Below, in pieces: positions 1-64,000 of a stretch of DNA of 64,000 bases (positions are counted from its first letter, which is position 1; each line of letters begins with the position of its first letter). Under the pieces are notes generated by a model that saw only the letters and a program-made list of their open reading frames with translations, made no database searches and was not told the DNA's origin. Source of the stretch: a virus. The DNA lies in the IMG/VR virus record IMGVR_UViG_3300032093_000041, positions 1-64,000 of that record; one strand, written 5' to 3'. Made by a program: the position numbers and the translations under genes.

Positions 1-13
1 GCCATAATGTTTC

Positions 14-2998
<2,985 letters not shown>

Positions 2999-3042
2999 GA
3001 CCTCGGTCGTTTCTCTAGTTTAAAGCCCCTCAGGGCTAGGCA

Positions 3043-3231
3043 TTAAGCCTTTTTGCCGAATGCTGTATCTTTGGGGTTCAGGTAGCGAAGCACAACTGGG
3101 AGTGCTGCCGCCCAAAGAGCATTTGCTGCCAGCTTAATATCGCTAGTCGCTGCGTAAGTGGCAACTGCTGCGCCCAATACGCTTCTTGCGTATGATGCAA
3201 GCATTGCTTTTTGTTCTGCTGTAATTTTCAT
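3043..3231 (-). CDS. Putative holin (small hydrophobic protein)
   Basis: 62 aa from ATG 3231, two hydrophobic Ala-rich segments, C-terminal LRYLNPKDTAFGKK resembling small actinophage holins. Confidence 0.55.
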   Translation of the reverse strand: MKITAEQKAMLASYARSVLGAAVATYAATSDIKLAANALWAAALPVVLRYLNPKDTAFGKKA

Positions 3232-3238
3232 ATTATTC

Positions 3239-4537
3239 CTAACCTGTAACAACTATTGTGTAGTCATTTGCTGAAATTGTTCCATTGAGGACCACTGAAA
3301 TCGTGTTTCCGTTTGAGCGGGTGATGTCGCCAAAAACAGTTGCACCAGTTGCAACTTCATAGATTTGGACCATCACGTCTGTGGTGCCGAAGTTGTGCGT
3401 AACTGTTGTGGTGGAGACGCCTGCGGCCGACGCGGCACAGCCTTGCTTGGATATTCTCGCTATAACCGGCGTGCTTGTTGTTAGCCCGGAAGCGGATGTT
3501 TCAGCGAGATTTGTACGAGCCCCAGAAGCGGTGCTTGAACCAGTACCACCATCTGCCACAGCAACGTCTACGCCATTCCACGTACCGGTGGTAATTGTTC
3601 CAAGAGTAGTAATCGTGTTTTGGCCGACATATGTTGATGCAATGTCAACTGCGTTTGCGGTAACAGTAATACGGTCGGTTGTCCCACCCACATTGAGAGT
3701 GTTGCCGTCTTTTGTGAGACCGTCACCAGCGATTACTTGGCCAGCACCTGAGAATTGAACCCAAGTCATTGGGTCTGTGCCAACATTGATTGCTCCGTTG
3801 CTCGAAACAACCCAGCCGGAGTCTGCGTTTACAGAACCTTCTTCAACGAAGGTGAATGTTCCGCCAGATACTTCTCCAGTGTCAGCTGTGCCGTTAGCGT
3901 CTGTAGCGCGTACTGCTGCACCGGTTGCTTGGACAACGTAGATACCGTTTTGCGATGCTGTTGACTGGTTTTTAACAAGAACGCGGTCACCAGCTACAAG
4001 GGTAACGCTTGTATCAAGGGTATCGCCAGCTTCAAGTTCTGTAGAAAGATTAACTTCTACTGTTGTCGCAACACGGACTGACTTCTTAACATCAAGGCCT
4101 TGGCGGGCGGCATCTACATAACCTTTAGTTGCGGCATGCGCAGCATCTGTTGGAGTCGCGACCTTAATATTGCCGTTTGCGTCACGCTTGACCAGCTTTG
4201 AGGCTGTGGCATCCGAGGTAGCATCAGTAAGGTCGTTCCAGAAAGCGCTAGAAAGCAAACCGGCGCTGTCTGTGTCAGCGAGGTTTAGAGTGAGAGTTAC
4301 CTGTCCGTTTGATTCCGAAATGGTAATAGCGTCCGTATGGGTTCCACCAGATTGGACATTGTGAAGCATCTTGCGCCATGCGGAGCCTGAGTACACCTTG
4401 ATAGTGTCTTCAGTGCTGTTATAAATCATCCGACCTTCGAAGTTGTTCGAAGATGGGTCTGTTGCTACAACCTCGAACCTTCCGTTGAGAATCTGGTTCT
4501 GGTTGAGGTCAAGATTTGTTAAAAACTTGGTTGCCAT
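3239..4537 (-). CDS. Tail fibre / structural protein
   Basis: KKSVRVATT...GDRVLVKNQ...NGIYVV motif typical of phage fibre N-terminal domains; Thr/Gly-rich. Confidence 0.7.
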   Translation of the reverse strand: MATKFLTNLDLNQNQILNGRFEVVATDPSSNNFEGRMIYNSTEDTIKVYSGSAWRKMLHNVQSGGTHTDAITISESNGQVTLTLNLADTDSAGLLSSAFWNDLTDATSDATASKLVKRDANGNIKVATPTDAAHAATKGYVDAARQGLDVKKSVRVATTVEVNLSTELEAGDTLDTSVTLVAGDRVLVKNQSTASQNGIYVVQATGAAVRATDANGTADTGEVSGGTFTFVEEGSVNADSGWVVSSNGAINVGTDPMTWVQFSGAGQVIAGDGLTKDGNTLNVGGTTDRITVTANAVDIASTYVGQNTITTLGTITTGTWNGVDVAVADGGTGSSTASGARTNLAETSASGLTTSTPVIARISKQGCAASAAGVSTTTVTHNFGTTDVMVQIYEVATGATVFGDITRSNGNTISVVLNGTISANDYTIVVTG

Positions 4538-4546
4538 GGTCCTGCC

Positions 4547-4858
4547 TTATGTCAAGTATGCGAATCCGGAAAAGGGAGCTGTGAAGCTAACGGTTATTTG
4601 TGATGTACTGTTATATGTTACCTCACCTATAACGTAGGTATCAGCAGAATCAACTATTACCACTACTGGCTTTCCACCAAGCGTATGTGTGATTACCCAA
4701 GTTGCAGATGGTGTCGACTGGGCATATACAAATCGACGCGTATTGCCAGCAGCGCCACCAGTGCGAACAATTACTTGGTTCGGCGCTTCTTGGTCAATTA
4801 ATACCTGATTAGGGGTATCTTGATAAACGTTGACATTGTTAGGGACGGTATTGCTCAT
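4547..4858 (-). CDS. Small virion structural protein
   Basis: QSTPSATWVITHTLG..P.V...V.Y motif seen in fibre-associated proteins; position in tail module. Confidence 0.55.
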   Translation of the reverse strand: MSNTVPNNVNVYQDTPNQVLIDQEAPNQVIVRTGGAAGNTRRFVYAQSTPSATWVITHTLGGKPVVVIVDSADTYVIGEVTYNSTSQITVSFTAPFSGFAYLT

Positions 4859-5220
4859 CGCGTTACCTCTTGCGACAAGGTAAACGTTCCTTGTATCACC
4901 CGTGATACATTCCCGCCGCCATCTTCGATTTCAAGGTCATAAACGCCACTGGAAGTGAGGGAACCAGTTTGAGCATCGCTCATCACGATGGTTATTTTCC
5001 CCTCATCGCCGTCTATTTCTATTCCCTCGTTTTCTGTGGTCAACTCAATCATTACCGCAGAAGAGTCAATAGTTCTCCTAACCTGCATTCGTGCAGTATG
5101 ACCCGTTAGGTCATAAACTTCGTAAACCGAAGGGTCATCAGGAGAGGGTGCCTGAAGTTCGAGTACGCGGACAAACGTAGTTCCCTGCTCGCACAGAATG
5201 TTATACGTTCCGGATATCAC
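4855..5220 (-). CDS. Beta-sandwich virion protein (BppU/LtfC-like); start probably GTG 5220
   Basis: YNILCEQGTTF...DLTGHTARMQVR...GVYDLEI...RVIQGTF pattern. Confidence 0.6.
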   Translation of the reverse strand: MISGTYNILCEQGTTFVRVLELQAPSPDDPSVYEVYDLTGHTARMQVRRTIDSSAVMIELTTENEGIEIDGDEGKITIVMSDAQTGSLTSSGVYDLEIEDGGGNVSRVIQGTFTLSQEVTR

Positions 5221-5287
5221 GGCTTTTTCTCCATTAATATATTGTAGATTAAGGTTCTTGGCTTGATTAGCCAATAACTTCTTGACA

Positions 5288-5527
5288 TTATTCGAATTCG
5301 CCTGGATAGGAACATTCCCCCGACATAATTATGTCAGATGCATATTCGAGCATGCCGTTCGCAAGCCAGGGACTCATTCCAGAAGAAACTGAAACAGACA
5401 GCTCGCTCGCTTCATTTCCTGCCACTTCCGCGATAATTATAAAATTTGTCACCAATCTGGAAGGCAATATGTCGCGTATCAGGTGTTCAAATTGTTCCCT
5501 TAGGGCTTGCTCTTCGTTGTCAAACAC
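5288..5527 (-). CDS. Hypothetical protein
   Basis: 79-aa ORF in operon context, upstream AGGAG. Confidence 0.6.
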   Translation of the reverse strand: MFDNEEQALREQFEHLIRDILPSRLVTNFIIIAEVAGNEASELSVSVSSGMSPWLANGMLEYASDIIMSGECSYPGEFE

Positions 5528-5551
5528 TAAATGACTCCTTGCCGTTTTTAA

Positions 5552-6766
5552 CTATGCCGTCATGACATGCGTTAGCAAAACACCTACAGGTTTAGCTCTT
5601 TGCACTGCTTCCATGACTAAAACAGAGCTTTCTCCTATTTTTGTTTCATCAGCGCCTAGTGTTTCATACCATGGCGTTTGAATTTCTATTTCGAACGGAT
5701 TCGTAGAGTAGTCATAATCCAGGTTCACAGTTTTGTTTCCGATGAGCATCAGCTTTACTGAATCTTCAATTGCTGATGTTGTTCCGGCATTGAACCCAAA
5801 CGACCCTGTGGACACTTGCCAATCAAGTAAATCTCTTTGTACTTCAAGGTCGAAAACAGGAGGATTCAAAGATGAGTAAGATGTAATTCTTAATGTGTCG
5901 GCACTGTTTAGTTCTGAGCTGTTTAGGACAAAAGCATCAGTTTCCTCTTCCGTTGAGGATGTAAAGCGTGTAACCGGTTTTGTTCCAACAAATTTTGCCA
6001 ACCAGAGCAAATCTGACACTTGCGCTGCGCGTGGGTTGACGAGCGTGCTTAGTGTATTAATGGACTGTTCGTCTTTCCCGTCTTGGGCATCAAGGTAGGA
6101 CATGTCGAGTGTTTTGTTTATAACGGAATCTAAACCAACAGTACAGACATCTATAAATCTCATTAATGGCATGTCGATTGGTTCTGTAATGGAAAAATCG
6201 TCTTCAAGCATGAACTGAGGTAGAAGAGAAGCCACTTTGCCCAACGCTGTGCTTTCGTTAGCAAACTCCATTTGCGGGACAAAAACCGGACTCGAAAAAT
6301 AAGCTGTTTCTGATTGGTTTTTTTCGATGCTAATGGTTATTTTTACAGCGGGAGTTGAAGAGTCAAAAACATCAGTAAGCACTCTCACTATTGACCACTG
6401 AGGGGAGGCAACTCCTTCAGCATTGATAGAAGGGCTAGATGCATTAATTACGAAGCTATATATAGATGCAATAGATAGTGTTGAAACGTCTTCAACAGAT
6501 ACATCTACCAGTCCGCCATTTGGTATTTTTATAGCAAAAGTAAAAACTGCGGCGGAGTTGTTTAGAGATTCGTCTCCAGGAAGTGGTTCTATGTAAATAG
6601 AGTTATTTAATCCGCCGCCAATTTCTATTTGTCTACAGTTGAGTCTAGGTAATAGTTCGGTCGGACCTCCATCGCTTATAACTGTAGATGCGCCAGCAGA
6701 CCAAGAACTAAGATTGTTGATGCTGTGTAATGTAAAAGCATCGCCCACCAACCTATTAGTAATCAC
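5552..6766 (-). CDS. Baseplate wedge protein (P2 gpI-like C-terminal domain)
   Basis: LLPQF..., LLWLAKFVG, GT..AIE, KPVGVLL motifs; directly after baseplate J. Confidence 0.65.
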   Translation of the reverse strand: MITNRLVGDAFTLHSINNLSSWSAGASTVISDGGPTELLPRLNCRQIEIGGGLNNSIYIEPLPGDESLNNSAAVFTFAIKIPNGGLVDVSVEDVSTLSIASIYSFVINASSPSINAEGVASPQWSIVRVLTDVFDSSTPAVKITISIEKNQSETAYFSSPVFVPQMEFANESTALGKVASLLPQFMLEDDFSITEPIDMPLMRFIDVCTVGLDSVINKTLDMSYLDAQDGKDEQSINTLSTLVNPRAAQVSDLLWLAKFVGTKPVTRFTSSTEEETDAFVLNSSELNSADTLRITSYSSLNPPVFDLEVQRDLLDWQVSTGSFGFNAGTTSAIEDSVKLMLIGNKTVNLDYDYSTNPFEIEIQTPWYETLGADETKIGESSVLVMEAVQRAKPVGVLLTHVMTA

Positions 6767-8256
6767 GAAACAGTCACTTCCACTGTTGCTCTAGGAAGAC
6801 TTCCCTTGTAAACCATTTGCAATCCTGTTACTGCAGAGCCTGATGTGGTCTCTAGGATTACTAGCTCGTTGCCTGGGGATACGTACGTATAATCTCCAAA
6901 TTCGGGTATGGTCGCTGTAACGGAGTTGACATATGCTACGCCTTCAACAGAATTGGCCCTAACAACAAGGTCAAATAGTCGTACAGACGGATTCCAGTTA
7001 GGCCAGTTAGCCGGAGAAACAAAAGATTCAAGTTCTTCAGCAACGTTTGTCACAACGCTTGCGGCAGAGTACTCGCTGTCTACTGATATATCAACAGAAA
7101 ACGAAGCATCGCATACAAGAGCATCAAGTATCACAAATGACAACCCGGCAACTATTCTTGCGGAAACATCTTGCGTAATCGAAGTTTTAACAGTGTCAGA
7201 AATTGGATTTCCGTCGTCGTCGCAAAGAACTATTACGAAATATCCAGCTGCAGGTTCTGATAAGTCGTTTCGAAGCCTAAATAGGTCAATGAACGCTCCA
7301 TCTACGTCTATCTCGCCTGGAGGTGCTTCATAAGCATTCCTAGTAAACGTAAAAGCAGTTGCAGTAGAAGCAGTTGTATTATAAACACCGGAAATTAAAT
7401 AATTTTTTTCCGCAGTGACAGTGCTTGTGTTTATAACCCTTGTGTAGTCAGAAAACGTAGAATCAGATATAAAATCAGCAGTCGTGTTGCCTACTGCCGG
7501 CCCGGAATTAGTACCAGTTAGCGCTCCAGGGGCAAAAGTTGCATCGAAATCAACAACTGGATTGCACAGGTCGTAAACCTTGCATCTATGCACGTCTGGG
7601 TATTGGGTGATTATGAATTCTTCAATTTGTGTTGCAGTAACGAGAGAGGAGCTCAAGGAAGCTAGATGAGACGTTGCTCGTGCAAAGTATTCGTCATCAG
7701 TCTCTGGTTCATCACCCTGCTGAACTAAAGCCGTAGTCACACAAGAAAGAACTGTTGCGTTTGGCTGAACTATCACCAACTCTGTTCCAGAAAGTAGTGT
7801 TGGGATAACGCCCGATATTTCGCATGTTAGGGTAGCCGTCACTACAGAGTCGCCAACTCCTGCTGTCACTTGAGATGTTGTCCTAAATGGGTATTGGACG
7901 GTTTCTTCTCCCACTACTGCTTCGTATACAACGAAGAAATCAACAGGAACTGTTTCTCCGTCGTTGGACAACGTAAATTCAACTTCTACTGTAGAAAATG
8001 TTGCCTCATACCTAATTACACCCATTAGCTGGAGTATTCCCTCCATAAGACCATGGGGAATTCTGTTGATTGCAGCAATGTTGAGAGAACCTATTAGCGC
8101 GCATGCCTGAAGTATCGAGTCTTCTACTGTTCCAACTCTCGGGGTGAACTCTGGTAAAGCTAGACGAGCGTACTCTACTGAATCGTCATAGATGTCTGCG
8201 GCGTCTCTATCATCAATCGATAAGTCAATATATTGGGAGAAGTCTGGTGAAGCCAT
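6763..8256 (-). CDS. Baseplate J-like protein
   Basis: ALPEFTPR.G..E, GDEPETDDEYFAR, VEGVAYV motifs. Confidence 0.8.
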   Translation of the reverse strand: MASPDFSQYIDLSIDDRDAADIYDDSVEYARLALPEFTPRVGTVEDSILQACALIGSLNIAAINRIPHGLMEGILQLMGVIRYEATFSTVEVEFTLSNDGETVPVDFFVVYEAVVGEETVQYPFRTTSQVTAGVGDSVVTATLTCEISGVIPTLLSGTELVIVQPNATVLSCVTTALVQQGDEPETDDEYFARATSHLASLSSSLVTATQIEEFIITQYPDVHRCKVYDLCNPVVDFDATFAPGALTGTNSGPAVGNTTADFISDSTFSDYTRVINTSTVTAEKNYLISGVYNTTASTATAFTFTRNAYEAPPGEIDVDGAFIDLFRLRNDLSEPAAGYFVIVLCDDDGNPISDTVKTSITQDVSARIVAGLSFVILDALVCDASFSVDISVDSEYSAASVVTNVAEELESFVSPANWPNWNPSVRLFDLVVRANSVEGVAYVNSVTATIPEFGDYTYVSPGNELVILETTSGSAVTGLQMVYKGSLPRATVEVTVS

Positions 8257-8258
8257 GT

Positions 8259-8555
8259 TTAATCCTCAAATTTCACGTTTAGACGAATGGCTCCAGATGC
8301 GCTTCCACGAGCGTCAACAGAAACATCAGAAATTTTTATGTCTGGCCAAAAAGTGTTCATATTTCTCAAAAATTCTGAATTAAAGAAAACATTAAAACTC
8401 GGGTCTGTAATACCAAATGTTGGCTCCATCGGCATTTCTCCGATGTTAGTCCTAACCAGTATTGCCACAGCTTGAGATTTGTACTCGTCCGTGTTTTCGG
8501 GTATGACAACAGCACGGCCCCTGCTGAATGATAATGGAAATTTTAGAGTGTCCAT
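8259..8555 (-). CDS. Baseplate wedge gp25/gpW-like
   Basis: T.IGEMPMEPTFG motif; 98 aa; position. Confidence 0.75.
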   Translation of the reverse strand: MDTLKFPLSFSRGRAVVIPENTDEYKSQAVAILVRTNIGEMPMEPTFGITDPSFNVFFNSEFLRNMNTFWPDIKISDVSVDARGSASGAIRLNVKFED

Positions 8556-8595
8556 GCGTTACCTGCCAATATTCATTTTATAACAGTTTGCCCAT

Positions 8596-8865
8596 CTAGG
8601 CGGTCTGTTTTGCCACCACAACGACATCATCTAGCTTTGCATCCAAGAATGCAACAAGAACCTTGTCTCCAGCCTCAATTTCCGATTCTGTAAAAACAGA
8701 ACATGGCCCTATGGTTTGGGTGGGATTTACTGTCGGAATAACTATAAAAAGTTTCCCATTAGCAGCAACTCTTGACACTTTTGCAATATGAACCCCAACC
8801 CGAAAAGGGGCTCCGCTTGAACCTCGAGATGAGCTCGTAAATCTTGATAGAGGGTCGTTAATCAT
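8596..8865 (-). CDS. Baseplate spike-like (gpV OB-fold) small protein
   Basis: GDKVLVAFLD motif; lies between hub and gp25. Confidence 0.55.
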   Translation of the reverse strand: MINDPLSRFTSSSRGSSGAPFRVGVHIAKVSRVAANGKLFIVIPTVNPTQTIGPCSVFTESEIEAGDKVLVAFLDAKLDDVVVVAKQTA

Positions 8866-10728
8866 TTATAAAATTCCTATGCTTCTCTGGCCCAAAGACA
8901 CTGGCGAAGTTGCCGCCAAGCTCGTTATGGGTTTTCCTTTTTGAGTAAGTGGCTCTAATGGTGTACGGAAAGAAACCTGTGCAGACTCTGGAGAACCTTC
9001 CGTGAACGAAACAGATGTAATCAAATACGCGCCAAAAAAATAATCAGGTTTAGGTCCCACTATAACTGTATGCCCAGGACGTAATTGTCCACCATTGGGC
9101 ATCTGTACACGGCATGAGCCCGTAGCGGCTAGAGGGTCGTTGTCTGACGTTTCAAATTGCGGCCATGTTTCTAGCCTGAAACCAAATCTGTCAACCAAAT
9201 GACGAGAATATTTAATTCCAGTTTGTTCTGCTATACCAGCTTTTTCTAATTCAAATTGCGACACAGGTCCGTCGTTTCCTGGAAGATGCAGCAACGGTGT
9301 GTATTTTCTTATGAGGGACTTTCCGCCGCTACGCACAAGCGCTTCTATGAGCCCAAATCTCCACATTAAATATTCGTGTTGTGCATAAAAAAGTATGCCG
9401 TCAACTTCAAAACAGACGTATTGATTTGAGCCTGCTGTTCTGTTTAAAACATTCCAAACAGATTCTTCTTGGTCTCCGCTTTTTGCATTAAATTGAGATT
9501 TAGTTTTAGCTGTTTTTTGACCTACGAATCCAAGGTTGTATTTTATTGCAGCATTTCTAGCGTAATCATACCCTGAGTTGCCTTTAACAGAACCACGTTT
9601 TTTGTCTCTTTTCATCTGCTGTACGGCACGACTGCAAATTGAAATACTTACTTCTGGTGAGCCTGATTGCCCTGGTCCGCAGGATATGTCTGCTATCTCG
9701 TAACTTCGTCCTCTGTATTCAACCAGCCTTCGTGGAACAAAATAATTGTTGTCCATCATTAAAAAATTTTCATCTCGTATGGTTAAGGTCACGGCAGATG
9801 TTAGGTCCATGTTGTATTGGACCCTAACGCTTAATAAGTTGTCATAAAAATACTGCTGTGCTGTGGCGTCTGCAATATCCGGAAGGCGAATAATGCCAGC
9901 AAAAGGTGGTGTTCCTTTTCCGGATTTGAGTAAAGTTTCAACTGGCTGCCAAGCTCTTGACAAGGCTGCTTCAGATGGCTCTTTATAAAATTTCTTATAG
10001 TATGTGTCCTGTTGTTTGGACAACATTTTAGCGGCGATTCTTGCTTCTTTCGATGTCGCAAATTTGCCAAGATGCTGCCCAGTTGCTTGGTATTCTTTTA
10101 TTGCTTCCTCGGAAGAAACTATTGTCGGCCTGTTTGCTCTAAGAACAACCCTTGGTATTAGTACGTGTTTACCACCAAGAAATACGGATATTGACAACAA
10201 GGTGGATACTGTCTTGTCAGCATTCTCAACAACTGGTCTCGAAAATAAATCAATATTTCCCGTATACCAACTTAAAGACTCATTATCTGAATACTGAAAA
10301 GTTGCGTCAACCAGCTGTTTGTCTCTAAGAAATTCGGTCTCAATGCTTCTGACGGCCCATGACTTATATGCTTTTTCTAAAGCTGTAGCGTATTTTGTTG
10401 CTGCAGCATTGCTTTTAAAAATGCCCAAATGCAAACCTGTAGCAGTATATGCATCTCTTGCTTGCTTGTCAGTTACAGCGTTTCCATCCGCATCAAATCT
10501 TGGGACAACAATATAATGTTTCGTTTTTGAACTAAATGAATACATTGCGGAGCCGTTATAAACTGGACCAGTAACCATTAGGGCTACCGGATTTAATCCT
10601 TGTACGGTTTTGCCGAGGCGCTTAATAAATCTAGAAGACAAATTAATAGTCCCATAAGACCATATCGACGAAGCAGTTATTCTGGCAGCTTTAGCTGTTA
10701 TGTAAACATTTGGCGGAGTGGTAATCAT
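8866..10728 (-). CDS. Baseplate hub (gpD/gp27-like) with duplicated N-terminal domain
   Basis: C-terminal hub-like region (ESVWNVLNR...FEVDGILFY...LRPGHTV...YLITSV); two N-terminal TG.HLG.F repeats. Confidence 0.65.
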   Translation of the reverse strand: MITTPPNVYITAKAARITASSIWSYGTINLSSRFIKRLGKTVQGLNPVALMVTGPVYNGSAMYSFSSKTKHYIVVPRFDADGNAVTDKQARDAYTATGLHLGIFKSNAAATKYATALEKAYKSWAVRSIETEFLRDKQLVDATFQYSDNESLSWYTGNIDLFSRPVVENADKTVSTLLSISVFLGGKHVLIPRVVLRANRPTIVSSEEAIKEYQATGQHLGKFATSKEARIAAKMLSKQQDTYYKKFYKEPSEAALSRAWQPVETLLKSGKGTPPFAGIIRLPDIADATAQQYFYDNLLSVRVQYNMDLTSAVTLTIRDENFLMMDNNYFVPRRLVEYRGRSYEIADISCGPGQSGSPEVSISICSRAVQQMKRDKKRGSVKGNSGYDYARNAAIKYNLGFVGQKTAKTKSQFNAKSGDQEESVWNVLNRTAGSNQYVCFEVDGILFYAQHEYLMWRFGLIEALVRSGGKSLIRKYTPLLHLPGNDGPVSQFELEKAGIAEQTGIKYSRHLVDRFGFRLETWPQFETSDNDPLAATGSCRVQMPNGGQLRPGHTVIVGPKPDYFFGAYLITSVSFTEGSPESAQVSFRTPLEPLTQKGKPITSLAATSPVSLGQRSIGIL

Positions 10729-10739
10729 GTAACTCCTGC

Positions 10740-11663
10740 CTATCTAGGCGGCTGTAGCTCTTTAATTAACCAGTCCGGAATATCTATATAAGACGGAGTA
10801 CCCAGCTGTCTACGCAATGTTGCCACAGAGTATGGATAGCCAGGTATGCCGTTTGCTAAGTTCGCCCTAATTTTTTGCTGCAATAGACCCCTAAGAACTT
10901 CAAGGCTAGCTCTACCCCCAGAACCCCCTCCTCCTGTTCTTCTGTCGGTCTTGTTCAATTTGTCTGGCACACCATACCTGAACCTTGGAAGAAGAATAAA
11001 CCGTTGTCTGAGGTTTTTGTACTCAATGCAGGATATCGAGCATGTTCCCGCAACGGCCTTACCGGTAGCGTCGTCGCGAGTCAGTGTGAATTTCATGTCG
11101 TCGATATACCAAGAATTTAACTGAATGCTAGGTGACATGTTTTCAAACGCAACTGGTATGCCAAGGTCAGCTATTGTCTGCAAACGTAATATTTGGTCTT
11201 CAATAGGATTACTGAAACCGTCATAGTAAGAGAAATTAGAATTTGTTGTAGTAAATTCGGGTTGCCGAAGTGTTGGATTTGCCCTGTTGTCGCTCAGGTA
11301 CTCATCCGTAGTTTCACGTAAGTTGAATCGCGTTGGTCTACGAACAATGGTTGTTGATGCTGTTACTTTTTTGACAAGAGCGAACTCAAAAGATAAGCGC
11401 CTTAGTTTTCCACCATTTATATCTGGGATTGGTATTGAGTATGGGCGCTTAAGCTCACTAATATCTGCTCCAAATCCTTCTAGCTGAAACTGCGTAGGAG
11501 GAGCTTGAAAAGTGTATGACAATTTTGTTCCCGAAATGGTGTACATAACCCTGTCTTGCGTAGCCTGGAATGTCCATTGTTTGGAACTATTATCTAAAAT
11601 TGGGCTGGGATTATTACTGTCAATGTTGTACTCGCGCCCAGTGATGCTTATTCCTCTTGGCAT
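10740..11663 (-). CDS. Tail tube initiator-like protein
   Basis: Directly after tape measure; YTF..PP, LRRLSFEF, WYIDDM...CSIS..EY pattern. Confidence 0.5.
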   Translation of the reverse strand: MPRGISITGREYNIDSNNPSPILDNSSKQWTFQATQDRVMYTISGTKLSYTFQAPPTQFQLEGFGADISELKRPYSIPIPDINGGKLRRLSFEFALVKKVTASTTIVRRPTRFNLRETTDEYLSDNRANPTLRQPEFTTTNSNFSYYDGFSNPIEDQILRLQTIADLGIPVAFENMSPSIQLNSWYIDDMKFTLTRDDATGKAVAGTCSISCIEYKNLRQRFILLPRFRYGVPDKLNKTDRRTGGGGSGGRASLEVLRGLLQQKIRANLANGIPGYPYSVATLRRQLGTPSYIDIPDWLIKELQPPR

Positions 11664-14600
11664 TACATTCTCCTACGATTCTGACGCTGTAGAGCAATAA
11701 TCTTCTGTACAACTTCATCTGCTGTTTCTCTAGCGCTTCCAGACTCTACAACAGTTATGTTAAAGCTGTCCCCGCCATATGTTGGGCTTGCGCCTCCAGA
11801 TGCACCCATCGAAACTGGCGATGTGCGGTCACCCATCGGGCCAATCGGTGGAACAACATGTAGGTGTCTTTCTCCGCCGACACCATGGAACTCAGCGAAT
11901 CCACCAGCGTCATTGATGAACTTGGAATACTGACCAAGGTTGTCTCCGGTCAAGTCATATGCTCTGCCTGTTGCGTGGTCTGAACTGGGAGAACCTAGAC
12001 CCCATTCGCGCCACGAAGAGGTAATCATTCTCTTGCCTGGGAGCATTCCGTTAAACCGTGAATGCGCACCCATTGTTGCGCGCAATGCCTTACTGGTAGA
12101 TGTGTCACCAACTTTTATGTTTCTTTGTCTCCCGGTGTACCAACCTGGACCACTAGGTCCAGAAGCATTGTATACTGCGTTGGGATGGCCGGCTGGTGGA
12201 GTCATTCCTGCTGGGGCTCCTCCTCCCATGCCGCTAGGAGCCGAATTCCACCAGGGCGGAGCGTTCTGCCACCATTGAGGTTCTCCAGAAATGCTTGAAA
12301 GCCCATCCGTAAATGCTGCGAGCATCTGGTTGTATATTTCTTTTGCGCCCGCAGTCATCGCATCAAGGGTTTCTTGGGTTGTTTGTCCTGTTTTTAGTTT
12401 GGACATACTTTCTCCGCCTAGCACAGCGCCGTATCTGCCTTCTGTCTCAACCGTCTGGCCAGTGTACGAAGCTATTCTTCTTGCCGCACCAATTCGTGTT
12501 CCAACACCCTTAAATAGCGTTCCAGCTTTTATTTCTTTTTCGAGCTGGAACAGTTTTGTTTGGGCATTGGTGTCGCCAGATTCAGCTTTCGTAATTAGGC
12601 TACTGATACCAGTTTGAAGCATTTCAGTAGCAGCTGCAGCATCTTTAAATCCTATGTTTTTAGCGACTAACTGGCTTCCTATATTCGTAGCAAATTCTTT
12701 TGAAATACCAGAACGCTCTTCAGTCAACTGTTCTCCGACGAGACCCTTGAATTTTTCATCTTGTGCTGCCCCAGCTAGGGCCCCAGTAAATATGTTTCCA
12801 GTCTTGAAGTTTTCTGACCTTGCTAAAAATGCTCCAACTCCAGCTTCTCCGCCCGTTAACTGTTCGAGGTCTATGTATTTTTGGTAGTAATCAATGAATG
12901 CTTCGGTCGATGCGTCTCCGCCTAAAATTCTGCTTCTTGCAGAATTAAGGGCATCTTGCATTTCCTCACTTTCCAAGTACTTTGTCAAAACGTCTGTCGA
13001 CTCAATAGTGATGTCTCTTAAGGCTTGATTTATCTGCTTAGCGGTTTTCACCATGCCGGCTCCGAGTTTGCCAATCAAGTCCGTTAGCTTGATTGTTGGG
13101 TCAAACAAGTTGACGTTCATTTCGGCTGCTAGCTTCATGATTTCATCTGACGACATACCTGTAGCAAGTTGCAAGCCGCTCATTGCGTTGTCAAATTGGT
13201 CGAACATTGGCGTTACAGCCTGCTCTATGTCTGTCGCTTCTTTCTTTAGGCGACTAACTGCCTGCTTACCAGTTCCTCCGCTAGACATAAGTTTTGCGTC
13301 TTCTTTAGAGATAATTCCAGCTTTAACAAAGTTGTCCAAAGCTGTACTACGAGCACCTTTGTCCATTTTCTCAAAGTCTGTAACAAATTTTCTAAAATCT
13401 TTTACTGTCTGACGCCCGCCAGCCGCTGTACCGGTCTTTAAAGCGCCAGCAAGAGTGTTTACGGTTACGTCAACGAGTTTTGAATCCGCAATCGCAGTCG
13501 CTGCTTTCCTGGCCATTTTGTCTTTGTTTCGTTTGGCTGAGAAAAACCCAACGACTGCACCAACGCCGGCACCAACAGCTGCGCCTACTGGACCGCCAAG
13601 CATTCCACCAATTGCAGCGCCAGAAGCAGCACCAGCACCCATACCACCCTTATATGTTCGTGCATTTAGGGCCGTACCAGCTAAACCCACTCCAAGACCC
13701 AAAGCAGGAGAGAACGGCATCAACATAGCGCCGGTGCTCATCCATTTTTGAGCCGACTCGTCGCCAAACATTTTTTGACCCATGCCGCTTTCAAGGAACA
13801 TTCCGGTTCCTATGGAGGCCAGCATTCCTCCGCCCATCATGGAAGTTTTCATTTTTGCGGCATTCATGAAAGCTTTGCCTTTGCCCATTGGCTTACCCTT
13901 GTTAAAAGCGCGCTGAGCCATGTCTGGGTCCATCCCCTGGTTCATTGCTTCCTGCATGATGGCACCGGGTGTTGCGCCAGGACCTAAGTTTGAAGCTATT
14001 TGCCTAAGTTGAGCGTTAGCATTTTGCACTTGAAAAGCGTTAGTACGCATTGCAGCGCCAGTCAAAAATCCACCCAAACGTGTTTTTGGTGTCTTGCCAA
14101 TCATTTGCTGACCAGCAGGCGAGGGGCCGAACATAAAGTTCATTGCGTTTGTACCCATTGCCCTCATGCGAGTCATCGGCGCTCCACTAGCACCTCCTGG
14201 ACCTACTGCTCCAGATATCCCCGGCGGTGTCGGGGGACCATGTTGAACACCATATCCATATGCTGCTCCAGGGTTTATGCCGGGAAGGAAGGGTCCAATT
14301 CTTCCCATGACTTTTCCAGAAGCATTTTTTGCAGCGTCGAATAAGGCTCTAGCCTTAAATCTTGCCGAGTAGTTAGACCTCATTGTTTGGCCTAAACTCG
14401 TGCCTCCCATCGGTTGTCCAGGCGAAACGCCCGCTTGACCAAGGAATGGACCATGCATACGAGACATGACTTTATTTATTTGGTCTGGTCTTCTCGGGTC
14501 TTCAGGGTGAGGTGTTCCAAACCTTTGAAGGTGGGCATTAAAGTCGCCTATCCGTGCGGCTAGCGCTCTTCCTCTCTCAACACTTTCGGCGCGTGCGGCA

Positions 14601-16810
14601 GTTACTACTTTGGCATTACCGCCTCTACCGTACTCAATTCCCAGTCCGGCTCTAGCTCCACCGCGAGCCTGACCCACATCTGTACTTCTAGTTCCTGCCC
14701 CAACCCTGCCGTTGGTAACTACCAGATTTCCGTTTGCGTCTCTTTGAAGGGGACCGCTTGCCTCAAGCCCGCCATATGGGGTTACGTAACCCTTGGCTCC
14801 CGGGCTGACGGGGGAAAGCCTGCGCTGCGCAGGCATGGAGTTAGCAACAAACGTAGGTACAAGTTGACCATTTGGCCCTACTGGCAACATCTGGACTGTT
14901 CCACCAGCGGTGGAGACGCCGAATTGATTTCCTGCAGCTACACCAGCAGTAGAAACAAATGAACTACTACCATAACTCCTATCACCAGTACTTCTTCCAC
15001 CCCTACTGCCTCGGCCGCCGCCACCGCCACCTCCTCCGGGGAACTTTCCGTTTACAACGACTGTTCCGGCATTAACTGTTGCTTGAGCTGCGTTTACTCC
15101 CGCCATCCCAGCAGCACCACCCATGCCGCTATTGCCCATTGCACCGGCAAGCTTGTATGGAGATGCTGCTGAAAAGTTCGGACTGTTGGATATCGCGGTG
15201 CTCATACCAGCCGCCATTGCAGCAGCGTTACGGCGCTCATACCTTTCTGAGCGACGACCTTTAAGCGCATAGCGAGTCATTGCGGCAACGGCCATGGTTC
15301 CACCAATTGGGCCGAGTTGGGCCATGAGACCAATAACCCCCGCTATTTGCCTGAATAGAATAGCAATAGCATCAACAACCTGCGTAATGACTGGAAGGGC
15401 AGTCGTAAAAGCCCTTCTCACAGCGTTGCCGATGTCGAAGAAACCGTCAACGACATTCTTAAGGGCATCGCCAAATGCCAAAAAGTCTTCTTTGTTGTTT
15501 TTTGCTAAGTCAGCAAAAGCTTGGGCGTTTTGGCCAATTCTCCTAAATACTTGAACAAGTGGCTCGCCAAACATTTTGATTACAACAGAGCCTCCGTCGC
15601 GCATTGATTCCAACATGTCTCTAGCATCTTTAAAATCATTTACGAATGCTTCGAAAAAGTCACCAGTGCGTTTCCACCATCCAGCTGCTGCTGGAAGGAA
15701 TTCCCTAAATAGTTTTATGGCAAATTCTTCAGTTTTCTCCGAAAGTTTTTCCAAAGAACCAAGTAGTCCACCGCGACCAAAGTTGATTATGTCTCCGCGG
15801 ACCATTCTAAAAGAACGGGTAAGGCCTTGAAAAATACTATTAAAAGTCTTTTTTACTGGCTCAAGCAGATACCTACCCGCATCAGCAAGCTCAACAAACG
15901 CTCTGGTTAGATAGGACTTCAGCTGTGCAATAAGGGTTTGGTTTATCGTTTTGCCAAAACCTTCAACGCCAGCATCTTTAGCCAACTTCCCTGACTCTAA
16001 AGCTTTTAGGAGACTAGAAGCGCTTCCATATTTTTTAGCTGCTTTTTCAAATTCAGGACCTATTTGTTTTGCTAACTGAGTAGTCTCATCGCTAAAACCT
16101 TTGTTCTTTTTGAGTAGAGAAATATATTCAGCGGCAGCAGCCATGCTCTTATCTCTATTGAGTCCTGTTCCAAAGTCAGCCATCATCTGGAGCTGCTTAA
16201 CTGCCTGAGGGTCAAGTTTGGCGTTTTTACTAAAAGCTGCGTAGGCTTGGTTCAGTGTCGTCATGCCGTAGGACGCAAGGGTTGAATTCACTTGAAGCAT
16301 CCGCAGCGCATCAGCCGATTGAGATAATGCACTCCCAAGAGCTGCTGATTCTTTGTACCTAAAAGAATATGCCGCAGCGTTGAACTCTTGGAACGCTGCC
16401 GCTGCTGTTATTGCTGCAGCGCCCGCCGCCGCCACGGCCCCAGCAAGACCCTGCATGCCCCAGTTGTAGACTTTCATAGCGGCGTTGCCTATAGCAAATG
16501 CTGCGTTCACGCTGACTAAGGCTGCTGTTACAGCAAGAAACTCAATACCCAAACCAACAACTAGATACATTATTTTTCTAGCGTGTTTGATAAAAGTTAG
16601 GTTTGCTCCATTCAGGCGAGCCATAGTCCCAGTCATGGCTCCCATGCGAGCGTTGAGGTCACCCATTCTTGCGTTTAAACGCTGGGTGTCGTTAGCAAGG
16701 GTTCTTTGGGCACGGCCAAGAGCGGTGAGGCGAGCTGCTGTTGCCTCAATCTGCTCCGTGTTCTTCGTGTCGACGTCGAGAACAATATTTATACGACTGT
16801 CAGCAGCCAC
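11663..16810 (-). CDS. Tape measure protein with C-terminal M15-like zinc peptidase domain
   Basis: 1715 aa, Ala/Gly-rich with hydrophobic segments, after the tail chaperone; C-terminal ITSSWR...SDHATGRAYDL...HLHV. Confidence 0.85.
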   Translation of the reverse strand: MAADSRINIVLDVDTKNTEQIEATAARLTALGRAQRTLANDTQRLNARMGDLNARMGAMTGTMARLNGANLTFIKHARKIMYLVVGLGIEFLAVTAALVSVNAAFAIGNAAMKVYNWGMQGLAGAVAAAGAAAITAAAAFQEFNAAAYSFRYKESAALGSALSQSADALRMLQVNSTLASYGMTTLNQAYAAFSKNAKLDPQAVKQLQMMADFGTGLNRDKSMAAAAEYISLLKKNKGFSDETTQLAKQIGPEFEKAAKKYGSASSLLKALESGKLAKDAGVEGFGKTINQTLIAQLKSYLTRAFVELADAGRYLLEPVKKTFNSIFQGLTRSFRMVRGDIINFGRGGLLGSLEKLSEKTEEFAIKLFREFLPAAAGWWKRTGDFFEAFVNDFKDARDMLESMRDGGSVVIKMFGEPLVQVFRRIGQNAQAFADLAKNNKEDFLAFGDALKNVVDGFFDIGNAVRRAFTTALPVITQVVDAIAILFRQIAGVIGLMAQLGPIGGTMAVAAMTRYALKGRRSERYERRNAAAMAAGMSTAISNSPNFSAASPYKLAGAMGNSGMGGAAGMAGVNAAQATVNAGTVVVNGKFPGGGGGGGGRGSRGGRSTGDRSYGSSSFVSTAGVAAGNQFGVSTAGGTVQMLPVGPNGQLVPTFVANSMPAQRRLSPVSPGAKGYVTPYGGLEASGPLQRDANGNLVVTNGRVGAGTRSTDVGQARGGARAGLGIEYGRGGNAKVVTAARAESVERGRALAARIGDFNAHLQRFGTPHPEDPRRPDQINKVMSRMHGPFLGQAGVSPGQPMGGTSLGQTMRSNYSARFKARALFDAAKNASGKVMGRIGPFLPGINPGAAYGYGVQHGPPTPPGISGAVGPGGASGAPMTRMRAMGTNAMNFMFGPSPAGQQMIGKTPKTRLGGFLTGAAMRTNAFQVQNANAQLRQIASNLGPGATPGAIMQEAMNQGMDPDMAQRAFNKGKPMGKGKAFMNAAKMKTSMMGGGMLASIGTGMFLESGMGQKMFGDESAQKWMSTGAMLMPFSPALGLGVGLAGTALNARTYKGGMGAGAASGAAIGGMLGGPVGAAVGAGVGAVVGFFSAKRNKDKMARKAATAIADSKLVDVTVNTLAGALKTGTAAGGRQTVKDFRKFVTDFEKMDKGARSTALDNFVKAGIISKEDAKLMSSGGTGKQAVSRLKKEATDIEQAVTPMFDQFDNAMSGLQLATGMSSDEIMKLAAEMNVNLFDPTIKLTDLIGKLGAGMVKTAKQINQALRDITIESTDVLTKYLESEEMQDALNSARSRILGGDASTEAFIDYYQKYIDLEQLTGGEAGVGAFLARSENFKTGNIFTGALAGAAQDEKFKGLVGEQLTEERSGISKEFATNIGSQLVAKNIGFKDAAAATEMLQTGISSLITKAESGDTNAQTKLFQLEKEIKAGTLFKGVGTRIGAARRIASYTGQTVETEGRYGAVLGGESMSKLKTGQTTQETLDAMTAGAKEIYNQMLAAFTDGLSSISGEPQWWQNAPPWWNSAPSGMGGGAPAGMTPPAGHPNAVYNASGPSGPGWYTGRQRNIKVGDTSTSKALRATMGAHSRFNGMLPGKRMITSSWREWGLGSPSSDHATGRAYDLTGDNLGQYSKFINDAGGFAEFHGVGGERHLHVVPPIGPMGDRTSPVSMGASGGASPTYGGDSFNITVVESGSARETADEVVQKIIALQRQNRRRM

Positions 16811-16827
16811 TTATACCCCAAATATGC

Positions 16828-17025
16828 TCAATATCCTTGAGCTTTACGCTCGGCAGCGGCGCGGTCCGCCTCAATAACTTTAGCACATGAGACGCGTATT
16901 ATCCATTCCTGTTCGCTGCAATTGAGCAACTGTATTGGGTCTGTGCCGAACAGTTCCCCTAGACGAGCGGCCGTCGCTATTCGGCCGTCCTCCGTCAATT
17001 CATCTAGGAGTGTTTCGTAGGGTTT
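16828..17025 (-). CDS. Frameshift extension of the tail chaperone (gpGT-like), not in the ORF track
   Basis: The -1 frame after A AAC CCT reads PYETLLDELTEDGRIATAARLGELFGTDPIQLLNCSEQEWIIRVSCAKVIEADRAAAERKAQGY*, stopping just before the tape measure start. Confidence 0.6.
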   Translation of the reverse strand, partial: KPYETLLDELTEDGRIATAARLGELFGTDPIQLLNCSEQEWIIRVSCAKVIEADRAAAERKAQGY

Positions 17026-17516
17026 TCGGTTTGTTCTACCGTGTCGCCGTATCCTGCGGCATCAATAATTGCCAAGGCGGCAGCTTCAACGTGCGGGTCA
17101 AGACCAAAAAACGCCATCACTGCGTCAGGGAGTGCTCGTGCAGCGCCTGTCATCTTGAGGATTGAAGGAGAGGCAAATCCGAGCGACTTTCCATCCTCAA
17201 ACACTTCTTCACCATTGAGGTAAATGCCGCGAGTCGTGTGGCCAATAACTTGACAAGCAAACTTTGTGGCGTCAATACCGTTTTTGGTTTCCGAGCCGGA
17301 GTTTTTTTGCCATGCTTTTAGCTGCTGCTGCGTGATGTTTGGGCTAATCACAAGTTGAACGCCCGGGCGTTCTGGGACATTAATAAATATCTCAGGGCGC
17401 ATGACTTTCTTGCTCACGACAGCCTTGAGTTGCTCAAGAACATTGTCTGTGTCTACTTCATCAGCGAACGAAGGGGCGCTAATGTTTTCATCGAGTGGTT
17501 CGTATAGATTGCTCAT
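17004..17516 (-). CDS. Tail assembly chaperone (gpG-like)
   Basis: Between tail tube and tape measure; ends ...ENPTKHS* just after a slippery heptamer. Confidence 0.7.
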   Translation of the reverse strand: MSNLYEPLDENISAPSFADEVDTDNVLEQLKAVVSKKVMRPEIFINVPERPGVQLVISPNITQQQLKAWQKNSGSETKNGIDATKFACQVIGHTTRGIYLNGEEVFEDGKSLGFASPSILKMTGAARALPDAVMAFFGLDPHVEAAALAIIDAAGYGDTVEQTENPTKHS

Positions 17517-17524
17517 GCACGTCA

Positions 17525-17552
17525 CACTAGCACCATATCTGTGGCGCTAGTG
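17525..17552 (-). terminator. Inverted repeat between tail tube and chaperone genes (possible terminator or processing hairpin)
   Basis: Minus strand CACTAGCGCCA-cagata-TGGTGCTAGTG, 11-bp stem with one G-U pair, no U-tract. Confidence 0.35.
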
Positions 17553-17563
17553 GATGTTAATAG

Positions 17564-18010
17564 TTATTGTGTCGGAGCGCCCGAGATAGCGAATGTAAGA
17601 GCGAATGTTGCTGGCGCACCAGATGATGCGTCACCCTCTGGTTCGGAAAGTCCGACAAGGAGCGCCTTGGCGTAAATGCGCTCTGACTGAGAGTTTTTGA
17701 GGTCACAGTCGGTGTCGTAAATCTTGATTTCGTAGTATGCGCGGCCAACTTTGGTACGCGCATCCTTCAATACGGTTCTGAGGCTAGAATCGTAGTGCTT
17801 TGTCAGTGTGATGTCACCCACCTCGGATGGTGCGCAGAGCGTCTCCGGGAAAGGATTTCCGCCTGTGTATATTTTTTCCACTGACGCTGTAATCTCGCCA
17901 CCAGAAACTTGTGCAAAATATCCACTCAGGGTAGGCCCTGTAACATCACCACCAGTGAGTGGTGTGATTTCTGCAATAATTTGCCTCTGAGCCAACTTTG
18001 AAGTTGTCAT
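17564..18010 (-). CDS. Tail tube protein (T4 gp19-like)
   Basis: 148 aa, FAQVSGGEI...GDITLTK...FALTF; follows sheath. Confidence 0.8.
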   Translation of the reverse strand: MTTSKLAQRQIIAEITPLTGGDVTGPTLSGYFAQVSGGEITASVEKIYTGGNPFPETLCAPSEVGDITLTKHYDSSLRTVLKDARTKVGRAYYEIKIYDTDCDLKNSQSERIYAKALLVGLSEPEGDASSGAPATFALTFAISGAPTQ

Positions 18011-18024
18011 TTGCTATTCCTCCG

Positions 18025-19482
18025 TTATACCAATGTTGAAGTTAAATTGGACTTTGTTATTTCGACTTCTATGCGGTCACCCACAGAACTGACGCGAGCG
18101 CCAACTTTTGCCTTGATAACTCCTGTAGCCAACTGTGTAAGCGGGTTAATCGCATCGTTGACCTGGACTGTGTAACCAGGGTCAATCTGCTTGCCGTTGG
18201 CGTCAAATGCTTCATAAAAGCCACCGCCAATACGAATTCTTTCCATAATTCCAGTAAGCGTTGCTGCGACTCTGGAGAAAGTGGAACGACGTCCGTCGAT
18301 TGGCAAAAACAGTAGAGCCTCTAGAGCGATTTCTGCTTCGTAGACCACCTGGTTAAGAACCTCACGAGCGATAATGAATCTGAAGTTGTCTGTGTCGTTC
18401 GAAGCCGAACGAGCACCGTAGATTCGTGTCGTACCGTTGATTACCTTGATTGCGTTAACAAACCCTGCGTCGAGAGCTTCTGCTTCCGAGTTTGACAACA
18501 CGATATGAGGGGAAGTAACGAAGTTTGACTGTGTGCGCTCGCCAGCATATGGGTTCCATGAACCATAAGTGTTATGCACCAATGCTCTCTTCGCCGCAAC
18601 ATATCCCTCGCAAGGGATTGTCTTGGTGAGAGTGCCGCTTGGTATCTTCACCCATGGGTAGAAGAATGCTGCAAACTCTGCGTTTTCGATGTCGGAATAG
18701 TCTTCGAGTGCGCCAATCGCGTCATTGACTGAGTCGTCCTTGTCAAATCCGAGAAGGGCGATTCTCCTGTTTCCGGCAGCATGAGCTATCAATGCTTCGC
18801 GAACTGTTTGCGAAGTGTACCCAGGAGCACAAACGGAACCAGGTCCTAGATTCTCAGTGAAGAGGTCAACTGCATCGACAACGTCAGCAGCAGCAATTGA
18901 ACCACCAGCTGTTCCGCCAGTAAAGTCGGTGTCTGGGATTACGGCAGGAATTCCTGTCTCGCCCTCGTCTGTGGCTGTTACGTACAGTGCAGCAATAGCA
19001 CTGTTGTTAATTTCGTTTACAGCAGCAGCAACGGTTGTGTGAATTTGGGTTCTATACGCAAGTGCCCCATTGAGATAAACAGACACTCGGAAGTTTGTGC
19101 CAGCTGAAGGCTGGGAAACTGCGGCACTAAGAACACCACTGTGTGCCCAAGTACCCTTGCCTGCAGCGGTCAGCGTCATGACAACGTCGTCATCTGCGTT
19201 TTGCAACTCAAGCGTTGCCTCTGTAGCTGTTGAAGAAACCACGCGCGACACATAAGCACGAGCGCCACCCTCTTCAAAGAAGGTTTCGATTGTCTCGTAC
19301 GTCCACCCTGCCGCAACGGAGTTACCAAAAACGTCCTGATAATCGGAAAGGCTGGTAATCAGATGCACCGTGCCATCTGGTCCGCGCTCGGTCAAACCGG
19401 CGACAAACAAGGTCGCAGTCGCTGCGGTCTGTGCAGTTGTTGGTCCTGTTCTGACCGCCGTTGTTACAATTACACCTGGCAT
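18025..19482 (-). CDS. Tail sheath protein
   Basis: MPGV.V, GLTERGP, FFEEGG.RAYVSRV, FFYPWV, IYGARS motifs. Confidence 0.92.
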   Translation of the reverse strand: MPGVIVTTAVRTGPTTAQTAATATLFVAGLTERGPDGTVHLITSLSDYQDVFGNSVAAGWTYETIETFFEEGGARAYVSRVVSSTATEATLELQNADDDVVMTLTAAGKGTWAHSGVLSAAVSQPSAGTNFRVSVYLNGALAYRTQIHTTVAAAVNEINNSAIAALYVTATDEGETGIPAVIPDTDFTGGTAGGSIAAADVVDAVDLFTENLGPGSVCAPGYTSQTVREALIAHAAGNRRIALLGFDKDDSVNDAIGALEDYSDIENAEFAAFFYPWVKIPSGTLTKTIPCEGYVAAKRALVHNTYGSWNPYAGERTQSNFVTSPHIVLSNSEAEALDAGFVNAIKVINGTTRIYGARSASNDTDNFRFIIAREVLNQVVYEAEIALEALLFLPIDGRRSTFSRVAATLTGIMERIRIGGGFYEAFDANGKQIDPGYTVQVNDAINPLTQLATGVIKAKVGARVSSVGDRIEVEITKSNLTSTLV

Positions 19483-19536
19483 TTGTTCCTCCGTACCATA
19501 TAATTTTATGGGCTATTTATTCCGAGACTACTCAGA

Positions 19537-20022
19537 TTATACTGACTGATTATCTGTTTCTGGCGAACCTTCTTCAGAAGATTCACCAATTTTCTCATCC
19601 TGCTCAGCAGAATCTGTATGCATTAATTGTTCCACGTTTTCTGGCTCTGCAGCGTCAGCAACAACTTCACCAGTAATGACGGCCGCTAAGTCAGCCACAG
19701 CACCTTCTAGTTCCTGGGGGGATGAAGTTGACTGGCCTTTTTTGGCTCGCTTTTTTTTTGAAATTTCTTTGGCTTCTAGCGGTTCTGCAGATGTAGATAC
19801 CGTAAATGGCCTAACTTTCAACATTTTTCTATCTATTAGTTGTAGTGTTTTGGTGTTTCGTTCGTGCACTACAAATGTTGACAACGGGGTAACAAACAAA
19901 TCATCGGCAACCTCAAGTGTTCTGCCGGAAACATTTTGCACCTGGATACAGCCGGAAAACTCAACAGGCAGTTCTTTTACCGGCTTGTCAAGATGATGAA
20001 AAAAATCTATATTCTGTGTCAT
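19537..20022 (-). CDS. Hypothetical protein with acidic C-terminus
   Basis: 161-aa ORF in operon. Confidence 0.6.
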   Translation of the reverse strand: MTQNIDFFHHLDKPVKELPVEFSGCIQVQNVSGRTLEVADDLFVTPLSTFVVHERNTKTLQLIDRKMLKVRPFTVSTSAEPLEAKEISKKKRAKKGQSTSSPQELEGAVADLAAVITGEVVADAAEPENVEQLMHTDSAEQDEKIGESSEEGSPETDNQSV

Positions 20023-20025
20023 GTT

Positions 20026-20646
20026 TTACTCCTGAAAAAGACTTTCGAGGTTAATGTTGGAAGTGTCGCCGGTGCCCTTAACACTAAGGTCATACTCGGT
20101 AACAGTCCCAACGTCTTCTCTCGTTATGACCTCATCCAATAATAGGTCATAACTGACAAAAGCTCCGGCAAGAATGCGGTCGCCCTTAAGCATCGTAAGG
20201 TCCGAATATTCTTCTGACATTGTAGTTTCCTCAACCCTGGCCGAGCGAGACGTATCGAGCCTTGTAAGGCATGGGTAATCAAGCAAGGCCGACCTAACTA
20301 CCGTTGTGAGCCTGTCTCGCATTAGCGTCGATTCATATGGGCCCTCAGTCCTCACCCAAACGTATGTTCTCATCCCATAAGCAACGCGGTAAAGAGGGTC
20401 TAGCGTTGTGCCGTCATACTCCAGCCTGGTAAAAGATTTGGCGTTGATTACAACGGTAATTATTGATGGCCATGCATCGAGAGCTATTGGCTCATACGTC
20501 AGATATTCAGCCGGGGTAGGAAGCGTAAGGTCGTCAACGGACCATCCATTACGATACTTCACCAACCTTGTTGGAATATCGTTTTTAAGATACTCAGTAA
20601 CGTAATATTTGGCCGAATGAGGCCCCTGCATTAACTCTTTTGGCAT
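20026..20646 (-). CDS. Tail terminator / completion protein (putative)
   Basis: Position before sheath; ATG 20646 overlaps the upstream stop (TAATG). Confidence 0.5.
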   Translation of the reverse strand: MPKELMQGPHSAKYYVTEYLKNDIPTRLVKYRNGWSVDDLTLPTPAEYLTYEPIALDAWPSIITVVINAKSFTRLEYDGTTLDPLYRVAYGMRTYVWVRTEGPYESTLMRDRLTTVVRSALLDYPCLTRLDTSRSARVEETTMSEEYSDLTMLKGDRILAGAFVSYDLLLDEVITREDVGTVTEYDLSVKGTGDTSNINLESLFQE

Positions 20647-21107
20647 TAGGTCACCTGTCCATCCACAACCCAATCGGCAGCATCATTTGCATATTTTTCT
20701 GCAAAACCAGCAGGTTCAAAAATGATTTTGCGCTTTGGCATTTTCGTTGTTCCGTACTGGTGAAATTTAGCGTATTCAACTTTTGTACCGAGTGTCATTG
20801 ACTTGGGTGTTACCGAAAAAGTTGCATCTGGCCCAATTCCAGAAAGACTTGCAAGAAGTTTGCCGGTTCTAACCATCGGAGGAGCGCCGGGGAATCTTGA
20901 AGATTTCCAGGCTCCATATTCCGGGTCCAGAGGCGACCAGCCACCAGATGGGAGGCCACCGAGCGCAAAGTTCGCCGTATTCATGGCACTTATCTCTGCT
21001 TTGGCCTTGGTAAAAAGCGGGAGAAAATTTTGGCTTCTTACAAAAGCGGCAGTCAAGCTGGCTTGAGCTTTTTCTACGCCCTCTATACGCACATCAACAG
21101 ACGCCAT
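20646..21107 (-). CDS. Neck / virion morphogenesis protein (Mu gpG-like)
   Basis: W.PL...Y..WK, RTGKLLASL, GT.VEYAKFHQYGT.KMPKR. Confidence 0.8.
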   Translation of the reverse strand: MASVDVRIEGVEKAQASLTAAFVRSQNFLPLFTKAKAEISAMNTANFALGGLPSGGWSPLDPEYGAWKSSRFPGAPPMVRTGKLLASLSGIGPDATFSVTPKSMTLGTKVEYAKFHQYGTTKMPKRKIIFEPAGFAEKYANDAADWVVDGQVT

Positions 21108-21967
21108 TAAATTCTCCGGCGTCTATATCGTCTTAGGGCTAGAAGTTCTTTTTCGGTAAACCCTGTCTCGAGTGGGGCAACATTTCTAGGGTTAAGGTCC
21201 TTAACGCCAACAACGTCATCATGCATGTTTTGCATTTCGCGTGTTGCTGCACGAAGAATAAACAACTTAAACATAGAAATGTTTTCTCCATCCAACCCGC
21301 CAGAGTACGTAACCTCTACCAAGTCGTTAGGGAAACCCCTGTACATCTCCAGGCCGTATCTGTGGACCGTATAGTCATTCCCGGTGGCCACAGCGGTTCC
21401 ACCCGTAACAAACGCTCCAGGATTTGTGCTAAAACCACCTACGGTAAAAGTAGTGTTCGTGACTGCTGTTATTTGCCTTCCTGGGACATTAAGAGCACTG
21501 GGGGCCATGCCGTTTATTGCGACGAATTGGCCGACAGTGAACTTATGTGCGGATGTAGAACTATACGTAACGGACGAACCAGAGAAAGTTGCGTTACTTA
21601 CAGATACCTGTCTGCGCATTGCTTCGCCGAGAAGAACTCCGGATTCCGAAAGGTTCTTTATCATTACCTTGGACACAGACACAACGGGAGTATTGCGTAA
21701 GCTAATCATTACGGACGGCTGTATGTAGTTAATTGTTGTTCCCGTGGTGTCAAGGCTATGGTCATAAAAAAATGATGTAGCGGGTACACCCTGAAAGTGA
21801 GGGGGAATTACGTGAGTTTCAACAAACTCGTCAACTTCTATGGGGCGACGTAAAAAGCCTTCAAGTTCACTTTGAAGACCGGACAGAACCATGTCAGCAG
21901 CATCTTGCTGTCTAAGACTAAAGCTGATGTCCATATAGGTCGTCAGCTCGCTAACGGATACCAGCAC
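21107..21967 (-). CDS. Head-tail adaptor with an inserted beta-rich domain
   Basis: LVSVSEL..Y, E.FLRR, VEVTYSGG; insert HKFTVGQFV.ING...ITAVTNTTFTV. Confidence 0.65.
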   Translation of the reverse strand: MLVSVSELTTYMDISFSLRQQDAADMVLSGLQSELEGFLRRPIEVDEFVETHVIPPHFQGVPATSFFYDHSLDTTGTTINYIQPSVMISLRNTPVVSVSKVMIKNLSESGVLLGEAMRRQVSVSNATFSGSSVTYSSTSAHKFTVGQFVAINGMAPSALNVPGRQITAVTNTTFTVGGFSTNPGAFVTGGTAVATGNDYTVHRYGLEMYRGFPNDLVEVTYSGGLDGENISMFKLFILRAATREMQNMHDDVVGVKDLNPRNVAPLETGFTEKELLALRRYRRRRI

Positions 21968-21969
21968 GG

Positions 21970-22194
21970 TTATACCGCCCGACCAAGACGCACGTTGCGT
22001 CGTTCACGCAACAAGCCTCTACCCTCCCCAGCACGAGTCCTTCCTCTGCCGCCGCCGCCTACGGTGTCGCTTAAGCGTCGTAGAGCGTAGGACGTAGCCC
22101 TCTTCCACCATGAAGGCAGCGTTGAGCCAGGTCTGGCTATTCTCCGTGTAGGAGATGGGATTTCAGTATCGCTGGTATTATTTGGAGTTGGCAT
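21970..22194 (-). CDS. Small Arg-rich hypothetical protein
   Basis: ATG 22194 preceded by GAGG; 74 aa, strongly basic. Confidence 0.55.
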   Translation of the reverse strand: MPTPNNTSDTEIPSPTRRIARPGSTLPSWWKRATSYALRRLSDTVGGGGRGRTRAGEGRGLLRERRNVRLGRAV

Positions 22195-22231
22195 AGCTAC
22201 CTCGCAGTGTAGACAATGCAAATATTTTACT

Positions 22232-22771
22232 TTATTCGTCGGCGTTTGGGGGGCGCTCGAATTGCATCGAATCAACTGCACCGGCTGGAGCTTCAATTGG
22301 AACCCACGCTTTCGAGTATTTATGCTCAGAAACTTTTCTCATTTTTATGAGAGAGCCGTCAAGCAACATGTCTACTTCAATCATTGACATGCCAAAAACT
22401 TCTTCCATCTTGGCTGCGCTGTAGCGTCCAGATTGGTGTATTTTTTTAATTGTTCTTGACAAATGATGGTTGACTATGGAACCGCGCGCTCTGTTCAAAG
22501 TGATATGCATGACCATGGCTTCAACTTCATCGCAGTCAACATAATGCACCGGCATAGATTTGGAATGTTTTGCTGCAAGACGCTTATTGGTAGCCACGGT
22601 GACGACTCGGTGAAACCCGTCAATAATGAATCCAGTACTGCGCTGAACGACTATGGGGCTGATAATTCCATATTGCTCTATTGATTGAGCAAGAAGCTTT
22701 AGGTCAGGGCGAAGAACATGTGTAGTGCGCCATGGGGCAGGACGCAACAACTCAATTTTGGATGTTGTCAT
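22232..22771 (-). CDS. ParB/Srx-like domain protein (IbrB-like)
   Basis: LAQSIEQYGIISPIVV...IIDGFHR...LNRARG. Confidence 0.85.
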   Translation of the reverse strand: MTTSKIELLRPAPWRTTHVLRPDLKLLAQSIEQYGIISPIVVQRSTGFIIDGFHRVVTVATNKRLAAKHSKSMPVHYVDCDEVEAMVMHITLNRARGSIVNHHLSRTIKKIHQSGRYSAAKMEEVFGMSMIEVDMLLDGSLIKMRKVSEHKYSKAWVPIEAPAGAVDSMQFERPPNADE

Positions 22772-23109
22772 GGTCCCACCTGGGCACGAATGTTGGCATT
22801 CAAAGTACGGAGAGCATCGATGCTCGTACGAAGAGACAAAAGTTTTTCGCGCTTTGCTTTTAGCAATGATTCAGCAATTTTGTAATCAAACATCAACTCG
22901 TCCATTTTGTAGTCGGACCAGGCTTCACGCTCCTTAATGGAACCCTTAGCGGACAAATATTCCTTTGCCCAATTTGTTTTGTACATAGCTTCTTTTTTAG
23001 CTGAATCCTCGGCTAAACGCTCGAAGGCTTCTGTCTCTGTCTCTAGTTCTTCTATTAATTCGAGTAGCGTTTCTTCTACGTCGACTTGGCTTATTGGTCG
23101 GTTACGCAC
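22768..23109 (-). CDS. Helical coiled-coil hypothetical protein
   Basis: 113 aa, charged helical composition; in recombination block. Confidence 0.6.
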   Translation of the reverse strand: MRNRPISQVDVEETLLELIEELETETEAFERLAEDSAKKEAMYKTNWAKEYLSAKGSIKEREAWSDYKMDELMFDYKIAESLLKAKREKLLSLRTSIDALRTLNANIRAQVGP

Positions 23110-23118
23110 AAGGTGAGT

Positions 23119-23649
23119 CTACAGCGTTTTACGAGAAAGTCCATCCATCGGCGACCAATCAATTTTTTCTAGCGCCGACAAATTCTCAACTGGCCATTCG
23201 TGGGTGGACAGACCTATTGAGGCCAAACCCATTTGTTCTAAAATCCAAGCGTCACACCTATCGTCAGAGCCAGCACCAGACCATACAATTCCAGTTTTTG
23301 CAGATATTGCAGATATAACTTCGTTTTTACTCGCATTGCCTTTCCCTGCAGCAAACTTGGCTCTACATGTAGGAGGGACGTCTACGTAGGGTATGCCGTT
23401 TTCCCATAGCCTCATTCTCACGGCTCCACCTAATTCACCGATGCTGTGAGCCTGTGAATTCCTAGAAGCAAATGAGTAACCTTCAATAACCGCAACGTCA
23501 ATGCAGAATTCTTCACATAGCTCAAGAAGTGTTGTAGATATATAGCTAAGTCGTTCAGCCCCTCTATGCTTTGTTGCAATTACTCCCGTGTCTCCGTTTA
23601 TTGAGTACCCGGTTGAGGTGAGAGACAGGTCAATGCCGGCGATGTTCAT
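23119..23649 (-). CDS. ruvC: RuvC-like Holliday junction resolvase
   Basis: IAGIDLSLTSTG, VIEGYSF, K.AAGKGNASK, DDRCDA acidic catalytic pattern. Confidence 0.85.
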   Translation of the reverse strand: MNIAGIDLSLTSTGYSINGDTGVIATKHRGAERLSYISTTLLELCEEFCIDVAVIEGYSFASRNSQAHSIGELGGAVRMRLWENGIPYVDVPPTCRAKFAAGKGNASKNEVISAISAKTGIVWSGAGSDDRCDAWILEQMGLASIGLSTHEWPVENLSALEKIDWSPMDGLSRKTL

Positions 23650-23671
23650 AAGAAAACAATAGCCTAGACAG

Positions 23672-23790
23672 CAGAAAACCCGCCGGTCGCGAACAGGCGG
23701 GTACTGAGGGAGTTAACCTCGCTGCCACGGAGTGGACTGTTCTCCGCTAGATTCGACCACCTGCTTTCCTTGCCCATTGATAAGGATTGC
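23672..23790 (-). ncRNA. Putative structured RNA / attenuator ending in a terminator-like hairpin
   Basis: ~195-nt intergenic gap with several hairpins; ACCCGCC-11nt-GGCGGGT followed by TTT on the minus strand. Confidence 0.4.
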
Positions 23791-23844
23791 GCGCTGGCTA
23801 TAGATTACCAGTGCTGTTTTGCATGTGGCGTAAATGGTGAAGTG

Positions 23845-24147
23845 CTATTCTTCCCAACCGTGTTTTGCTAGACCTAACTCAAATGCCAACGCAGGGTATC
23901 TGCCGATTCTGTCGTGACATTTTCTGCATACAGCAAGAAGATTTTGTTCGTCAAGAATCGAGCCACCCTGAGAACGGCGTTTTAGTTCATGTATATCTAC
24001 GCTTTTTTGGCGCACGTACATGGCAAGTTCATCATGCTCTGCAAAAACAGGACAGGCTTCACAATAAGGTCGTTGCTCAAGTAATCGAGCAACCAAAGGA
24101 CGGCGTAGTTTGTATTCGGCTTCTTTTTTCTTAGACCTATAGCGCAT
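23845..24147 (-). CDS. HNH endonuclease-like protein
   Basis: CEAC...DIHELKRRSQGGS...NLLAVCRKCH. Confidence 0.8.
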   Translation of the reverse strand: MRYRSKKKEAEYKLRRPLVARLLEQRPYCEACPVFAEHDELAMYVRQKSVDIHELKRRSQGGSILDEQNLLAVCRKCHDRIGRYPALAFELGLAKHGWEE

Positions 24148-24149
24148 GG

Positions 24150-24629
24150 CTACATAGTAACGCCGTCGAACTCCCATTTGCCATCAAGAGTTGCCCATAG
24201 AGCCTCGTCAGCAGCAGATGGCTCCATATCAAATTCGTCCATTAAGCGTTTGTGCTCAAGGATTGCTTTTTCAAAAAGCTCAGTGCGGGAAATGAATTCC
24301 ACCGTCTCCGGCATTGAACAAACACGGTCAAGCTTCGATTGGACATAGTGCTTGAAACGCTCAACCTTGTGGCGGCGTGAACCGTATGTGGCGATTGCTT
24401 CTGCGAGTAACCCAGCGCCAGCGCTGCCCATGCGCTCATAGCGCTCACGGTCAGAATCTTCATCGTCGAGCAAATCAGAGATTTGGTCATCTAGATTATT
24501 GATGAGCGCAGAAAGCGCCTTCTTCCATCTCTCGCGATTAGCCGGCATCTCCAGATACTCGCGTTGGCTAATGCTGGCTTTATTCTTTACGTCGTCAGCG
24601 ACAATACGTGCAAATGCGTCATCATTCAT
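24150..24629 (-). CDS. Hypothetical protein
   Basis: ATG 24629 directly after the upstream stop; helical. Confidence 0.6.
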   Translation of the reverse strand: MNDDAFARIVADDVKNKASISQREYLEMPANRERWKKALSALINNLDDQISDLLDDEDSDRERYERMGSAGAGLLAEAIATYGSRRHKVERFKHYVQSKLDRVCSMPETVEFISRTELFEKAILEHKRLMDEFDMEPSAADEALWATLDGKWEFDGVTM

Positions 24630-24630
24630 T

Positions 24631-25404
24631 TCAATTCCAATACGTGCATAGTCCTTGCTTGAAGATGCACCAGTTACATAATGGTGTTGGCTGTGGCTTC
24701 CAGTCATCGTTGGCATGACAGTTTTCTATTTCCCTTCTTACTGTTACTACAGTTTCTTTTACTGCTTCTACTTCGGCTTTTGTCGGCTTGTGGGTAAGTC
24801 GAGCGCCGTCTTTTAAATATAGAAGTTCTAGTTCAAATGTATCTATGTTCTCTAGTTTTTCCAACATTGCTGCGTACAGAGTTAGCTGAAAAAACTTGTC
24901 CTTGGCGTACCGTGGATTGGGGGTTTTGCCAGTTTTGTAGTCTGTAATTCGCGCTTCGGTGAGAGACAGTCGATGCCATCTGTCGATAAAACCTTTTACA
25001 AGAACGCCATCTATGTCGTCGTTTAGTTCATACTCAACGCCATCTGGGAACAGGGATGATGGGTCTTCCATATCGAAAAGATTTTCTACGCACCACCAAC
25101 ACGACCAGCGGAATTCATTTAAGGTTGTTTTCCCTAAATACGGCTTAACCCGCGACTCCCACTCTCCGGATTCCCATGTTGTGGTACATAACATTTTTGC
25201 TGTTCGTATGTGTCGTTCTTCTGGCGGAAAATCACGGTACATGTTCTCAAGAACCTCGTGAACAAAGTTCCCCATCAAGGTATGGATTGTCGGAGGTTCA
25301 GAGTGCTTGTCGACACGCGATAGCTTGAACTTCAACGGACATTGCTGGAATGTTGAGATAGATGATGCCGATAGGTGCTCGGGTAGTGAGCCAGCCTCAC
25401 TCAT
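24631..25404 (-). CDS. PD-(D/E)XK RecB/Cas4-like exonuclease
   Basis: LSASSI..F.QCP, GNFVH, GFIDR, ITDYKTGK, QL.LYA, LCNWC..K..C. Confidence 0.88.
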   Translation of the reverse strand: MSEAGSLPEHLSASSISTFQQCPLKFKLSRVDKHSEPPTIHTLMGNFVHEVLENMYRDFPPEERHIRTAKMLCTTTWESGEWESRVKPYLGKTTLNEFRWSCWWCVENLFDMEDPSSLFPDGVEYELNDDIDGVLVKGFIDRWHRLSLTEARITDYKTGKTPNPRYAKDKFFQLTLYAAMLEKLENIDTFELELLYLKDGARLTHKPTKAEVEAVKETVVTVRREIENCHANDDWKPQPTPLCNWCIFKQGLCTYWN

Positions 25405-26065
25405 CGCTTTGCTCCATTACGCCAAAAGAAACTTGGACACATGCGGCAATCAGTTCCGTAAGTTCGTCTATGCTGGCAGATGCTTTTGTCGGCTTTGCGC
25501 GGCCACCACTGTATTGCTTCCAATGAGTGTTGAGTTGCTCTTTCTGCTCTGCATTAAGAGACTTAGCAAGCCCCATAAAGTTGTCCCACAACTCAAGACG
25601 CTCTGCTTCTCCTGCCGATACTGGTGCTTGAGAAGCAGCGATTACTTCTTCAATCTCCATGGCGTCTTCCGAGCGAGCAAGATACAGGCCTATCCCCAAT
25701 GTTTGAGCGGCTTTCTTTAGTGCGTCAGAAACAGCGCCTTTCATTTCATCGCCAAGGTCGACAATGTCTCCCTGCTTGGTGCGCTTTATTTTCTGCCCAC
25801 CAATGCCGTCACGATGGATTACACGGGTATCACCTTTTTCATCTTTGATGACAGCATCAAGGGATACATGGGCAACTATGAAATCGCTATCGATTTTGTC
25901 GCGCTCACAGCTGATGATGCGCATTGACCAGGAATCGACGCCAATAACTTTGTTTAAACGAGTAATCACCTCGCTGACAGGAATATAGACAAGGGATGTC
26001 CCCCCTTTACGAAGCTCGCGCTCCATTTCTGGTGGGAAGGGTGCTGATAGGTCTTGATACAACAT
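25397..26065 (-). CDS. Rad52/Rad22-family single-strand annealing protein (Sak-like)
   Basis: YIPVSEVITRLNKVIG..SW, KGAVSDALKKAA..LGIGLYL. Confidence 0.85.
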   Translation of the reverse strand: MLYQDLSAPFPPEMERELRKGGTSLVYIPVSEVITRLNKVIGVDSWSMRIISCERDKIDSDFIVAHVSLDAVIKDEKGDTRVIHRDGIGGQKIKRTKQGDIVDLGDEMKGAVSDALKKAAQTLGIGLYLARSEDAMEIEEVIAASQAPVSAGEAERLELWDNFMGLAKSLNAEQKEQLNTHWKQYSGGRAKPTKASASIDELTELIAACVQVSFGVMEQSDE

Positions 26066-26580
26066 TATTTTGCTCTCCGTACGATGATGCTTTCTTTGGA
26101 TTCGGATACGTCACAGAACTTATCGGCATTAATACCGATTTTTGCAAGCTCCTTGACACGCCAATATGACGGCGCACAGTAGTCCAACATTTTCACCATC
26201 ATGTCCTGAGGTGTCATGACTACTTCACCAGTCTCGAGGTCAACCGCCATATCACTAATGCGACTCGCGACGTTCTGAGCGATGCTTTCGTGCTGCCACT
26301 TCTTACGGTCTGCTGCTGCGCGCTTTTCTATTTTTGTCCCATCGCTCAGAACCATCTCTGGCACTGAACGCATAACTGAACTGAGGACGCCACACGCACT
26401 GTCGTACACGATTGCAACGTCAGCCTTAACAGCATGAAGAGCAGATACATATTCAGCAATCTCGTTCATGTCTGTGCCAGAGTTTTTAAGCTCTGACATC
26501 ATTGTGTCGGCAGCACTGATTTTTGAGTTCAGTTCGTCGACGATGGAACGCCAATCAGGCGTTTTCCCTTCGCTTGTCAT
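26065..26580 (-). CDS. Hypothetical phage protein
   Basis: 171 aa, C-terminal YWRV..L..IGINAD.FC motif. Confidence 0.6.
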   Translation of the reverse strand: MTSEGKTPDWRSIVDELNSKISAADTMMSELKNSGTDMNEIAEYVSALHAVKADVAIVYDSACGVLSSVMRSVPEMVLSDGTKIEKRAAADRKKWQHESIAQNVASRISDMAVDLETGEVVMTPQDMMVKMLDYCAPSYWRVKELAKIGINADKFCDVSESKESIIVRRAK

Positions 26581-26611
26581 ATTTCTCCTACTTAGTTAGT
26601 TAGGGGTTGGT

Positions 26612-27916
26612 TTAGATGAGTATAGCCATAGGTCTGCGTTGTGGCAACCCCAATCCGGCTAAATATGTAAAAGCCCCAACTGCAGAGTCAACTTGGTCGT
26701 CGTGGTCGCATGCCTCGGGGAATGAGGAAACTTCATCTAGCCAGTCGGATATCCAACTGGACCTCACGAGACGGACATTGCCATTGGCTGCGGCGGCGGC
26801 AAAAGGTCTTGCTCTTGTGAATTTGTCTCCAGTAGAACGGATTCCCTGAAAGTCATAGCCTGGAAGTACATAGCGGGCATACTGGTCAATCAGAGCCTTG
26901 CCTGATGAACCTGGTTCTTGCTCCATCCGTATAGAAACCGTGTGCCCGTCTTCTGCGGCTGTTTGCGCAATAAGCTGCTCAACCTTTTCGTTCTTGACAC
27001 GTGCGCGCTTTACGTCTAAAACGTAAGCAATTCCCTGGTCAAACAGCATCAACGTCCCAACTGTCCAGTCTGGATTTGGGTTCGAGTGGCTTGGTTCTGT
27101 TGCTGCCATGTCCCAAAACCTAACAGCCCTGGCCGCAGATGTGACTTGTGGCACTTCATGGTGGTCAATGATTGGGAAGTCAGTTCTGTCAAACAACGTA
27201 CCTAGCGTCGTTGCCCACCAGTCACCCATTTCCAGCCTTCTGCGCTCTATGGGGTCCAGGGCGGACAGGGCCATACGGTAAGACTCTGCGTCAATTCCTG
27301 GGTTATCCGTCAACATTGATGGAACAAATATCCTGCCGGTGTCTTGGCCTTCTACGATAAACCGTTGACGAACCCAATTGGGCGCTGGGTTTGATGCTGC
27401 CCGCATTCGCAAAGGGACCTTAGATAGTTCGCCGTTGGCAGGACGGCGCAAGCGAGAGAAAAGGTATCTGTAATCAGACTCGCGGATTTCGGTGACTTCG
27501 TCCATGCCGATGAACTGGAATTCCGAACCCTTGTATCTGAGGTAGTCGTTGGTGTTGTTGAGATACCCGAAGGAAATTCTGGCCCCAGAGGGGAATGTGG
27601 CTACATATTGGTTTGCGTTCCAATGGATGTCGTCCTGGGTTGATATCCATGAACGGAAGCGGTCCATGAGGGCTCCAGGGAGGGACAAGTCCGCATATGT
27701 ACGTCTAAACAAAATCGCCGAGTAGCCAGGAACGTCAACATATTGAAGGGCAGACATGAGGAGTGCTGAGCTTTTACCTCCACCTGCTGCGCCACCAAAT
27801 AGGGCTTCCAGGGTCATTGTCCTCAAGAAGACTTTCTGCGTTAGCGAAGGTTCCTCTGGGCAGAACAGTGGAGCCTTAGGCTGCAGGTATTCTAATATTT
27901 CATTCCAATTAGTCAC
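26612..27916 (-). CDS. terL: Terminase large subunit
   Basis: Walker A FGGAAGGGKS, Walker B IGMDE, ASNP, nuclease WDMAA...DWTVG...HDDQVD. Confidence 0.95.
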   Translation of the reverse strand: MTNWNEILEYLQPKAPLFCPEEPSLTQKVFLRTMTLEALFGGAAGGGKSSALLMSALQYVDVPGYSAILFRRTYADLSLPGALMDRFRSWISTQDDIHWNANQYVATFPSGARISFGYLNNTNDYLRYKGSEFQFIGMDEVTEIRESDYRYLFSRLRRPANGELSKVPLRMRAASNPAPNWVRQRFIVEGQDTGRIFVPSMLTDNPGIDAESYRMALSALDPIERRRLEMGDWWATTLGTLFDRTDFPIIDHHEVPQVTSAARAVRFWDMAATEPSHSNPNPDWTVGTLMLFDQGIAYVLDVKRARVKNEKVEQLIAQTAAEDGHTVSIRMEQEPGSSGKALIDQYARYVLPGYDFQGIRSTGDKFTRARPFAAAAANGNVRLVRSSWISDWLDEVSSFPEACDHDDQVDSAVGAFTYLAGLGLPQRRPMAILI

Positions 27917-27985
27917 ATCTATATCCTACGCAAGCAAGTGGTATGACTAGTATAGGTTTGTGCAAGTGCAAAGAAGGTCGCAACA

Positions 27986-28177
27986 GTGAAGCAACGGCTA
28001 GTTTCAGTCATAGCATTTATCAAAAAAAGAAGGTCCAGAGCAGCAGCCGCCAATTTAATGATGGCGTCATTTATAATTATGACATCGATTGGCGCATTTT
28101 TTATTGACGTGTCCGTGGGCTTCATAACCCTCGGTGTGTCTTGTGGCCTATTGGGCTTGCTTTTGGGTCTAGAGTAA
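27986..28177 (+). CDS. Small membrane protein upstream of portal
   Basis: Basic N-terminus followed by two hydrophobic helices. Confidence 0.55.
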   Translation: MKQRLVSVIAFIKKRRSRAAAANLMMASFIIMTSIGAFFIDVSVGFITLGVSCGLLGLLLGLE

Positions 28178-28188
28178 ATTAGGTAAAT

Positions 28189-30477
28189 ATGGCGTGGAAC
28201 TCCGGTAGCGACAAGGCTTTACAGTCCGGCTCTCAAAAATCTATTTTAACACCGGGAGCGCCAGTGGCGTTCAATACCGGCATCGCCGGAAAGCCATATC
28301 GAGATTCGTGGGACATCGAACGGGCTTACCGAGAGGGAATGTCCAAGGTAACTTGGGTAACAAGGTGCATTGATGCTATTGCAGGAAACCAATCGCGCCT
28401 GCCGGTAATTCTCAGAAAAGACAATTCCCCTTCAGGGAAAATAATCACCGACAACCGAAACAACACAATATTGGACATATTGAACACCAAGTCCAATATG
28501 GGTGAAAATTCTTTTGTCTTCCGGTATCGCCTTTCGTCCCAGTTGCTTCTTTCTTCACGCGGAGCATTTATCGAAAAAGTTCGCGGTAAAGATGGCTCAG
28601 TTGTTGCTCTACAGCTTCTACCCCCACAGCACACTGCACCAATACCGGACCCAAAGAAATTTGTCGCCGGATTTGAAGTTGACATGCGAAACGGCACCAA
28701 AATTACGTTGCCACCGAAGGATGTCATCTGGATTAGAAAGCCACATCCTTTAGACCCGTATCTGTCCCTGACGCCGCTTGAATCAGCAGGGATTGCCATA
28801 GAGATTGAGAATCTCTCAAAAATTTACAACAGAAACTTCCTGCTTAATGACGGTCGTCCGGGTGGAATGATTGTCGTTCGTGGTGAGATTGACGACGACG
28901 ACAAAGACGAATTGCGTGCTCGATTTAGGGGTAACGTCAATCGCGCTGGTGCGATTACTGTTGTTTCTTCCGACGAAGGTGTCGACTATGTAGACACTGG
29001 CGCAAGCCCGAGAGACGCCAACTACATACAGATGCGTCAAATCACCAAAGAAGAAATACTTGCTGCTTTTGGTGTTCCTGAGTCCGTAATTGGGAATGCA
29101 TCTGGAAGGACTTTCAGCAACGCCGGCGAAGAACATCGGGTTTTCTGGAACGAGACACTGTTGCCTCATTTGGAGCTAATTGCCAGAGGATTAGACGAAC
29201 TCGACCCAGACCATTACATCGACTTTGATACATCTGATGTTCCCATTCTTATTCTGTATAAGCAAGAACGCGAACGCTACCTCTTGGACGAATTCCAAAA
29301 TGGCCTGATTAGCGGAAATGAATACAGAGCAGAGACAGGGCGCAAGAGGGTTGACTCAGACCTTATGCAGGCAATGTTGGCAAACCCGAACCTGACGCCA
29401 ATTGGTTATACGGACAGAAGATTTGATTCTCAAGAGCAGGCACAGCAGCAAGCGGCAATGATGGGCCAGCCAGGAATGCCTGGCGTTGCTGCAGCAGGGA
29501 TGATGCCTCAGGCACCTCCTCCTGGCGCTCCTGGCGCAGAGGGACAACCAGCCATGCCTGAAATGGGTTCTATCCCAGCAGAAATAATCAACTTGAACGC
29601 CGGCCAGCCACAAGAAGGCATGACTGCCACGTTGAATGCAGAAGCATCACAGCAGCCACAAATGCCGACAATGGCATCGCCAAGCGCACTGTCTGCTTTT
29701 GATAAGGAGATGCAAGCCAAGTCCGCAGAGATACGCAACGATTGGGAATTCAAAGCCGACCAATCATCCGATACGTGGACGGAAATACTTGATAGAACCC
29801 TAGAAAGATTCTTCGAAAGGCAGCAACGTGTTGTCCTTGAAAAAGCAATGGGTGCAAAATCTAAAAAAGCCATAGATTCTGGAAATCTTTCTGTTGATTC
29901 AATTTACGACACAGCAGTTTGGGACAAACAAATTGAAGACGATATACGACCTATTTTGTCAGGAATCGTAAAAGACGCATCACAGCTTGCATCCGAACAA
30001 ACTGGAATCCCCGTCGACATGGGCGACGATGAGGTTAAAGAGCTAATTGACGCTCAAATGCTAAGAGTGCGCAAAGCCAACAACACCACAAAAGACGAAG
30101 TCGCATCAGCAATATTGATTGCCTTGGCGCTATCGGACGATGAGGACAGGGTTGGAATGTTGAAGGCTGCTTTGTCTGCAATATTCATAAATATCTTGGC
30201 TAAGCGCAAGAGGTCTATTGCCGAGCATGAAGCGCAAAGCTCGTATAACGCCGGAACATATTTTGGCGCACGCCAATCTGGCGCAACAACAAAAACATGG
30301 GTCACCCGTAAAGACGCAAAGGTAAGAGGAGAGCACAAGTTGCTCGAAAATAAAACCGTTGACGTGATGGATGATTTCGCCTTGGGTCAGGAAACACTTA
30401 GATTCCCCGGAGACCCACTTGCGCCTCCTCATTTGACAATGAACTGTCGCTGCAAGCTTCGGTTCAGTGTTGACTGA
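28189..30477 (+). CDS. HK97-type portal fused to a MuF (SPP1 gp7-like) domain
   Basis: Portal motifs (CIDAIA, LSLTPLE, N.GRPGG, ILAAFGVP, NEYRA); Q/P/M-rich linker; C-terminal KTWVTRKD.KVR..H...FPGDP...NCRC. Confidence 0.92.
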   Translation: MAWNSGSDKALQSGSQKSILTPGAPVAFNTGIAGKPYRDSWDIERAYREGMSKVTWVTRCIDAIAGNQSRLPVILRKDNSPSGKIITDNRNNTILDILNTKSNMGENSFVFRYRLSSQLLLSSRGAFIEKVRGKDGSVVALQLLPPQHTAPIPDPKKFVAGFEVDMRNGTKITLPPKDVIWIRKPHPLDPYLSLTPLESAGIAIEIENLSKIYNRNFLLNDGRPGGMIVVRGEIDDDDKDELRARFRGNVNRAGAITVVSSDEGVDYVDTGASPRDANYIQMRQITKEEILAAFGVPESVIGNASGRTFSNAGEEHRVFWNETLLPHLELIARGLDELDPDHYIDFDTSDVPILILYKQERERYLLDEFQNGLISGNEYRAETGRKRVDSDLMQAMLANPNLTPIGYTDRRFDSQEQAQQQAAMMGQPGMPGVAAAGMMPQAPPPGAPGAEGQPAMPEMGSIPAEIINLNAGQPQEGMTATLNAEASQQPQMPTMASPSALSAFDKEMQAKSAEIRNDWEFKADQSSDTWTEILDRTLERFFERQQRVVLEKAMGAKSKKAIDSGNLSVDSIYDTAVWDKQIEDDIRPILSGIVKDASQLASEQTGIPVDMGDDEVKELIDAQMLRVRKANNTTKDEVASAILIALALSDDEDRVGMLKAALSAIFINILAKRKRSIAEHEAQSSYNAGTYFGARQSGATTKTWVTRKDAKVRGEHKLLENKTVDVMDDFALGQETLRFPGDPLAPPHLTMNCRCKLRFSVD

Positions 30478-30567
30478 CGACTTACAGTAAAGTACGCAAT
30501 TTCTTATACCGCAAGACGGTGTCGACAGATTATTATTTAGTAGGTGAACGTCGAAAGGCTATTTTAA

Positions 30568-32925
30568 ATGCACTTCAGCAACTTTACTGAAAGTCGTGAC
30601 TTTACTGAAACTAACTACAAGTCACTTTCAGGTCAAATAAATGTAAACGAGGCTAAGGGCGTTGTTGAGTGCTTCGTTGCCGCTTTGGGAAACAAGGACA
30701 GTGTCGGCGACATTTGTCTACCAGGATGTTTTACCGAAAGCCTTAAGCGACGGAAGCCTCGTGTCGTATGGGGACATAACTGGAATGAGCCAATCGGCAA
30801 GGTTCTTGAAATATATGAGGTCGGGCCAAACGACCCGCGCCTCCCTCAGAAGATGAAGCAGAGGGGTGTTGGCGGCCTATTTGCCAAAGTGCAGTTTAAT
30901 CTTGGTGCAGAAAAAGGCAAAGAAGCATTTGCCAACGTAGCTTTTTTTGGTCTTGAGCAAGAGTGGTCAATAGGCTACAAAACCCTTGACGCAGTATATG
31001 ACAATGGCCAGCAGGCAAACCTTCTAAAAGAAGTAGAACTCTATGAGGTGTCTCCAGTACTCCACGGAGCAAACCAGCTAACTGCAACGCTGTCGATTAA
31101 GTCTGAGAACCAGAAGGATAATTATTCAGAAAAAGGTTCAAAATTAAAGGACCCCAGTGGTGGACTGACTGCTGCTGGTCGAGCACACTTTAAGCGCACG
31201 GAAGGTGCAAACCTGAAACCAGGAGTAAAAGGCCCAGCCAACACTCCTGAGAAGATGAGACGCAAAGGTTCGTTCCTGACGAGATTCTTTACAAACCCTT
31301 CTGGCCCAATGAAAGACGACAAAGGCAAGCCAACGAGACTGGCTCTATCTGCGGCAGCATGGGGTGAGCCTGTGCCGCAAGATAGGTCTGACGCCGCTGC
31401 TCTTGCAGCAAAGGGTCGTCGCCTTCTGGAAAGATACGAAAACTCGAAAGAAAAATCGCTTGACGCCGATGTTGATTCAAAAAACCATGCGTTGATTTAC
31501 GCACCACAGGCCGCAGGAATGTCAAATCCATCTTCCGGGAGAATGGGCGGACTTGCACGAGGCATAGGAATGCATTTCGGTGGCGAAGTCGTCATACGAA
31601 GCGCCGACGAAAACATGGTGGTATTCGACCTCGCTAAAGACGGAGCAACAGAAACCCTTAGGGCCAGTTACCACACCCCCAATGAGGTGGACTTCATGTT
31701 TGGCCCAGCAACCAAAGTGCGTCAAGAGGTTGTATACATTCCCGTTGACGGGTCAATGGGTAGCAGGGTGTCTGGCATAGATTTGCCATCAAAGCCGCAT
31801 GGCTGTGGTTGTGGAGGCTCCTGCGGGGGCGCAAAATCAGAATGCCAATGTGGTGGTTCTTGTGGCGGCTCTTGCTCGACAAATCAGATGAAATCATGGA
31901 ACGACTTTAAGTCTGATAATCCTGGCGTGCACTTGTTTATCAAGACAGCGGATATGGACATGTATCAAGCCGCTCAGGAAATAGGGTTTCATCACGGGTT
32001 TGATGTTGAGCTTCTGTCCGACGGCTTTGCTGTGCCAAACATTGACTGGTATGGCGAGGGCGCATCAGATGCACTTGTCACGGCAATGGATGGGATTGCA
32101 GAAAAGTTTGCTTTTGGCAGGAGTGCTAGGTCAACAGCAAAAAGAGCAAGAAAACTTGTAAAACCTTCTGTGTTTGACGGAGATGGTGACGGTTTCATGA
32201 CCGGCCGAGACGGTAGGGACAATATTCCATACAAGCCAAGAATGCCAAGGACTGACGAGCCAATCGAGATACCTGAAGAAATCCCGGTCCCAGAACCAAC
32301 TCGTATCCCTAAGCCAAATCCAGACAGAACGCCTTCTAGGCCAGCGCCGGCCCCAGCACCCTCTGTTCCTCAACCGCAGCGTCCTGCAGTCCCTGCTGGT
32401 AGACGTGACATGATGCCACGAATGCCGCGTACCGATGAGCCAATCGAGATTCCGGAAGAGATACCAGTACCAGAGCCAACTCGTATTCCTAAACCAAATC
32501 CGGACAGAACTCCATCTAGACCGACTCCAGCACCAGCCCCATCGGTTCCGCAGCCACAGCGCCCTGCGGTCCCAGCAGGACAGCGTCGCAGAGAAGAAAT
32601 ACGTAAACAGATGATGGAGCTGCTCCGCCGCCAGTACATGGCTTCACGAGGCAAAGCAGACACGTATGCCGTCTATATGACTGTTTCGGAAAATCACGAC
32701 ATCAATATAAAAAGTGCACAAAATGTCAATAGTCGTGACATTGACTCGTTGCTGCTTGAGATGCCAGTTGAGTACATCTACGAATTCAAGTCACTTATTG
32801 ACCCCGTAGCGGACTATCATCGAATTAGTGTTGTCGCCGTGGACTCTGGTCTGAAAATATTCGAGGCTTCAAAGTTGACAGTGGCAGCACTGGACGCAAT
32901 GAGCAACGTCGTTAGAGGCTGGTAG
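30568..32925 (+). CDS. HK97-type prohead protease with long multidomain C-terminal extension
   Basis: DSVGD..LPG.F, WGHNW..PIG, WSIGY, LYEVSPV..GAN; then a DUF6321-like domain, a Cys/Gly cluster and a 60-aa-period repeat. Confidence 0.9.
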   Translation: MHFSNFTESRDFTETNYKSLSGQINVNEAKGVVECFVAALGNKDSVGDICLPGCFTESLKRRKPRVVWGHNWNEPIGKVLEIYEVGPNDPRLPQKMKQRGVGGLFAKVQFNLGAEKGKEAFANVAFFGLEQEWSIGYKTLDAVYDNGQQANLLKEVELYEVSPVLHGANQLTATLSIKSENQKDNYSEKGSKLKDPSGGLTAAGRAHFKRTEGANLKPGVKGPANTPEKMRRKGSFLTRFFTNPSGPMKDDKGKPTRLALSAAAWGEPVPQDRSDAAALAAKGRRLLERYENSKEKSLDADVDSKNHALIYAPQAAGMSNPSSGRMGGLARGIGMHFGGEVVIRSADENMVVFDLAKDGATETLRASYHTPNEVDFMFGPATKVRQEVVYIPVDGSMGSRVSGIDLPSKPHGCGCGGSCGGAKSECQCGGSCGGSCSTNQMKSWNDFKSDNPGVHLFIKTADMDMYQAAQEIGFHHGFDVELLSDGFAVPNIDWYGEGASDALVTAMDGIAEKFAFGRSARSTAKRARKLVKPSVFDGDGDGFMTGRDGRDNIPYKPRMPRTDEPIEIPEEIPVPEPTRIPKPNPDRTPSRPAPAPAPSVPQPQRPAVPAGRRDMMPRMPRTDEPIEIPEEIPVPEPTRIPKPNPDRTPSRPTPAPAPSVPQPQRPAVPAGQRRREEIRKQMMELLRRQYMASRGKADTYAVYMTVSENHDINIKSAQNVNSRDIDSLLLEMPVEYIYEFKSLIDPVADYHRISVVAVDSGLKIFEASKLTVAALDAMSNVVRGW
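32236..32580 (+). repeat. Two in-frame 55-codon Pro-rich repeats (180-nt period)
   Basis: PRMPRTDEPIEIPEEIPVPEPTRIPKPNPDRTPSRP(A/T)PAPAPSVPQPQRPAVPAG at 32236-32400 and 32416-32580. Confidence 0.95.
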
Positions 32926-32927
32926 AA

Positions 32928-33131
32928 ATGTCTTCCAGATTCTCTCGTCCGAAGAAGAACGTCAGCCAGAATAAACCGCAAATAGGTTATTCTAAACCTG
33001 TAGACAATCAAAAAAAATCGTACAAGTATCACTGCATGGTCACGGGCGATAAACGCGCTCTTCCTTGTGGAGGATGCGTCAACCCTAAAGGTTGTTTATC
33101 AAATTCGATGCAGTACAAGGAGATGAAGTAA
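32928..33131 (+). CDS. Small Cys-rich basic protein
   Basis: YHC...PCGGC....GC; its stop overlaps the next start (TAATG). Confidence 0.6.
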   Translation: MSSRFSRPKKNVSQNKPQIGYSKPVDNQKKSYKYHCMVTGDKRALPCGGCVNPKGCLSNSMQYKEMK

Positions 33132-34582
33132 TGGCTGAGACACCAGTAGTAAAGCTTGACGCTGACGGTGAAGTGGTTCAGTGTGCCAAGGGCATGGACT
33201 CTGGCGAGTGTGGCTACACACCTGGAGCAAAGGTATGCGGTAAGTGCGGCGCTGTCGCACAGCAAATGAAGTCAGCTTCAATTGGAGGAATGATGGGCAT
33301 GGGTGGCGGACCTGCTGGCATGCCAGTCGCTACACCAATGCGCAAAAAGCCTCGCCCAATGGGTCCCCCAAGTCTTGACGACGAAGAGGACGATGACCTT
33401 GTTGGCATGGAAGGCATGGAAGAAGACGACATGATGGACGACGAAGACGACATGATGGATACCGAAGACGGCAAGATGATGGGTTACGACGACCTTGATG
33501 ATGATGAATCAGAAATGTACGTCCGCCGTGCGGCACCAAAGCGCAAGCGTAATGTTGTTGCCATGGAAGATGCTGACATGGAAGAAGACATGATGGAAGA
33601 AGAGGACGACATGGAAGACTCCATGATGGCCTCTCGCCAAAAGATGAGAAATCGTCGTCTTGGCAGCATGGGATACAAGTCATCCGAATTTGATAAAGAT
33701 GCATTCCTTTGCTCTTTCGACCGCAAGGTTTACCCAGGCGGTTCTCCTGTTTGTGATTCATGCCCTGGTGGATGTGTTCCAGAAGATGGAATGCCTTCTC
33801 TTCTTGAAGTTGAAGGAATGGCAGAAGACATGTTCAAGGGTAAAGTTCTTGACTCTGGCTACTCCGACGAAGCAGACCTATTTGTGGTTGACATTGAAAG
33901 AAAAGATGGCAAGCCAGTAGAGATTTTCTTCGATGGTTCATCTGGCGAAGTTATGGGATGGCACCTTTTGAACAGCGATTTAGTTGAAGTAAAGTCTGCG
34001 CTTGTAAATAAAGCAATGATTAGCTTTGGCGATGCTGCTGACATTGCGGTAAAGACAGTCACTGGTGACATCGTTGCTGTTGAACCAGACGTATTCGAAG
34101 GATACGACGTTTACGCAGTGGAGATTGACGGCATTAACGGCAAGTCCTACGACGTCTTCGTTTCACTCGATGGTGAAGTTCTTGGTTACGACGAGTACAC
34201 AATGGAAGAAGCAACAGAGATTGAAGCAGAAGCTGCCGAGATTGCTCTGAAGCGTGCTTACAGCGAGGACACTCGTAAGGCAATGTCAGACAAGGGTCAA
34301 GCCCTTCCTGATGGCTCTTACCCAATCGCCGACGAAGCTGACCTTCGCAACGCAATTCAGGCTTACGGCCGAGCAAAAGATAAAACAGCAGCCAAAGCGC
34401 ACATCATGAAGCGTGCAGTTGCTCTTGGTAAAGAAGACTTGATTCCAGTTTCATGGGTTTCAAAGGAAGACATTGAAAAAGCAAAGGCTGGAGAAAAGTC
34501 AGCAGATGACAATTTCTTATCAACGCTGATGGAATTTGAAATGCTCACCGTCGCCGAAGATACAGAAACAGAATCGGAGTAG
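33131..34582 (+). CDS. Acidic Cys-rich protein with two PepSY-like domains and a C-terminal ALPDGSYPI domain
   Basis: ATG 33131 with GGAG upstream; ISFGDAADIAVKTVTGDIVAVE...YAVEI...YDVFVSLDGEVL is PepSY-like, with a second copy upstream; D/E/M-rich tract. Confidence 0.7.
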   Translation: MAETPVVKLDADGEVVQCAKGMDSGECGYTPGAKVCGKCGAVAQQMKSASIGGMMGMGGGPAGMPVATPMRKKPRPMGPPSLDDEEDDDLVGMEGMEEDDMMDDEDDMMDTEDGKMMGYDDLDDDESEMYVRRAAPKRKRNVVAMEDADMEEDMMEEEDDMEDSMMASRQKMRNRRLGSMGYKSSEFDKDAFLCSFDRKVYPGGSPVCDSCPGGCVPEDGMPSLLEVEGMAEDMFKGKVLDSGYSDEADLFVVDIERKDGKPVEIFFDGSSGEVMGWHLLNSDLVEVKSALVNKAMISFGDAADIAVKTVTGDIVAVEPDVFEGYDVYAVEIDGINGKSYDVFVSLDGEVLGYDEYTMEEATEIEAEAAEIALKRAYSEDTRKAMSDKGQALPDGSYPIADEADLRNAIQAYGRAKDKTAAKAHIMKRAVALGKEDLIPVSWVSKEDIEKAKAGEKSADDNFLSTLMEFEMLTVAEDTETESE

Positions 34583-34584
34583 TA

Positions 34585-34836
34585 ATGAGAAAGCTTACGC
34601 CAGAGGAGCGCGAACAGCGCCGCGCAGGAAAAACAGAGACAGCACCTGTTGTTGAGGCACAAAAAATTGCCCCTATCGCAGAAGTTGAGCCTGATGCGGA
34701 AAAGGAAGAGGAAGCTCCCAAAAAGGAAAGCAAGCCTAAGAAAACGAAAGACGCAGCCGACGATGTTGACACACCAGCAAAACAAACAAAACCTGTCTTG
34801 TCTTTGTCACCGGAGCTTCCTAGGTCAGCTGAGTAA
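34585..34836 (+). CDS. Small charged hypothetical protein
   Basis: 83 aa, GGAG upstream. Confidence 0.55.
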   Translation: MRKLTPEEREQRRAGKTETAPVVEAQKIAPIAEVEPDAEKEEEAPKKESKPKKTKDAADDVDTPAKQTKPVLSLSPELPRSAE

Positions 34837-34856
34837 CAAGCACTGGTGGTACTCCA

Positions 34857-37800
34857 GTGCAGGATGATGTACTAAAAAACAAACTGCTAGGAATGGCATC
34901 TTCTAAAGATGCAAAACTAAGCACGGCTCCTTCTTCATCTTCTAAAAAAAATACAGACGATGAAGTCAAAAAAGAAGATAAACCAGAGAAGCCGTCTAAG
35001 GCTCAGTCTGAATACGAGCAGTTTTTAATTGACTGGGAGCCGTCAGACCCATTGCCGTTTTTCCCACCTGGAAAAATTATCAAGCTATGCCACCTAAGCA
35101 ATAACCCAATGGTTACTGGGTCGGACTATTACATAGACAACCCTGAAACAACTAAAAAAGCTTATAAACCTAATAAAAAAAGTATTGAAGAAGAGTTTTT
35201 AGAGGTTAAAAACCTTGGGCCAAAACTGAGTCGTGGTCTTTCTTCTCTTCTGGCAATGGTTGCTAGGTCTAGAGGGTTGTGGGTAGATGACAAAAATAAA
35301 TTGCGTTGTCCAGAAGGAACACCAGCTGCCAACCAATTTACAGACATAACCGGAAGTAACTGCTTTATACCTTCGCCGTCTGCCGCAGCGCAAAGTGGTG
35401 CTCGGGCAGCAAGAAGAGCATTTGGTACAGCAGAACAAATGGCAGCGGGCATGGGGCAACGTGTTGACCGCAGTCCATCTGGTCGCTCTAATGCTGCAGC
35501 AAGATATTCTCCTTCAGACTTGGCGATGCTTCAGGCAGGAATGGACATTGGCGGAAGAATGGCGATGCTAGGCGGAGCATCTCCAAGCTTGAGACAAACA
35601 CGAGGAACGGGAGGGGCATCCAAAACCGGTATGCCCATTTACTACATCGGCAAAAGAGAAGCGATAGCAAGAGGTAAGGACCTAACGCGCGCTGCGGCTG
35701 AATTAAAAAGACGATACTCGACAAGTGCGCAAGCTTCAGAGGCAATCGTTTACCCCCCTGGCTCACGGTTTGCAGGTCAACCAATTGGAGATGTTCTAAA
35801 TAAGGCTGACTTCATGAGGGCAATGGAAGAATTCATGCCCAATGTTGACCCCAATGAATTTTCTGAATACTTCGACAATGCAATTCCTGGTGTTTTGAGT
35901 CTTAACGACCGCAGAGCGTACGTGAGAATGTTCGAAGCTTTTTGGCAAGCAACAATTCAGCAGATGACCGAACAGCCAGACGCTTACAAAATCATCACAA
36001 CATTTGAGATGATGGATGACATTAACACTGCTGTAGAAATCCAGGTTGACCCGTTTTCCCCTAGTCCTCAAAGCGGAGGAAGACTGGCTGGTGTTGGTGC
36101 CATACAAATGGCTAGACAAGCTGGCCTTATGGCAGAAGGTGGCGCTCACGTAAGGTTCAAAATAAGCCCATTTGGCATGTGGCAGCAAGCCAATAATGTT
36201 GGGCGCAATATGGACAGCGACGGCTCTGGGTGGTGGGATAGCCGCGAGGGCAGGATGCATTACATCGCTGTTCATGAAACAGGCCACGTTGTCGACTTCT
36301 ATCAAAAACTGAAGGCTTTTGGATTAGACCCTAATGCTATGCAAAGATATACGGCTCCACAAAGAGTCGTTAACGTACCAGGTGCTGGTCCCTCTGTTCA
36401 GCAAGACAAATATAACGGCGCGTGGATAATTGACTGGTCACAAGTGTCGAATCCTATGAACAACCCGTTCATAGATGACATGATTCAAGCTGCTGCACGA
36501 CTAAAGGGCACCCAGTATACCGGTTCACGTTTTAGTGGCCGAAAAATAGACCTACAAGATGACATGAATGCTTTTTATGCAAACCTTGTTTGGGGCTTTC
36601 AAAACAACATAAACCACGACCCAAGCGACTTGCCACTTATGGCTGCGCTCGTTGGTGGCGCATATGCGACAGACTCCGGTGTAGAGACAAGAGCTGAGTA
36701 TTTTGTCTATAGGCGTTTATTTGGAGAACTAAGAGGAGCGCAATCAGCAACACCTGGTTTCAACCCTTTCAAAGACCAATTGCAGAGCGGTCCATTTGAC
36801 GCGACTCCAAGCGATATTGACTTGCGAACAACTTCCGCTAGAAAGAATCAGAGCAACAACCTGCTCACTCATTTCTTGGATGCATGGGCAACACAGGAAA
36901 GACAGAGAGCGTTAGAGCCTGGTGGAGCTTTGTATCAAATCATTCAGCAATTACCACCAGGGCAAGCCATACCGCAAAGCATTATTGAAGACTTTGAAAG
37001 AAACGTTGCCGCGGATACGTTGGCAAGACTGAACAAACTGGGGCAGGATGTTTTTGGTGTAGCCCCAAATCAATGGAACATCAGTGGTCGAATGGGGAAC
37101 ATCCAAGGCCCTTCGAGCAGACCACCATCACTTCATGCTCAAAGAGTAAGAACTGCTGTTCGCTCCAACAACATACGCACTACACGTGGCAAAAAGCAAC
37201 CCAGCGTCAGCTATGGAATAAGTGGTCGGATGGGAAACCCAGACCCAGTAAAACCACAGCGTCCTCGCGAACCAGACAACGGACCATTTACTGGAAAATT
37301 CCTGGATGTACTCCGTGGTTCATCTACGTGGAAACAATTTGCAAAAAAATACCGCGACCAAGAAGTTGTTTTCTTTGATTATGAGACCACCGGGTTTGGT
37401 GATGACGGCAACATGCCAGTGCAAATTGGCGCAGTAAAAATGAAGAATGGGAAAGTTGTTGAGCGTTTCAATGTCTTTGTAAACCCTGGAATACCGCTGG
37501 GTGATTGGGCCAAGAAGAATCTTAAAGACGACAAGGGGCAACCATTGACTGATGAATGGCTTGCTTCAAAAGCATCACTAAAAGAATCTCACGAAAAGCT
37601 ATTAGAGTTTTTTGGTGAAGATGCTTTACTGGGAGGTCAATACACTCCATTCGACCTAGAAGTTTTAGAACGAATACTTGGGCAGGTTGGCCTGGAGTAC
37701 AAACCGGCTGGGGTTATCGACTCAAAGGCAATGGCCGACGAAATACTGCCACGATGGACACCGGAAAACCCAGATGGTCCAACAATGATTGACCCAAAAA

Positions 37801-40028
37801 CTGGTGCTAAAAAAGGTTCTAATAGCCTTGGTCCTTTAGCAGAATACTTGGAAGTTGACCTGGGAGATGGTTGGCACACAGCCGATGCTGACTCTGAAGC
37901 GTCAGCAATGATTATTGAAAGAATGCTAGATAGAGCCGCATCAAGGCCAGACACACCAAGACGCATACTCGACGTTGACCAAGTGCCGCTAATTGTTCAG
38001 GAGCGCCGTGCCCAGTACGACAGAGACATGGCGGATTACTCAAAGAAAAAAGCCGAATACGACCAGTTAATCTCAGGACGCATGGGTGCTTCCCAGTTCG
38101 AGACAGCAAACGGTTCTGTATATACGCGCCAGCAAGATGGAACATTCCGCAGAAAAAAGAGCGCAATGCTCGGAACCACAATCGAAGACACCGACATAGA
38201 GTCAACATATGACAACACAGTATTTGTCGACGCTGATGATGCTTATTTGATTATGGCGCAGGGTCAAAGAGGCGCAATCATCGATAAAGATGGGGACCTA
38301 GTTGGTAGGCGATACGACGACACAGATTTGGACAGTGCAAAGTTCATGTCATTCCGCCGCGAGGGAGACGACTTCGATACTGCATATAAAAAAGCAGGTG
38401 GCACGGTTCAGGAAGAAAAAATACCAGCAGTTCGTATCAGCAGAGAACCGCAGAGCGGTTTAAAGCCAATTGAGTGGAACAACAAAGACAACAAATTTCA
38501 TGTCGGTAGCCCTGTTTCTTCGATAACCATGGAGACAAGCCAGCAAATATCTGGCAGGATGGGAAATCCTCAACGAGCATCTTTGGCAAAAACAGTGCAG
38601 GTTAAAGAGATGCTTGCCTCGACGAAAAGCTCTGTTGGTGCAGCAATGTCGGATGAGTACATTGATTCCTGGCCTGAAATTGAATCAAAGCTAAATCAAA
38701 GCGAAATCCTTGCTCGTAAGCCATTGACTAAATCAGAAGCCCGTCAAAGGACTAGAAGTGGAATTCAATGGTTTGCTAAAGCATTGCAAGATGCAATAGG
38801 TGGAGAAGGTAGAGACCCACAGCAAACAGTTATGTCGCCGTACTTAAGAGGCGTTGAGCTTGACTTCATGGCACACATAGCAGAAATGTCTGAAGATGAA
38901 CTTGAGCAAGAAGTAATTGATGCCATATCAGAGTTTCACGCCGGAATAGACCCTCGCCCGCATATTCAGGTATGGCAAGGGGACTTGACGCGCATTATTC
39001 AGAATGGCTACAAGACAACCCATCAGGTCGATAGTGACCACAGCAATAGTCCAATGAGAAAAGTCTATGAAGCAGAAATAGGCATACACCCCGACGTCCC
39101 TGACACAATGAGGCCAGCTTCTGGTTATATAGTTCATACAGATTGGCTCAACGCAGAAGACAAAGCTGCAGCAGATTTGGTACAGCTAGTCCCCGGCGCT
39201 GACCCTGAAGTCAATTTACCTGAATTCACTTCCCGAGGAAATGCGGAAACAATGCGCGGTCCTGTTCATGTATACGGCGGAGCTGAAGTTATATTACGCC
39301 CAGAAACTAGCGGAAGAACTTTTTATGGATATGGTGATTCACTGAGAACTAGGTTTACCCCTGCCAGCGTCGAGTCGGTCGACCCAGACGAAGTTGCTCG
39401 GTCGATTATTTTTGGTGGAACAACACCGGTAGAAAATATGCTCGATTTGCTTCATGGGAAATGGAAGGGTGACTATTCTTCTAGGCGCTATGAAGCAAAC
39501 AGCCCATCAAAAGAGTATTATGAAGCCCTCGTTGTTGGGGGATTTGATGCTGCCGACATAGAGGAAGTAATAATCCCTTCTCCAGAGGTAATCCCTGTTG
39601 AGGTGCTTTTTGAGTCAGAATCGTTGCCTGGGCAAAGAAACGAAGACAGAATTGCAAGGGGATACGACACGGACGCAACCATACCTTCTTTTTCAAAAAT
39701 GAAAGAATCTCAGTATTGGGTTGACAACGCCGGTGTAAGCGCCGAAGATGCCGAAATTATAGCTAGAGAAATAGCCAATAAAAAATTATTGTCCGTTGGT
39801 TCTAATGTTAATTTAGCCCGACTCCTTGCGGCAGAAAAAATCCGCAAACAACTTGAGGCTGCTGGAGCAAAAATGACAGTCCGCAACGATACGGGCGTGG
39901 ACTTCTTTAACCCAGACAGCTGGATTCAGGACATGAAAGACAAGTCAATGGAAGACGTTGCGGAGGCGCGTATGCGGCAAAGAATCATGTGGTCAATCAA
40001 AGACCAGCTAGCTAAGGCGACAGCATGA
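34857..40028 (+). CDS. Giant polyvalent protein 1: zincin (HETGH) | DEDDh exonuclease | unknown domain | DUF3626/ART-like
   Basis: HETGH 36273; FFDYETTG...FDL...HTADAD; RPASGY...YG...GDSL...YYEA; four exact ISGRMG motifs between domains. Confidence 0.8.
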   Translation: MQDDVLKNKLLGMASSKDAKLSTAPSSSSKKNTDDEVKKEDKPEKPSKAQSEYEQFLIDWEPSDPLPFFPPGKIIKLCHLSNNPMVTGSDYYIDNPETTKKAYKPNKKSIEEEFLEVKNLGPKLSRGLSSLLAMVARSRGLWVDDKNKLRCPEGTPAANQFTDITGSNCFIPSPSAAAQSGARAARRAFGTAEQMAAGMGQRVDRSPSGRSNAAARYSPSDLAMLQAGMDIGGRMAMLGGASPSLRQTRGTGGASKTGMPIYYIGKREAIARGKDLTRAAAELKRRYSTSAQASEAIVYPPGSRFAGQPIGDVLNKADFMRAMEEFMPNVDPNEFSEYFDNAIPGVLSLNDRRAYVRMFEAFWQATIQQMTEQPDAYKIITTFEMMDDINTAVEIQVDPFSPSPQSGGRLAGVGAIQMARQAGLMAEGGAHVRFKISPFGMWQQANNVGRNMDSDGSGWWDSREGRMHYIAVHETGHVVDFYQKLKAFGLDPNAMQRYTAPQRVVNVPGAGPSVQQDKYNGAWIIDWSQVSNPMNNPFIDDMIQAAARLKGTQYTGSRFSGRKIDLQDDMNAFYANLVWGFQNNINHDPSDLPLMAALVGGAYATDSGVETRAEYFVYRRLFGELRGAQSATPGFNPFKDQLQSGPFDATPSDIDLRTTSARKNQSNNLLTHFLDAWATQERQRALEPGGALYQIIQQLPPGQAIPQSIIEDFERNVAADTLARLNKLGQDVFGVAPNQWNISGRMGNIQGPSSRPPSLHAQRVRTAVRSNNIRTTRGKKQPSVSYGISGRMGNPDPVKPQRPREPDNGPFTGKFLDVLRGSSTWKQFAKKYRDQEVVFFDYETTGFGDDGNMPVQIGAVKMKNGKVVERFNVFVNPGIPLGDWAKKNLKDDKGQPLTDEWLASKASLKESHEKLLEFFGEDALLGGQYTPFDLEVLERILGQVGLEYKPAGVIDSKAMADEILPRWTPENPDGPTMIDPKTGAKKGSNSLGPLAEYLEVDLGDGWHTADADSEASAMIIERMLDRAASRPDTPRRILDVDQVPLIVQERRAQYDRDMADYSKKKAEYDQLISGRMGASQFETANGSVYTRQQDGTFRRKKSAMLGTTIEDTDIESTYDNTVFVDADDAYLIMAQGQRGAIIDKDGDLVGRRYDDTDLDSAKFMSFRREGDDFDTAYKKAGGTVQEEKIPAVRISREPQSGLKPIEWNNKDNKFHVGSPVSSITMETSQQISGRMGNPQRASLAKTVQVKEMLASTKSSVGAAMSDEYIDSWPEIESKLNQSEILARKPLTKSEARQRTRSGIQWFAKALQDAIGGEGRDPQQTVMSPYLRGVELDFMAHIAEMSEDELEQEVIDAISEFHAGIDPRPHIQVWQGDLTRIIQNGYKTTHQVDSDHSNSPMRKVYEAEIGIHPDVPDTMRPASGYIVHTDWLNAEDKAAADLVQLVPGADPEVNLPEFTSRGNAETMRGPVHVYGGAEVILRPETSGRTFYGYGDSLRTRFTPASVESVDPDEVARSIIFGGTTPVENMLDLLHGKWKGDYSSRRYEANSPSKEYYEALVVGGFDAADIEEVIIPSPEVIPVEVLFESESLPGQRNEDRIARGYDTDATIPSFSKMKESQYWVDNAGVSAEDAEIIAREIANKKLLSVGSNVNLARLLAAEKIRKQLEAAGAKMTVRNDTGVDFFNPDSWIQDMKDKSMEDVAEARMRQRIMWSIKDQLAKATA

Positions 40029-40348
40029 AAAAGGTATTGGTTGGGAAAACTGGAGACGGAGGCAAGCTCTACTTTGTCATAGGCGGCAAGACAGACGGCA
40101 TTTATCAAACCAGAAACAGAATGACTGAAATCAGTTTTTGGGATTTTGTTGACAAAAGACCAGATTTAGAAGAACTAACAATAACCAAAACACAGAAAAT
40201 GCTCTGGTCAAGAAATGTCTCAAATGCGGAGTGGGTTTCCCGCTTTATGCCACCGCAATGGAGGGTTAGCGAGGATGAAAACCCATACAACCTCAAAGTG
40301 AGTCGCGCATTAGATACAATAAGAACTACGACAGATTATCTGTTCTAG
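40025..40348 (+). CDS. Small protein coupled to giant 1 (candidate immunity)
   Basis: ATGA overlap with upstream stop; 107 aa. Confidence 0.6.
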   Translation: MKKVLVGKTGDGGKLYFVIGGKTDGIYQTRNRMTEISFWDFVDKRPDLEELTITKTQKMLWSRNVSNAEWVSRFMPPQWRVSEDENPYNLKVSRALDTIRTTTDYLF

Positions 40349-40374
40349 AATTAGCCCTGCCGCAAGGATACCTA

Positions 40375-41019
40375 GTGGATACTTTTGAGAAATTTCTCTC
40401 CAATAAAATTATAATTGTAGACGAAGAAAAGGCGGGCGGACCTGCCGGTGCTGTCATCCCCCAGGAAAGACTTACTGGCGACGTACTAAAAGGTCGGGGG
40501 CCCAGAAGGGGAAATCTCGAAAGACTCCTTAGATACTGGCGTCCAATAATGAAAAAACCGGGCGGCTTCAGGCGTTGTCGCGTAATCCTGGCAGACCATC
40601 CTGAGCTTTACCCACTGGAGAATATCTGCGCTTGGTTGCATCATGAAACAACGGGTCTATGGCCTAACGAGGGATGCCACCACCCCGGCATGAAGAACTG
40701 CAAAAAGAAGCTTAAAAAGGGCACCCAGGGCAGCCTTTGGACAGACAAAGACTTTGATGACAGGATGAGAAAACTTACATCTAGGGCGACCAGAAAGAGT
40801 CTACAATTTTCTGGTGTAGTAACCCCCGATGAGCCGTTTGCGCCAGTAATCACTAATGAAGATTACGACCATGCTTTTAAGGTTTTACAAGATTTCTTTG
40901 AAATGGAACCAGACTTTTGCAAAATGCTCATAGACGAATCCAGCTGGGAGCATACGCATGGTTTTGAAACTCCTAAAATTAAGATGGTCCCGGTAGATGA
41001 AGACAGTATCTCTTTCTGA
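40375..41019 (+). CDS. Head-associated hypothetical protein (Cys/His motif)
   Basis: LERLLRYW...PGGFRRC...CAWLHHETTGLWP pattern, which I recall from actinophage head-module proteins. Confidence 0.6.
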   Translation: MDTFEKFLSNKIIIVDEEKAGGPAGAVIPQERLTGDVLKGRGPRRGNLERLLRYWRPIMKKPGGFRRCRVILADHPELYPLENICAWLHHETTGLWPNEGCHHPGMKNCKKKLKKGTQGSLWTDKDFDDRMRKLTSRATRKSLQFSGVVTPDEPFAPVITNEDYDHAFKVLQDFFEMEPDFCKMLIDESSWEHTHGFETPKIKMVPVDEDSISF

Positions 41020-43057
41020 TTGCTGCAGCGAAAAAGGGCTGCAACCAATAATCCAGACTCGGCACGTGATGCCAGAGTTAGCGCTGACGCACGTCAACGC
41101 ATTTGAAGAGCCACTACCCAAAGACTCCAGTTATCGTGCTGCAGTTCTGTACAAGTGTGCAATGCAGCGCCGAGGCGGACGTCAGGGGCTAGAAGTAAAA
41201 GTTGGTTCAATCACGTCGACAAGCCCATTCTTACAAGGGGTTCAATCCGTTGGTTCAATGCTTGTCCCTGGAGACACTGCCCCACTGCGAAGCCCAGTAC
41301 GGTCAGGACTAGCCAGGCTTGTTACCCCCGGTGGTGTTCGTGGTGCCAACCCTTTTGCTTATGGCAAGCCAAACCGTGGCTACAGATGCCCAGAGGGTTA
41401 CCAGTTCGGCGGAAGATTCACTGACTCACGTTTTTCTACATGCGGCAAGCAGTTATTTGACCTTCCAGGCACGATTGGTGCCGTAATAGGAACAGCGCTT
41501 AGGCGGTCTGCAGATTCTTTAATTGACGGTTTTAAACCCACGACAAGTCGCGTGGGTGCGCTTTCTGTGTCCGGAGACATAATTCAAAGCAGGGCACCAC
41601 AGATACCTAGAGTATCTTCCCTCAATAAAAGAGTAAGAAACTCCAATACAGAATCAATCGTCTCTGCAATGTCGAGCGTTACGGAACCGTACAGAAGAAT
41701 GGTGCGTCGTGATGGATTTGTTCTTGAGCCAGTTGTTAGCAATGCTGTGCTACGAACGATTCCTGACAACAGAGACATGGAAGGTGCAACGTTCATACAG
41801 ACAGCTCTTGAGCCGAAGACGATTGGACAAGACGAACTAGGTCTACTTTCCAACACAGGAATTCAGAAGCTTGTCTATGTCCTTAATGGTGGCTCAACCC
41901 TTAATATTGAAAAAGCCAGGCCCCTGACTGTTGGTGAAAGACGCAAACTCGGTAAAACCGTGAATGTCGCAATGAGGGCCGACAACAGTTCCGACCCAGC
42001 AGCAAGATTGAGACTTGTAGCAGAAGAAATGGGCGACGCTGTTAGATATGAAGAGTCTTTCGAGCAAATATCAAACCCCAACGAAATAGTTGTGGCAAAG
42101 ATTCCTGGCTCGAACGTTAAAACACGTGTGAAAAGATGGGTTTATGAAGCGTTTTACGCCAAAAAACCAACTAAAAAAACGCCAGCAGAAGTAGATACAG
42201 AGGACGGCGACACGCTGTCCCCCGGCAAAAAAATTGACAATCTTTCTGGAGCCGTACGTCACTTAAACGCAGGCGGTTCTTTAGAAAATATATCTAGCGC
42301 AATTCGCGTAGAGGCTCTAAGACGTAGTCGACTTTACAAGACTGGGAAACTCAAAGAAGGAGTAATTCTTCACGAGCGTGCAGATGGACAAACTGTCTTT
42401 GAAATGAAACCGAAAAAAGACTTTGAGCATCTAGGTGCAGCATTTGCATCAGAAGTGCAAAGGTCTCTAGGTCTAATCGCGCCAAAAGTGAGGGTTGCTG
42501 GAAGCGGAAATAGGCGTCCGTATCTTATTGGGGAAGCACAGGATGCTGCCACCAAGGGCTCGCAATCACGTTCAGACGGTCTTAAAAACGTCGCTGCAGA
42601 GGATTTGGTTGGACTGGCTATTGCTGACTGGCTTACCGATACATACGGTAGGTCTCCGGCGAATATTGCTCCGGTGAACATTAGCGGCTCAATGCGTGCT
42701 GTCTCATCAATAAATCCGATGGCTGGTTTGCCGACATCAAATGCTCGAAATGTAAGAGTCAGAATGGATTCTTCGATTGATGATTTTTTTGGCCAGCAGT
42801 TGCGCGAAATGTATCGCAAAAATTTCGAGCGCTTGCAGGCTGAGCAACGCAAAAAAGCTTTACAAATCATTGCTGCATATATAGAGCGTGCGCAAGATAT
42901 AGACTTTGCGGACATGAGAAGGCGTCTAACTTTAGACGGTTCTTTATCTCAGGCAGAAAAACGACACCTTGGAATTATCGAAAACCTTTTTAATAGGCGG
43001 CTTGAAACGCTTCGCACGTCGCGGGCAGCATTTATAAAAGTTCTCGGTCTAAAGTAA
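40997..43057 (+). CDS. 686-aa protein with RCP leader module and C-terminal degenerate HipA/PI3-4K-like kinase fold
   Basis: LEVK...YRCPEGYQFGGRFTD; LGLIAPKV...IADWLTDTYGRSPANI. Confidence 0.65.
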   Translation: MKTVSLSDCCSEKGLQPIIQTRHVMPELALTHVNAFEEPLPKDSSYRAAVLYKCAMQRRGGRQGLEVKVGSITSTSPFLQGVQSVGSMLVPGDTAPLRSPVRSGLARLVTPGGVRGANPFAYGKPNRGYRCPEGYQFGGRFTDSRFSTCGKQLFDLPGTIGAVIGTALRRSADSLIDGFKPTTSRVGALSVSGDIIQSRAPQIPRVSSLNKRVRNSNTESIVSAMSSVTEPYRRMVRRDGFVLEPVVSNAVLRTIPDNRDMEGATFIQTALEPKTIGQDELGLLSNTGIQKLVYVLNGGSTLNIEKARPLTVGERRKLGKTVNVAMRADNSSDPAARLRLVAEEMGDAVRYEESFEQISNPNEIVVAKIPGSNVKTRVKRWVYEAFYAKKPTKKTPAEVDTEDGDTLSPGKKIDNLSGAVRHLNAGGSLENISSAIRVEALRRSRLYKTGKLKEGVILHERADGQTVFEMKPKKDFEHLGAAFASEVQRSLGLIAPKVRVAGSGNRRPYLIGEAQDAATKGSQSRSDGLKNVAAEDLVGLAIADWLTDTYGRSPANIAPVNISGSMRAVSSINPMAGLPTSNARNVRVRMDSSIDDFFGQQLREMYRKNFERLQAEQRKKALQIIAAYIERAQDIDFADMRRRLTLDGSLSQAEKRHLGIIENLFNRRLETLRTSRAAFIKVLGLK

Positions 43058-43058
43058 A

Positions 43059-46000
43059 ATGAAACAAATTTCTCTTGTTAAAGACAAAATAGACGGGTCC
43101 CCTTTTGCTGTCCTCCTGATAGACAAAGGTTCTGTCACGGCATATGGCTCTCCTGGACAAGGAGAAGACTGGGCAGAATGGGTCAATAGTCAAGAAACAT
43201 CCGTAGAAGAAATACAAGATGTTCTAGATGTTCGCCTGGTTGCTGAACCATCAATTCCAGCAAAAAAATTTAACGAGAGCTCAATCAGTAGCTACTTAGG
43301 TCAAGAAGCAATGGACTTGCTAATGGCAGAGTTAAATAAAAAAGCTCTGCTAGAAATAGTTCAAGTTAAGTCAGAAAGTCAGCCGCAGGAGTATGACGAG
43401 GAAGACCTTCCGGACTACACGCCCATATCGGTGTGGCCGTTGTCTGAAATATCGCTGGCTTCCATAGATGTTGCATACAAATCTCAGCTTGCTGATTACA
43501 AGGCTAAAGCTTTCAACGCCGACAGAAACAGGCGGGCGCTTGCTCTTGAGGTGAAGTGGGCTAGAGCTATTTGGGATAACGACCGTCAAGGATGGCGTTG
43601 CCCACCAGAGACCACCAATGGCGGCCAGTTCACTAACAGAATGGGTCTTGGTTGCACCACTGGTCTTGTTCGACGTCTTGGTCAATCTCTGATGAGCATT
43701 GAAGACAGAAATAAACTTCAGATGCAGCTCCCAGGACTAGAAGACCCGAGAGGTTTCCTGTATCGCTCTGGTTCATTAATTGACCAGCGAGCAGAAACTA
43801 GACAGCGTGAATTTGCTGACCGACAAGAACGTCGCGCAGCACGCCGCGTTCGCAGTCTTATCGAAAAAGAAGGAAAAAAAGAACAAGAGCGTTTAGCTAA
43901 AGAAAACAAACGCAAACATCGTTCTGGGGAATCTCTAAGAGATATTTATTCAAGTTTTACGCCAGACGCAAGCAGAGTGTCTCGCGCACGTGCTGCTGGA
44001 GCAGTAAAGCTTCGTCGGTTTGCATCCAACGTAGAGCAAGAATCACTCAGGAATATTGGGGCGAGTCAACAGCGCAGAGACCGCAGGGTTAGGGACGTAT
44101 CAGAGGAAAAGCTAGACAGTAAGAAGATACGCAAGCTCCGCGATTTTGGTGGAAAAATACCTGGTTCAAAACTTGGAGGCTATGTCCAGTACGACAAGAT
44201 GATGGCAGACGACAAAGGGCAGGCTGTCGACATCAATGGCGAACTCATGGTCCCTCGTGTTCTTGTGGACATGGATGAAATGCACTCTAATCCATACTAC
44301 GGAAGAGAATTTTTAACAGATGATTCCGGTAATCAAGTAGAAAATTTCCATGCCAATCATAAGTGGGTCACCGTAGAAGAAGTACTCGCTATGGCGTCTA
44401 TCAATCGCGCGACCAAACCAGCACATGACTGGATTGAAATGCGTAAGGGGCGAGGTTTCCCTGGTGATGAAACCATTGAGTTTGTTGAAGCAAAAGAACT
44501 TCGTAAAATTCAAAAAGACAATGGATTTATTGGAGTTCGGTCAAGCTTAAAAGACAAAGGCAAAGGCCGTTTTGACGGAGACACTCGCGGCAAAGGCAAG
44601 AAGAAGACAAAACCAGCGCAAGGCGGCTCCATCGGCGACATGGAATTTGAGCCAGATGAATTGCCGCCAACCGTCGCAAAAAGGTTTGGAGATGCATGGC
44701 GCGATAGCAGAAAACGTCTTGGTTCGTGGATTGCAAACCTTGACCCCTTGCTAGATGAAGACCAGAAAACACGTCGCGAAAAGCGTCGCCGCCAAAAAGC
44801 TTCAAAATCTAAAGACTCGAGCGCCATAAACGGTGCAAACATTCTTCAGTCTCTATTCTCTGATATTGATGACCCGATAGAGGCAACCGTGCGATACGCA
44901 CAACTGTCCAACTTTAAAGAACCAGAGTTCAGAGACTGGTACGACTACACCACAAACAACAAACCAGTACCTGAGCGTCGCGAAGATTGGAACTTTGGAT
45001 TCAATAGTGTAATTGGCGAACCGACACCTCATTTTGCTCGGCTCAAAAACCTTATAGACGGAATAGTGTCAGAACACGCCGCTGGCGTACTGATTACAGC
45101 GGACGACTCAGAAGACCCCGATATAACCAAATTTATTTTTCAAGATTACGACTTCAGTACAAAGTTTAGGTCTGGTCAAATTGGGAATGTATACAACGTG
45201 CGTGTTGTAACAAGGACTGATGGCGTTGAAGAAGTACGACAAATAGCTGTAGATTCAATAAGTCTAAATCGCTGGACGGATAATCCATTAGACGAGAACA
45301 GACAACCAATTACGGCAACTGATGCAGGTCTATATATGCTGTGGTCAAACACAACGTTTTTAGATGTTCCGGAAGATGTCGTAGAGAGAGCAGCTAGTGG
45401 GCAAATGCCTACGTTTGAGCTCGTAGAGCTTGCTGCGAAACAATGGGTGGACCCAGGGTATCACGGTGCTCAGCCGCCTGCTTTCTATTATGACCAGGCC
45501 ACTAAATGGCACGAACATTACAGGGTTATCGGCTTCAACCAAAAGGGTGCTCCGCTATATATCAAGGGTGCAGGCGGGAGGGGTCGGACCGGGTCAACGT
45601 CGGTACATATCCCTGGCACATCAAATTCTGTCGTAGACACGAGAACCGGTGGTCTTATTTCTGGCCGCATGAGCCAAGAAACAATAATCACCCCAGAAGG
45701 TCAGCGAGCCCTAGACGACCCTAATGTGAATATTTGGACTGGTGAACAAAACTTTCTGGTGCTTGACGGAGGCCCTGCACCCGGGCGCGGACGCCGGCGT
45801 CGTCGCACATCTGGTCCTACGCCCCAGTCTCCTGGTGTTGTATCGCGCTTCCTTGATGGAGAAGGTCGCCAACTAAGTAGAGAACGCCGCAGCGCAAGAA
45901 GGATGCTAAAGGGGCGTACACCAAAAGACACACGCCCGATACGTCAACGCATAGAAGCTGCGCTGTATGAGAGGTCACGTCGTCGGTCAGGCGAGCCAAG

Positions 46001-49000
46001 ACCCATTTCAATGCAGGCACCGGATATCGACATAAACGTTTACTCCGACGAGCTTCGCAGAATGGAAGAAAGCGGAGAGTCGATAGAGGCACGCAATGCA
46101 CTTCCACCGATAGATGGCGTATATGACTGGTTGCTCCCAGATAACTTTTCCGCTGGCAATGATTGGTGGGGCTCTGGCGTAAACCAGCAACGAATAGACA
46201 CCCTTAATGCTTCATTACACGAGCTTGGAGGTTCATTCTTCCCGCTCGTATCGCAACGCGATATTGACCGTTTGCCGCAGCTTGCTGAAGAAGGCAGAAA
46301 GTGGCTAGAAGACATAAATGACCCTGACAAGGATTCTGCTCCTGGAGAAGTATCCAACTGGGGTTTTGCCGAATGGAAAGAGTATGGAGGATATACATAC
46401 GTTTACGATTCGAGGAACGAAACAAAACCGCCCATTGCAATCGTAAACAACGAATCCGGCACAACGCACATGATTGGCAAAGATGGCCAACACCTTATGA
46501 CTCTGGTCACGAGAGTGGCTCCATCTGGAGAAACTGTATTTTTGCCCGTTGGCTCAAACTCGACGCATAAACGGCTCGACAACATCACTGAGCAGCCGGG
46601 ATTCTTGCAGACAGTTTTAGGTAAATTCCGTAGACGCCAACAGCAAGACATAAACCCAGAGCAGATTATCCCTGGTCTTCGTTCCAGAGAACGAGCATTC
46701 ACTCGTGGCGACAATACAATTGAGGACGTTCGTTCCCAGTTTGAGAATGGGACACCTTCAGATACGTTCCCATACTCATTTGCAACAAAGCAACGTACTG
46801 GCGCATTAGCTCCAACTTCTCTTACAACTCTTCAGGAGGAGTCACTGCTAGAAGAAGCAGATAAACTGCAGGTACAAATCGCCGATGACTTTAGACGTCA
46901 ATTGGGTCTAAACAAAAAAGACCAACTGACCGAAGAGGCAATCAAAGACCTCATTGATGACCTCCAACGTCGTGGCAAAAAACGCGAAGCTGGAATTGCA
47001 ACAAACAACCTTCACGACCTTGCCGTACTTGATGACATGTTGCAGTCACGAGACGTTATGCATGTCAACAACCTAAAGCCGGGCCGCAGGCATCTACTTT
47101 TAGGCACAAGCGTAAACCCAGTACCAGACTCCGAGCAAAAGCGCCGCCGCGCAATGACGCCAGACATGATTCACGTTTCCAGTGATTCAAGAGCAATGGA
47201 TTCAAGGCTTTCAGACAGAGGGGACACAGACCCAGCAACGTCTAAGAGAACATATCCGAGTGGAGCAATAAATCTCTACGAACCGTCTGAAGAGTCGTTT
47301 ACGCCTTCATCGCCAAGGCCGCAAACTGGACCAGCCCTCATTCCGGGGGAGGGCGATGCTACTGGAACAATTGTTTATCAAAACGGAATGTATTTTGATA
47401 CGTCAACAAACCGTTACGTAGAAGACTTAAGTGGTCTCGATTTTGAATCAGCAGACTTTGTCCATGTTCCTGTTCCTTTAGAGGAATCTTCTACAAACGG
47501 AATCGACGATTTAGGCGGGGAGTTTCCTAAAATTCTTCTTACTTCCGGACCTGGTGCTCCTAGTCGACAATCGGCAGTCATAGCTCCTGGAGTTTCAAGC
47601 ACGAATCCAGAAGCCGCTCTTACTTCTAGGCCAGATGCTGTTAATGCCGTCGTAGCAAAACCGAATTCATTTACCGAAGCATTTTACTTAGTAAGAAATA
47701 GATGGCGTCAGATTGCCGCAACAAAACCTGCCGACCAGACTGAGCCATACCGAAAGCTGACAGACAAGATTGGCGCAGACCCAGCTCCGACTGCATTTAT
47801 GCTGTCGTCGCTGTTGAGCCCGCTTCTTTCTAAGGCAGACGGTCTGGAATCAGAAGAAGGCGTGTCTCTATATTCAGCACCAATTCATTCCCCTACGCTT
47901 TCCGGTAGCGACAATGCCGCAGGAATATTGAGGGCAATAAGAAACGCATCAAGAAAATCACCAACAGAAAACGGTCTTTTCTCTGATTACTTACCTGGTT
48001 CATCAGGCGACATTGTCTCGTATTCTGGTATGGCAGTTGGGCCCCACGCACCCCGTGGGCAGACGGTACTTGACGCAATAGGCGTATTTGCTGACTTGCC
48101 GTTTGAGACTGTTTATATACCGAGCACCCAACCAATAGCTCCAAATGTGGCGCAGCACAATAGTTTAGCGAATGCAAACCGAACATTACTTGATACAAAA
48201 ATATTCCGGTCGCTGAACGCTGCACTCCAGTTGGATTACGCGTCGCAAAAAATGCGTCAGCTGCTGGATAGCGGCACACCACAAGAAATAACTGGCTGGA
48301 ACGACACATGGGGTAAAAGATTCGGCGGAAGATTTGACATAACACAAGCAGATATTGAGTCTGTCGAGCAGCTACGTGATGCAGCGTGGCAGCGTGCGGC
48401 GGAAGACCTTTCGTCCGTTGCTAAAAATGCTGGTGACCGCAGAAACGACTTCCTTAACCAGTGGCGTAATCGCTCCCAATTCCGCCCAGAGAATCGCGAG
48501 ATAGACGCTGAGCTCAGCATTGCCACCGAATACATCACTAATGGTGTTATTGCTGAGCAAGCGGAGTACCTACTCACTAAGCACATACTCACCAATCCAC
48601 GAATAATGCAAAGCCTTGCTCAGTCCGAGCTTGTATCTTTAGAGTCGCGTTCAAGAGAAGCGAACAAGAGAATGGAGAGGCTCGAAGCTATACGTAGTGC
48701 GCAAACCGCACTAGGTAGGCGCTCTATGCCTGGGTATTCACCAGAAGACATTGACCCCATTGAATTATTGCCAGTACTTGATAGACACGGTGATGGTGTT
48801 GTTACAAACGCATCACTGCGCGACCCAGCAGAAATAGTCGAAATATTGTCTGACCACAAATCTCTTGGATTTGGAGCTCCTTTAGACATAGACCCAGCAA
48901 CTGGAGAATATGTTCCATCCATTTTAACCGACGACCAAATGGAAGCATTGGCGCTAATAGATTACTCAATCCGTAGAAATCTAAGCCAAGGAAGTCCAGC

Positions 49001-50411
49001 AGATGAATACGGATATACCGGCATGCCGGAAGCAAACACCGTATTTGGACACCTAGAGCTAGACAATTTACCTCCAGAGAACCTAACTGGCTGGCAACGC
49101 CAATCCCCAGGAGCCGCTGCAGTATGGTCTCTTATGGAGGCTTCTGGATTCAACGGAAACCCACTATTGCTTGATGTAGAAGAATTTAAAGAAATAGCTA
49201 AAATTGAAGATTCATCAGGAAAACGACAAACTCTAGTTGTAACCAGAGGTATCGATTCTCATGGAAGAAACTCAGGAAGTTTTCTCACCAACTTGCTCCT
49301 AAGAGCTAAACGCTCGCTTCTTGGTTCAGGCGGAGCACAGCATGGAACGGGAGAATATTGGAGCGCTCAGCCTTTTGAATGGCGCTCAAACAGTGAGTCT
49401 TCGGCAATCGGAATGATTGTGCGCGGAAATCACAGGGTAGGTTCGCATGAATTGCTCGTAGGTACCGACAGCTCAGCAAGAACTAACGGCTCGAATGGTA
49501 TCTTGTCGGATTTATTTTACGAAGCCACGTGGGCTGTTGCAAACGCACTTGGTGCAAGAGGTTTCGGCAGCGGTACAAATCCTAGTCACGGACAAGAATA
49601 CGCAGCAGATATCCCAGTTAATTCAGTGAAAATAGACCCTGTTACCGGACTGTATGACCAGGCCGACCTGGATAACCTACAACTAAAAATCCTGGAACTG
49701 ACCAGGGCGTTTGACCCATCACAAGGCCTCGGTAGCGCTGGCCTGATGACCCTTGAGAAGTGGGCGGACAGAAGAAATTTTGTTACAGATTCCATAATCC
49801 CAGACCTTGCTGGTGGAGCTGCAGCTTCAAACTTCGACCGCAATGAGTCAGCAATCAGGGAAAGGCAATTTTTAAATGCCTGGCTTGGCCAACACTTGAG
49901 CTGGATGGTTCAACTGGCACAAATGCGACGAGATGAGTCTGACCGGGTCAACGGAAAGGAAAACGCTCAGTGGAATAGGCGTCTAGATGCTGCTCAGCAC
50001 TCCATCGTGATGATGGACCCAAATGCCAGAGCAGCAATGATGGGGTATGACGTTCTGATTAGACATGACCAGAACAGTCATAACTGGAGCAGCAGGAGTC
50101 AATACGACACAGACGCCAGTTATAGGTTTGGCGATTATGATTTCTGGGAGCAAGACAGCAGCAGAATAACACTCCATAATCCGAAAGTGTTGCTGATGTT
50201 AAACAGAACAGCCACTCCGATGCTGAGGCGTGTCCATTCTTCTCAGACATGGGCCGTTAGAAGCAACCGGAGCGGAGGGCATTTCCTTGATGGGTCAGGA
50301 CTGACAATCGCAGACATATTGCAGGAGATACCAGCAAATCCAACAACACCTGAAGAACAATATATCGCCGATACTCTTACTAGGTATATAGAATTATGGG
50401 GCGGACTATGA
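43059..50411 (+). CDS. Giant polyvalent protein 2 (2450 aa) with C-terminal ART-fold-like domain
   Basis: LEVK-WRCP leader; ISGRMS at 45657; C-terminal GFNGNP...TRGI...GTGEYW...AAMMGYDVL...LNRT. Confidence 0.7.
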   Translation: MKQISLVKDKIDGSPFAVLLIDKGSVTAYGSPGQGEDWAEWVNSQETSVEEIQDVLDVRLVAEPSIPAKKFNESSISSYLGQEAMDLLMAELNKKALLEIVQVKSESQPQEYDEEDLPDYTPISVWPLSEISLASIDVAYKSQLADYKAKAFNADRNRRALALEVKWARAIWDNDRQGWRCPPETTNGGQFTNRMGLGCTTGLVRRLGQSLMSIEDRNKLQMQLPGLEDPRGFLYRSGSLIDQRAETRQREFADRQERRAARRVRSLIEKEGKKEQERLAKENKRKHRSGESLRDIYSSFTPDASRVSRARAAGAVKLRRFASNVEQESLRNIGASQQRRDRRVRDVSEEKLDSKKIRKLRDFGGKIPGSKLGGYVQYDKMMADDKGQAVDINGELMVPRVLVDMDEMHSNPYYGREFLTDDSGNQVENFHANHKWVTVEEVLAMASINRATKPAHDWIEMRKGRGFPGDETIEFVEAKELRKIQKDNGFIGVRSSLKDKGKGRFDGDTRGKGKKKTKPAQGGSIGDMEFEPDELPPTVAKRFGDAWRDSRKRLGSWIANLDPLLDEDQKTRREKRRRQKASKSKDSSAINGANILQSLFSDIDDPIEATVRYAQLSNFKEPEFRDWYDYTTNNKPVPERREDWNFGFNSVIGEPTPHFARLKNLIDGIVSEHAAGVLITADDSEDPDITKFIFQDYDFSTKFRSGQIGNVYNVRVVTRTDGVEEVRQIAVDSISLNRWTDNPLDENRQPITATDAGLYMLWSNTTFLDVPEDVVERAASGQMPTFELVELAAKQWVDPGYHGAQPPAFYYDQATKWHEHYRVIGFNQKGAPLYIKGAGGRGRTGSTSVHIPGTSNSVVDTRTGGLISGRMSQETIITPEGQRALDDPNVNIWTGEQNFLVLDGGPAPGRGRRRRRTSGPTPQSPGVVSRFLDGEGRQLSRERRSARRMLKGRTPKDTRPIRQRIEAALYERSRRRSGEPRPISMQAPDIDINVYSDELRRMEESGESIEARNALPPIDGVYDWLLPDNFSAGNDWWGSGVNQQRIDTLNASLHELGGSFFPLVSQRDIDRLPQLAEEGRKWLEDINDPDKDSAPGEVSNWGFAEWKEYGGYTYVYDSRNETKPPIAIVNNESGTTHMIGKDGQHLMTLVTRVAPSGETVFLPVGSNSTHKRLDNITEQPGFLQTVLGKFRRRQQQDINPEQIIPGLRSRERAFTRGDNTIEDVRSQFENGTPSDTFPYSFATKQRTGALAPTSLTTLQEESLLEEADKLQVQIADDFRRQLGLNKKDQLTEEAIKDLIDDLQRRGKKREAGIATNNLHDLAVLDDMLQSRDVMHVNNLKPGRRHLLLGTSVNPVPDSEQKRRRAMTPDMIHVSSDSRAMDSRLSDRGDTDPATSKRTYPSGAINLYEPSEESFTPSSPRPQTGPALIPGEGDATGTIVYQNGMYFDTSTNRYVEDLSGLDFESADFVHVPVPLEESSTNGIDDLGGEFPKILLTSGPGAPSRQSAVIAPGVSSTNPEAALTSRPDAVNAVVAKPNSFTEAFYLVRNRWRQIAATKPADQTEPYRKLTDKIGADPAPTAFMLSSLLSPLLSKADGLESEEGVSLYSAPIHSPTLSGSDNAAGILRAIRNASRKSPTENGLFSDYLPGSSGDIVSYSGMAVGPHAPRGQTVLDAIGVFADLPFETVYIPSTQPIAPNVAQHNSLANANRTLLDTKIFRSLNAALQLDYASQKMRQLLDSGTPQEITGWNDTWGKRFGGRFDITQADIESVEQLRDAAWQRAAEDLSSVAKNAGDRRNDFLNQWRNRSQFRPENREIDAELSIATEYITNGVIAEQAEYLLTKHILTNPRIMQSLAQSELVSLESRSREANKRMERLEAIRSAQTALGRRSMPGYSPEDIDPIELLPVLDRHGDGVVTNASLRDPAEIVEILSDHKSLGFGAPLDIDPATGEYVPSILTDDQMEALALIDYSIRRNLSQGSPADEYGYTGMPEANTVFGHLELDNLPPENLTGWQRQSPGAAAVWSLMEASGFNGNPLLLDVEEFKEIAKIEDSSGKRQTLVVTRGIDSHGRNSGSFLTNLLLRAKRSLLGSGGAQHGTGEYWSAQPFEWRSNSESSAIGMIVRGNHRVGSHELLVGTDSSARTNGSNGILSDLFYEATWAVANALGARGFGSGTNPSHGQEYAADIPVNSVKIDPVTGLYDQADLDNLQLKILELTRAFDPSQGLGSAGLMTLEKWADRRNFVTDSIIPDLAGGAAASNFDRNESAIRERQFLNAWLGQHLSWMVQLAQMRRDESDRVNGKENAQWNRRLDAAQHSIVMMDPNARAAMMGYDVLIRHDQNSHNWSSRSQYDTDASYRFGDYDFWEQDSSRITLHNPKVLLMLNRTATPMLRRVHSSQTWAVRSNRSGGHFLDGSGLTIADILQEIPANPTTPEEQYIADTLTRYIELWGGL

Positions 50412-50797
50412 AATCTATAGATAAATCATCTTTAACGTCAGACGAATTTGCAATGTATTCACAGAGCAAGTTAAAACTAAAACGAGCCGTGGAGGACATG
50501 TATCAACTTGCTGAGTTGCCTCCATTTGCTTTTGACAAGACAGGAAAAACTCCAGAACTTGCTGGGGAATTCATACAAGACATAAATGAACACCTTCGAG
50601 ACATTGATGAAGAAGATTTCATCACAGATAGATATAGGCCACTTGTAGACATAAAAACCAAATATGAAAACGAACTCAATGAAGCTCGCAAAATACGCGA
50701 CAGTGCGCCCAAGCTTGGCCTAGCGTTAAAAAAATGGTTTGAAGACAACAATCTACGAATGGACGAAGCGATAGCGTATTTCTACGGCGTGGATTAA
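50408..50797 (+). CDS. Small protein coupled to giant 2 (candidate immunity)
   Basis: ATG 50408 forms an ATGA overlap with stop 50409-50411. Confidence 0.6.
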   Translation: MKSIDKSSLTSDEFAMYSQSKLKLKRAVEDMYQLAELPPFAFDKTGKTPELAGEFIQDINEHLRDIDEEDFITDRYRPLVDIKTKYENELNEARKIRDSAPKLGLALKKWFEDNNLRMDEAIAYFYGVD

Positions 50798-50799
50798 AT

Positions 50800-53700
50800 A
50801 TGCTTATTGAAAACGAAGACGAGAAGCCTAGGAACAGAAAGCTTCGACGCAACAAAAAAAACTGGGAAAAGCTTAGAGAAAAACCAATTGTCGCTATCGA
50901 TACCCTGTCTGGTGGCGGTCTTGTTTCAGGTCAAATATCGGGCAAAGCTCTGGGAGGACGCATAGGTCGTCGTATTGGTGGAGCCTCTAAGCCAATGGAT
51001 ATGAATCCGACTACAGCAAGAGACGCCGACATGGACGGAATGGTCTTAGAGGGCATACCAACAATTCGCCAAGGAAGAGGAATGCCAGACCCCACACCGG
51101 GAGGCGAAGTCGCCGGCCGAATGGGCAGGGAGCAAAATAAAGAAGAGTTTGTAGGTGTAGACAAGCTTTTGCGCCAACATTTTTCACAGTTTGCAAAGTT
51201 TCAAGAATGGACGAAAAACAAAGATTGGAACGCATTCCATAGAAACCATTTTGACTGGTGGATGTTTCCAATCCCTCTCGGTTCTAATTCATATAGGGAT
51301 GAGTACAACATTGCCGGGGAACCGCTAGAAGAACTACGGCAAAACAAACGCTACATGGCAACGCTGGCGAGCGCAATGAGGATGTACACACGTTCAATCG
51401 GCTGGGACATGGACAGTCAAGAGTGGATAAATAACGCCGAAATAGAACGTGGGCAAGAGCCAGTTAGAAGCCTTAATCGTGCTCGCTTACTCAAAATTGC
51501 CCAGTCAGCTGAAGCTCATGGTCTAGATAATGAACTTAGCTCGATGAGCCACATGGTCAACGACATGCGTTCGAACGGCATCCCAACCGGAAATGATGAA
51601 TACTGGAATTCTATTTCTGGAAGGATGAGCAATCCTGATAGACCAAATTTTCCACTTAACCCAAAACAAGGCGACACTTTCTCTTCAGATGACCCAGAAG
51701 ATACAAGAATATGGAAATTTGATGGAAAGTTATGGGTTAGGCAAGACGGAGGCGGAAGACGCTCCGCGACAGTTGGGTTCCGTAAAGCCGGTGGCAGCGG
51801 GGGTAAAAGTATATCTCCATCAGCTTCTTCTATTAGGGCTGGTTCAGAAAGAACTGTAAAATATGGTTCGCCAGCTTTCGATGAGCTGTGGGAACGCCGC
51901 GACAAAGAAAACGAACAGGCGGACGGCACCAACCTAACATTTGACTGGAAAAATGAAGAGTCAAGGCTTTACTACTTATCAGTATTTGGCAAATTTCCCA
52001 ATACTCATCCTAAAAATAGAAAAAAAGTGGGATGGGCAAAATTTGGTGGGGGTAACGAGCCTGGGAATTATTCTGGGGGAACTCACTCCTGGATTGCTGC
52101 AGTAAAGAATCAATTGCGTGAACTTGGAATTTCACTCGTCCCACAAGAACACCCTAAAATGGGGGACCAATATGGAAGCTGGATTTCTTTCTCCGGCAGC
52201 CCTGGTGCGTCTGCTGCAGAAGGAGCATCAGCAAAACAGCTGTTATCTCATCTTGCAGAAACAATTAGCCCTGATACATTCTATGAACACTTTGAAGCTT
52301 GGATTAGAAATCCATTTGTAACAGCACAAAAAAACGGCAAAGACGTTGGCGTAAGACTTGCTTTCAACAATGATAAAGAAAAGCTTTTAAATGAATACCG
52401 GCGTAGAGTTATAGCGCTACGAGATGCATTGTACTCTCATTTTGGTAACGAGGTTGACGAAGTTGCCGAAACAATGGTTAAGCCCCTAACAGACTCATCA
52501 GGAAAATCCAGCACCAATACTGGGAACGATTGGGTAGACCTAACAGAAAATGCTAGATGGGCTTCCAACTTAATCAAACAACAAGTATCAAATATTCTTG
52601 AACAAGAAAAACCTCGCAGCGAAGAACGCCTTGCATATCTTTTAGATTCGCGACTGCAATCAAAGCTACCTGATGAAATAAGGCAACAAATACGAACATC
52701 TCCTAGTTTTATTAGAGGCTTGCTTCAAGAAGAATTCAAAAACAGGGACTGGGGGAGAGGAGATAATTTCTCCCAAATAGATTTAATGCCCTCCGTTGAT
52801 GACGAAACGGTGTCCCTGATTGAAGAATTAGCTGACGAATTTATAGAAAAACTAATAAGCGAAAATGCCGATGTGAGCGTAGTAAGTGACGCAGATTCTA
52901 AAAATTTCATTGATTCATTTGTTCAGGATTCCTCAATGCGGACATCCGCAGCAAAGCCGATGTTGCAGAGCAAACTCAGCAACAGAATAGCTAGAGGACA
53001 AATTTCTGGGAAAATGGGAAATACCCCAGAAAATGACATAGAAGCGAAAGACCTTGAATACGACCCCGACACGCCAGAGCATTTAGGGAACCATTTCACA
53101 TCGAAACATGAAGGGTACGACGTTAGGCCTAACCCTGTAGACAACGTCTTGGATGCGCGCAATACCGGCGCACCACTGGAGTGGCTCGTACCAGGTTCGT
53201 ATCACCCAGAAATAAAAGAATTAGTCAATGGGCTGACGGACAAGGTATTGGAGCTTGGGTTTGCTAGTTACCTACAAACAAATCCAGACTTCTACATGGG
53301 CTCTAAAGATACCGCTGGTCGCGATGCAGCATCGGAATTCAGAGGTTGGCTCGGAGGATGGATTGGAGCAACTGTTTCCAAGATAATGGCCTTGGGTGAT
53401 TTTGGTGAAGATTTTGAACTAGACGACGGTCATAGGGACTTCATAAGAAATTTCGTAGGAGACATGGCCGACACAATGACCCGCTTCTCTGACATACCGC
53501 GTGAAGACCCTGACGGTCGTGGCGGCAACACAATGCAAGTGCTTCGTGGCCTTATTTCTCGTGTTCCTGGATTTGGTTCAGGGGGAAGTATGACAAGCGA
53601 CCTAAGTCAAGAAGTAAATGACATAGCCAGCGGACTAGCAATGCGGGCCATACACGCAGGGTTAAAAATCAACAACATGCAACGTATGGGTATTAGCGAT

Positions 53701-54603
53701 AGACGTAGGGCGAACCAAGACACACTTGACTGGTGGAACTCTGCCATAGGCGCTGGCCTGCTTTCTACATCTCCTAGCGATTATGAGTCGATAGACGATA
53801 TTGGATACGAAAACCTAATGAAAGAGTCGCAAGTATCTGTGGCCATGCCTATTAATGCTGTTTTAAATATGTTTGCTGATAACGAGTTTAAAACGCTATT
53901 TGAAACAAACACCAGCCAAGGCAATGTCAACACTTCAGCTCGGGCCGCAGCAGAATTTGCGATGTTCGGAATCCTCCCCTCATATAAGGGGAAGAGGCCT
54001 GCTTACGGAATTTTGCACGTCGGCGGAATGACAGAAGATGCAATAAAAAACACGAACCAGTACGGACCCATAAGAATTGTCCTAAACCCCGACATGAATG
54101 AAAAGGTTACTTGGACAGAAATTGACTCACTGTCCTTGATGTCAACAGCTTCAACGTTAAAGAACCCGTCACAGCATGGGCTTTTTGGACAAAGGCTTAC
54201 TTCTGACACCCCCTTTACAAGGGTTTCGGCAGCCGACATTATCTCTCTTATCGAGCGTGGCCGAGATGTATCAAATAGCGCAGACGACAAGAGTGCCATA
54301 GGTAGGTCCAAATATGCAGAAGCTCAAATTCATTCAAAGATAACTCTGGAAGACATTCAATACATTGTCGTTGACGACACCGACTTTAGATGGGGGGATA
54401 TTGATTTTCCTCCATTTGGTCCTGATGGGATGATTCTGATGCAGGACGACGATGGTTATGAGGAAGCAGCAGATGAATTTCCCGATGACATTATGGATTA
54501 TGAAGGATTTATTCAGATATCCAAAATTGCAGAATCTCTTAACATTCCCGTTGTTCTGCTCAGTGATATAACAAATGCTGGCGAAGAGGTGGTGAGGCCG
54601 TGA
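50800..54603 (+). CDS. Giant polyvalent protein 3: OGFr-like | unknown domain | DUF3626/ART-like
   Basis: HFDWWMFP...RLLKI..S; FKTLFETNTSQG...RPAYG...QYG...WT..DSL...YAEAQIH; VAGRMG, ISGRMS and ISGKMG between domains. Confidence 0.75.
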   Translation: MLIENEDEKPRNRKLRRNKKNWEKLREKPIVAIDTLSGGGLVSGQISGKALGGRIGRRIGGASKPMDMNPTTARDADMDGMVLEGIPTIRQGRGMPDPTPGGEVAGRMGREQNKEEFVGVDKLLRQHFSQFAKFQEWTKNKDWNAFHRNHFDWWMFPIPLGSNSYRDEYNIAGEPLEELRQNKRYMATLASAMRMYTRSIGWDMDSQEWINNAEIERGQEPVRSLNRARLLKIAQSAEAHGLDNELSSMSHMVNDMRSNGIPTGNDEYWNSISGRMSNPDRPNFPLNPKQGDTFSSDDPEDTRIWKFDGKLWVRQDGGGRRSATVGFRKAGGSGGKSISPSASSIRAGSERTVKYGSPAFDELWERRDKENEQADGTNLTFDWKNEESRLYYLSVFGKFPNTHPKNRKKVGWAKFGGGNEPGNYSGGTHSWIAAVKNQLRELGISLVPQEHPKMGDQYGSWISFSGSPGASAAEGASAKQLLSHLAETISPDTFYEHFEAWIRNPFVTAQKNGKDVGVRLAFNNDKEKLLNEYRRRVIALRDALYSHFGNEVDEVAETMVKPLTDSSGKSSTNTGNDWVDLTENARWASNLIKQQVSNILEQEKPRSEERLAYLLDSRLQSKLPDEIRQQIRTSPSFIRGLLQEEFKNRDWGRGDNFSQIDLMPSVDDETVSLIEELADEFIEKLISENADVSVVSDADSKNFIDSFVQDSSMRTSAAKPMLQSKLSNRIARGQISGKMGNTPENDIEAKDLEYDPDTPEHLGNHFTSKHEGYDVRPNPVDNVLDARNTGAPLEWLVPGSYHPEIKELVNGLTDKVLELGFASYLQTNPDFYMGSKDTAGRDAASEFRGWLGGWIGATVSKIMALGDFGEDFELDDGHRDFIRNFVGDMADTMTRFSDIPREDPDGRGGNTMQVLRGLISRVPGFGSGGSMTSDLSQEVNDIASGLAMRAIHAGLKINNMQRMGISDRRRANQDTLDWWNSAIGAGLLSTSPSDYESIDDIGYENLMKESQVSVAMPINAVLNMFADNEFKTLFETNTSQGNVNTSARAAAEFAMFGILPSYKGKRPAYGILHVGGMTEDAIKNTNQYGPIRIVLNPDMNEKVTWTEIDSLSLMSTASTLKNPSQHGLFGQRLTSDTPFTRVSAADIISLIERGRDVSNSADDKSAIGRSKYAEAQIHSKITLEDIQYIVVDDTDFRWGDIDFPPFGPDGMILMQDDDGYEEAADEFPDDIMDYEGFIQISKIAESLNIPVVLLSDITNAGEEVVRP

Positions 54604-54806
54604 TTGAGCTATTTGCCACCGGGCCAGGTGGGAGACAAAAAATGTTTAAAACCCATTCCGTCATGGTTGGAAATTCTCCTGTCTACTTTGGATACATACT
54701 CAGGAACGGCGAAAAAGGTGGAATAATTAACTTATCGTCCGTTGTTGCCTCTAATCCAGTTTGGACAGTCGTTGACGAATTTATCGCAGATACTAAACCA
54801 GAGTAG
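54600..54806 (+). CDS. Small protein coupled to giant 3 (candidate immunity)
   Basis: GTGA overlap with upstream stop; 68 aa. Confidence 0.55.
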   Translation: MIELFATGPGGRQKMFKTHSVMVGNSPVYFGYILRNGEKGGIINLSSVVASNPVWTVVDEFIADTKPE

Positions 54807-54826
54807 AAGAAATCTTTACAAAACAC

Positions 54827-57800
54827 ATGACTGATACGCAGAACATAGACATTGAGCAAAAAGACGTTCTTGGGGCTCCGCGCAGAGTGCGCACTACCGA
54901 CCCGGACGTTTTCTCTGACCCAGAATCGGCCAGAGTTGCTGCGCGACGTCTTGGATGTATTGGGATTAGAAGATATCTAAACCGCTCAGGCGGAGAGTCA
55001 TGGATGCCATGCACCAATGAGTCCGACTACAGAAAATATAGCGGGATAGGTGTTTCTGGTCGTAGGTTCCGACGCCAGCAGCTGGAAAGAGATATCAGGC
55101 AAATCACCGGCCGAGGCAAGCTTGCAAAGAAGACTTTAGAAGAAGCTGTCGAAACGAAAGCAAGCAAAAAAAATAACTACACAAAGCCGGAATTGCGCGA
55201 GAGAATCAAGCAGCGAATTATGGCTGGCTCTGAGGGTGGAGCCCCCGGACAGTGGTCTGCAAGAAAAGCGCAAATGCTCGCTCAGGCGTATAAAAAAGCA
55301 GGTGGCGGATACAAGACTGGCGGAAAAAGCAAAACGCAACGTTCGCTTTCTTCGTGGACTAAAGAAAAATGGACCACGAGCGACGGTAAAAAAGCTCGCA
55401 GAGGTAGCTACACCAGAAGATACTTGCCAGCTAAAGCGTGGTCAAAGCTGACACCGGCGCAAAGAGCGGCTACCAACAGGAAGAAAATACAGGGTTCTCG
55501 CAGCGGAGAACAGTTTGTCCCTAATACGGATGCGGCAAGAACGGCACGCAAACGTTCAGTTAGGGGCGTAAAACACGTTGAGTTTTATGACGGCATCGAA
55601 ACAAAATCAATCGATGGTCTGATAGAGGAAAAGGCATTATCTCGTCGTTCTTCCAGAAGAACTCTTAGAACTCCTGGTGCGTTGCGTCCTAGATTGGGAG
55701 CAACCGGACAGGATATGAATCCCGCAACAGCGAGAGACGAAGACCTAGACGGCTTAGTTCTTGAAGGAATTCCCACAATTAACCGTGGTCGCGGTGTAAT
55801 TGACCCAACCCCGGGCGGAAGACCGAGTCGGTGGGTGCCAAGAATGCGGCCTCAAAGGACGCAAGCGCCAACACCGGAAGAAAAACCTCAGCCTCGTAGG
55901 CAGTTGCTCCAGCGACCAGAAAGATTGCCAAAACCAAAGGCTGAAAAAGTACGCGAATCTAAACTTAATTGGCTCCCAGAAGATGCTGATAAATGGACAG
56001 AAGACGATGCCCAGAGGTTGCTCGATACGCAAAAAGCTTCCGGTCTTTCTTACGGTGAATTTGCAAAACAGAACGGACTTTTTGCTAACGACGTTCGTGA
56101 ATCAGTAGAAAGACAAAAGTCTCGACGCAAAAAGCGCATCAGTGCTTTTCGCAAAAATAACCCCAAACTTTTTGCTGCTGTTAACAGTTTTGGAGCTGTT
56201 AAAGACGAGGCAATGGAAGCGGTTTCTAGAGGAAAAGTTAACAACTGGGGCTCACTTGTTTCATGGGCGTTTAAAGACAATGACTTAAAGCGCCAAAGAC
56301 TAAACGACAGGGCGGTAAACGACCTATTTAACAATGTGTCAAATGGTCTTGACCCAGACGGAAAGTCAGATGTAGTTCTTGGTTTTGTGCCGTCGCGCAC
56401 GAAACAAGGAGAAATGACTAAGACTTTTGCCCGAGCAAACAATCTTCCCGATGGTTTCGTTAGTAGATACAAGACTCCGAGAACAGCCATACAGCCAGCT
56501 AGAAGAATTACTTCCACGGCCGAACGAGCAGAACGTCGTGGAGAGCGACGCGTTGGAAGAATAAGCAGAGACATAGAGGCAACAGCTAGGGCGTTTGAAA
56601 GGTTTGACGCTATTTCCGGCCGCATGGGTGGGATATCAGGACGCATGGCAACACCGTCTGGCCCAGACTCACAGTGGACAAACCAAGAAAAAGCACAGTG
56701 GAAAGCCGGTCAGTGGCGTAAGAGGTTCCTCTTCGATGAAGCCCTAAGTACTGCAAGGGTTAATTTATCACCTGAAATGCAGGCACATATTGCCAAGTAT
56801 CCTGATGCCGCAACTGCAGCAAGAGCAATCCTTGACCTATCTGACCAAGATTTAGACAAGCTGTTCAAGGGTCATAATGACGCGCTCAAAGCAGCGAACG
56901 TAGCCATTAAACCTCCAAGAAAAGATGAACTTCCGCTTCTTCCGTCTGAAGTTGCTGCAGCAGCACAAATCAAACGTCCTCTCGTTAGAAGCTTCCTTGA
57001 TGAGTACAAAAAAATGGCACCGAATGGGACTTTGTCGCGTCTTGATGTTGACGTACTCTCTAATGAAGACATTGAAGAACTGTTTAATCGCTACATACTG
57101 CCAGAGATGGTCGACCCAACAAAGCTCGATGCTGCTGGTGTAATTGATGTTGCCCAGAGAATTTCTCAACCGGGCCAAGAAAATTCACCGCTGCGCCTGC
57201 TGGACAATCTTGCATATATGGCCGGCGACGATGCGATGAGCCTGGAAGCAAGAAGAAGAGTTCTTCAAGAAAAACTTGCCGCTGGTGTTGCTCAGGGAAC
57301 CATGACCCCGGCTCAACAGCAGGCAACACAAAATGCGCTTGATGCCCTAGATGAAGAACTAGCAAAACTAATAGCTGACTACGAAGCTGGAAAGCCTTTA
57401 GATTCGTCTATACCGTTGCAGCCTTTAGACGACCCGAGGCAAATGCCAAGATGGGCTGGCGGACGTAGGGCGCTTAGTTTTGAAGACCCAGTAACAGCAG
57501 ATGATTACATCATGTTTTTGTTGGAAAACAATGACATTGGCTTCCACCCAGAATGGGGTCCAATCACCAAGCCTGAATGGGAGAACTGGTCAGAAGACAT
57601 ACAGGAGAGGGCCGCAGAAGCAGAACGCGTCTATAGAGAAGGCGGAGAACTAGAAGCTAAAGACGCCATAGACGCTTTGAATGCAGAGTATCAGCAATGG
57701 ACACAGGTTGGTCTTGAGGCAGGATGGATTCAAGAGCCAGAAGAAGACGAAGAGTTTGAAGAACCGCAGCCTGAGCGCCCAATACGTGATGAGTTTGGTG

Positions 57801-60800
57801 TTCTCGATGAAGATTGGGTATGGAACACAGAACACGGTTCCCCCGAAGAGCTTGGCGTAACCGACGACCCAGCAACGTGGGCTCAACACCCGGACAACGT
57901 CGAAGACGACGGCGTAACCCTAATCCCACTTGACGAACTAGAAGAATTGATTCTCAAGTATGCGCCGAAACAGTTTCAAGCTGACCTTCTCGAAATACTA
58001 AAGCCAAGTGAGTGGACAGACCCACACAACGGTCATATCGACCAAAGATACATTGACCTCCCGCCCGAATTAATTGATTATTTTGTCGGACAAGCAATGG
58101 GAACAATGCCGCCGACCCCATCAAGCTCAGGACAGATGCCAACACCAAACCTTGGTGGAATACAAGGTGATGGAGTTGGACTTTCCGACCCGGGCGGACC
58201 AAGACTTCGCAAGGGCATACCTTTTATACCAAGGAACATCAACTGGGACTCTGCATTGCGCATGTTCCAGCGAATTCTAAATAAACAAGGAAAACAAGCA
58301 TCGTCAAAAGGCTCTTATGCAACTGCAAGTCGCCAGTATGACCCAGCACTTGGTGTTTATGACGACTGGGGTGCACTACAGCTACAGAACCAGTTTGTAG
58401 AGGCTGCAAAGGAAGCCCGCGAGCTTTACGTTACGGGAACTGGACAAGATTCTCGCAAAGCTCGAGAGCAGGTTTGGAACCTTCTTCAATCAGGAAGAAC
58501 TCCGCAAGAAATAAGCCATGAACTGATTATTTTTGGTGCAGACCAGCCGGACACAAATAGGCCTCCTCAGCCAATTGATTTGCGTGACTTGGTTAAAGCT
58601 GCAGCAACACAGTACGCAATAGATAACAACATCAAAACTTCAGATGTAACAAAACTTCTCAATGCAGCAGACCAGGCTTTCAATTCTGATACAGCGCGTC
58701 AAGAGGCGTTTAGGAGAAGCCAGCTTGAGCGCTTGCGTGACGACCTAACCCGTCTATTTAGCGGCCAAAGCCCACAACAAATCATTAGCTCTATTGATGG
58801 TCTGATTGAAGAAACAGAAAGAAAGAAATGGTTTGCTGACCAGGCATACAGAATTGAACGCGGACATGATGCTCGGTTAAGAAAAGCCGCTCTTGACCTT
58901 GCTGAGTCATATCCTGTTCCAACCGCTCGTCGCGCAATATTTATGGAACCAGATGGGACCATAACTGACAGCCCAAGCCGTAGAGCAAAAGCCCTCTATC
59001 AGGAGCCATACACTGGCGAAGTAACTGACGACGACACGAGGGGATGGCCTCAGGCGTTTGATGAAGGTTATGACCCAACACAAATAAGTCGGGCACGCCA
59101 TGCTAACCGCATATATCGCTGGTGGAGACAAAACTGGGGTTACATCGAGCGAAACGAAAATGGTGAAATTACTCGCGAATATGTAGGTCCGCTGCAGGGA
59201 ACACTAAAGGCTCATCAGCTTCACGCACGTAAATACGGAAACGAAGGTCTTGCTGGAACAACTGCGTATGCAACAAGAACAGCAGATTCTCGAGTCCAGC
59301 AGCTTCGTGAAGTAAAAAGAACCATAGAGGGGGCGCGGCAAGAGGGTCGAGGCATGGGAATATCTGGCTTCATGCGAAGCGGTGGGCCGAACCTTTACGA
59401 TGAATATTCACGGAAAGCAGCTCGCGTACTTGTTTCGGGACGCCGCAAAAACAAACCTTCATCAATGCTGCTTGGCTACGATTCTGACGAAATGCCAATT
59501 ACAAGAGCAATGAGGACGGCATTTTCTGGAGGAAGTGGGAAGTTCCTTGGAGCATCTAATGAGCATTCATTTGCTGCATTAATGAACCCCGAGAACGTTG
59601 ACTACTTTAAACATCTATCACCGGTGGAGAAAGACTACTTTAGAGCCCTCTACTCAAATCCAGACTTTGTCGTTGCCGTATCAAAAGATGTGACTGCACC
59701 GCTGCCGAACAGAACACGCGGTGCTTCCACCGTCTCCCCAGACGAAGCAATAATAAATGCATTCCGTTCGTCTATGGATGCAACGCGACCAACGATTTCT
59801 GGTCAGATGGGATTGAGGAGAACGCTAAGCAACGCTAGCAGAGTTGCAAGATACAACCCTGAGAGATGGCAGCGAGAATATTTAACAGCTAGAAATAGTT
59901 TCCGGATGACCTCGCCTTTCAGGGGCAAGAAAAAGCAGAACTACAAGCTTGAACAAATAACTCTGAAAGACAGCGTTTTTAAGCCAGTAGAAGGTCTTTA
60001 TCTTGTAGATGCAGATACAAAAAATGTTATCGACGGACCTTTCAAATCAGATGAATTAGGTTTATTGGCCAGTGAAAAAGCCAAGGGCGCAGAAACAAGC
60101 GTTATATCTAAAAATTATCCTCGTCCATGGGAGCAAATGCCTGAGATTCAGGAGCTAATTGCTAACGGCGTGAGTAATGAATTGCGTGATTTTATGACGC
60201 TGGACTCACACAAGATAAGCGACATACGCAGCACTGTTTACGACACTATTGAAGGCAAAATTAACCAATATGCACTAGACCTTGATAAGGGCGTCCCACA
60301 GAAAGCGTCAGATACGGCAATATTTAGTCGCGACCCTGATACGGGGGCGCTAATGGTTCTTCTTATACAAAGAGCGTTCGGTCCACACAAAGACGATACC
60401 GGTGCATGGGTTCTCCCTGGAGGGTTTGCTGACCCTGGCGAAACCGCACTAGAGACAGCATTGCGTGAACTAGAAGAGGAAGTAGGACTAAAAGTAAGTC
60501 CGACAGATGCGCGCGTTAAGCAGATAGGAACAATAACAGCACCAGACTGGGATGTGCGCTTTACAAAAGGCGTAGAGGTCAGTGGTACTGCGTTGTTTGT
60601 ATCTCCAGACGCTGCCTTTAAGGCTGGAGATGACGCGCTGAGAGCGCAATGGTTCCCTGTTCAGGATATAGCGGACGGAAAACTTCCAATCGGGTTCGGA
60701 CATGTCGCGTGGATTAAGAACGCTATGGCTCTGGAAGTTGATGACCCGGCAAACTATGGTCCTGACTACGAAAGTTTAAGAACAGGTTTAGACCGTGTTG

Positions 60801-64000: not shown

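Follow-up and report, generated by a model that had tools for sequence, protein, structure and literature searches.

A two-cysteine N-terminal module downstream of a candidate prohead-protease site in giant head-module proteins of uncultivated phages

The head module and its three carrier proteins

The stretch of DNA that was analysed (the window, 64,000 nucleotides) derives from an uncultivated phage of approximately 140 kb. Its head-module genes are ordered as portal, S78 protease, scaffold-like protein, giant proteins and an HK97-like capsid gene. The first three are as follows.

28189..30477, + strand: portal with a C-terminal fused SPP1 gp7/Mu F-like head-morphogenesis domain; starts the head module; possible docking partner
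30568..32925, + strand: prohead protease fusion of 785 aa with Peptidase_S78 (aa. 30–175), DUF6321 and a long C-terminal extension
33092..34582, + strand: scaffold-like, Cys-rich acidic protein with a four-Cys ribbon (33182–33247) and a Q-Q-M-K site (33260–33271)

The scaffold-like gene lies immediately upstream of giant 1 in every relative covering that region. A second Cys-rich neighbour is encoded at 40375–41019. Three proteins, referred to here as carriers, have a short N-terminal signature consisting of the residues LEVK, a leader of type A, B or C and a module with the pattern RCP-x8-FT-x6-C.

34857..40028, + strand: giant 1, 1723 aa, with an N-terminal extension, LEVK, type A leader and RCP module
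35199..35210, + strand: giant 1 LEVK (aa. 115–118), a putative prohead-protease site, after which the type A leader starts with conserved x-L-G
35304..35363, + strand: giant 1 RCP-x8-FT-x6-C module (aa. 150–169)
40997..43057, + strand: 686-aa protein, with LEVK, type B leader and module within the N-terminal 200 residues
41189..41200, + strand: 686-aa protein LEVK (aa. 65–68), after which the type B leader starts with V-G
41384..41443, + strand: 686-aa protein RCP module (aa. 130–149)
43059..50411, + strand: giant 2, 2450 aa, with LEVK, type C leader and module
43545..43556, + strand: giant 2 LEVK (aa. 163–166), followed by the type C leader, which ends in W-D
43596..43655, + strand: giant 2 RCP module (aa. 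180–199)
45657–45671: ISGRM, the single copy in giant 2

All three carriers are encoded between the portal/S78 prohead protease and the HK97-like capsid gene, and because of this location they are predicted to be head-internal cargo. Profile searches with Pfam and PHROG found no N-terminal Mu F-like domain in any of them; that domain is fused to the portal instead. Two further giants of the same head module share a different tag. Beyond its N-terminal region, giant 1 contains an RNase_T/DnaQ-like exonuclease (aa. 838–1018), four ISGRM linkers and an HExxH motif (36273–36287), with no match to a Pfam peptidase family at E ≤ 0.01. The N-terminal 200 residues of the 686-aa protein are predicted to be disordered, while residues 205–686 are predicted to be well folded and weakly resemble atypical kinases. 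Giant 2 has a second conserved V-K at 43359–43370. Domains represented among the giants are exonuclease, Nudix, DnaJ, zeta-toxin-like and GNAT, the last four of which (zeta toxin among them) occur in one protein of 3927 aa.

An earlier note had described the three pairs of LEVK and RCP-x8-FT-x6-C as a leader shared by otherwise unrelated proteins. The pairs are real. A six-frame scan of the window returned exactly three matches to the RCP pattern, all in frame within long + strand ORFs, against an average of 0.003 expected by chance from residue-shuffled six-frame translations. LEVK likewise has three and only three copies in the six frames, close to what chance alone would give over the whole window, yet all three precede modules, at distances of 31 residues in giant 1, 61 in the 686-aa protein and 13 in giant 2. 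With respect to the lack of relationship, pairwise BLASTP comparisons of the carriers confined similarity to the module region (E = 0.014, 2e-4 and 0.06), and a profile-profile comparison of the three family alignments aligned only some 30–46 columns around the module (E = 1e-5 to 9e-7). Across the clade, single-linkage clustering of the cargo parts merged the giant 1 and 686-aa families via chains of shared domains; thus, the description as unrelated is true within this genome and not across the whole clade.

Breadth, position and cysteine content of the module

When a profile of the module was searched against 1.84 billion proteins, 556 protein clusters were identified at E ≤ 1e-3, 248 of them at E ≤ 1e-10. 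The matching proteins range from 144 to 4629 aa in length, and all those examined are metagenomic. The N-terminal position noted earlier for three copies holds across hundreds of diverged proteins, with the module lying within the first 300 residues in 86 of the 89 matching proteins of at least 1000 aa. More than 117 IMG/VR contigs contain the DNA pattern of the module. A whole-genome profile scan found exactly three modules in this record and in each of three complete relatives, two in a fourth relative, and no further copy elsewhere in these genomes.

Proteins with two to four modules make up 26 of 150 representatives, and one protein carries four internal modules. Two of the multi-module proteins fuse a type A unit, a type B unit with the 686-aa body and a type C unit, which is the gene order observed here, and each unit in these fusions is again headed by x-x-K. 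A search for related loci with two of the multi-module proteins as queries found none.

Pfam-A and PHROGs gave no family match over the N-terminal regions of the three carriers, and the precomputed Pfam annotation was empty for 120 of the 120 homologues listed. A tblastn search of 50,697 phage records with the 686-aa protein and with the stretch from LEVK to the module returned no match even at E = 10, and the ESM Atlas held no usable match. The nearest cultured relatives by capsid protein, phages of Gordonia and Brevibacterium (48% identity), do not have the module. Among 185,579 species genomes, the 686-aa family was present in only two MAG contigs, which come from different phyla.

Conservation within the module is strict. 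In the 686-aa protein, C131, P132, E133, G134, F141, T142 and C149 are invariant across 60 homologues, and the module profile has two invariant cysteines (C14 and C32) with no other conserved Cys or His. Outside of the module, Cys accounts for 0.11–0.13% of residues versus 0.51% in other long ORFs, and the cysteines of the module are the only ones in the protein in 44 of 144 and 59 of 150 proteins. Despite the invariant columns, AlphaFold2 assigned a pLDDT below 50 to residues 59–157 of the 686-aa protein; for a type A unit, the pLDDT was 55–69. Neither context gave a confident fold, even with deep alignments.

Two cysteines alone are insufficient for a classical four-ligand zinc site. An identity as a zinc ribbon or knuckle was rejected, since four conserved Cys/His ligands are required and two were found. 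Homology to the four-Cys ribbon of the scaffold-like protein was likewise rejected (hhalign E = 0.37). A Cys cluster in the protease fusion (31804–31875) was considered as a partner and dismissed, as it is not conserved and the homologous ORFs of most relatives contain no Cys at all.

The lysine motif and rival explanations

The LEVK sequence is one instance of a broader motif. Each of the three leader types opens with hydrophobic-E/D/Q-V/F-K, and in terms of a putative cleavage after the lysine, P4 is hydrophobic, P3 is E, D or Q, P2 is V, F or Y and P1 is K. The spacing between this K-site and the module depends on the leader and is 13–16, 29–49 or 57–83 residues. The strict form of the motif is 14.5-fold enriched within the 85 aa upstream of modules and is found in 42% of 352 units versus 3.4% expected, figures that overstate the number of independent events since related sequences are not independent. 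Conservation begins at the K-site, while the part upstream is variable and ranges from 14 to approximately 250 residues.

From sequence comparison, the motif is common to the three leader types, the capsid protein and the scaffold-like proteins, the latter two of which have no module. The scaffold-like protein presents V-Q/E-M/V-K eight residues past the last ribbon Cys in 54 of 59 relatives. An x-V-K|D string is invariant in six capsid proteins at the boundary of the scaffold and N-arm, with G, N or Q rather than E at P3. The capsid protein itself is a clear HK97 homologue (E = 1e-50). In HK97, the scaffold domain of gp5 is removed by the gp4 protease, and the cut between K103 and S104 follows a lysine in an unstructured segment (PMC10275583). 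The capsid x-V-K|D lies four residues from the position aligned to this cut.

Taken at the level of sequence, hydrophobic-E-V-K is probably a protease cut site, for which the S78 protease fusion is the candidate enzyme. The earlier note had read the signature as a capsid-targeting or ejection signal exposed by removal of a propeptide at LEVK. This reading is favored by the location in the head module, the N-terminal position, the recurrence of the motif in the capsid and scaffold-like proteins and the fit to the Lys-P1 cut of HK97; it is weakened by the E-V-K of approximately one third of the 686-aa family, which is swapped for other K-containing or K-less strings, and by a competing set of possible cut sites. 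At least 17 copies of ISGRM-type motifs fall at domain boundaries, such as that just ahead of a DnaJ domain, and the motifs are also present inside the protease fusion. Each lineage has its own repeated linker, ISGRM here and LRSSG, GLASST and others elsewhere. Cleavage may occur at these lineage-specific linkers instead of, or in addition to, the K-site, and the HExxH motif of giant 1 could supply a second protease.

It may then be asked whether the lysine is cut at all. Hydrophobic-E-V-K and all that follows up to the second Cys could be a single partner-binding element on a protein that keeps its N-terminal extension, with the giants processed only at the lineage-specific linkers. The linkers themselves, in the number and placement given above, suit such an arrangement, as do the conserved residues directly after K, which are expected inside a motif. 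It is nevertheless rather unlikely, since the same four-residue motif opens all three leader types, which are non-homologous and each set it at a different distance from the module, recurs in capsid and scaffold-like proteins that have no module, and follows a segment of variable length. Furthermore, the linker motif differs by lineage whereas the K-motif and the capsid site are constant.

Other explanations concern the module rather than the lysine. One would place its action after delivery: the module could bind a host factor or sense redox state, being oxidised in the phage particle and reduced once in the cytoplasm, and every effector unit would depend on it for activity or localisation in the infected cell. 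Every unit of the fused polyproteins has its own module, where loading alone would need one tag; the two invariant cysteines occur in Cys-depleted proteins; and the region is predicted to be disordered on its own in the manner of a short linear motif. The cargo behind the module is very diverse (exonuclease, kinase-like, unknown), and a common host target is therefore not obvious. The different tag of the two other giants also suits two docking classes better than two host targets, leaving a role after delivery improbable. That the module is a mere structural element stapled by metal or disulfide, a degenerate zinc knuckle derived from a shared N-terminal domain and without any part in targeting, appears highly unlikely. 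Its C-P-x-G and x-C-G strings resemble the halves of a zinc knuckle and a four-Cys ribbon protein is encoded next door, but homology to that ribbon is undetectable, only two ligands are conserved and no confident fold is predicted. This reading would also leave unexplained why the module is strictly N-terminal and coupled to the K-motif.

Proposed role and comparison with known systems

Based on the sequence evidence, the signature most likely marks proteins that enter the capsid as cargo and are passed on to the host. More specifically, a protease cut followed by a retained docking or exit tag on packaged and delivered cargo units is the preferred reading, with a chance that falls slightly short of even. 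According to this model, the LEVK and RCP pair would be the N-terminal signature of cargo units in a large clade of uncultivated phages of approximately 135–170 kb, the units being giant multi-enzyme proteins that are packaged in the head for delivery to the host. The S78 protease would cut in the prohead after the lysine of hydrophobic-E/D/Q-V/F-K and remove the variable N-terminal extension, in parallel with removal of the scaffold domain of the capsid protein at its own x-V-K site. The processed unit would then start with leader A, B or C and present the 20-residue two-Cys module 13–83 residues further on. Retained, and predicted to have no stable fold alone, the module may bind a common partner inside the head, for which one candidate is the portal, to which a Mu F-like domain is fused, and another the set of Cys-rich proteins encoded alongside in all cases, the bridge possibly being a metal or a disulfide. 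In this way, each unit would be positioned or kept in place for loading and its later exit. In a more elaborate version, which we consider improbable, a metal or disulfide bridge formed by the module would tether the unit to the portal or to Cys-rich core proteins while the particle is oxidised, and the reducing cytoplasm of the host would release it. A single element of 20 residues would thereby govern the loading, retention and timed release of approximately 10,000 effector residues.

The internal proteins of T4 carry a short N-terminal capsid targeting sequence, are packed in the head and injected, and their targeting sequence is portable between unrelated cargo. This tag comprises approximately 10–19 residues upstream of the cut, where P1 is Glu, and is removed. 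The T4 prohead protease gp21 cleaves at I/L-x-E, as cited in a paper on phage proteases and CBASS (PMC12991175). The phage described here resembles T4 in having an N-terminal signal on predicted head-internal proteins beside a putative prohead-protease site, and in a candidate site whose sequence consensus is common to other putative substrates (capsid and scaffold-like). Unlike in T4, the conserved element comes 13–83 residues after the putative Lys-P1 site, would stay on the protein and has two invariant cysteines, and the part that would be removed is long and variable.

The resemblance to HK97 extends to the homologous capsid protein, the Peptidase_S78 protease and the x-V-K|D near the aligned cut; however, HK97 is not known to have packaged cargo bearing such sites, and we infer their use on cargo here. 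The carriers, though not the module, are reminiscent of the polyvalent proteins of phages and conjugative elements (Iyer et al. 2017, PMC5512222). These are giant multi-domain effectors whose genes accompany head genes and which are predicted to undergo packaging and processing and to reach the host together with the DNA. In both cases, several unrelated effector domains occur per polypeptide near head genes. That work proposes processing by zincin-like peptidases; the term "cysteine" is absent from the text available, so no two-Cys N-terminal module is described there. In the case of the propeptide-bearing ejection proteins of the giant phages phiKZ and SPN3US and of the Dar proteins of P1, many head-internal proteins are loaded by way of N-terminal regions and are trimmed by the prohead protease (see PMC5694885, PMC7411985, PMC10052503, PMC9024508, PMC12810830). 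These differ from the present carriers in that P1 is Glu or the motif is undefined, and in having neither a shared Cys module nor sequence similarity. Encapsulin cargo-loading peptides are short, conserved and located at the disordered terminus of diverse enzymes, and they dock inside an HK97-fold shell. By analogy only, the module is likewise short and conserved and sits in a terminal region, predicted to be disordered, of diverse putative cargo, whereas the encapsulin peptides are at the extreme terminus, have no Cys and are uncoupled from proteolysis.

If the preferred reading is true, the K-site and two-Cys module would provide a sequence rule for finding packaged, host-injected effectors in uncultivated phages, one that covers more than 500 protein clusters, all of which are now "hypothetical". 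The Lys-P1 maturation cut of HK97 would extend from the capsid protein to cargo, and the signature would be a second example beside the T4 targeting sequence, built differently in being retained and Cys-dependent. As a compact and portable tag, it could also serve to put foreign proteins into HK97-type capsids, and it has a bearing on how very large proteins, of up to 4629 aa, are arranged in and exit from phage heads.

Head genes and the three module proteins

The source record is 105,678 bp in length and is estimated to be about 71% complete, the window being its first 64 kb; a relative that carries terminal repeats has a length of 137,811 bp. The head module lies on the + strand and starts at approximately 28 kb.

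Features of the head region (positions in the window unless noted)
26612–27916, divergent: terminase large subunit
28189–30477, +: portal with a fused SPP1 gp7/Mu F-like domain
30568–32925, +: Peptidase_S78 prohead protease fused to DUF6321 and a long tail
33092–34582, +: scaffold-like protein, 496 aa, acidic, Met-rich, with an N-terminal four-Cys ribbon
33260–33271, +: Q-Q-M-K, Lys site of the scaffold-like protein
34857–40028, +: giant 1, 1723 aa
between giant 1 and the 686-aa gene, +: two small genes
40997–43057, +: 686-aa protein
43059–50411, +: giant 2, 2450 aa
3' of giant 2, +: a small gene, then the 1267-aa protein
54827–64000, on to 66610 of the record, +: 3927-aa protein, crossing the window end
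50998–51105 and 55712–55819: 36-residue tags of the 1267-aa and 3927-aa proteins
37080–38561, 45657–45671, 51613–51627, 53002–53016 and 56612–63508: ISGRM(G/S) linker copies
66936–68279 of the record: major capsid protein, 3' of all giants

The capsid protein is a clear homologue of HK97 gp5 (E ~1e-50 against solved HK97 chains). Since the three module proteins are encoded between the protease and the capsid gene, they lie at the site where head-internal proteins are encoded. Two of the small genes overlap the giant that precedes them, 40025–40348 by 4 nt at the stop of giant 1 and 50396–50797 by 16 nt at the end of giant 2.

A six-frame scan of the window for the module RCP-x8-FT-x6-C produced three matches, in giant 1 (35304–35363), the 686-aa protein (41384–41443) and giant 2 (43596–43655), with 0.003 expected in shuffled translations. 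The three copies described in an earlier note are thus confirmed, and there are none elsewhere in the window. LEVK occurs three times in six frames, roughly the chance number; all three nevertheless precede the modules, as that note had observed, and the distances are 31, 61 and 13 residues. Its description of the three proteins as otherwise unrelated also holds within this genome: BLASTP found no similarity among them outside the module region, and a profile-profile comparison of the three family alignments aligned only ~30–46 columns around the module.

IMG/VR contigs encode 146 relatives of the 686-aa protein, with identity down to 36%, and a set of 5.8 billion proteins contains at least 691 clusters of them; the 120 matches listed are all metagenomic, unnamed or "hypothetical", and devoid of Pfam domains. 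Across the IMG/VR loci, the module is retained throughout in homologues of giant 1 and the 686-aa protein and, for giant 2, in the homologues from closer lineages. A degenerate DNA pattern matched more than 117 IMG/VR contigs, including hybrid module types and one two-module ORF. A 46-position profile built from 117 modules was searched against 1.84 billion representative proteins and identified 556 at E ≤ 1e-3 and 248 at E ≤ 1e-10. The best 150 matches range from 144 to 4629 aa and 26 of them carry two to four modules. In keeping with the N-terminal placement previously proposed, the first module lies within the first 300 residues in 86 of the 89 proteins of at least 1000 aa among these matches. 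Whole-genome profile scans counted three modules each for this record and three complete relatives and two for a fourth relative, with none elsewhere in those genomes. The module was not found in cultured phages by tblastn (50,697 phage records). By capsid protein, the closest cultured relatives are Gordonia and Brevibacterium myophages, which are without it and likewise encode enzymes between the portal and capsid gene. No Pfam or PHROG family covers the module.

A lysine motif ahead of the leaders and in head proteins

The leaders of all units (K-motif, leader, module and the cargo behind it) were read; the search expressions that retrieved them were constrained at the K and the positions after it only. 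Three leader types were observed, corresponding to the three genes here. In type A (giant 1), the K is followed by x-L-G, a short helix-like stretch and V-D-x-x-G-K, with the module 29–49 residues past K. Type B (686-aa protein) has V-G and a long conserved Pro/Gly/Ser/Arg-rich stretch, with the module at 57–83 residues; in type C (giant 2) the stretch is short and closes with W-D, and the module is at 13–16 residues. Ahead of the K, the three types nevertheless have matching residues: L/I/V/F/Y at P4, E (or D/Q/S) at P3 and V (or F/Y) at P2. The pattern [LIVFYM][EDQ][VFIY]K occurs 6.1 times per 1000 residues in the 85-residue stretches upstream of modules versus 0.42 times elsewhere in those proteins, and 42% of 352 distinct units, which are mutually related by descent, contain it, versus 3.4% expected. 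Conservation begins at the K-motif; the part upstream, 14–17 residues in compact proteins and up to ~250, cannot be aligned between subgroups. Judged from these sequences, LEVK exemplifies a more general motif.

Further head proteins contain a similar site. Of 59 relatives of the scaffold-like protein, 54 have a Lys exactly 8 residues past the last ribbon Cys; it is preceded by V/I at P4, Q/E at P3 and M/V at P2, and conservation ends after it. Six capsid proteins of the clade have an invariant x-V-K|D-V/I-Y located 29 residues ahead of a conserved R-V-R-D-L-F. In a HMMER alignment, 4 residues separate this x-V-K from the K103 position of HK97; the HK97 capsid protein is cut at K103/S104 within an unstructured segment (PMC10275583). 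A cultured Gordonia relative has I-E-R-K|D at the corresponding position. A different tag, 36 residues long and with a D-x-D-x-D-G-like core, is common to the 1267-aa and 3927-aa proteins (BLASTP E 6e-14); upstream of both copies are x-x-x-K|A-L and an Arg-rich stretch (K sites at 50935–50952 and 55622–55639). This tag is a second putative cargo-tag class of the same plan. As comparative evidence, the shared motif is consistent with a putative Lys-P1 site of the S78 protease.

Cysteines and predicted structure of the module

An alignment of 60 sequences from the 686-aa family shows the module to be invariant, along with parts of the leader. The AlphaFold2 model of the 686-aa protein has pLDDT below 50 over residues 59–157, with residues 205–686 well modelled. 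The type A unit, modelled from 37 diverse sequences, reached a pLDDT of 55–69 at most and presented a short helix, three two-residue strands and a second helix. An invariant module predicted with such low confidence points to an element that may become ordered on a partner.

Outside the modules, Cys accounts for 0.13% of residues in the loci and 0.11% in the representatives, versus 0.51% in other long ORFs of the loci. In 44 of 144 complete ORFs and 59 of 150 representatives, which range up to ~2000 residues, the protein contains no Cys other than the two of the module. Retention of the pair in Cys-depleted carriers therefore indicates that it is probably under specific selection.

Two Cys-rich proteins are always encoded close by, the scaffold-like protein (8 Cys) and a 214-aa protein (4–7 Cys). 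The former has an N-terminal ribbon, C-x8-C-x8-C-x2-C (33182–33247), a low-complexity body rich in Met/Asp/Glu, a further four Cys and a PepSY domain; its gene is directly 5' of giant 1 in every relative with that region. The module was considered as kin of this ribbon, and no relation was detectable. The 214-aa protein (40375–41019) has conserved Cys/His and only a weak PHROG match, to a family of unknown function. Its gene is always just 5' of the 686-aa gene, overlapping its start, and the protein is possibly a metal-binding partner or chaperone. The protease fusion has a metallothionein-like run of 8 Cys (31804–31875), not conserved in most relatives, and a duplicated Pro-rich segment of ~60 residues (32100–32600).

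Polyproteins, linkers and a proposed mechanism

Two database proteins are single chains in which units of type A, type B (with the 686-aa body) and type C follow one another in the gene order seen here, each headed by x-x-K; another protein has four internal modules. One module per unit argues that the module may be required by every mature piece, beyond entry of the precursor into the prohead. In a two-step model, the S78 protease would cut after the K-motif Lys to remove the variable N-terminal extension, and each unit would keep its leader and module, which would dock to a common partner inside the head and so serve placement, retention or exit. We hold this model tentatively, at a little under an even chance. 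Docking, an exit leader and a host-side function are all candidate roles of the module.

The repeated linkers of the giants offer a rival, or additional, set of processing sites. Approximately 17 copies of ISGRM(G/S) lie at domain boundaries of four giants, and the protease fusion carries S-G-R-M-G (31534–31548). Sister lineages have their own repeated linkers in the same proteins (G-I/V-T-G-A-M, L-R-S-S-G, G-L-R-S, G-L-A-S-S-T and L-S-S-G). The linker has the look of a second signal, for processing or docking, that evolves fast, and the HExxH zincin-type motif of giant 1 (36273–36287, without a Pfam match) could be the source of a second protease. Since the linkers change between lineages whereas the K-motif and the capsid site are constant, the comparison suggests two separate signals.

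With regard to cargo, giant 1 contains a DnaQ/RNase_T-type exonuclease domain (37368–37910). Pfam identifies Nudix, DnaJ, zeta-toxin-like kinase and GNAT domains in the 3927-aa protein, with ISGRM immediately ahead of the J domain. Residues 205–686 of the 686-aa protein (41609–43057) have weak Foldseek matches to the atypical protein kinases CotH, CtkA, PI3K/Vps34 and HipT (probability ~1, TM only 0.2–0.47), and this part is possibly a packaged kinase. The module carriers fit the "polyvalent protein" idea (PMC5512222).

Taken as a whole, the arrangement has both familiar and distinct elements. An N-terminal signal with a protease site on packaged proteins is a concept known from T4, phiKZ/SPN3US and P1. 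In contrast to those phages, the system here is HK97-type and would combine a putatively retained, partner-dependent two-Cys module downstream of a putative Lys-P1 site with three leader classes and use of the module by each unit of a polyprotein.

Follow-up and report, generated by a model that had tools for sequence, protein, structure and literature searches.

Two of the giant proteins that an uncultured tailed phage encodes among its head genes, giants 1 and 3, close with modules that we predict, from sequence profiles and structural models, to be enzymes of the SopF/DUF3626 type of ADP-ribosyltransferase (ART), and the module closing giant 3 is present or absent together with a 68-aa gene, s68. 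The DNA concerned is a stretch of 64,000 nt (hereafter the window), positions 1 to 64,000 of the IMG/VR record IMGVR_UViG_3300032093_000041. Our explanation for the block as a whole is one of polyvalent giants packaged in the virion, two of which carry ART tails, with s68 as a dedicated putative inhibitor for giant 3, the small gene s107 loosely coupled to giant 1, and giant 2 and its neighbour s129 forming a core pair; taken entire, this account stands in our judgement midway between doubt and belief. A sequence-only reading of the same DNA had proposed three toxin-immunity pairs in tandem. What stands of that proposal is the ART fold of the tails of giants 1 and 3 and the pairing of the latter with s68, whereas the coupling of giant 1 with s107 is weak and the pair formed by giant 2 and s129 is unsupported.

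The surroundings are those of virion assembly (Table 1). Roughly 34 kb, from the prohead protease to the HK97 capsid gene, codes for giant proteins, and the S78 protease is likely the enzyme that processes them. The sole MuF domain of the block lies within the portal fusion (residues 671-757), and Pfam finds MuF (PF04233) in none of the giants, so that the idea of MuF-type toxins has to be given up. The giants are strings of modules with ISGxM linkers between them: across the giants and p686 we count 19 instances of [IV]SGxM where 0.19 would be expected, and the rest of the genome has 0. Amongst these modules we found the effector domains RNase_T, DUF3626, NUDIX, DnaJ, Zeta and GNAT, and the giants fit the "polyvalent proteins" of phages. 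Indeed, at least two unrelated effector domains are joined, among virion genes, in giant 1 (RNase_T and a SopF-like ART) and in giant 4 (NUDIX, DnaJ, Zeta and GNAT); the genome has no PF18760 (ART-PolyVal) domain. The place of their genes and the ISGxM linkers lead us to infer that the giants are carried inside virions and passed on to the host. The phage group carrying them is large and uncultured, and IMG/VR contains 353 relatives of p214, a gene in the neighbourhood.

Table 1. Features of the head-gene block, with positions counted from the first nucleotide of the window.
Feature	Length	Position	Strand	Details
Portal-MuF fusion	762 aa	28189..30477	+	Pfam Phage_portal E 1.9e-50, Phage_Mu_F E 4e-7
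Prohead serine protease (S78) + DUF6321	785 aa	30568..32925	+	Pfam Peptidase_S78, DUF6321; phrog_80 head maturation protease
Giant 1	1723 aa	34857..40028	+	ISGRM at residues 742, 788, 1072, 1231; RNase_T exonuclease at residues 838-1018
Giant 1, last module (G1C)		38562-40025	+	
Giant 1, predicted SopF/DUF3626-like ART core		38958..39590	+	hhalign, AF2 model, fold match
s107	107 aa	40025..40348	+	Small beta-rich ORF; ATGA overlap onto giant 1
Giant 2	2450 aa	43059..50411	+	Conserved core giant
Giant 2, C-terminal domain (residues ~2019-2339)		49113..50075	+	Motif conservation; AF2 model pLDDT 71
s129	129 aa	50408..50797	+	Apparently helical, FPPF motif conserved; ATGA overlap onto giant 2; alternative ATG 50396
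Giant 3	1267 aa	50800..54603	+	ISGRM at residue 272, ISGKM at 735
Giant 3, last module (G3C)		53017-54600	+	
Giant 3, DUF3626 (predicted SopF-family ART) domain		53866..54405	+	Pfam PF12294
s68	68 aa	54600..54806	+	Small beta-rich ORF; GTGA overlap onto giant 3
Giant 4 (G4)	3927 aa	54827..64000 in the window	+	Stop at 66610, beyond the window; NUDIX, DnaJ, Zeta-toxin-like, GNAT modules
s61 (fourth small ORF)	61 aa	66607-66792		ATGA overlap onto giant 4
HK97 capsid gene		66936-68279		Beyond the window, downstream of the giants

The layout first read from the letters, three giants and, behind each, a small ORF overlapping the giant's stop by four nucleotides (ATGA at 40025 and 50408, GTGA at 54600), was confirmed together with its ORF coordinates, and a purine-rich, Shine-Dalgarno-like stretch lies upstream of each of the three overlaps. 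The small ORFs s107, s129 and s68 are real genes. They also proved, as had been supposed, to be unrelated to one another, with no pair exceeding z>3 against shuffles; the s107 and s68 families score 12.5% probability in hhalign, and a hint of remote similarity between them appears only with a broadened s68 profile (33%, P 5e-4). None of the three has a match of substance in Pfam, PHROG or the PDB, searches that thus led to no described immunity or antitoxin family, and the ESM Atlas returned no usable match for s107 or s129. Two apparent resemblances were discarded: the s68 profile retrieved only designed beta-propellers from the PDB, by way of summed repeats, which we rejected as meaningless, and a likeness of s107 to the N-terminus of giant 2 was dropped when the s107 HMM gave no match there. 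It is also worth considering giant 4, whose last module resembles a helix-turn-helix and not an enzyme; since it too is followed by an overlapping small ORF, such coupling alone is no mark of a toxin.

The tails of giants 1 and 3 had both been read as DUF3626-like. For giant 3 this is borne out directly by Pfam (PF12294, 38.1-41.5 bits, cut-off 27), and for giant 1, whose tail has no Pfam match, by profile-profile comparison and fold. Using hhalign, the giant 1 tail aligns with the giant 3 DUF3626 family at 97% (E 1e-10, 174 columns), and its AF2 model (pLDDT 77.6) superimposes on SopF (7dn9_A) with Z 12.0 and rmsd 3.9 over 223 residues, DarT coming next at Z 7; Foldseek likewise pairs the model with 7dn8_A (E 5e-4, probability 1.00). 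Giants 1 and 3, like most relatives, have the Tyr (xYG) and Glu (xEAxI/V) sequence motifs. Simpler searches did not make the connection: the two tails have no significant BLASTP match to each other, a homologue search with the giant 1 tail gave a single near-identical fragment and nothing else, the giant 3 tail alone found neither a PDB match nor, as a single query, any related locus, and the profiles of both tail families did not reach SopF in a sequence search of the PDB. DUF3626 is the domain of SopF (PMC6682159), which is itself an ART (PMC10333799); it depends on NAD and has a diphtheria-toxin-like triad (I-Y-E).

For giant 3, co-variation of tail and small gene across related phages was found, and the two behave as one cassette of ~530 + 68 aa. 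There are nine homologues of s68, and giant-3-type tails, 25-70% identical to one another, are paired with an s68 homologue overlapping the stop in ten out of ten loci (the window, L005, L010, L008 and L105-L110). Both tail and s68 are missing in five lineages (L011/12, L014, L015, L016/17 and L018), in which the giant 3 orthologue ends near residue 690-770 and is followed by a gap of ~110 nt (~100-125 nt). Two trees each require at least two joint changes of ART tail and s68, and the plus locus L013 is sister to the minus locus L011 (SH-aLRT 100% in the G2 tree, 90% in the G4 tree). The tail of giant 3 is present or absent among relatives, not swapped. Beyond these loci, six of the eight sub-threshold matches of the s68 profile, from 515 ORFs searched, are ORFs that immediately follow more distant DUF3626 tails, and a scan of bacterial genome contigs returned one distant Brevibacillus DUF3626 protein, without a convincing partner.

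The association of giant 1 with s107 is looser, and here the expected co-variation was found in part only. The gene is under purifying selection (15 synonymous and 5 non-synonymous codons against a 96%-identical relative); over 25 distinct phages have a homologue, and the family numbers 32 distinct domain sequences. Standalone s107 genes always lie downstream of a giant or of a short protein holding G1C; in L069/L073 the G1C-s107 pair has been relocated downstream of p214 with its adjacency kept, and in L074/76/92/94 G1C resides within proteins of 329-616 aa. Each partner nevertheless occurs without the other, which in part matches what the sequence-only reading had named as evidence against itself: at least seven loci have no s107 but a G1C-type ART whose Y/E motifs are intact, and one record, G001 (L064), has an s107 domain and no G1C, with 59 kb upstream of the locus covered. 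Independent contrasts, eight pairs in all, give weak coupling, as about two change together and about six show no change. The tails of giant 1 vary among relatives by module shuffling.

Giant 2 presents a different picture. That a motif domain ends this protein is correct, and the domain is real and conserved ([ST]RG, GxGEYW[ST], MGxD, LNRS); giants in 27 clusters at 50% identity are homologous to giant 2 over its full length, and the tail is conserved there. Its proposed ART-like nature did not hold up to the same extent, the fold matches being weak: the model reaches Z 4.4-5.1, below a noise level of ~Z 8, with the PE-like toxin Spx, diphtheria toxin, cholix, exotoxin A, PARP13, ParT and VPA0770, the best Foldseek match has E 0.8, and there is no Pfam match. 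The tail keeps conserved R, Y/S and D motifs, and its modelled fold may resemble that of an ART, with a large helical insert; at best, it would be a very divergent ART. Homologues of s129 occur in eight distinct phages, and one lies downstream of every giant 2 orthologue examined. Both are invariant core genes, and giant 2 shows no polymorphism.

In the mechanism that we propose, the giants would enter the procapsid, be cut by the prohead protease, and accompany the DNA into the next host. Linker, ART module and s68 make up a single cassette, kept or missing as a unit, in which translational coupling would supply roughly one s68 partner per ART. By analogy, s68 is most likely an inhibitor or immunity protein that is not itself packaged; prior to encapsidation of the giant, it would silence the giant 3 ART within the producing cell, much as Bsi does for the prophage MuF-ART toxin Bxa; s107 probably has a related role for the giant 1 ART, in a loosely coupled fashion. 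Immunity may be superfluous to a lytic phage at a late stage of infection, and no immunity partner is known for T4 Alt.

We posit as an alternative, unlikely but not far-fetched, that the small proteins serve in docking or hand-over, or else as chaperones: binding the preceding ART module, they would either link successive cargo or accompany the giant on its way into the procapsid, and in some phages the next cargo protein would simply have the small domain as its N-terminus. Indeed, at seven loci (L064, L068, L078, L070, L079, L084 and L069) the s107 domain heads presumably packaged proteins of 473-1272 aa that carry on with the leader motifs of the giants, and in L114 a 997-aa protein with an s68-like N-terminus directly follows a 394-aa DUF3626 protein. 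Such a position at the head of large proteins is odd for an inhibitor kept outside the capsid. The pattern of a big protein followed by a small one also recurs after proteins that are not ARTs (G4-s61, p496-p83 and protease-s67). On the other hand, s68 is gone exactly where the ART module is missing, though giants 3 and 4 remain there for packaging, and the standalone forms have no leader motif.

It is rather unlikely, in our estimation, that the arrangement reflects ordinary operon packing, with unrelated small genes (head accessory genes, for example) lying next to the giants and single indels spanning neighbouring DNA, rather than function, removing s68 and the ART tail together. Overlaps of 4 nt make up ~10% of same-strand gene junctions in the genome, the invariance of giant 2 and s129 as core genes leaves comparative data neutral on their functional coupling, and the independent contrasts for G1C and s107 are consistent with such packing. 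However, pairing of s68 at every locus with so divergent a set of tails, the repeated joint changes, the continued adjacency of G1C and s107 after relocation, and the enrichment of weak s68-profile matches downstream of distant DUF3626 tails all argue for more than proximity.

Improbable, in our view, is the idea that the s68/s107-type domain is a specific receptor for the preceding SopF-like module and not an antidote, such that the giants are chained head-to-tail, the ART of each protein being bound by the N-terminus of the next or by a free copy of the domain. Such a chain would set the order in which an effector load of 10,000 residues is packaged and ejected, and docking would be a task of the ART fold alongside catalysis or in place of it. 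Very improbable, finally, is a small partner that activates the SopF-like ART in place of an ARF GTPase: SopF activity does need the small host protein ARF1 (PMC10333799), and the link of the partner to the giant-3-type ART is strict, but the partners are beta-rich proteins of 60-110 aa with no GTPase motifs or Pfam match, some G1C-type ARTs lack s107, and an activator made in the producing cell would worsen self-intoxication.

Under our preferred reading, of s68 as an inhibitor, the nearest parallels are the MuF toxins. Bxa is the MuF-ART of a Bacteroides stercoris prophage, found with Bsi/BAH, in which a small ORF binds and blocks the toxin, and small ORFs lie downstream of every MuF toxin (PMC11699363). 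As in those systems, a head-associated phage protein ends in a C-terminal ART with a small ORF directly downstream, and a small ORF always accompanies the toxin domain (PMC11699363). The differences are equally clear: the MuF domain is fused here to the portal and not to the giants, which are multi-module where a MuF toxin carries one toxin; the tail of giant 3 is not exchanged for other toxins, and giant 2 is not polymorphic; and, unlike in the Bxa system, no ADP-ribosylhydrolase immunity gene was seen. If the partner is an inhibitor, MuF toxin-immunity logic extends to multi-effector giants.

In their overall design, the giants are closer to the polyvalent proteins described by Iyer, Burroughs, Anand, de Souza and Aravind in 2017 from phages and conjugative elements (PMC5512222). 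Those too are very large and combine several unrelated effector domains (here nuclease, ART, NUDIX, GNAT and kinase-like Zeta); their genes lie among those of the virion, and packaging followed by injection is predicted for them, with the ART as the commonest protein-modifying domain of the class (PMC5512222). Their ARTs, however, belong to the Tox-ART-HYD2 clade, and DUF3626 is absent from the text of that study (PMC5512222). T4 Alt offers a further likeness: this ART travels in the phage head, enters the host along with the DNA and modifies host proteins (PMC5512222). It differs in being a single-domain protein of the R-S-E clade.

The likeness to SopF, a Salmonella T3SS effector (PDB 7DN8/7DN9), is one of family and fold, by Pfam for the tail of giant 3 and by fold (Z 12) for that of giant 1. 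SopF is a stand-alone effector of 374 aa, activated by host ARF and directed at the eukaryotic V-ATPase, whereas the domain in the giants is a module of a phage polyprotein, with presumably bacterial targets and a small partner gene of its own. This is a new setting for SopF-type ARTs, which are known from one animal-pathogen effector and appear here as modules of presumably head-packaged phage polyproteins, with at least one of them travelling with a dedicated small partner gene. Should that partner prove an inhibitor, it would be a natural protein inhibitor of the SopF-type ART family, and the compact G3C/s68 cassette could show how a lytic phage silences its injected effectors during assembly.

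The ADP-ribosyltransferase (ART) module that closes giant 3, G3C, and the small gene s68 behind it are a pair, gained and lost jointly. Where the giant 3 orthologue keeps its DUF3626 module (the window and the related metagenome or virus loci L005/L009, L010 and L008/L013), an s68 homologue of 64-74 aa overlaps each stop; where it stops near the last ISGxM linker position (L011/12, L014, L015, L016/17 and L018), s68 is absent and ~100-125 nt (~110) of non-coding DNA follow. Six further metagenome contigs with a giant-3-type tail (L105-L110) carry an overlapping s68 homologue in 6/6 cases (E 1e-14 to 5e-31), and tail and overlapping homologue occur together at 10/10 loci. Trees of the giant 4 N-terminus and of giant 2 each require at least two changes in tail/s68 state, with plus locus L013 placed as sister to minus locus L011 (SH-aLRT 90% and 100%, respectively). 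When 515 ORFs were searched with an s68 profile, 6/8 sub-threshold places were taken by ORFs that come straight after a distant DUF3626 tail, and the ORF after such a tail in L113/L114 has, by eye, a clear likeness to s68.

The sequence-only reading had proposed three tandem toxin-immunity pairs, in which tail and small gene should co-vary; this holds for giant 3 and s68, loosely for giant 1 and s107, whilst giant 2 and s129 offer no variation. Eight independent contrasts of the giant 1 tail (G1C) and s107 gave ~2 changes together, 0 opposite and ~6 unchanged pairs. Where s107 is a gene of its own, it always comes after a protein with a giant-1-type ART, including in relocated pairs (L069/L073) and behind short proteins (329-616 aa) with this ART (L074, L076, L092, L094). 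At least seven loci have this ART inside a giant, motifs intact, without s107, and the ART is absent from G001, the record whose locus L064 bears an s107 domain, with 59 kb upstream of the locus covered. Giant 2 and s129 are core genes in 8/8 distinct phages seen, and s129 homologues are present after every examined giant 2 orthologue; giant 2 belongs to the conserved core proteins of the phage group.

Judging from their sequences, s107, s129 and s68 are real genes: a purine-rich stretch lies upstream of each start, s107 differs from a 96% relative by 15 synonymous and 5 non-synonymous codons and belongs to a family of 32 distinct domain sequences, and s68 has nine homologues. The coordinates, lengths and overlaps first read from the sequence were all borne out, and comparison detected no relationship between the three small genes. 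Between a broadened s68 profile and the s107 family, hhalign gives a collinear alignment of 56 columns (P 4.6e-4, probability 33%), at most a hint that the partners of both SopF-like tails may share one origin. The overlap by itself is no toxin marker, since 4-nt overlaps form ~1/10 of same-strand junctions in this genome and the stop of giant 4, whose final module looks like a helix-turn-helix and not an enzyme, is likewise overlapped (ATGA), beyond the window, by a 61-aa ORF. The large-then-small layout is widespread in the phage group, as the more distant relative L019 has head-block proteins of 917 and 1201 aa with a small ORF overlapping the end of each.

The claim that all three tails are ART-like stands for giants 1 and 3, both of SopF/DUF3626 type. 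The giant 3 tail scores over the cut-off for Pfam DUF3626, a domain of Salmonella SopF (PMC6682159), itself an ADP-ribosyltransferase with an I-Y-E triad like that of diphtheria toxin and activated by ARF GTPases (PMC10333799). The giant 1 tail has no Pfam match; its DUF3626 likeness comes from aligning its 32-sequence family with the giant 3 family (hhalign 97%, E 1e-10, 174 columns). SopF ranks first against its AF2 model (pLDDT 77.6; VIA Z 12.0, rmsd 3.9, 223 residues; Foldseek E 5e-4), followed by DarT, Tpt1 and OspC3 (Z 6-7), and the tail retains the Tyr of xYG and the Glu of xEAx(I/V). The C-terminal domain of giant 2 (residues ~2019-2339) is conserved in 27 clusters (50% identity) of end-to-end homologous giants, with the motifs [ST]RG, GxGEYW[ST], MGxD and LNRS almost invariant. 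Structure matches to its model (pLDDT 71) are weak: those that cover the sheet portions repeatedly include ARTs (PE-like toxin Spx, diphtheria toxin, cholix, exotoxin A, PARP13, ParT and VPA0770) at Z 4.4-5.1, under the tool's stated noise level, accompanied by helical-bundle matches to the big insert, so that "ART-like" is here a lead and not a finding. The top Foldseek match of the giant 2 tail, also weak, is to a chain of the cyanophage A4 pre-ejectosome (9k3a_B, E 0.8).

The full record (IMG/VR; linear, 105,678 bp, estimated completeness 71%), whose initial 64 kb are the window, has no close catalogued phage, the best portal matches being actinophage portals (~40-45% identical). Minus-strand ORFs fill the left half of the window and, by order and size range, look like tail genes; a 1715-aa ORF among them could be the tape measure. 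On the plus strand, 34 kb separate the prohead protease from the capsid gene further downstream (30568 to 68279); ~10,000 codons of giants fill the usual scaffold-gene space, and a staphylococcal-nuclease-like (SNase) gene (E 4e-14) stands directly 3' of the capsid gene. The block's most conserved gene is p214 (55-98% identity over 80 kept loci; 353 relatives in IMG/VR).

Coordinates of features in the head-gene block and related loci (window/genome numbering; L003, genome beyond the window)
Feature	Position	Strand	Remark
Portal-MuF fusion, then S78 prohead protease	from 28189	+	plus-strand block start
Very large ORFs alternating with small ones	~34 kb after protease	+	
Giant 1	34857-40028		1723 aa
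s107	40025-40348		
p214	40375-41019		214 aa, Cys/His-rich, no family match
Giant 2	43059-50411		2450 aa
s129	50408-50797		
Giant 3	50800-54603		1267 aa
s68	54600-54806		
Giant 4	54827-66610		3927 aa
ORF overlapping giant 4 stop	66607-66792 (L003:2607-2792)		61 aa
HK97-type capsid gene	66936-68279 (L003:2936-4279)	+	after giants
SNase gene	68328-68750 (L003:4328-4750)		
[IV]SGxM sites	37080, 37218, 38070, 38547, 42680, 45657, 51613, 53002, 56612-63494, continuing to 66610		
s107-type N-terminal fusions	L064:2744-6550, L070:3445-6618, L084:3830-6610, L069:11203-12624		
s68-like N-terminal fusion	L114:3657-6647		
L019 small ORFs	L019:10550-10846, L019:15460-15648		98, 62 aa

The giants sit between the protease and capsid genes, where genes for scaffold and internal head proteins have their place, and this position fits membership of the polyvalent-protein kind. 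Such proteins are multi-effector and thought to be packaged and injected (Iyer et al., PMC5512222). Recognisable modules are RNase_T in giant 1, DUF3626 in giant 3, and NUDIX, DnaJ, Zeta-like and GNAT in giant 4. [IV]SGxM lies at their boundaries and is kept in orthologues. The four giants and p686, another protein of the block, hold 19 copies (0.19 expected by shuffles), and the remaining long frames of the genome (37,286 residues) hold 0; we infer that the prohead protease may cut at these copies. As none of the giants has a MuF domain, they are not MuF toxins in the strict sense.

The G3C/s68 cassette is best read as an effector-plus-keeper unit. Through translational coupling, roughly as many s68 copies as ART modules would be made. 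s68 has none of the giants' leader motifs; by binding the ART it would hold that module inactive inside the producing cell, and it would itself stay out of the virion into which the giant would go. We consider the chances of s68 being an immunity protein evenly balanced, and those of s107 lower. A precedent is prophage Bxa, to which the small immunity protein Bsi binds, and each MuF toxin examined in that study has such an ORF after it (PMC11699363). Fusions argue for small partners that are docking or hand-over domains instead, as s107 and s68-like domains occur at the front of larger proteins: proteins of 473-1272 aa begin with the s107 domain in L064/65/68/78/70/79/84/85/101 and L069/73, and those read (L064, L070, L079, L084, L069) continue into the giants' leader motifs, DxDxDG or RCP...FT...C, which also stand at the front of giants and begin ~60-100 residues into the s107-/s68-like-headed proteins. 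Or perhaps the small partner may be a cofactor of the SopF-like ART, SopF itself requiring a small protein activator.

Read as effector and keeper, G3C and s68 work like a MuF toxin-immunity pair, although the giants lack the feature that defines MuF toxins and belong to the polyvalent proteins of Iyer et al. New by comparison are ART modules of SopF/DUF3626 type, of which that study's text (PMC5512222) makes no mention, a linker motif that recurs, and, for one module or more, a small gene dedicated to it as partner.
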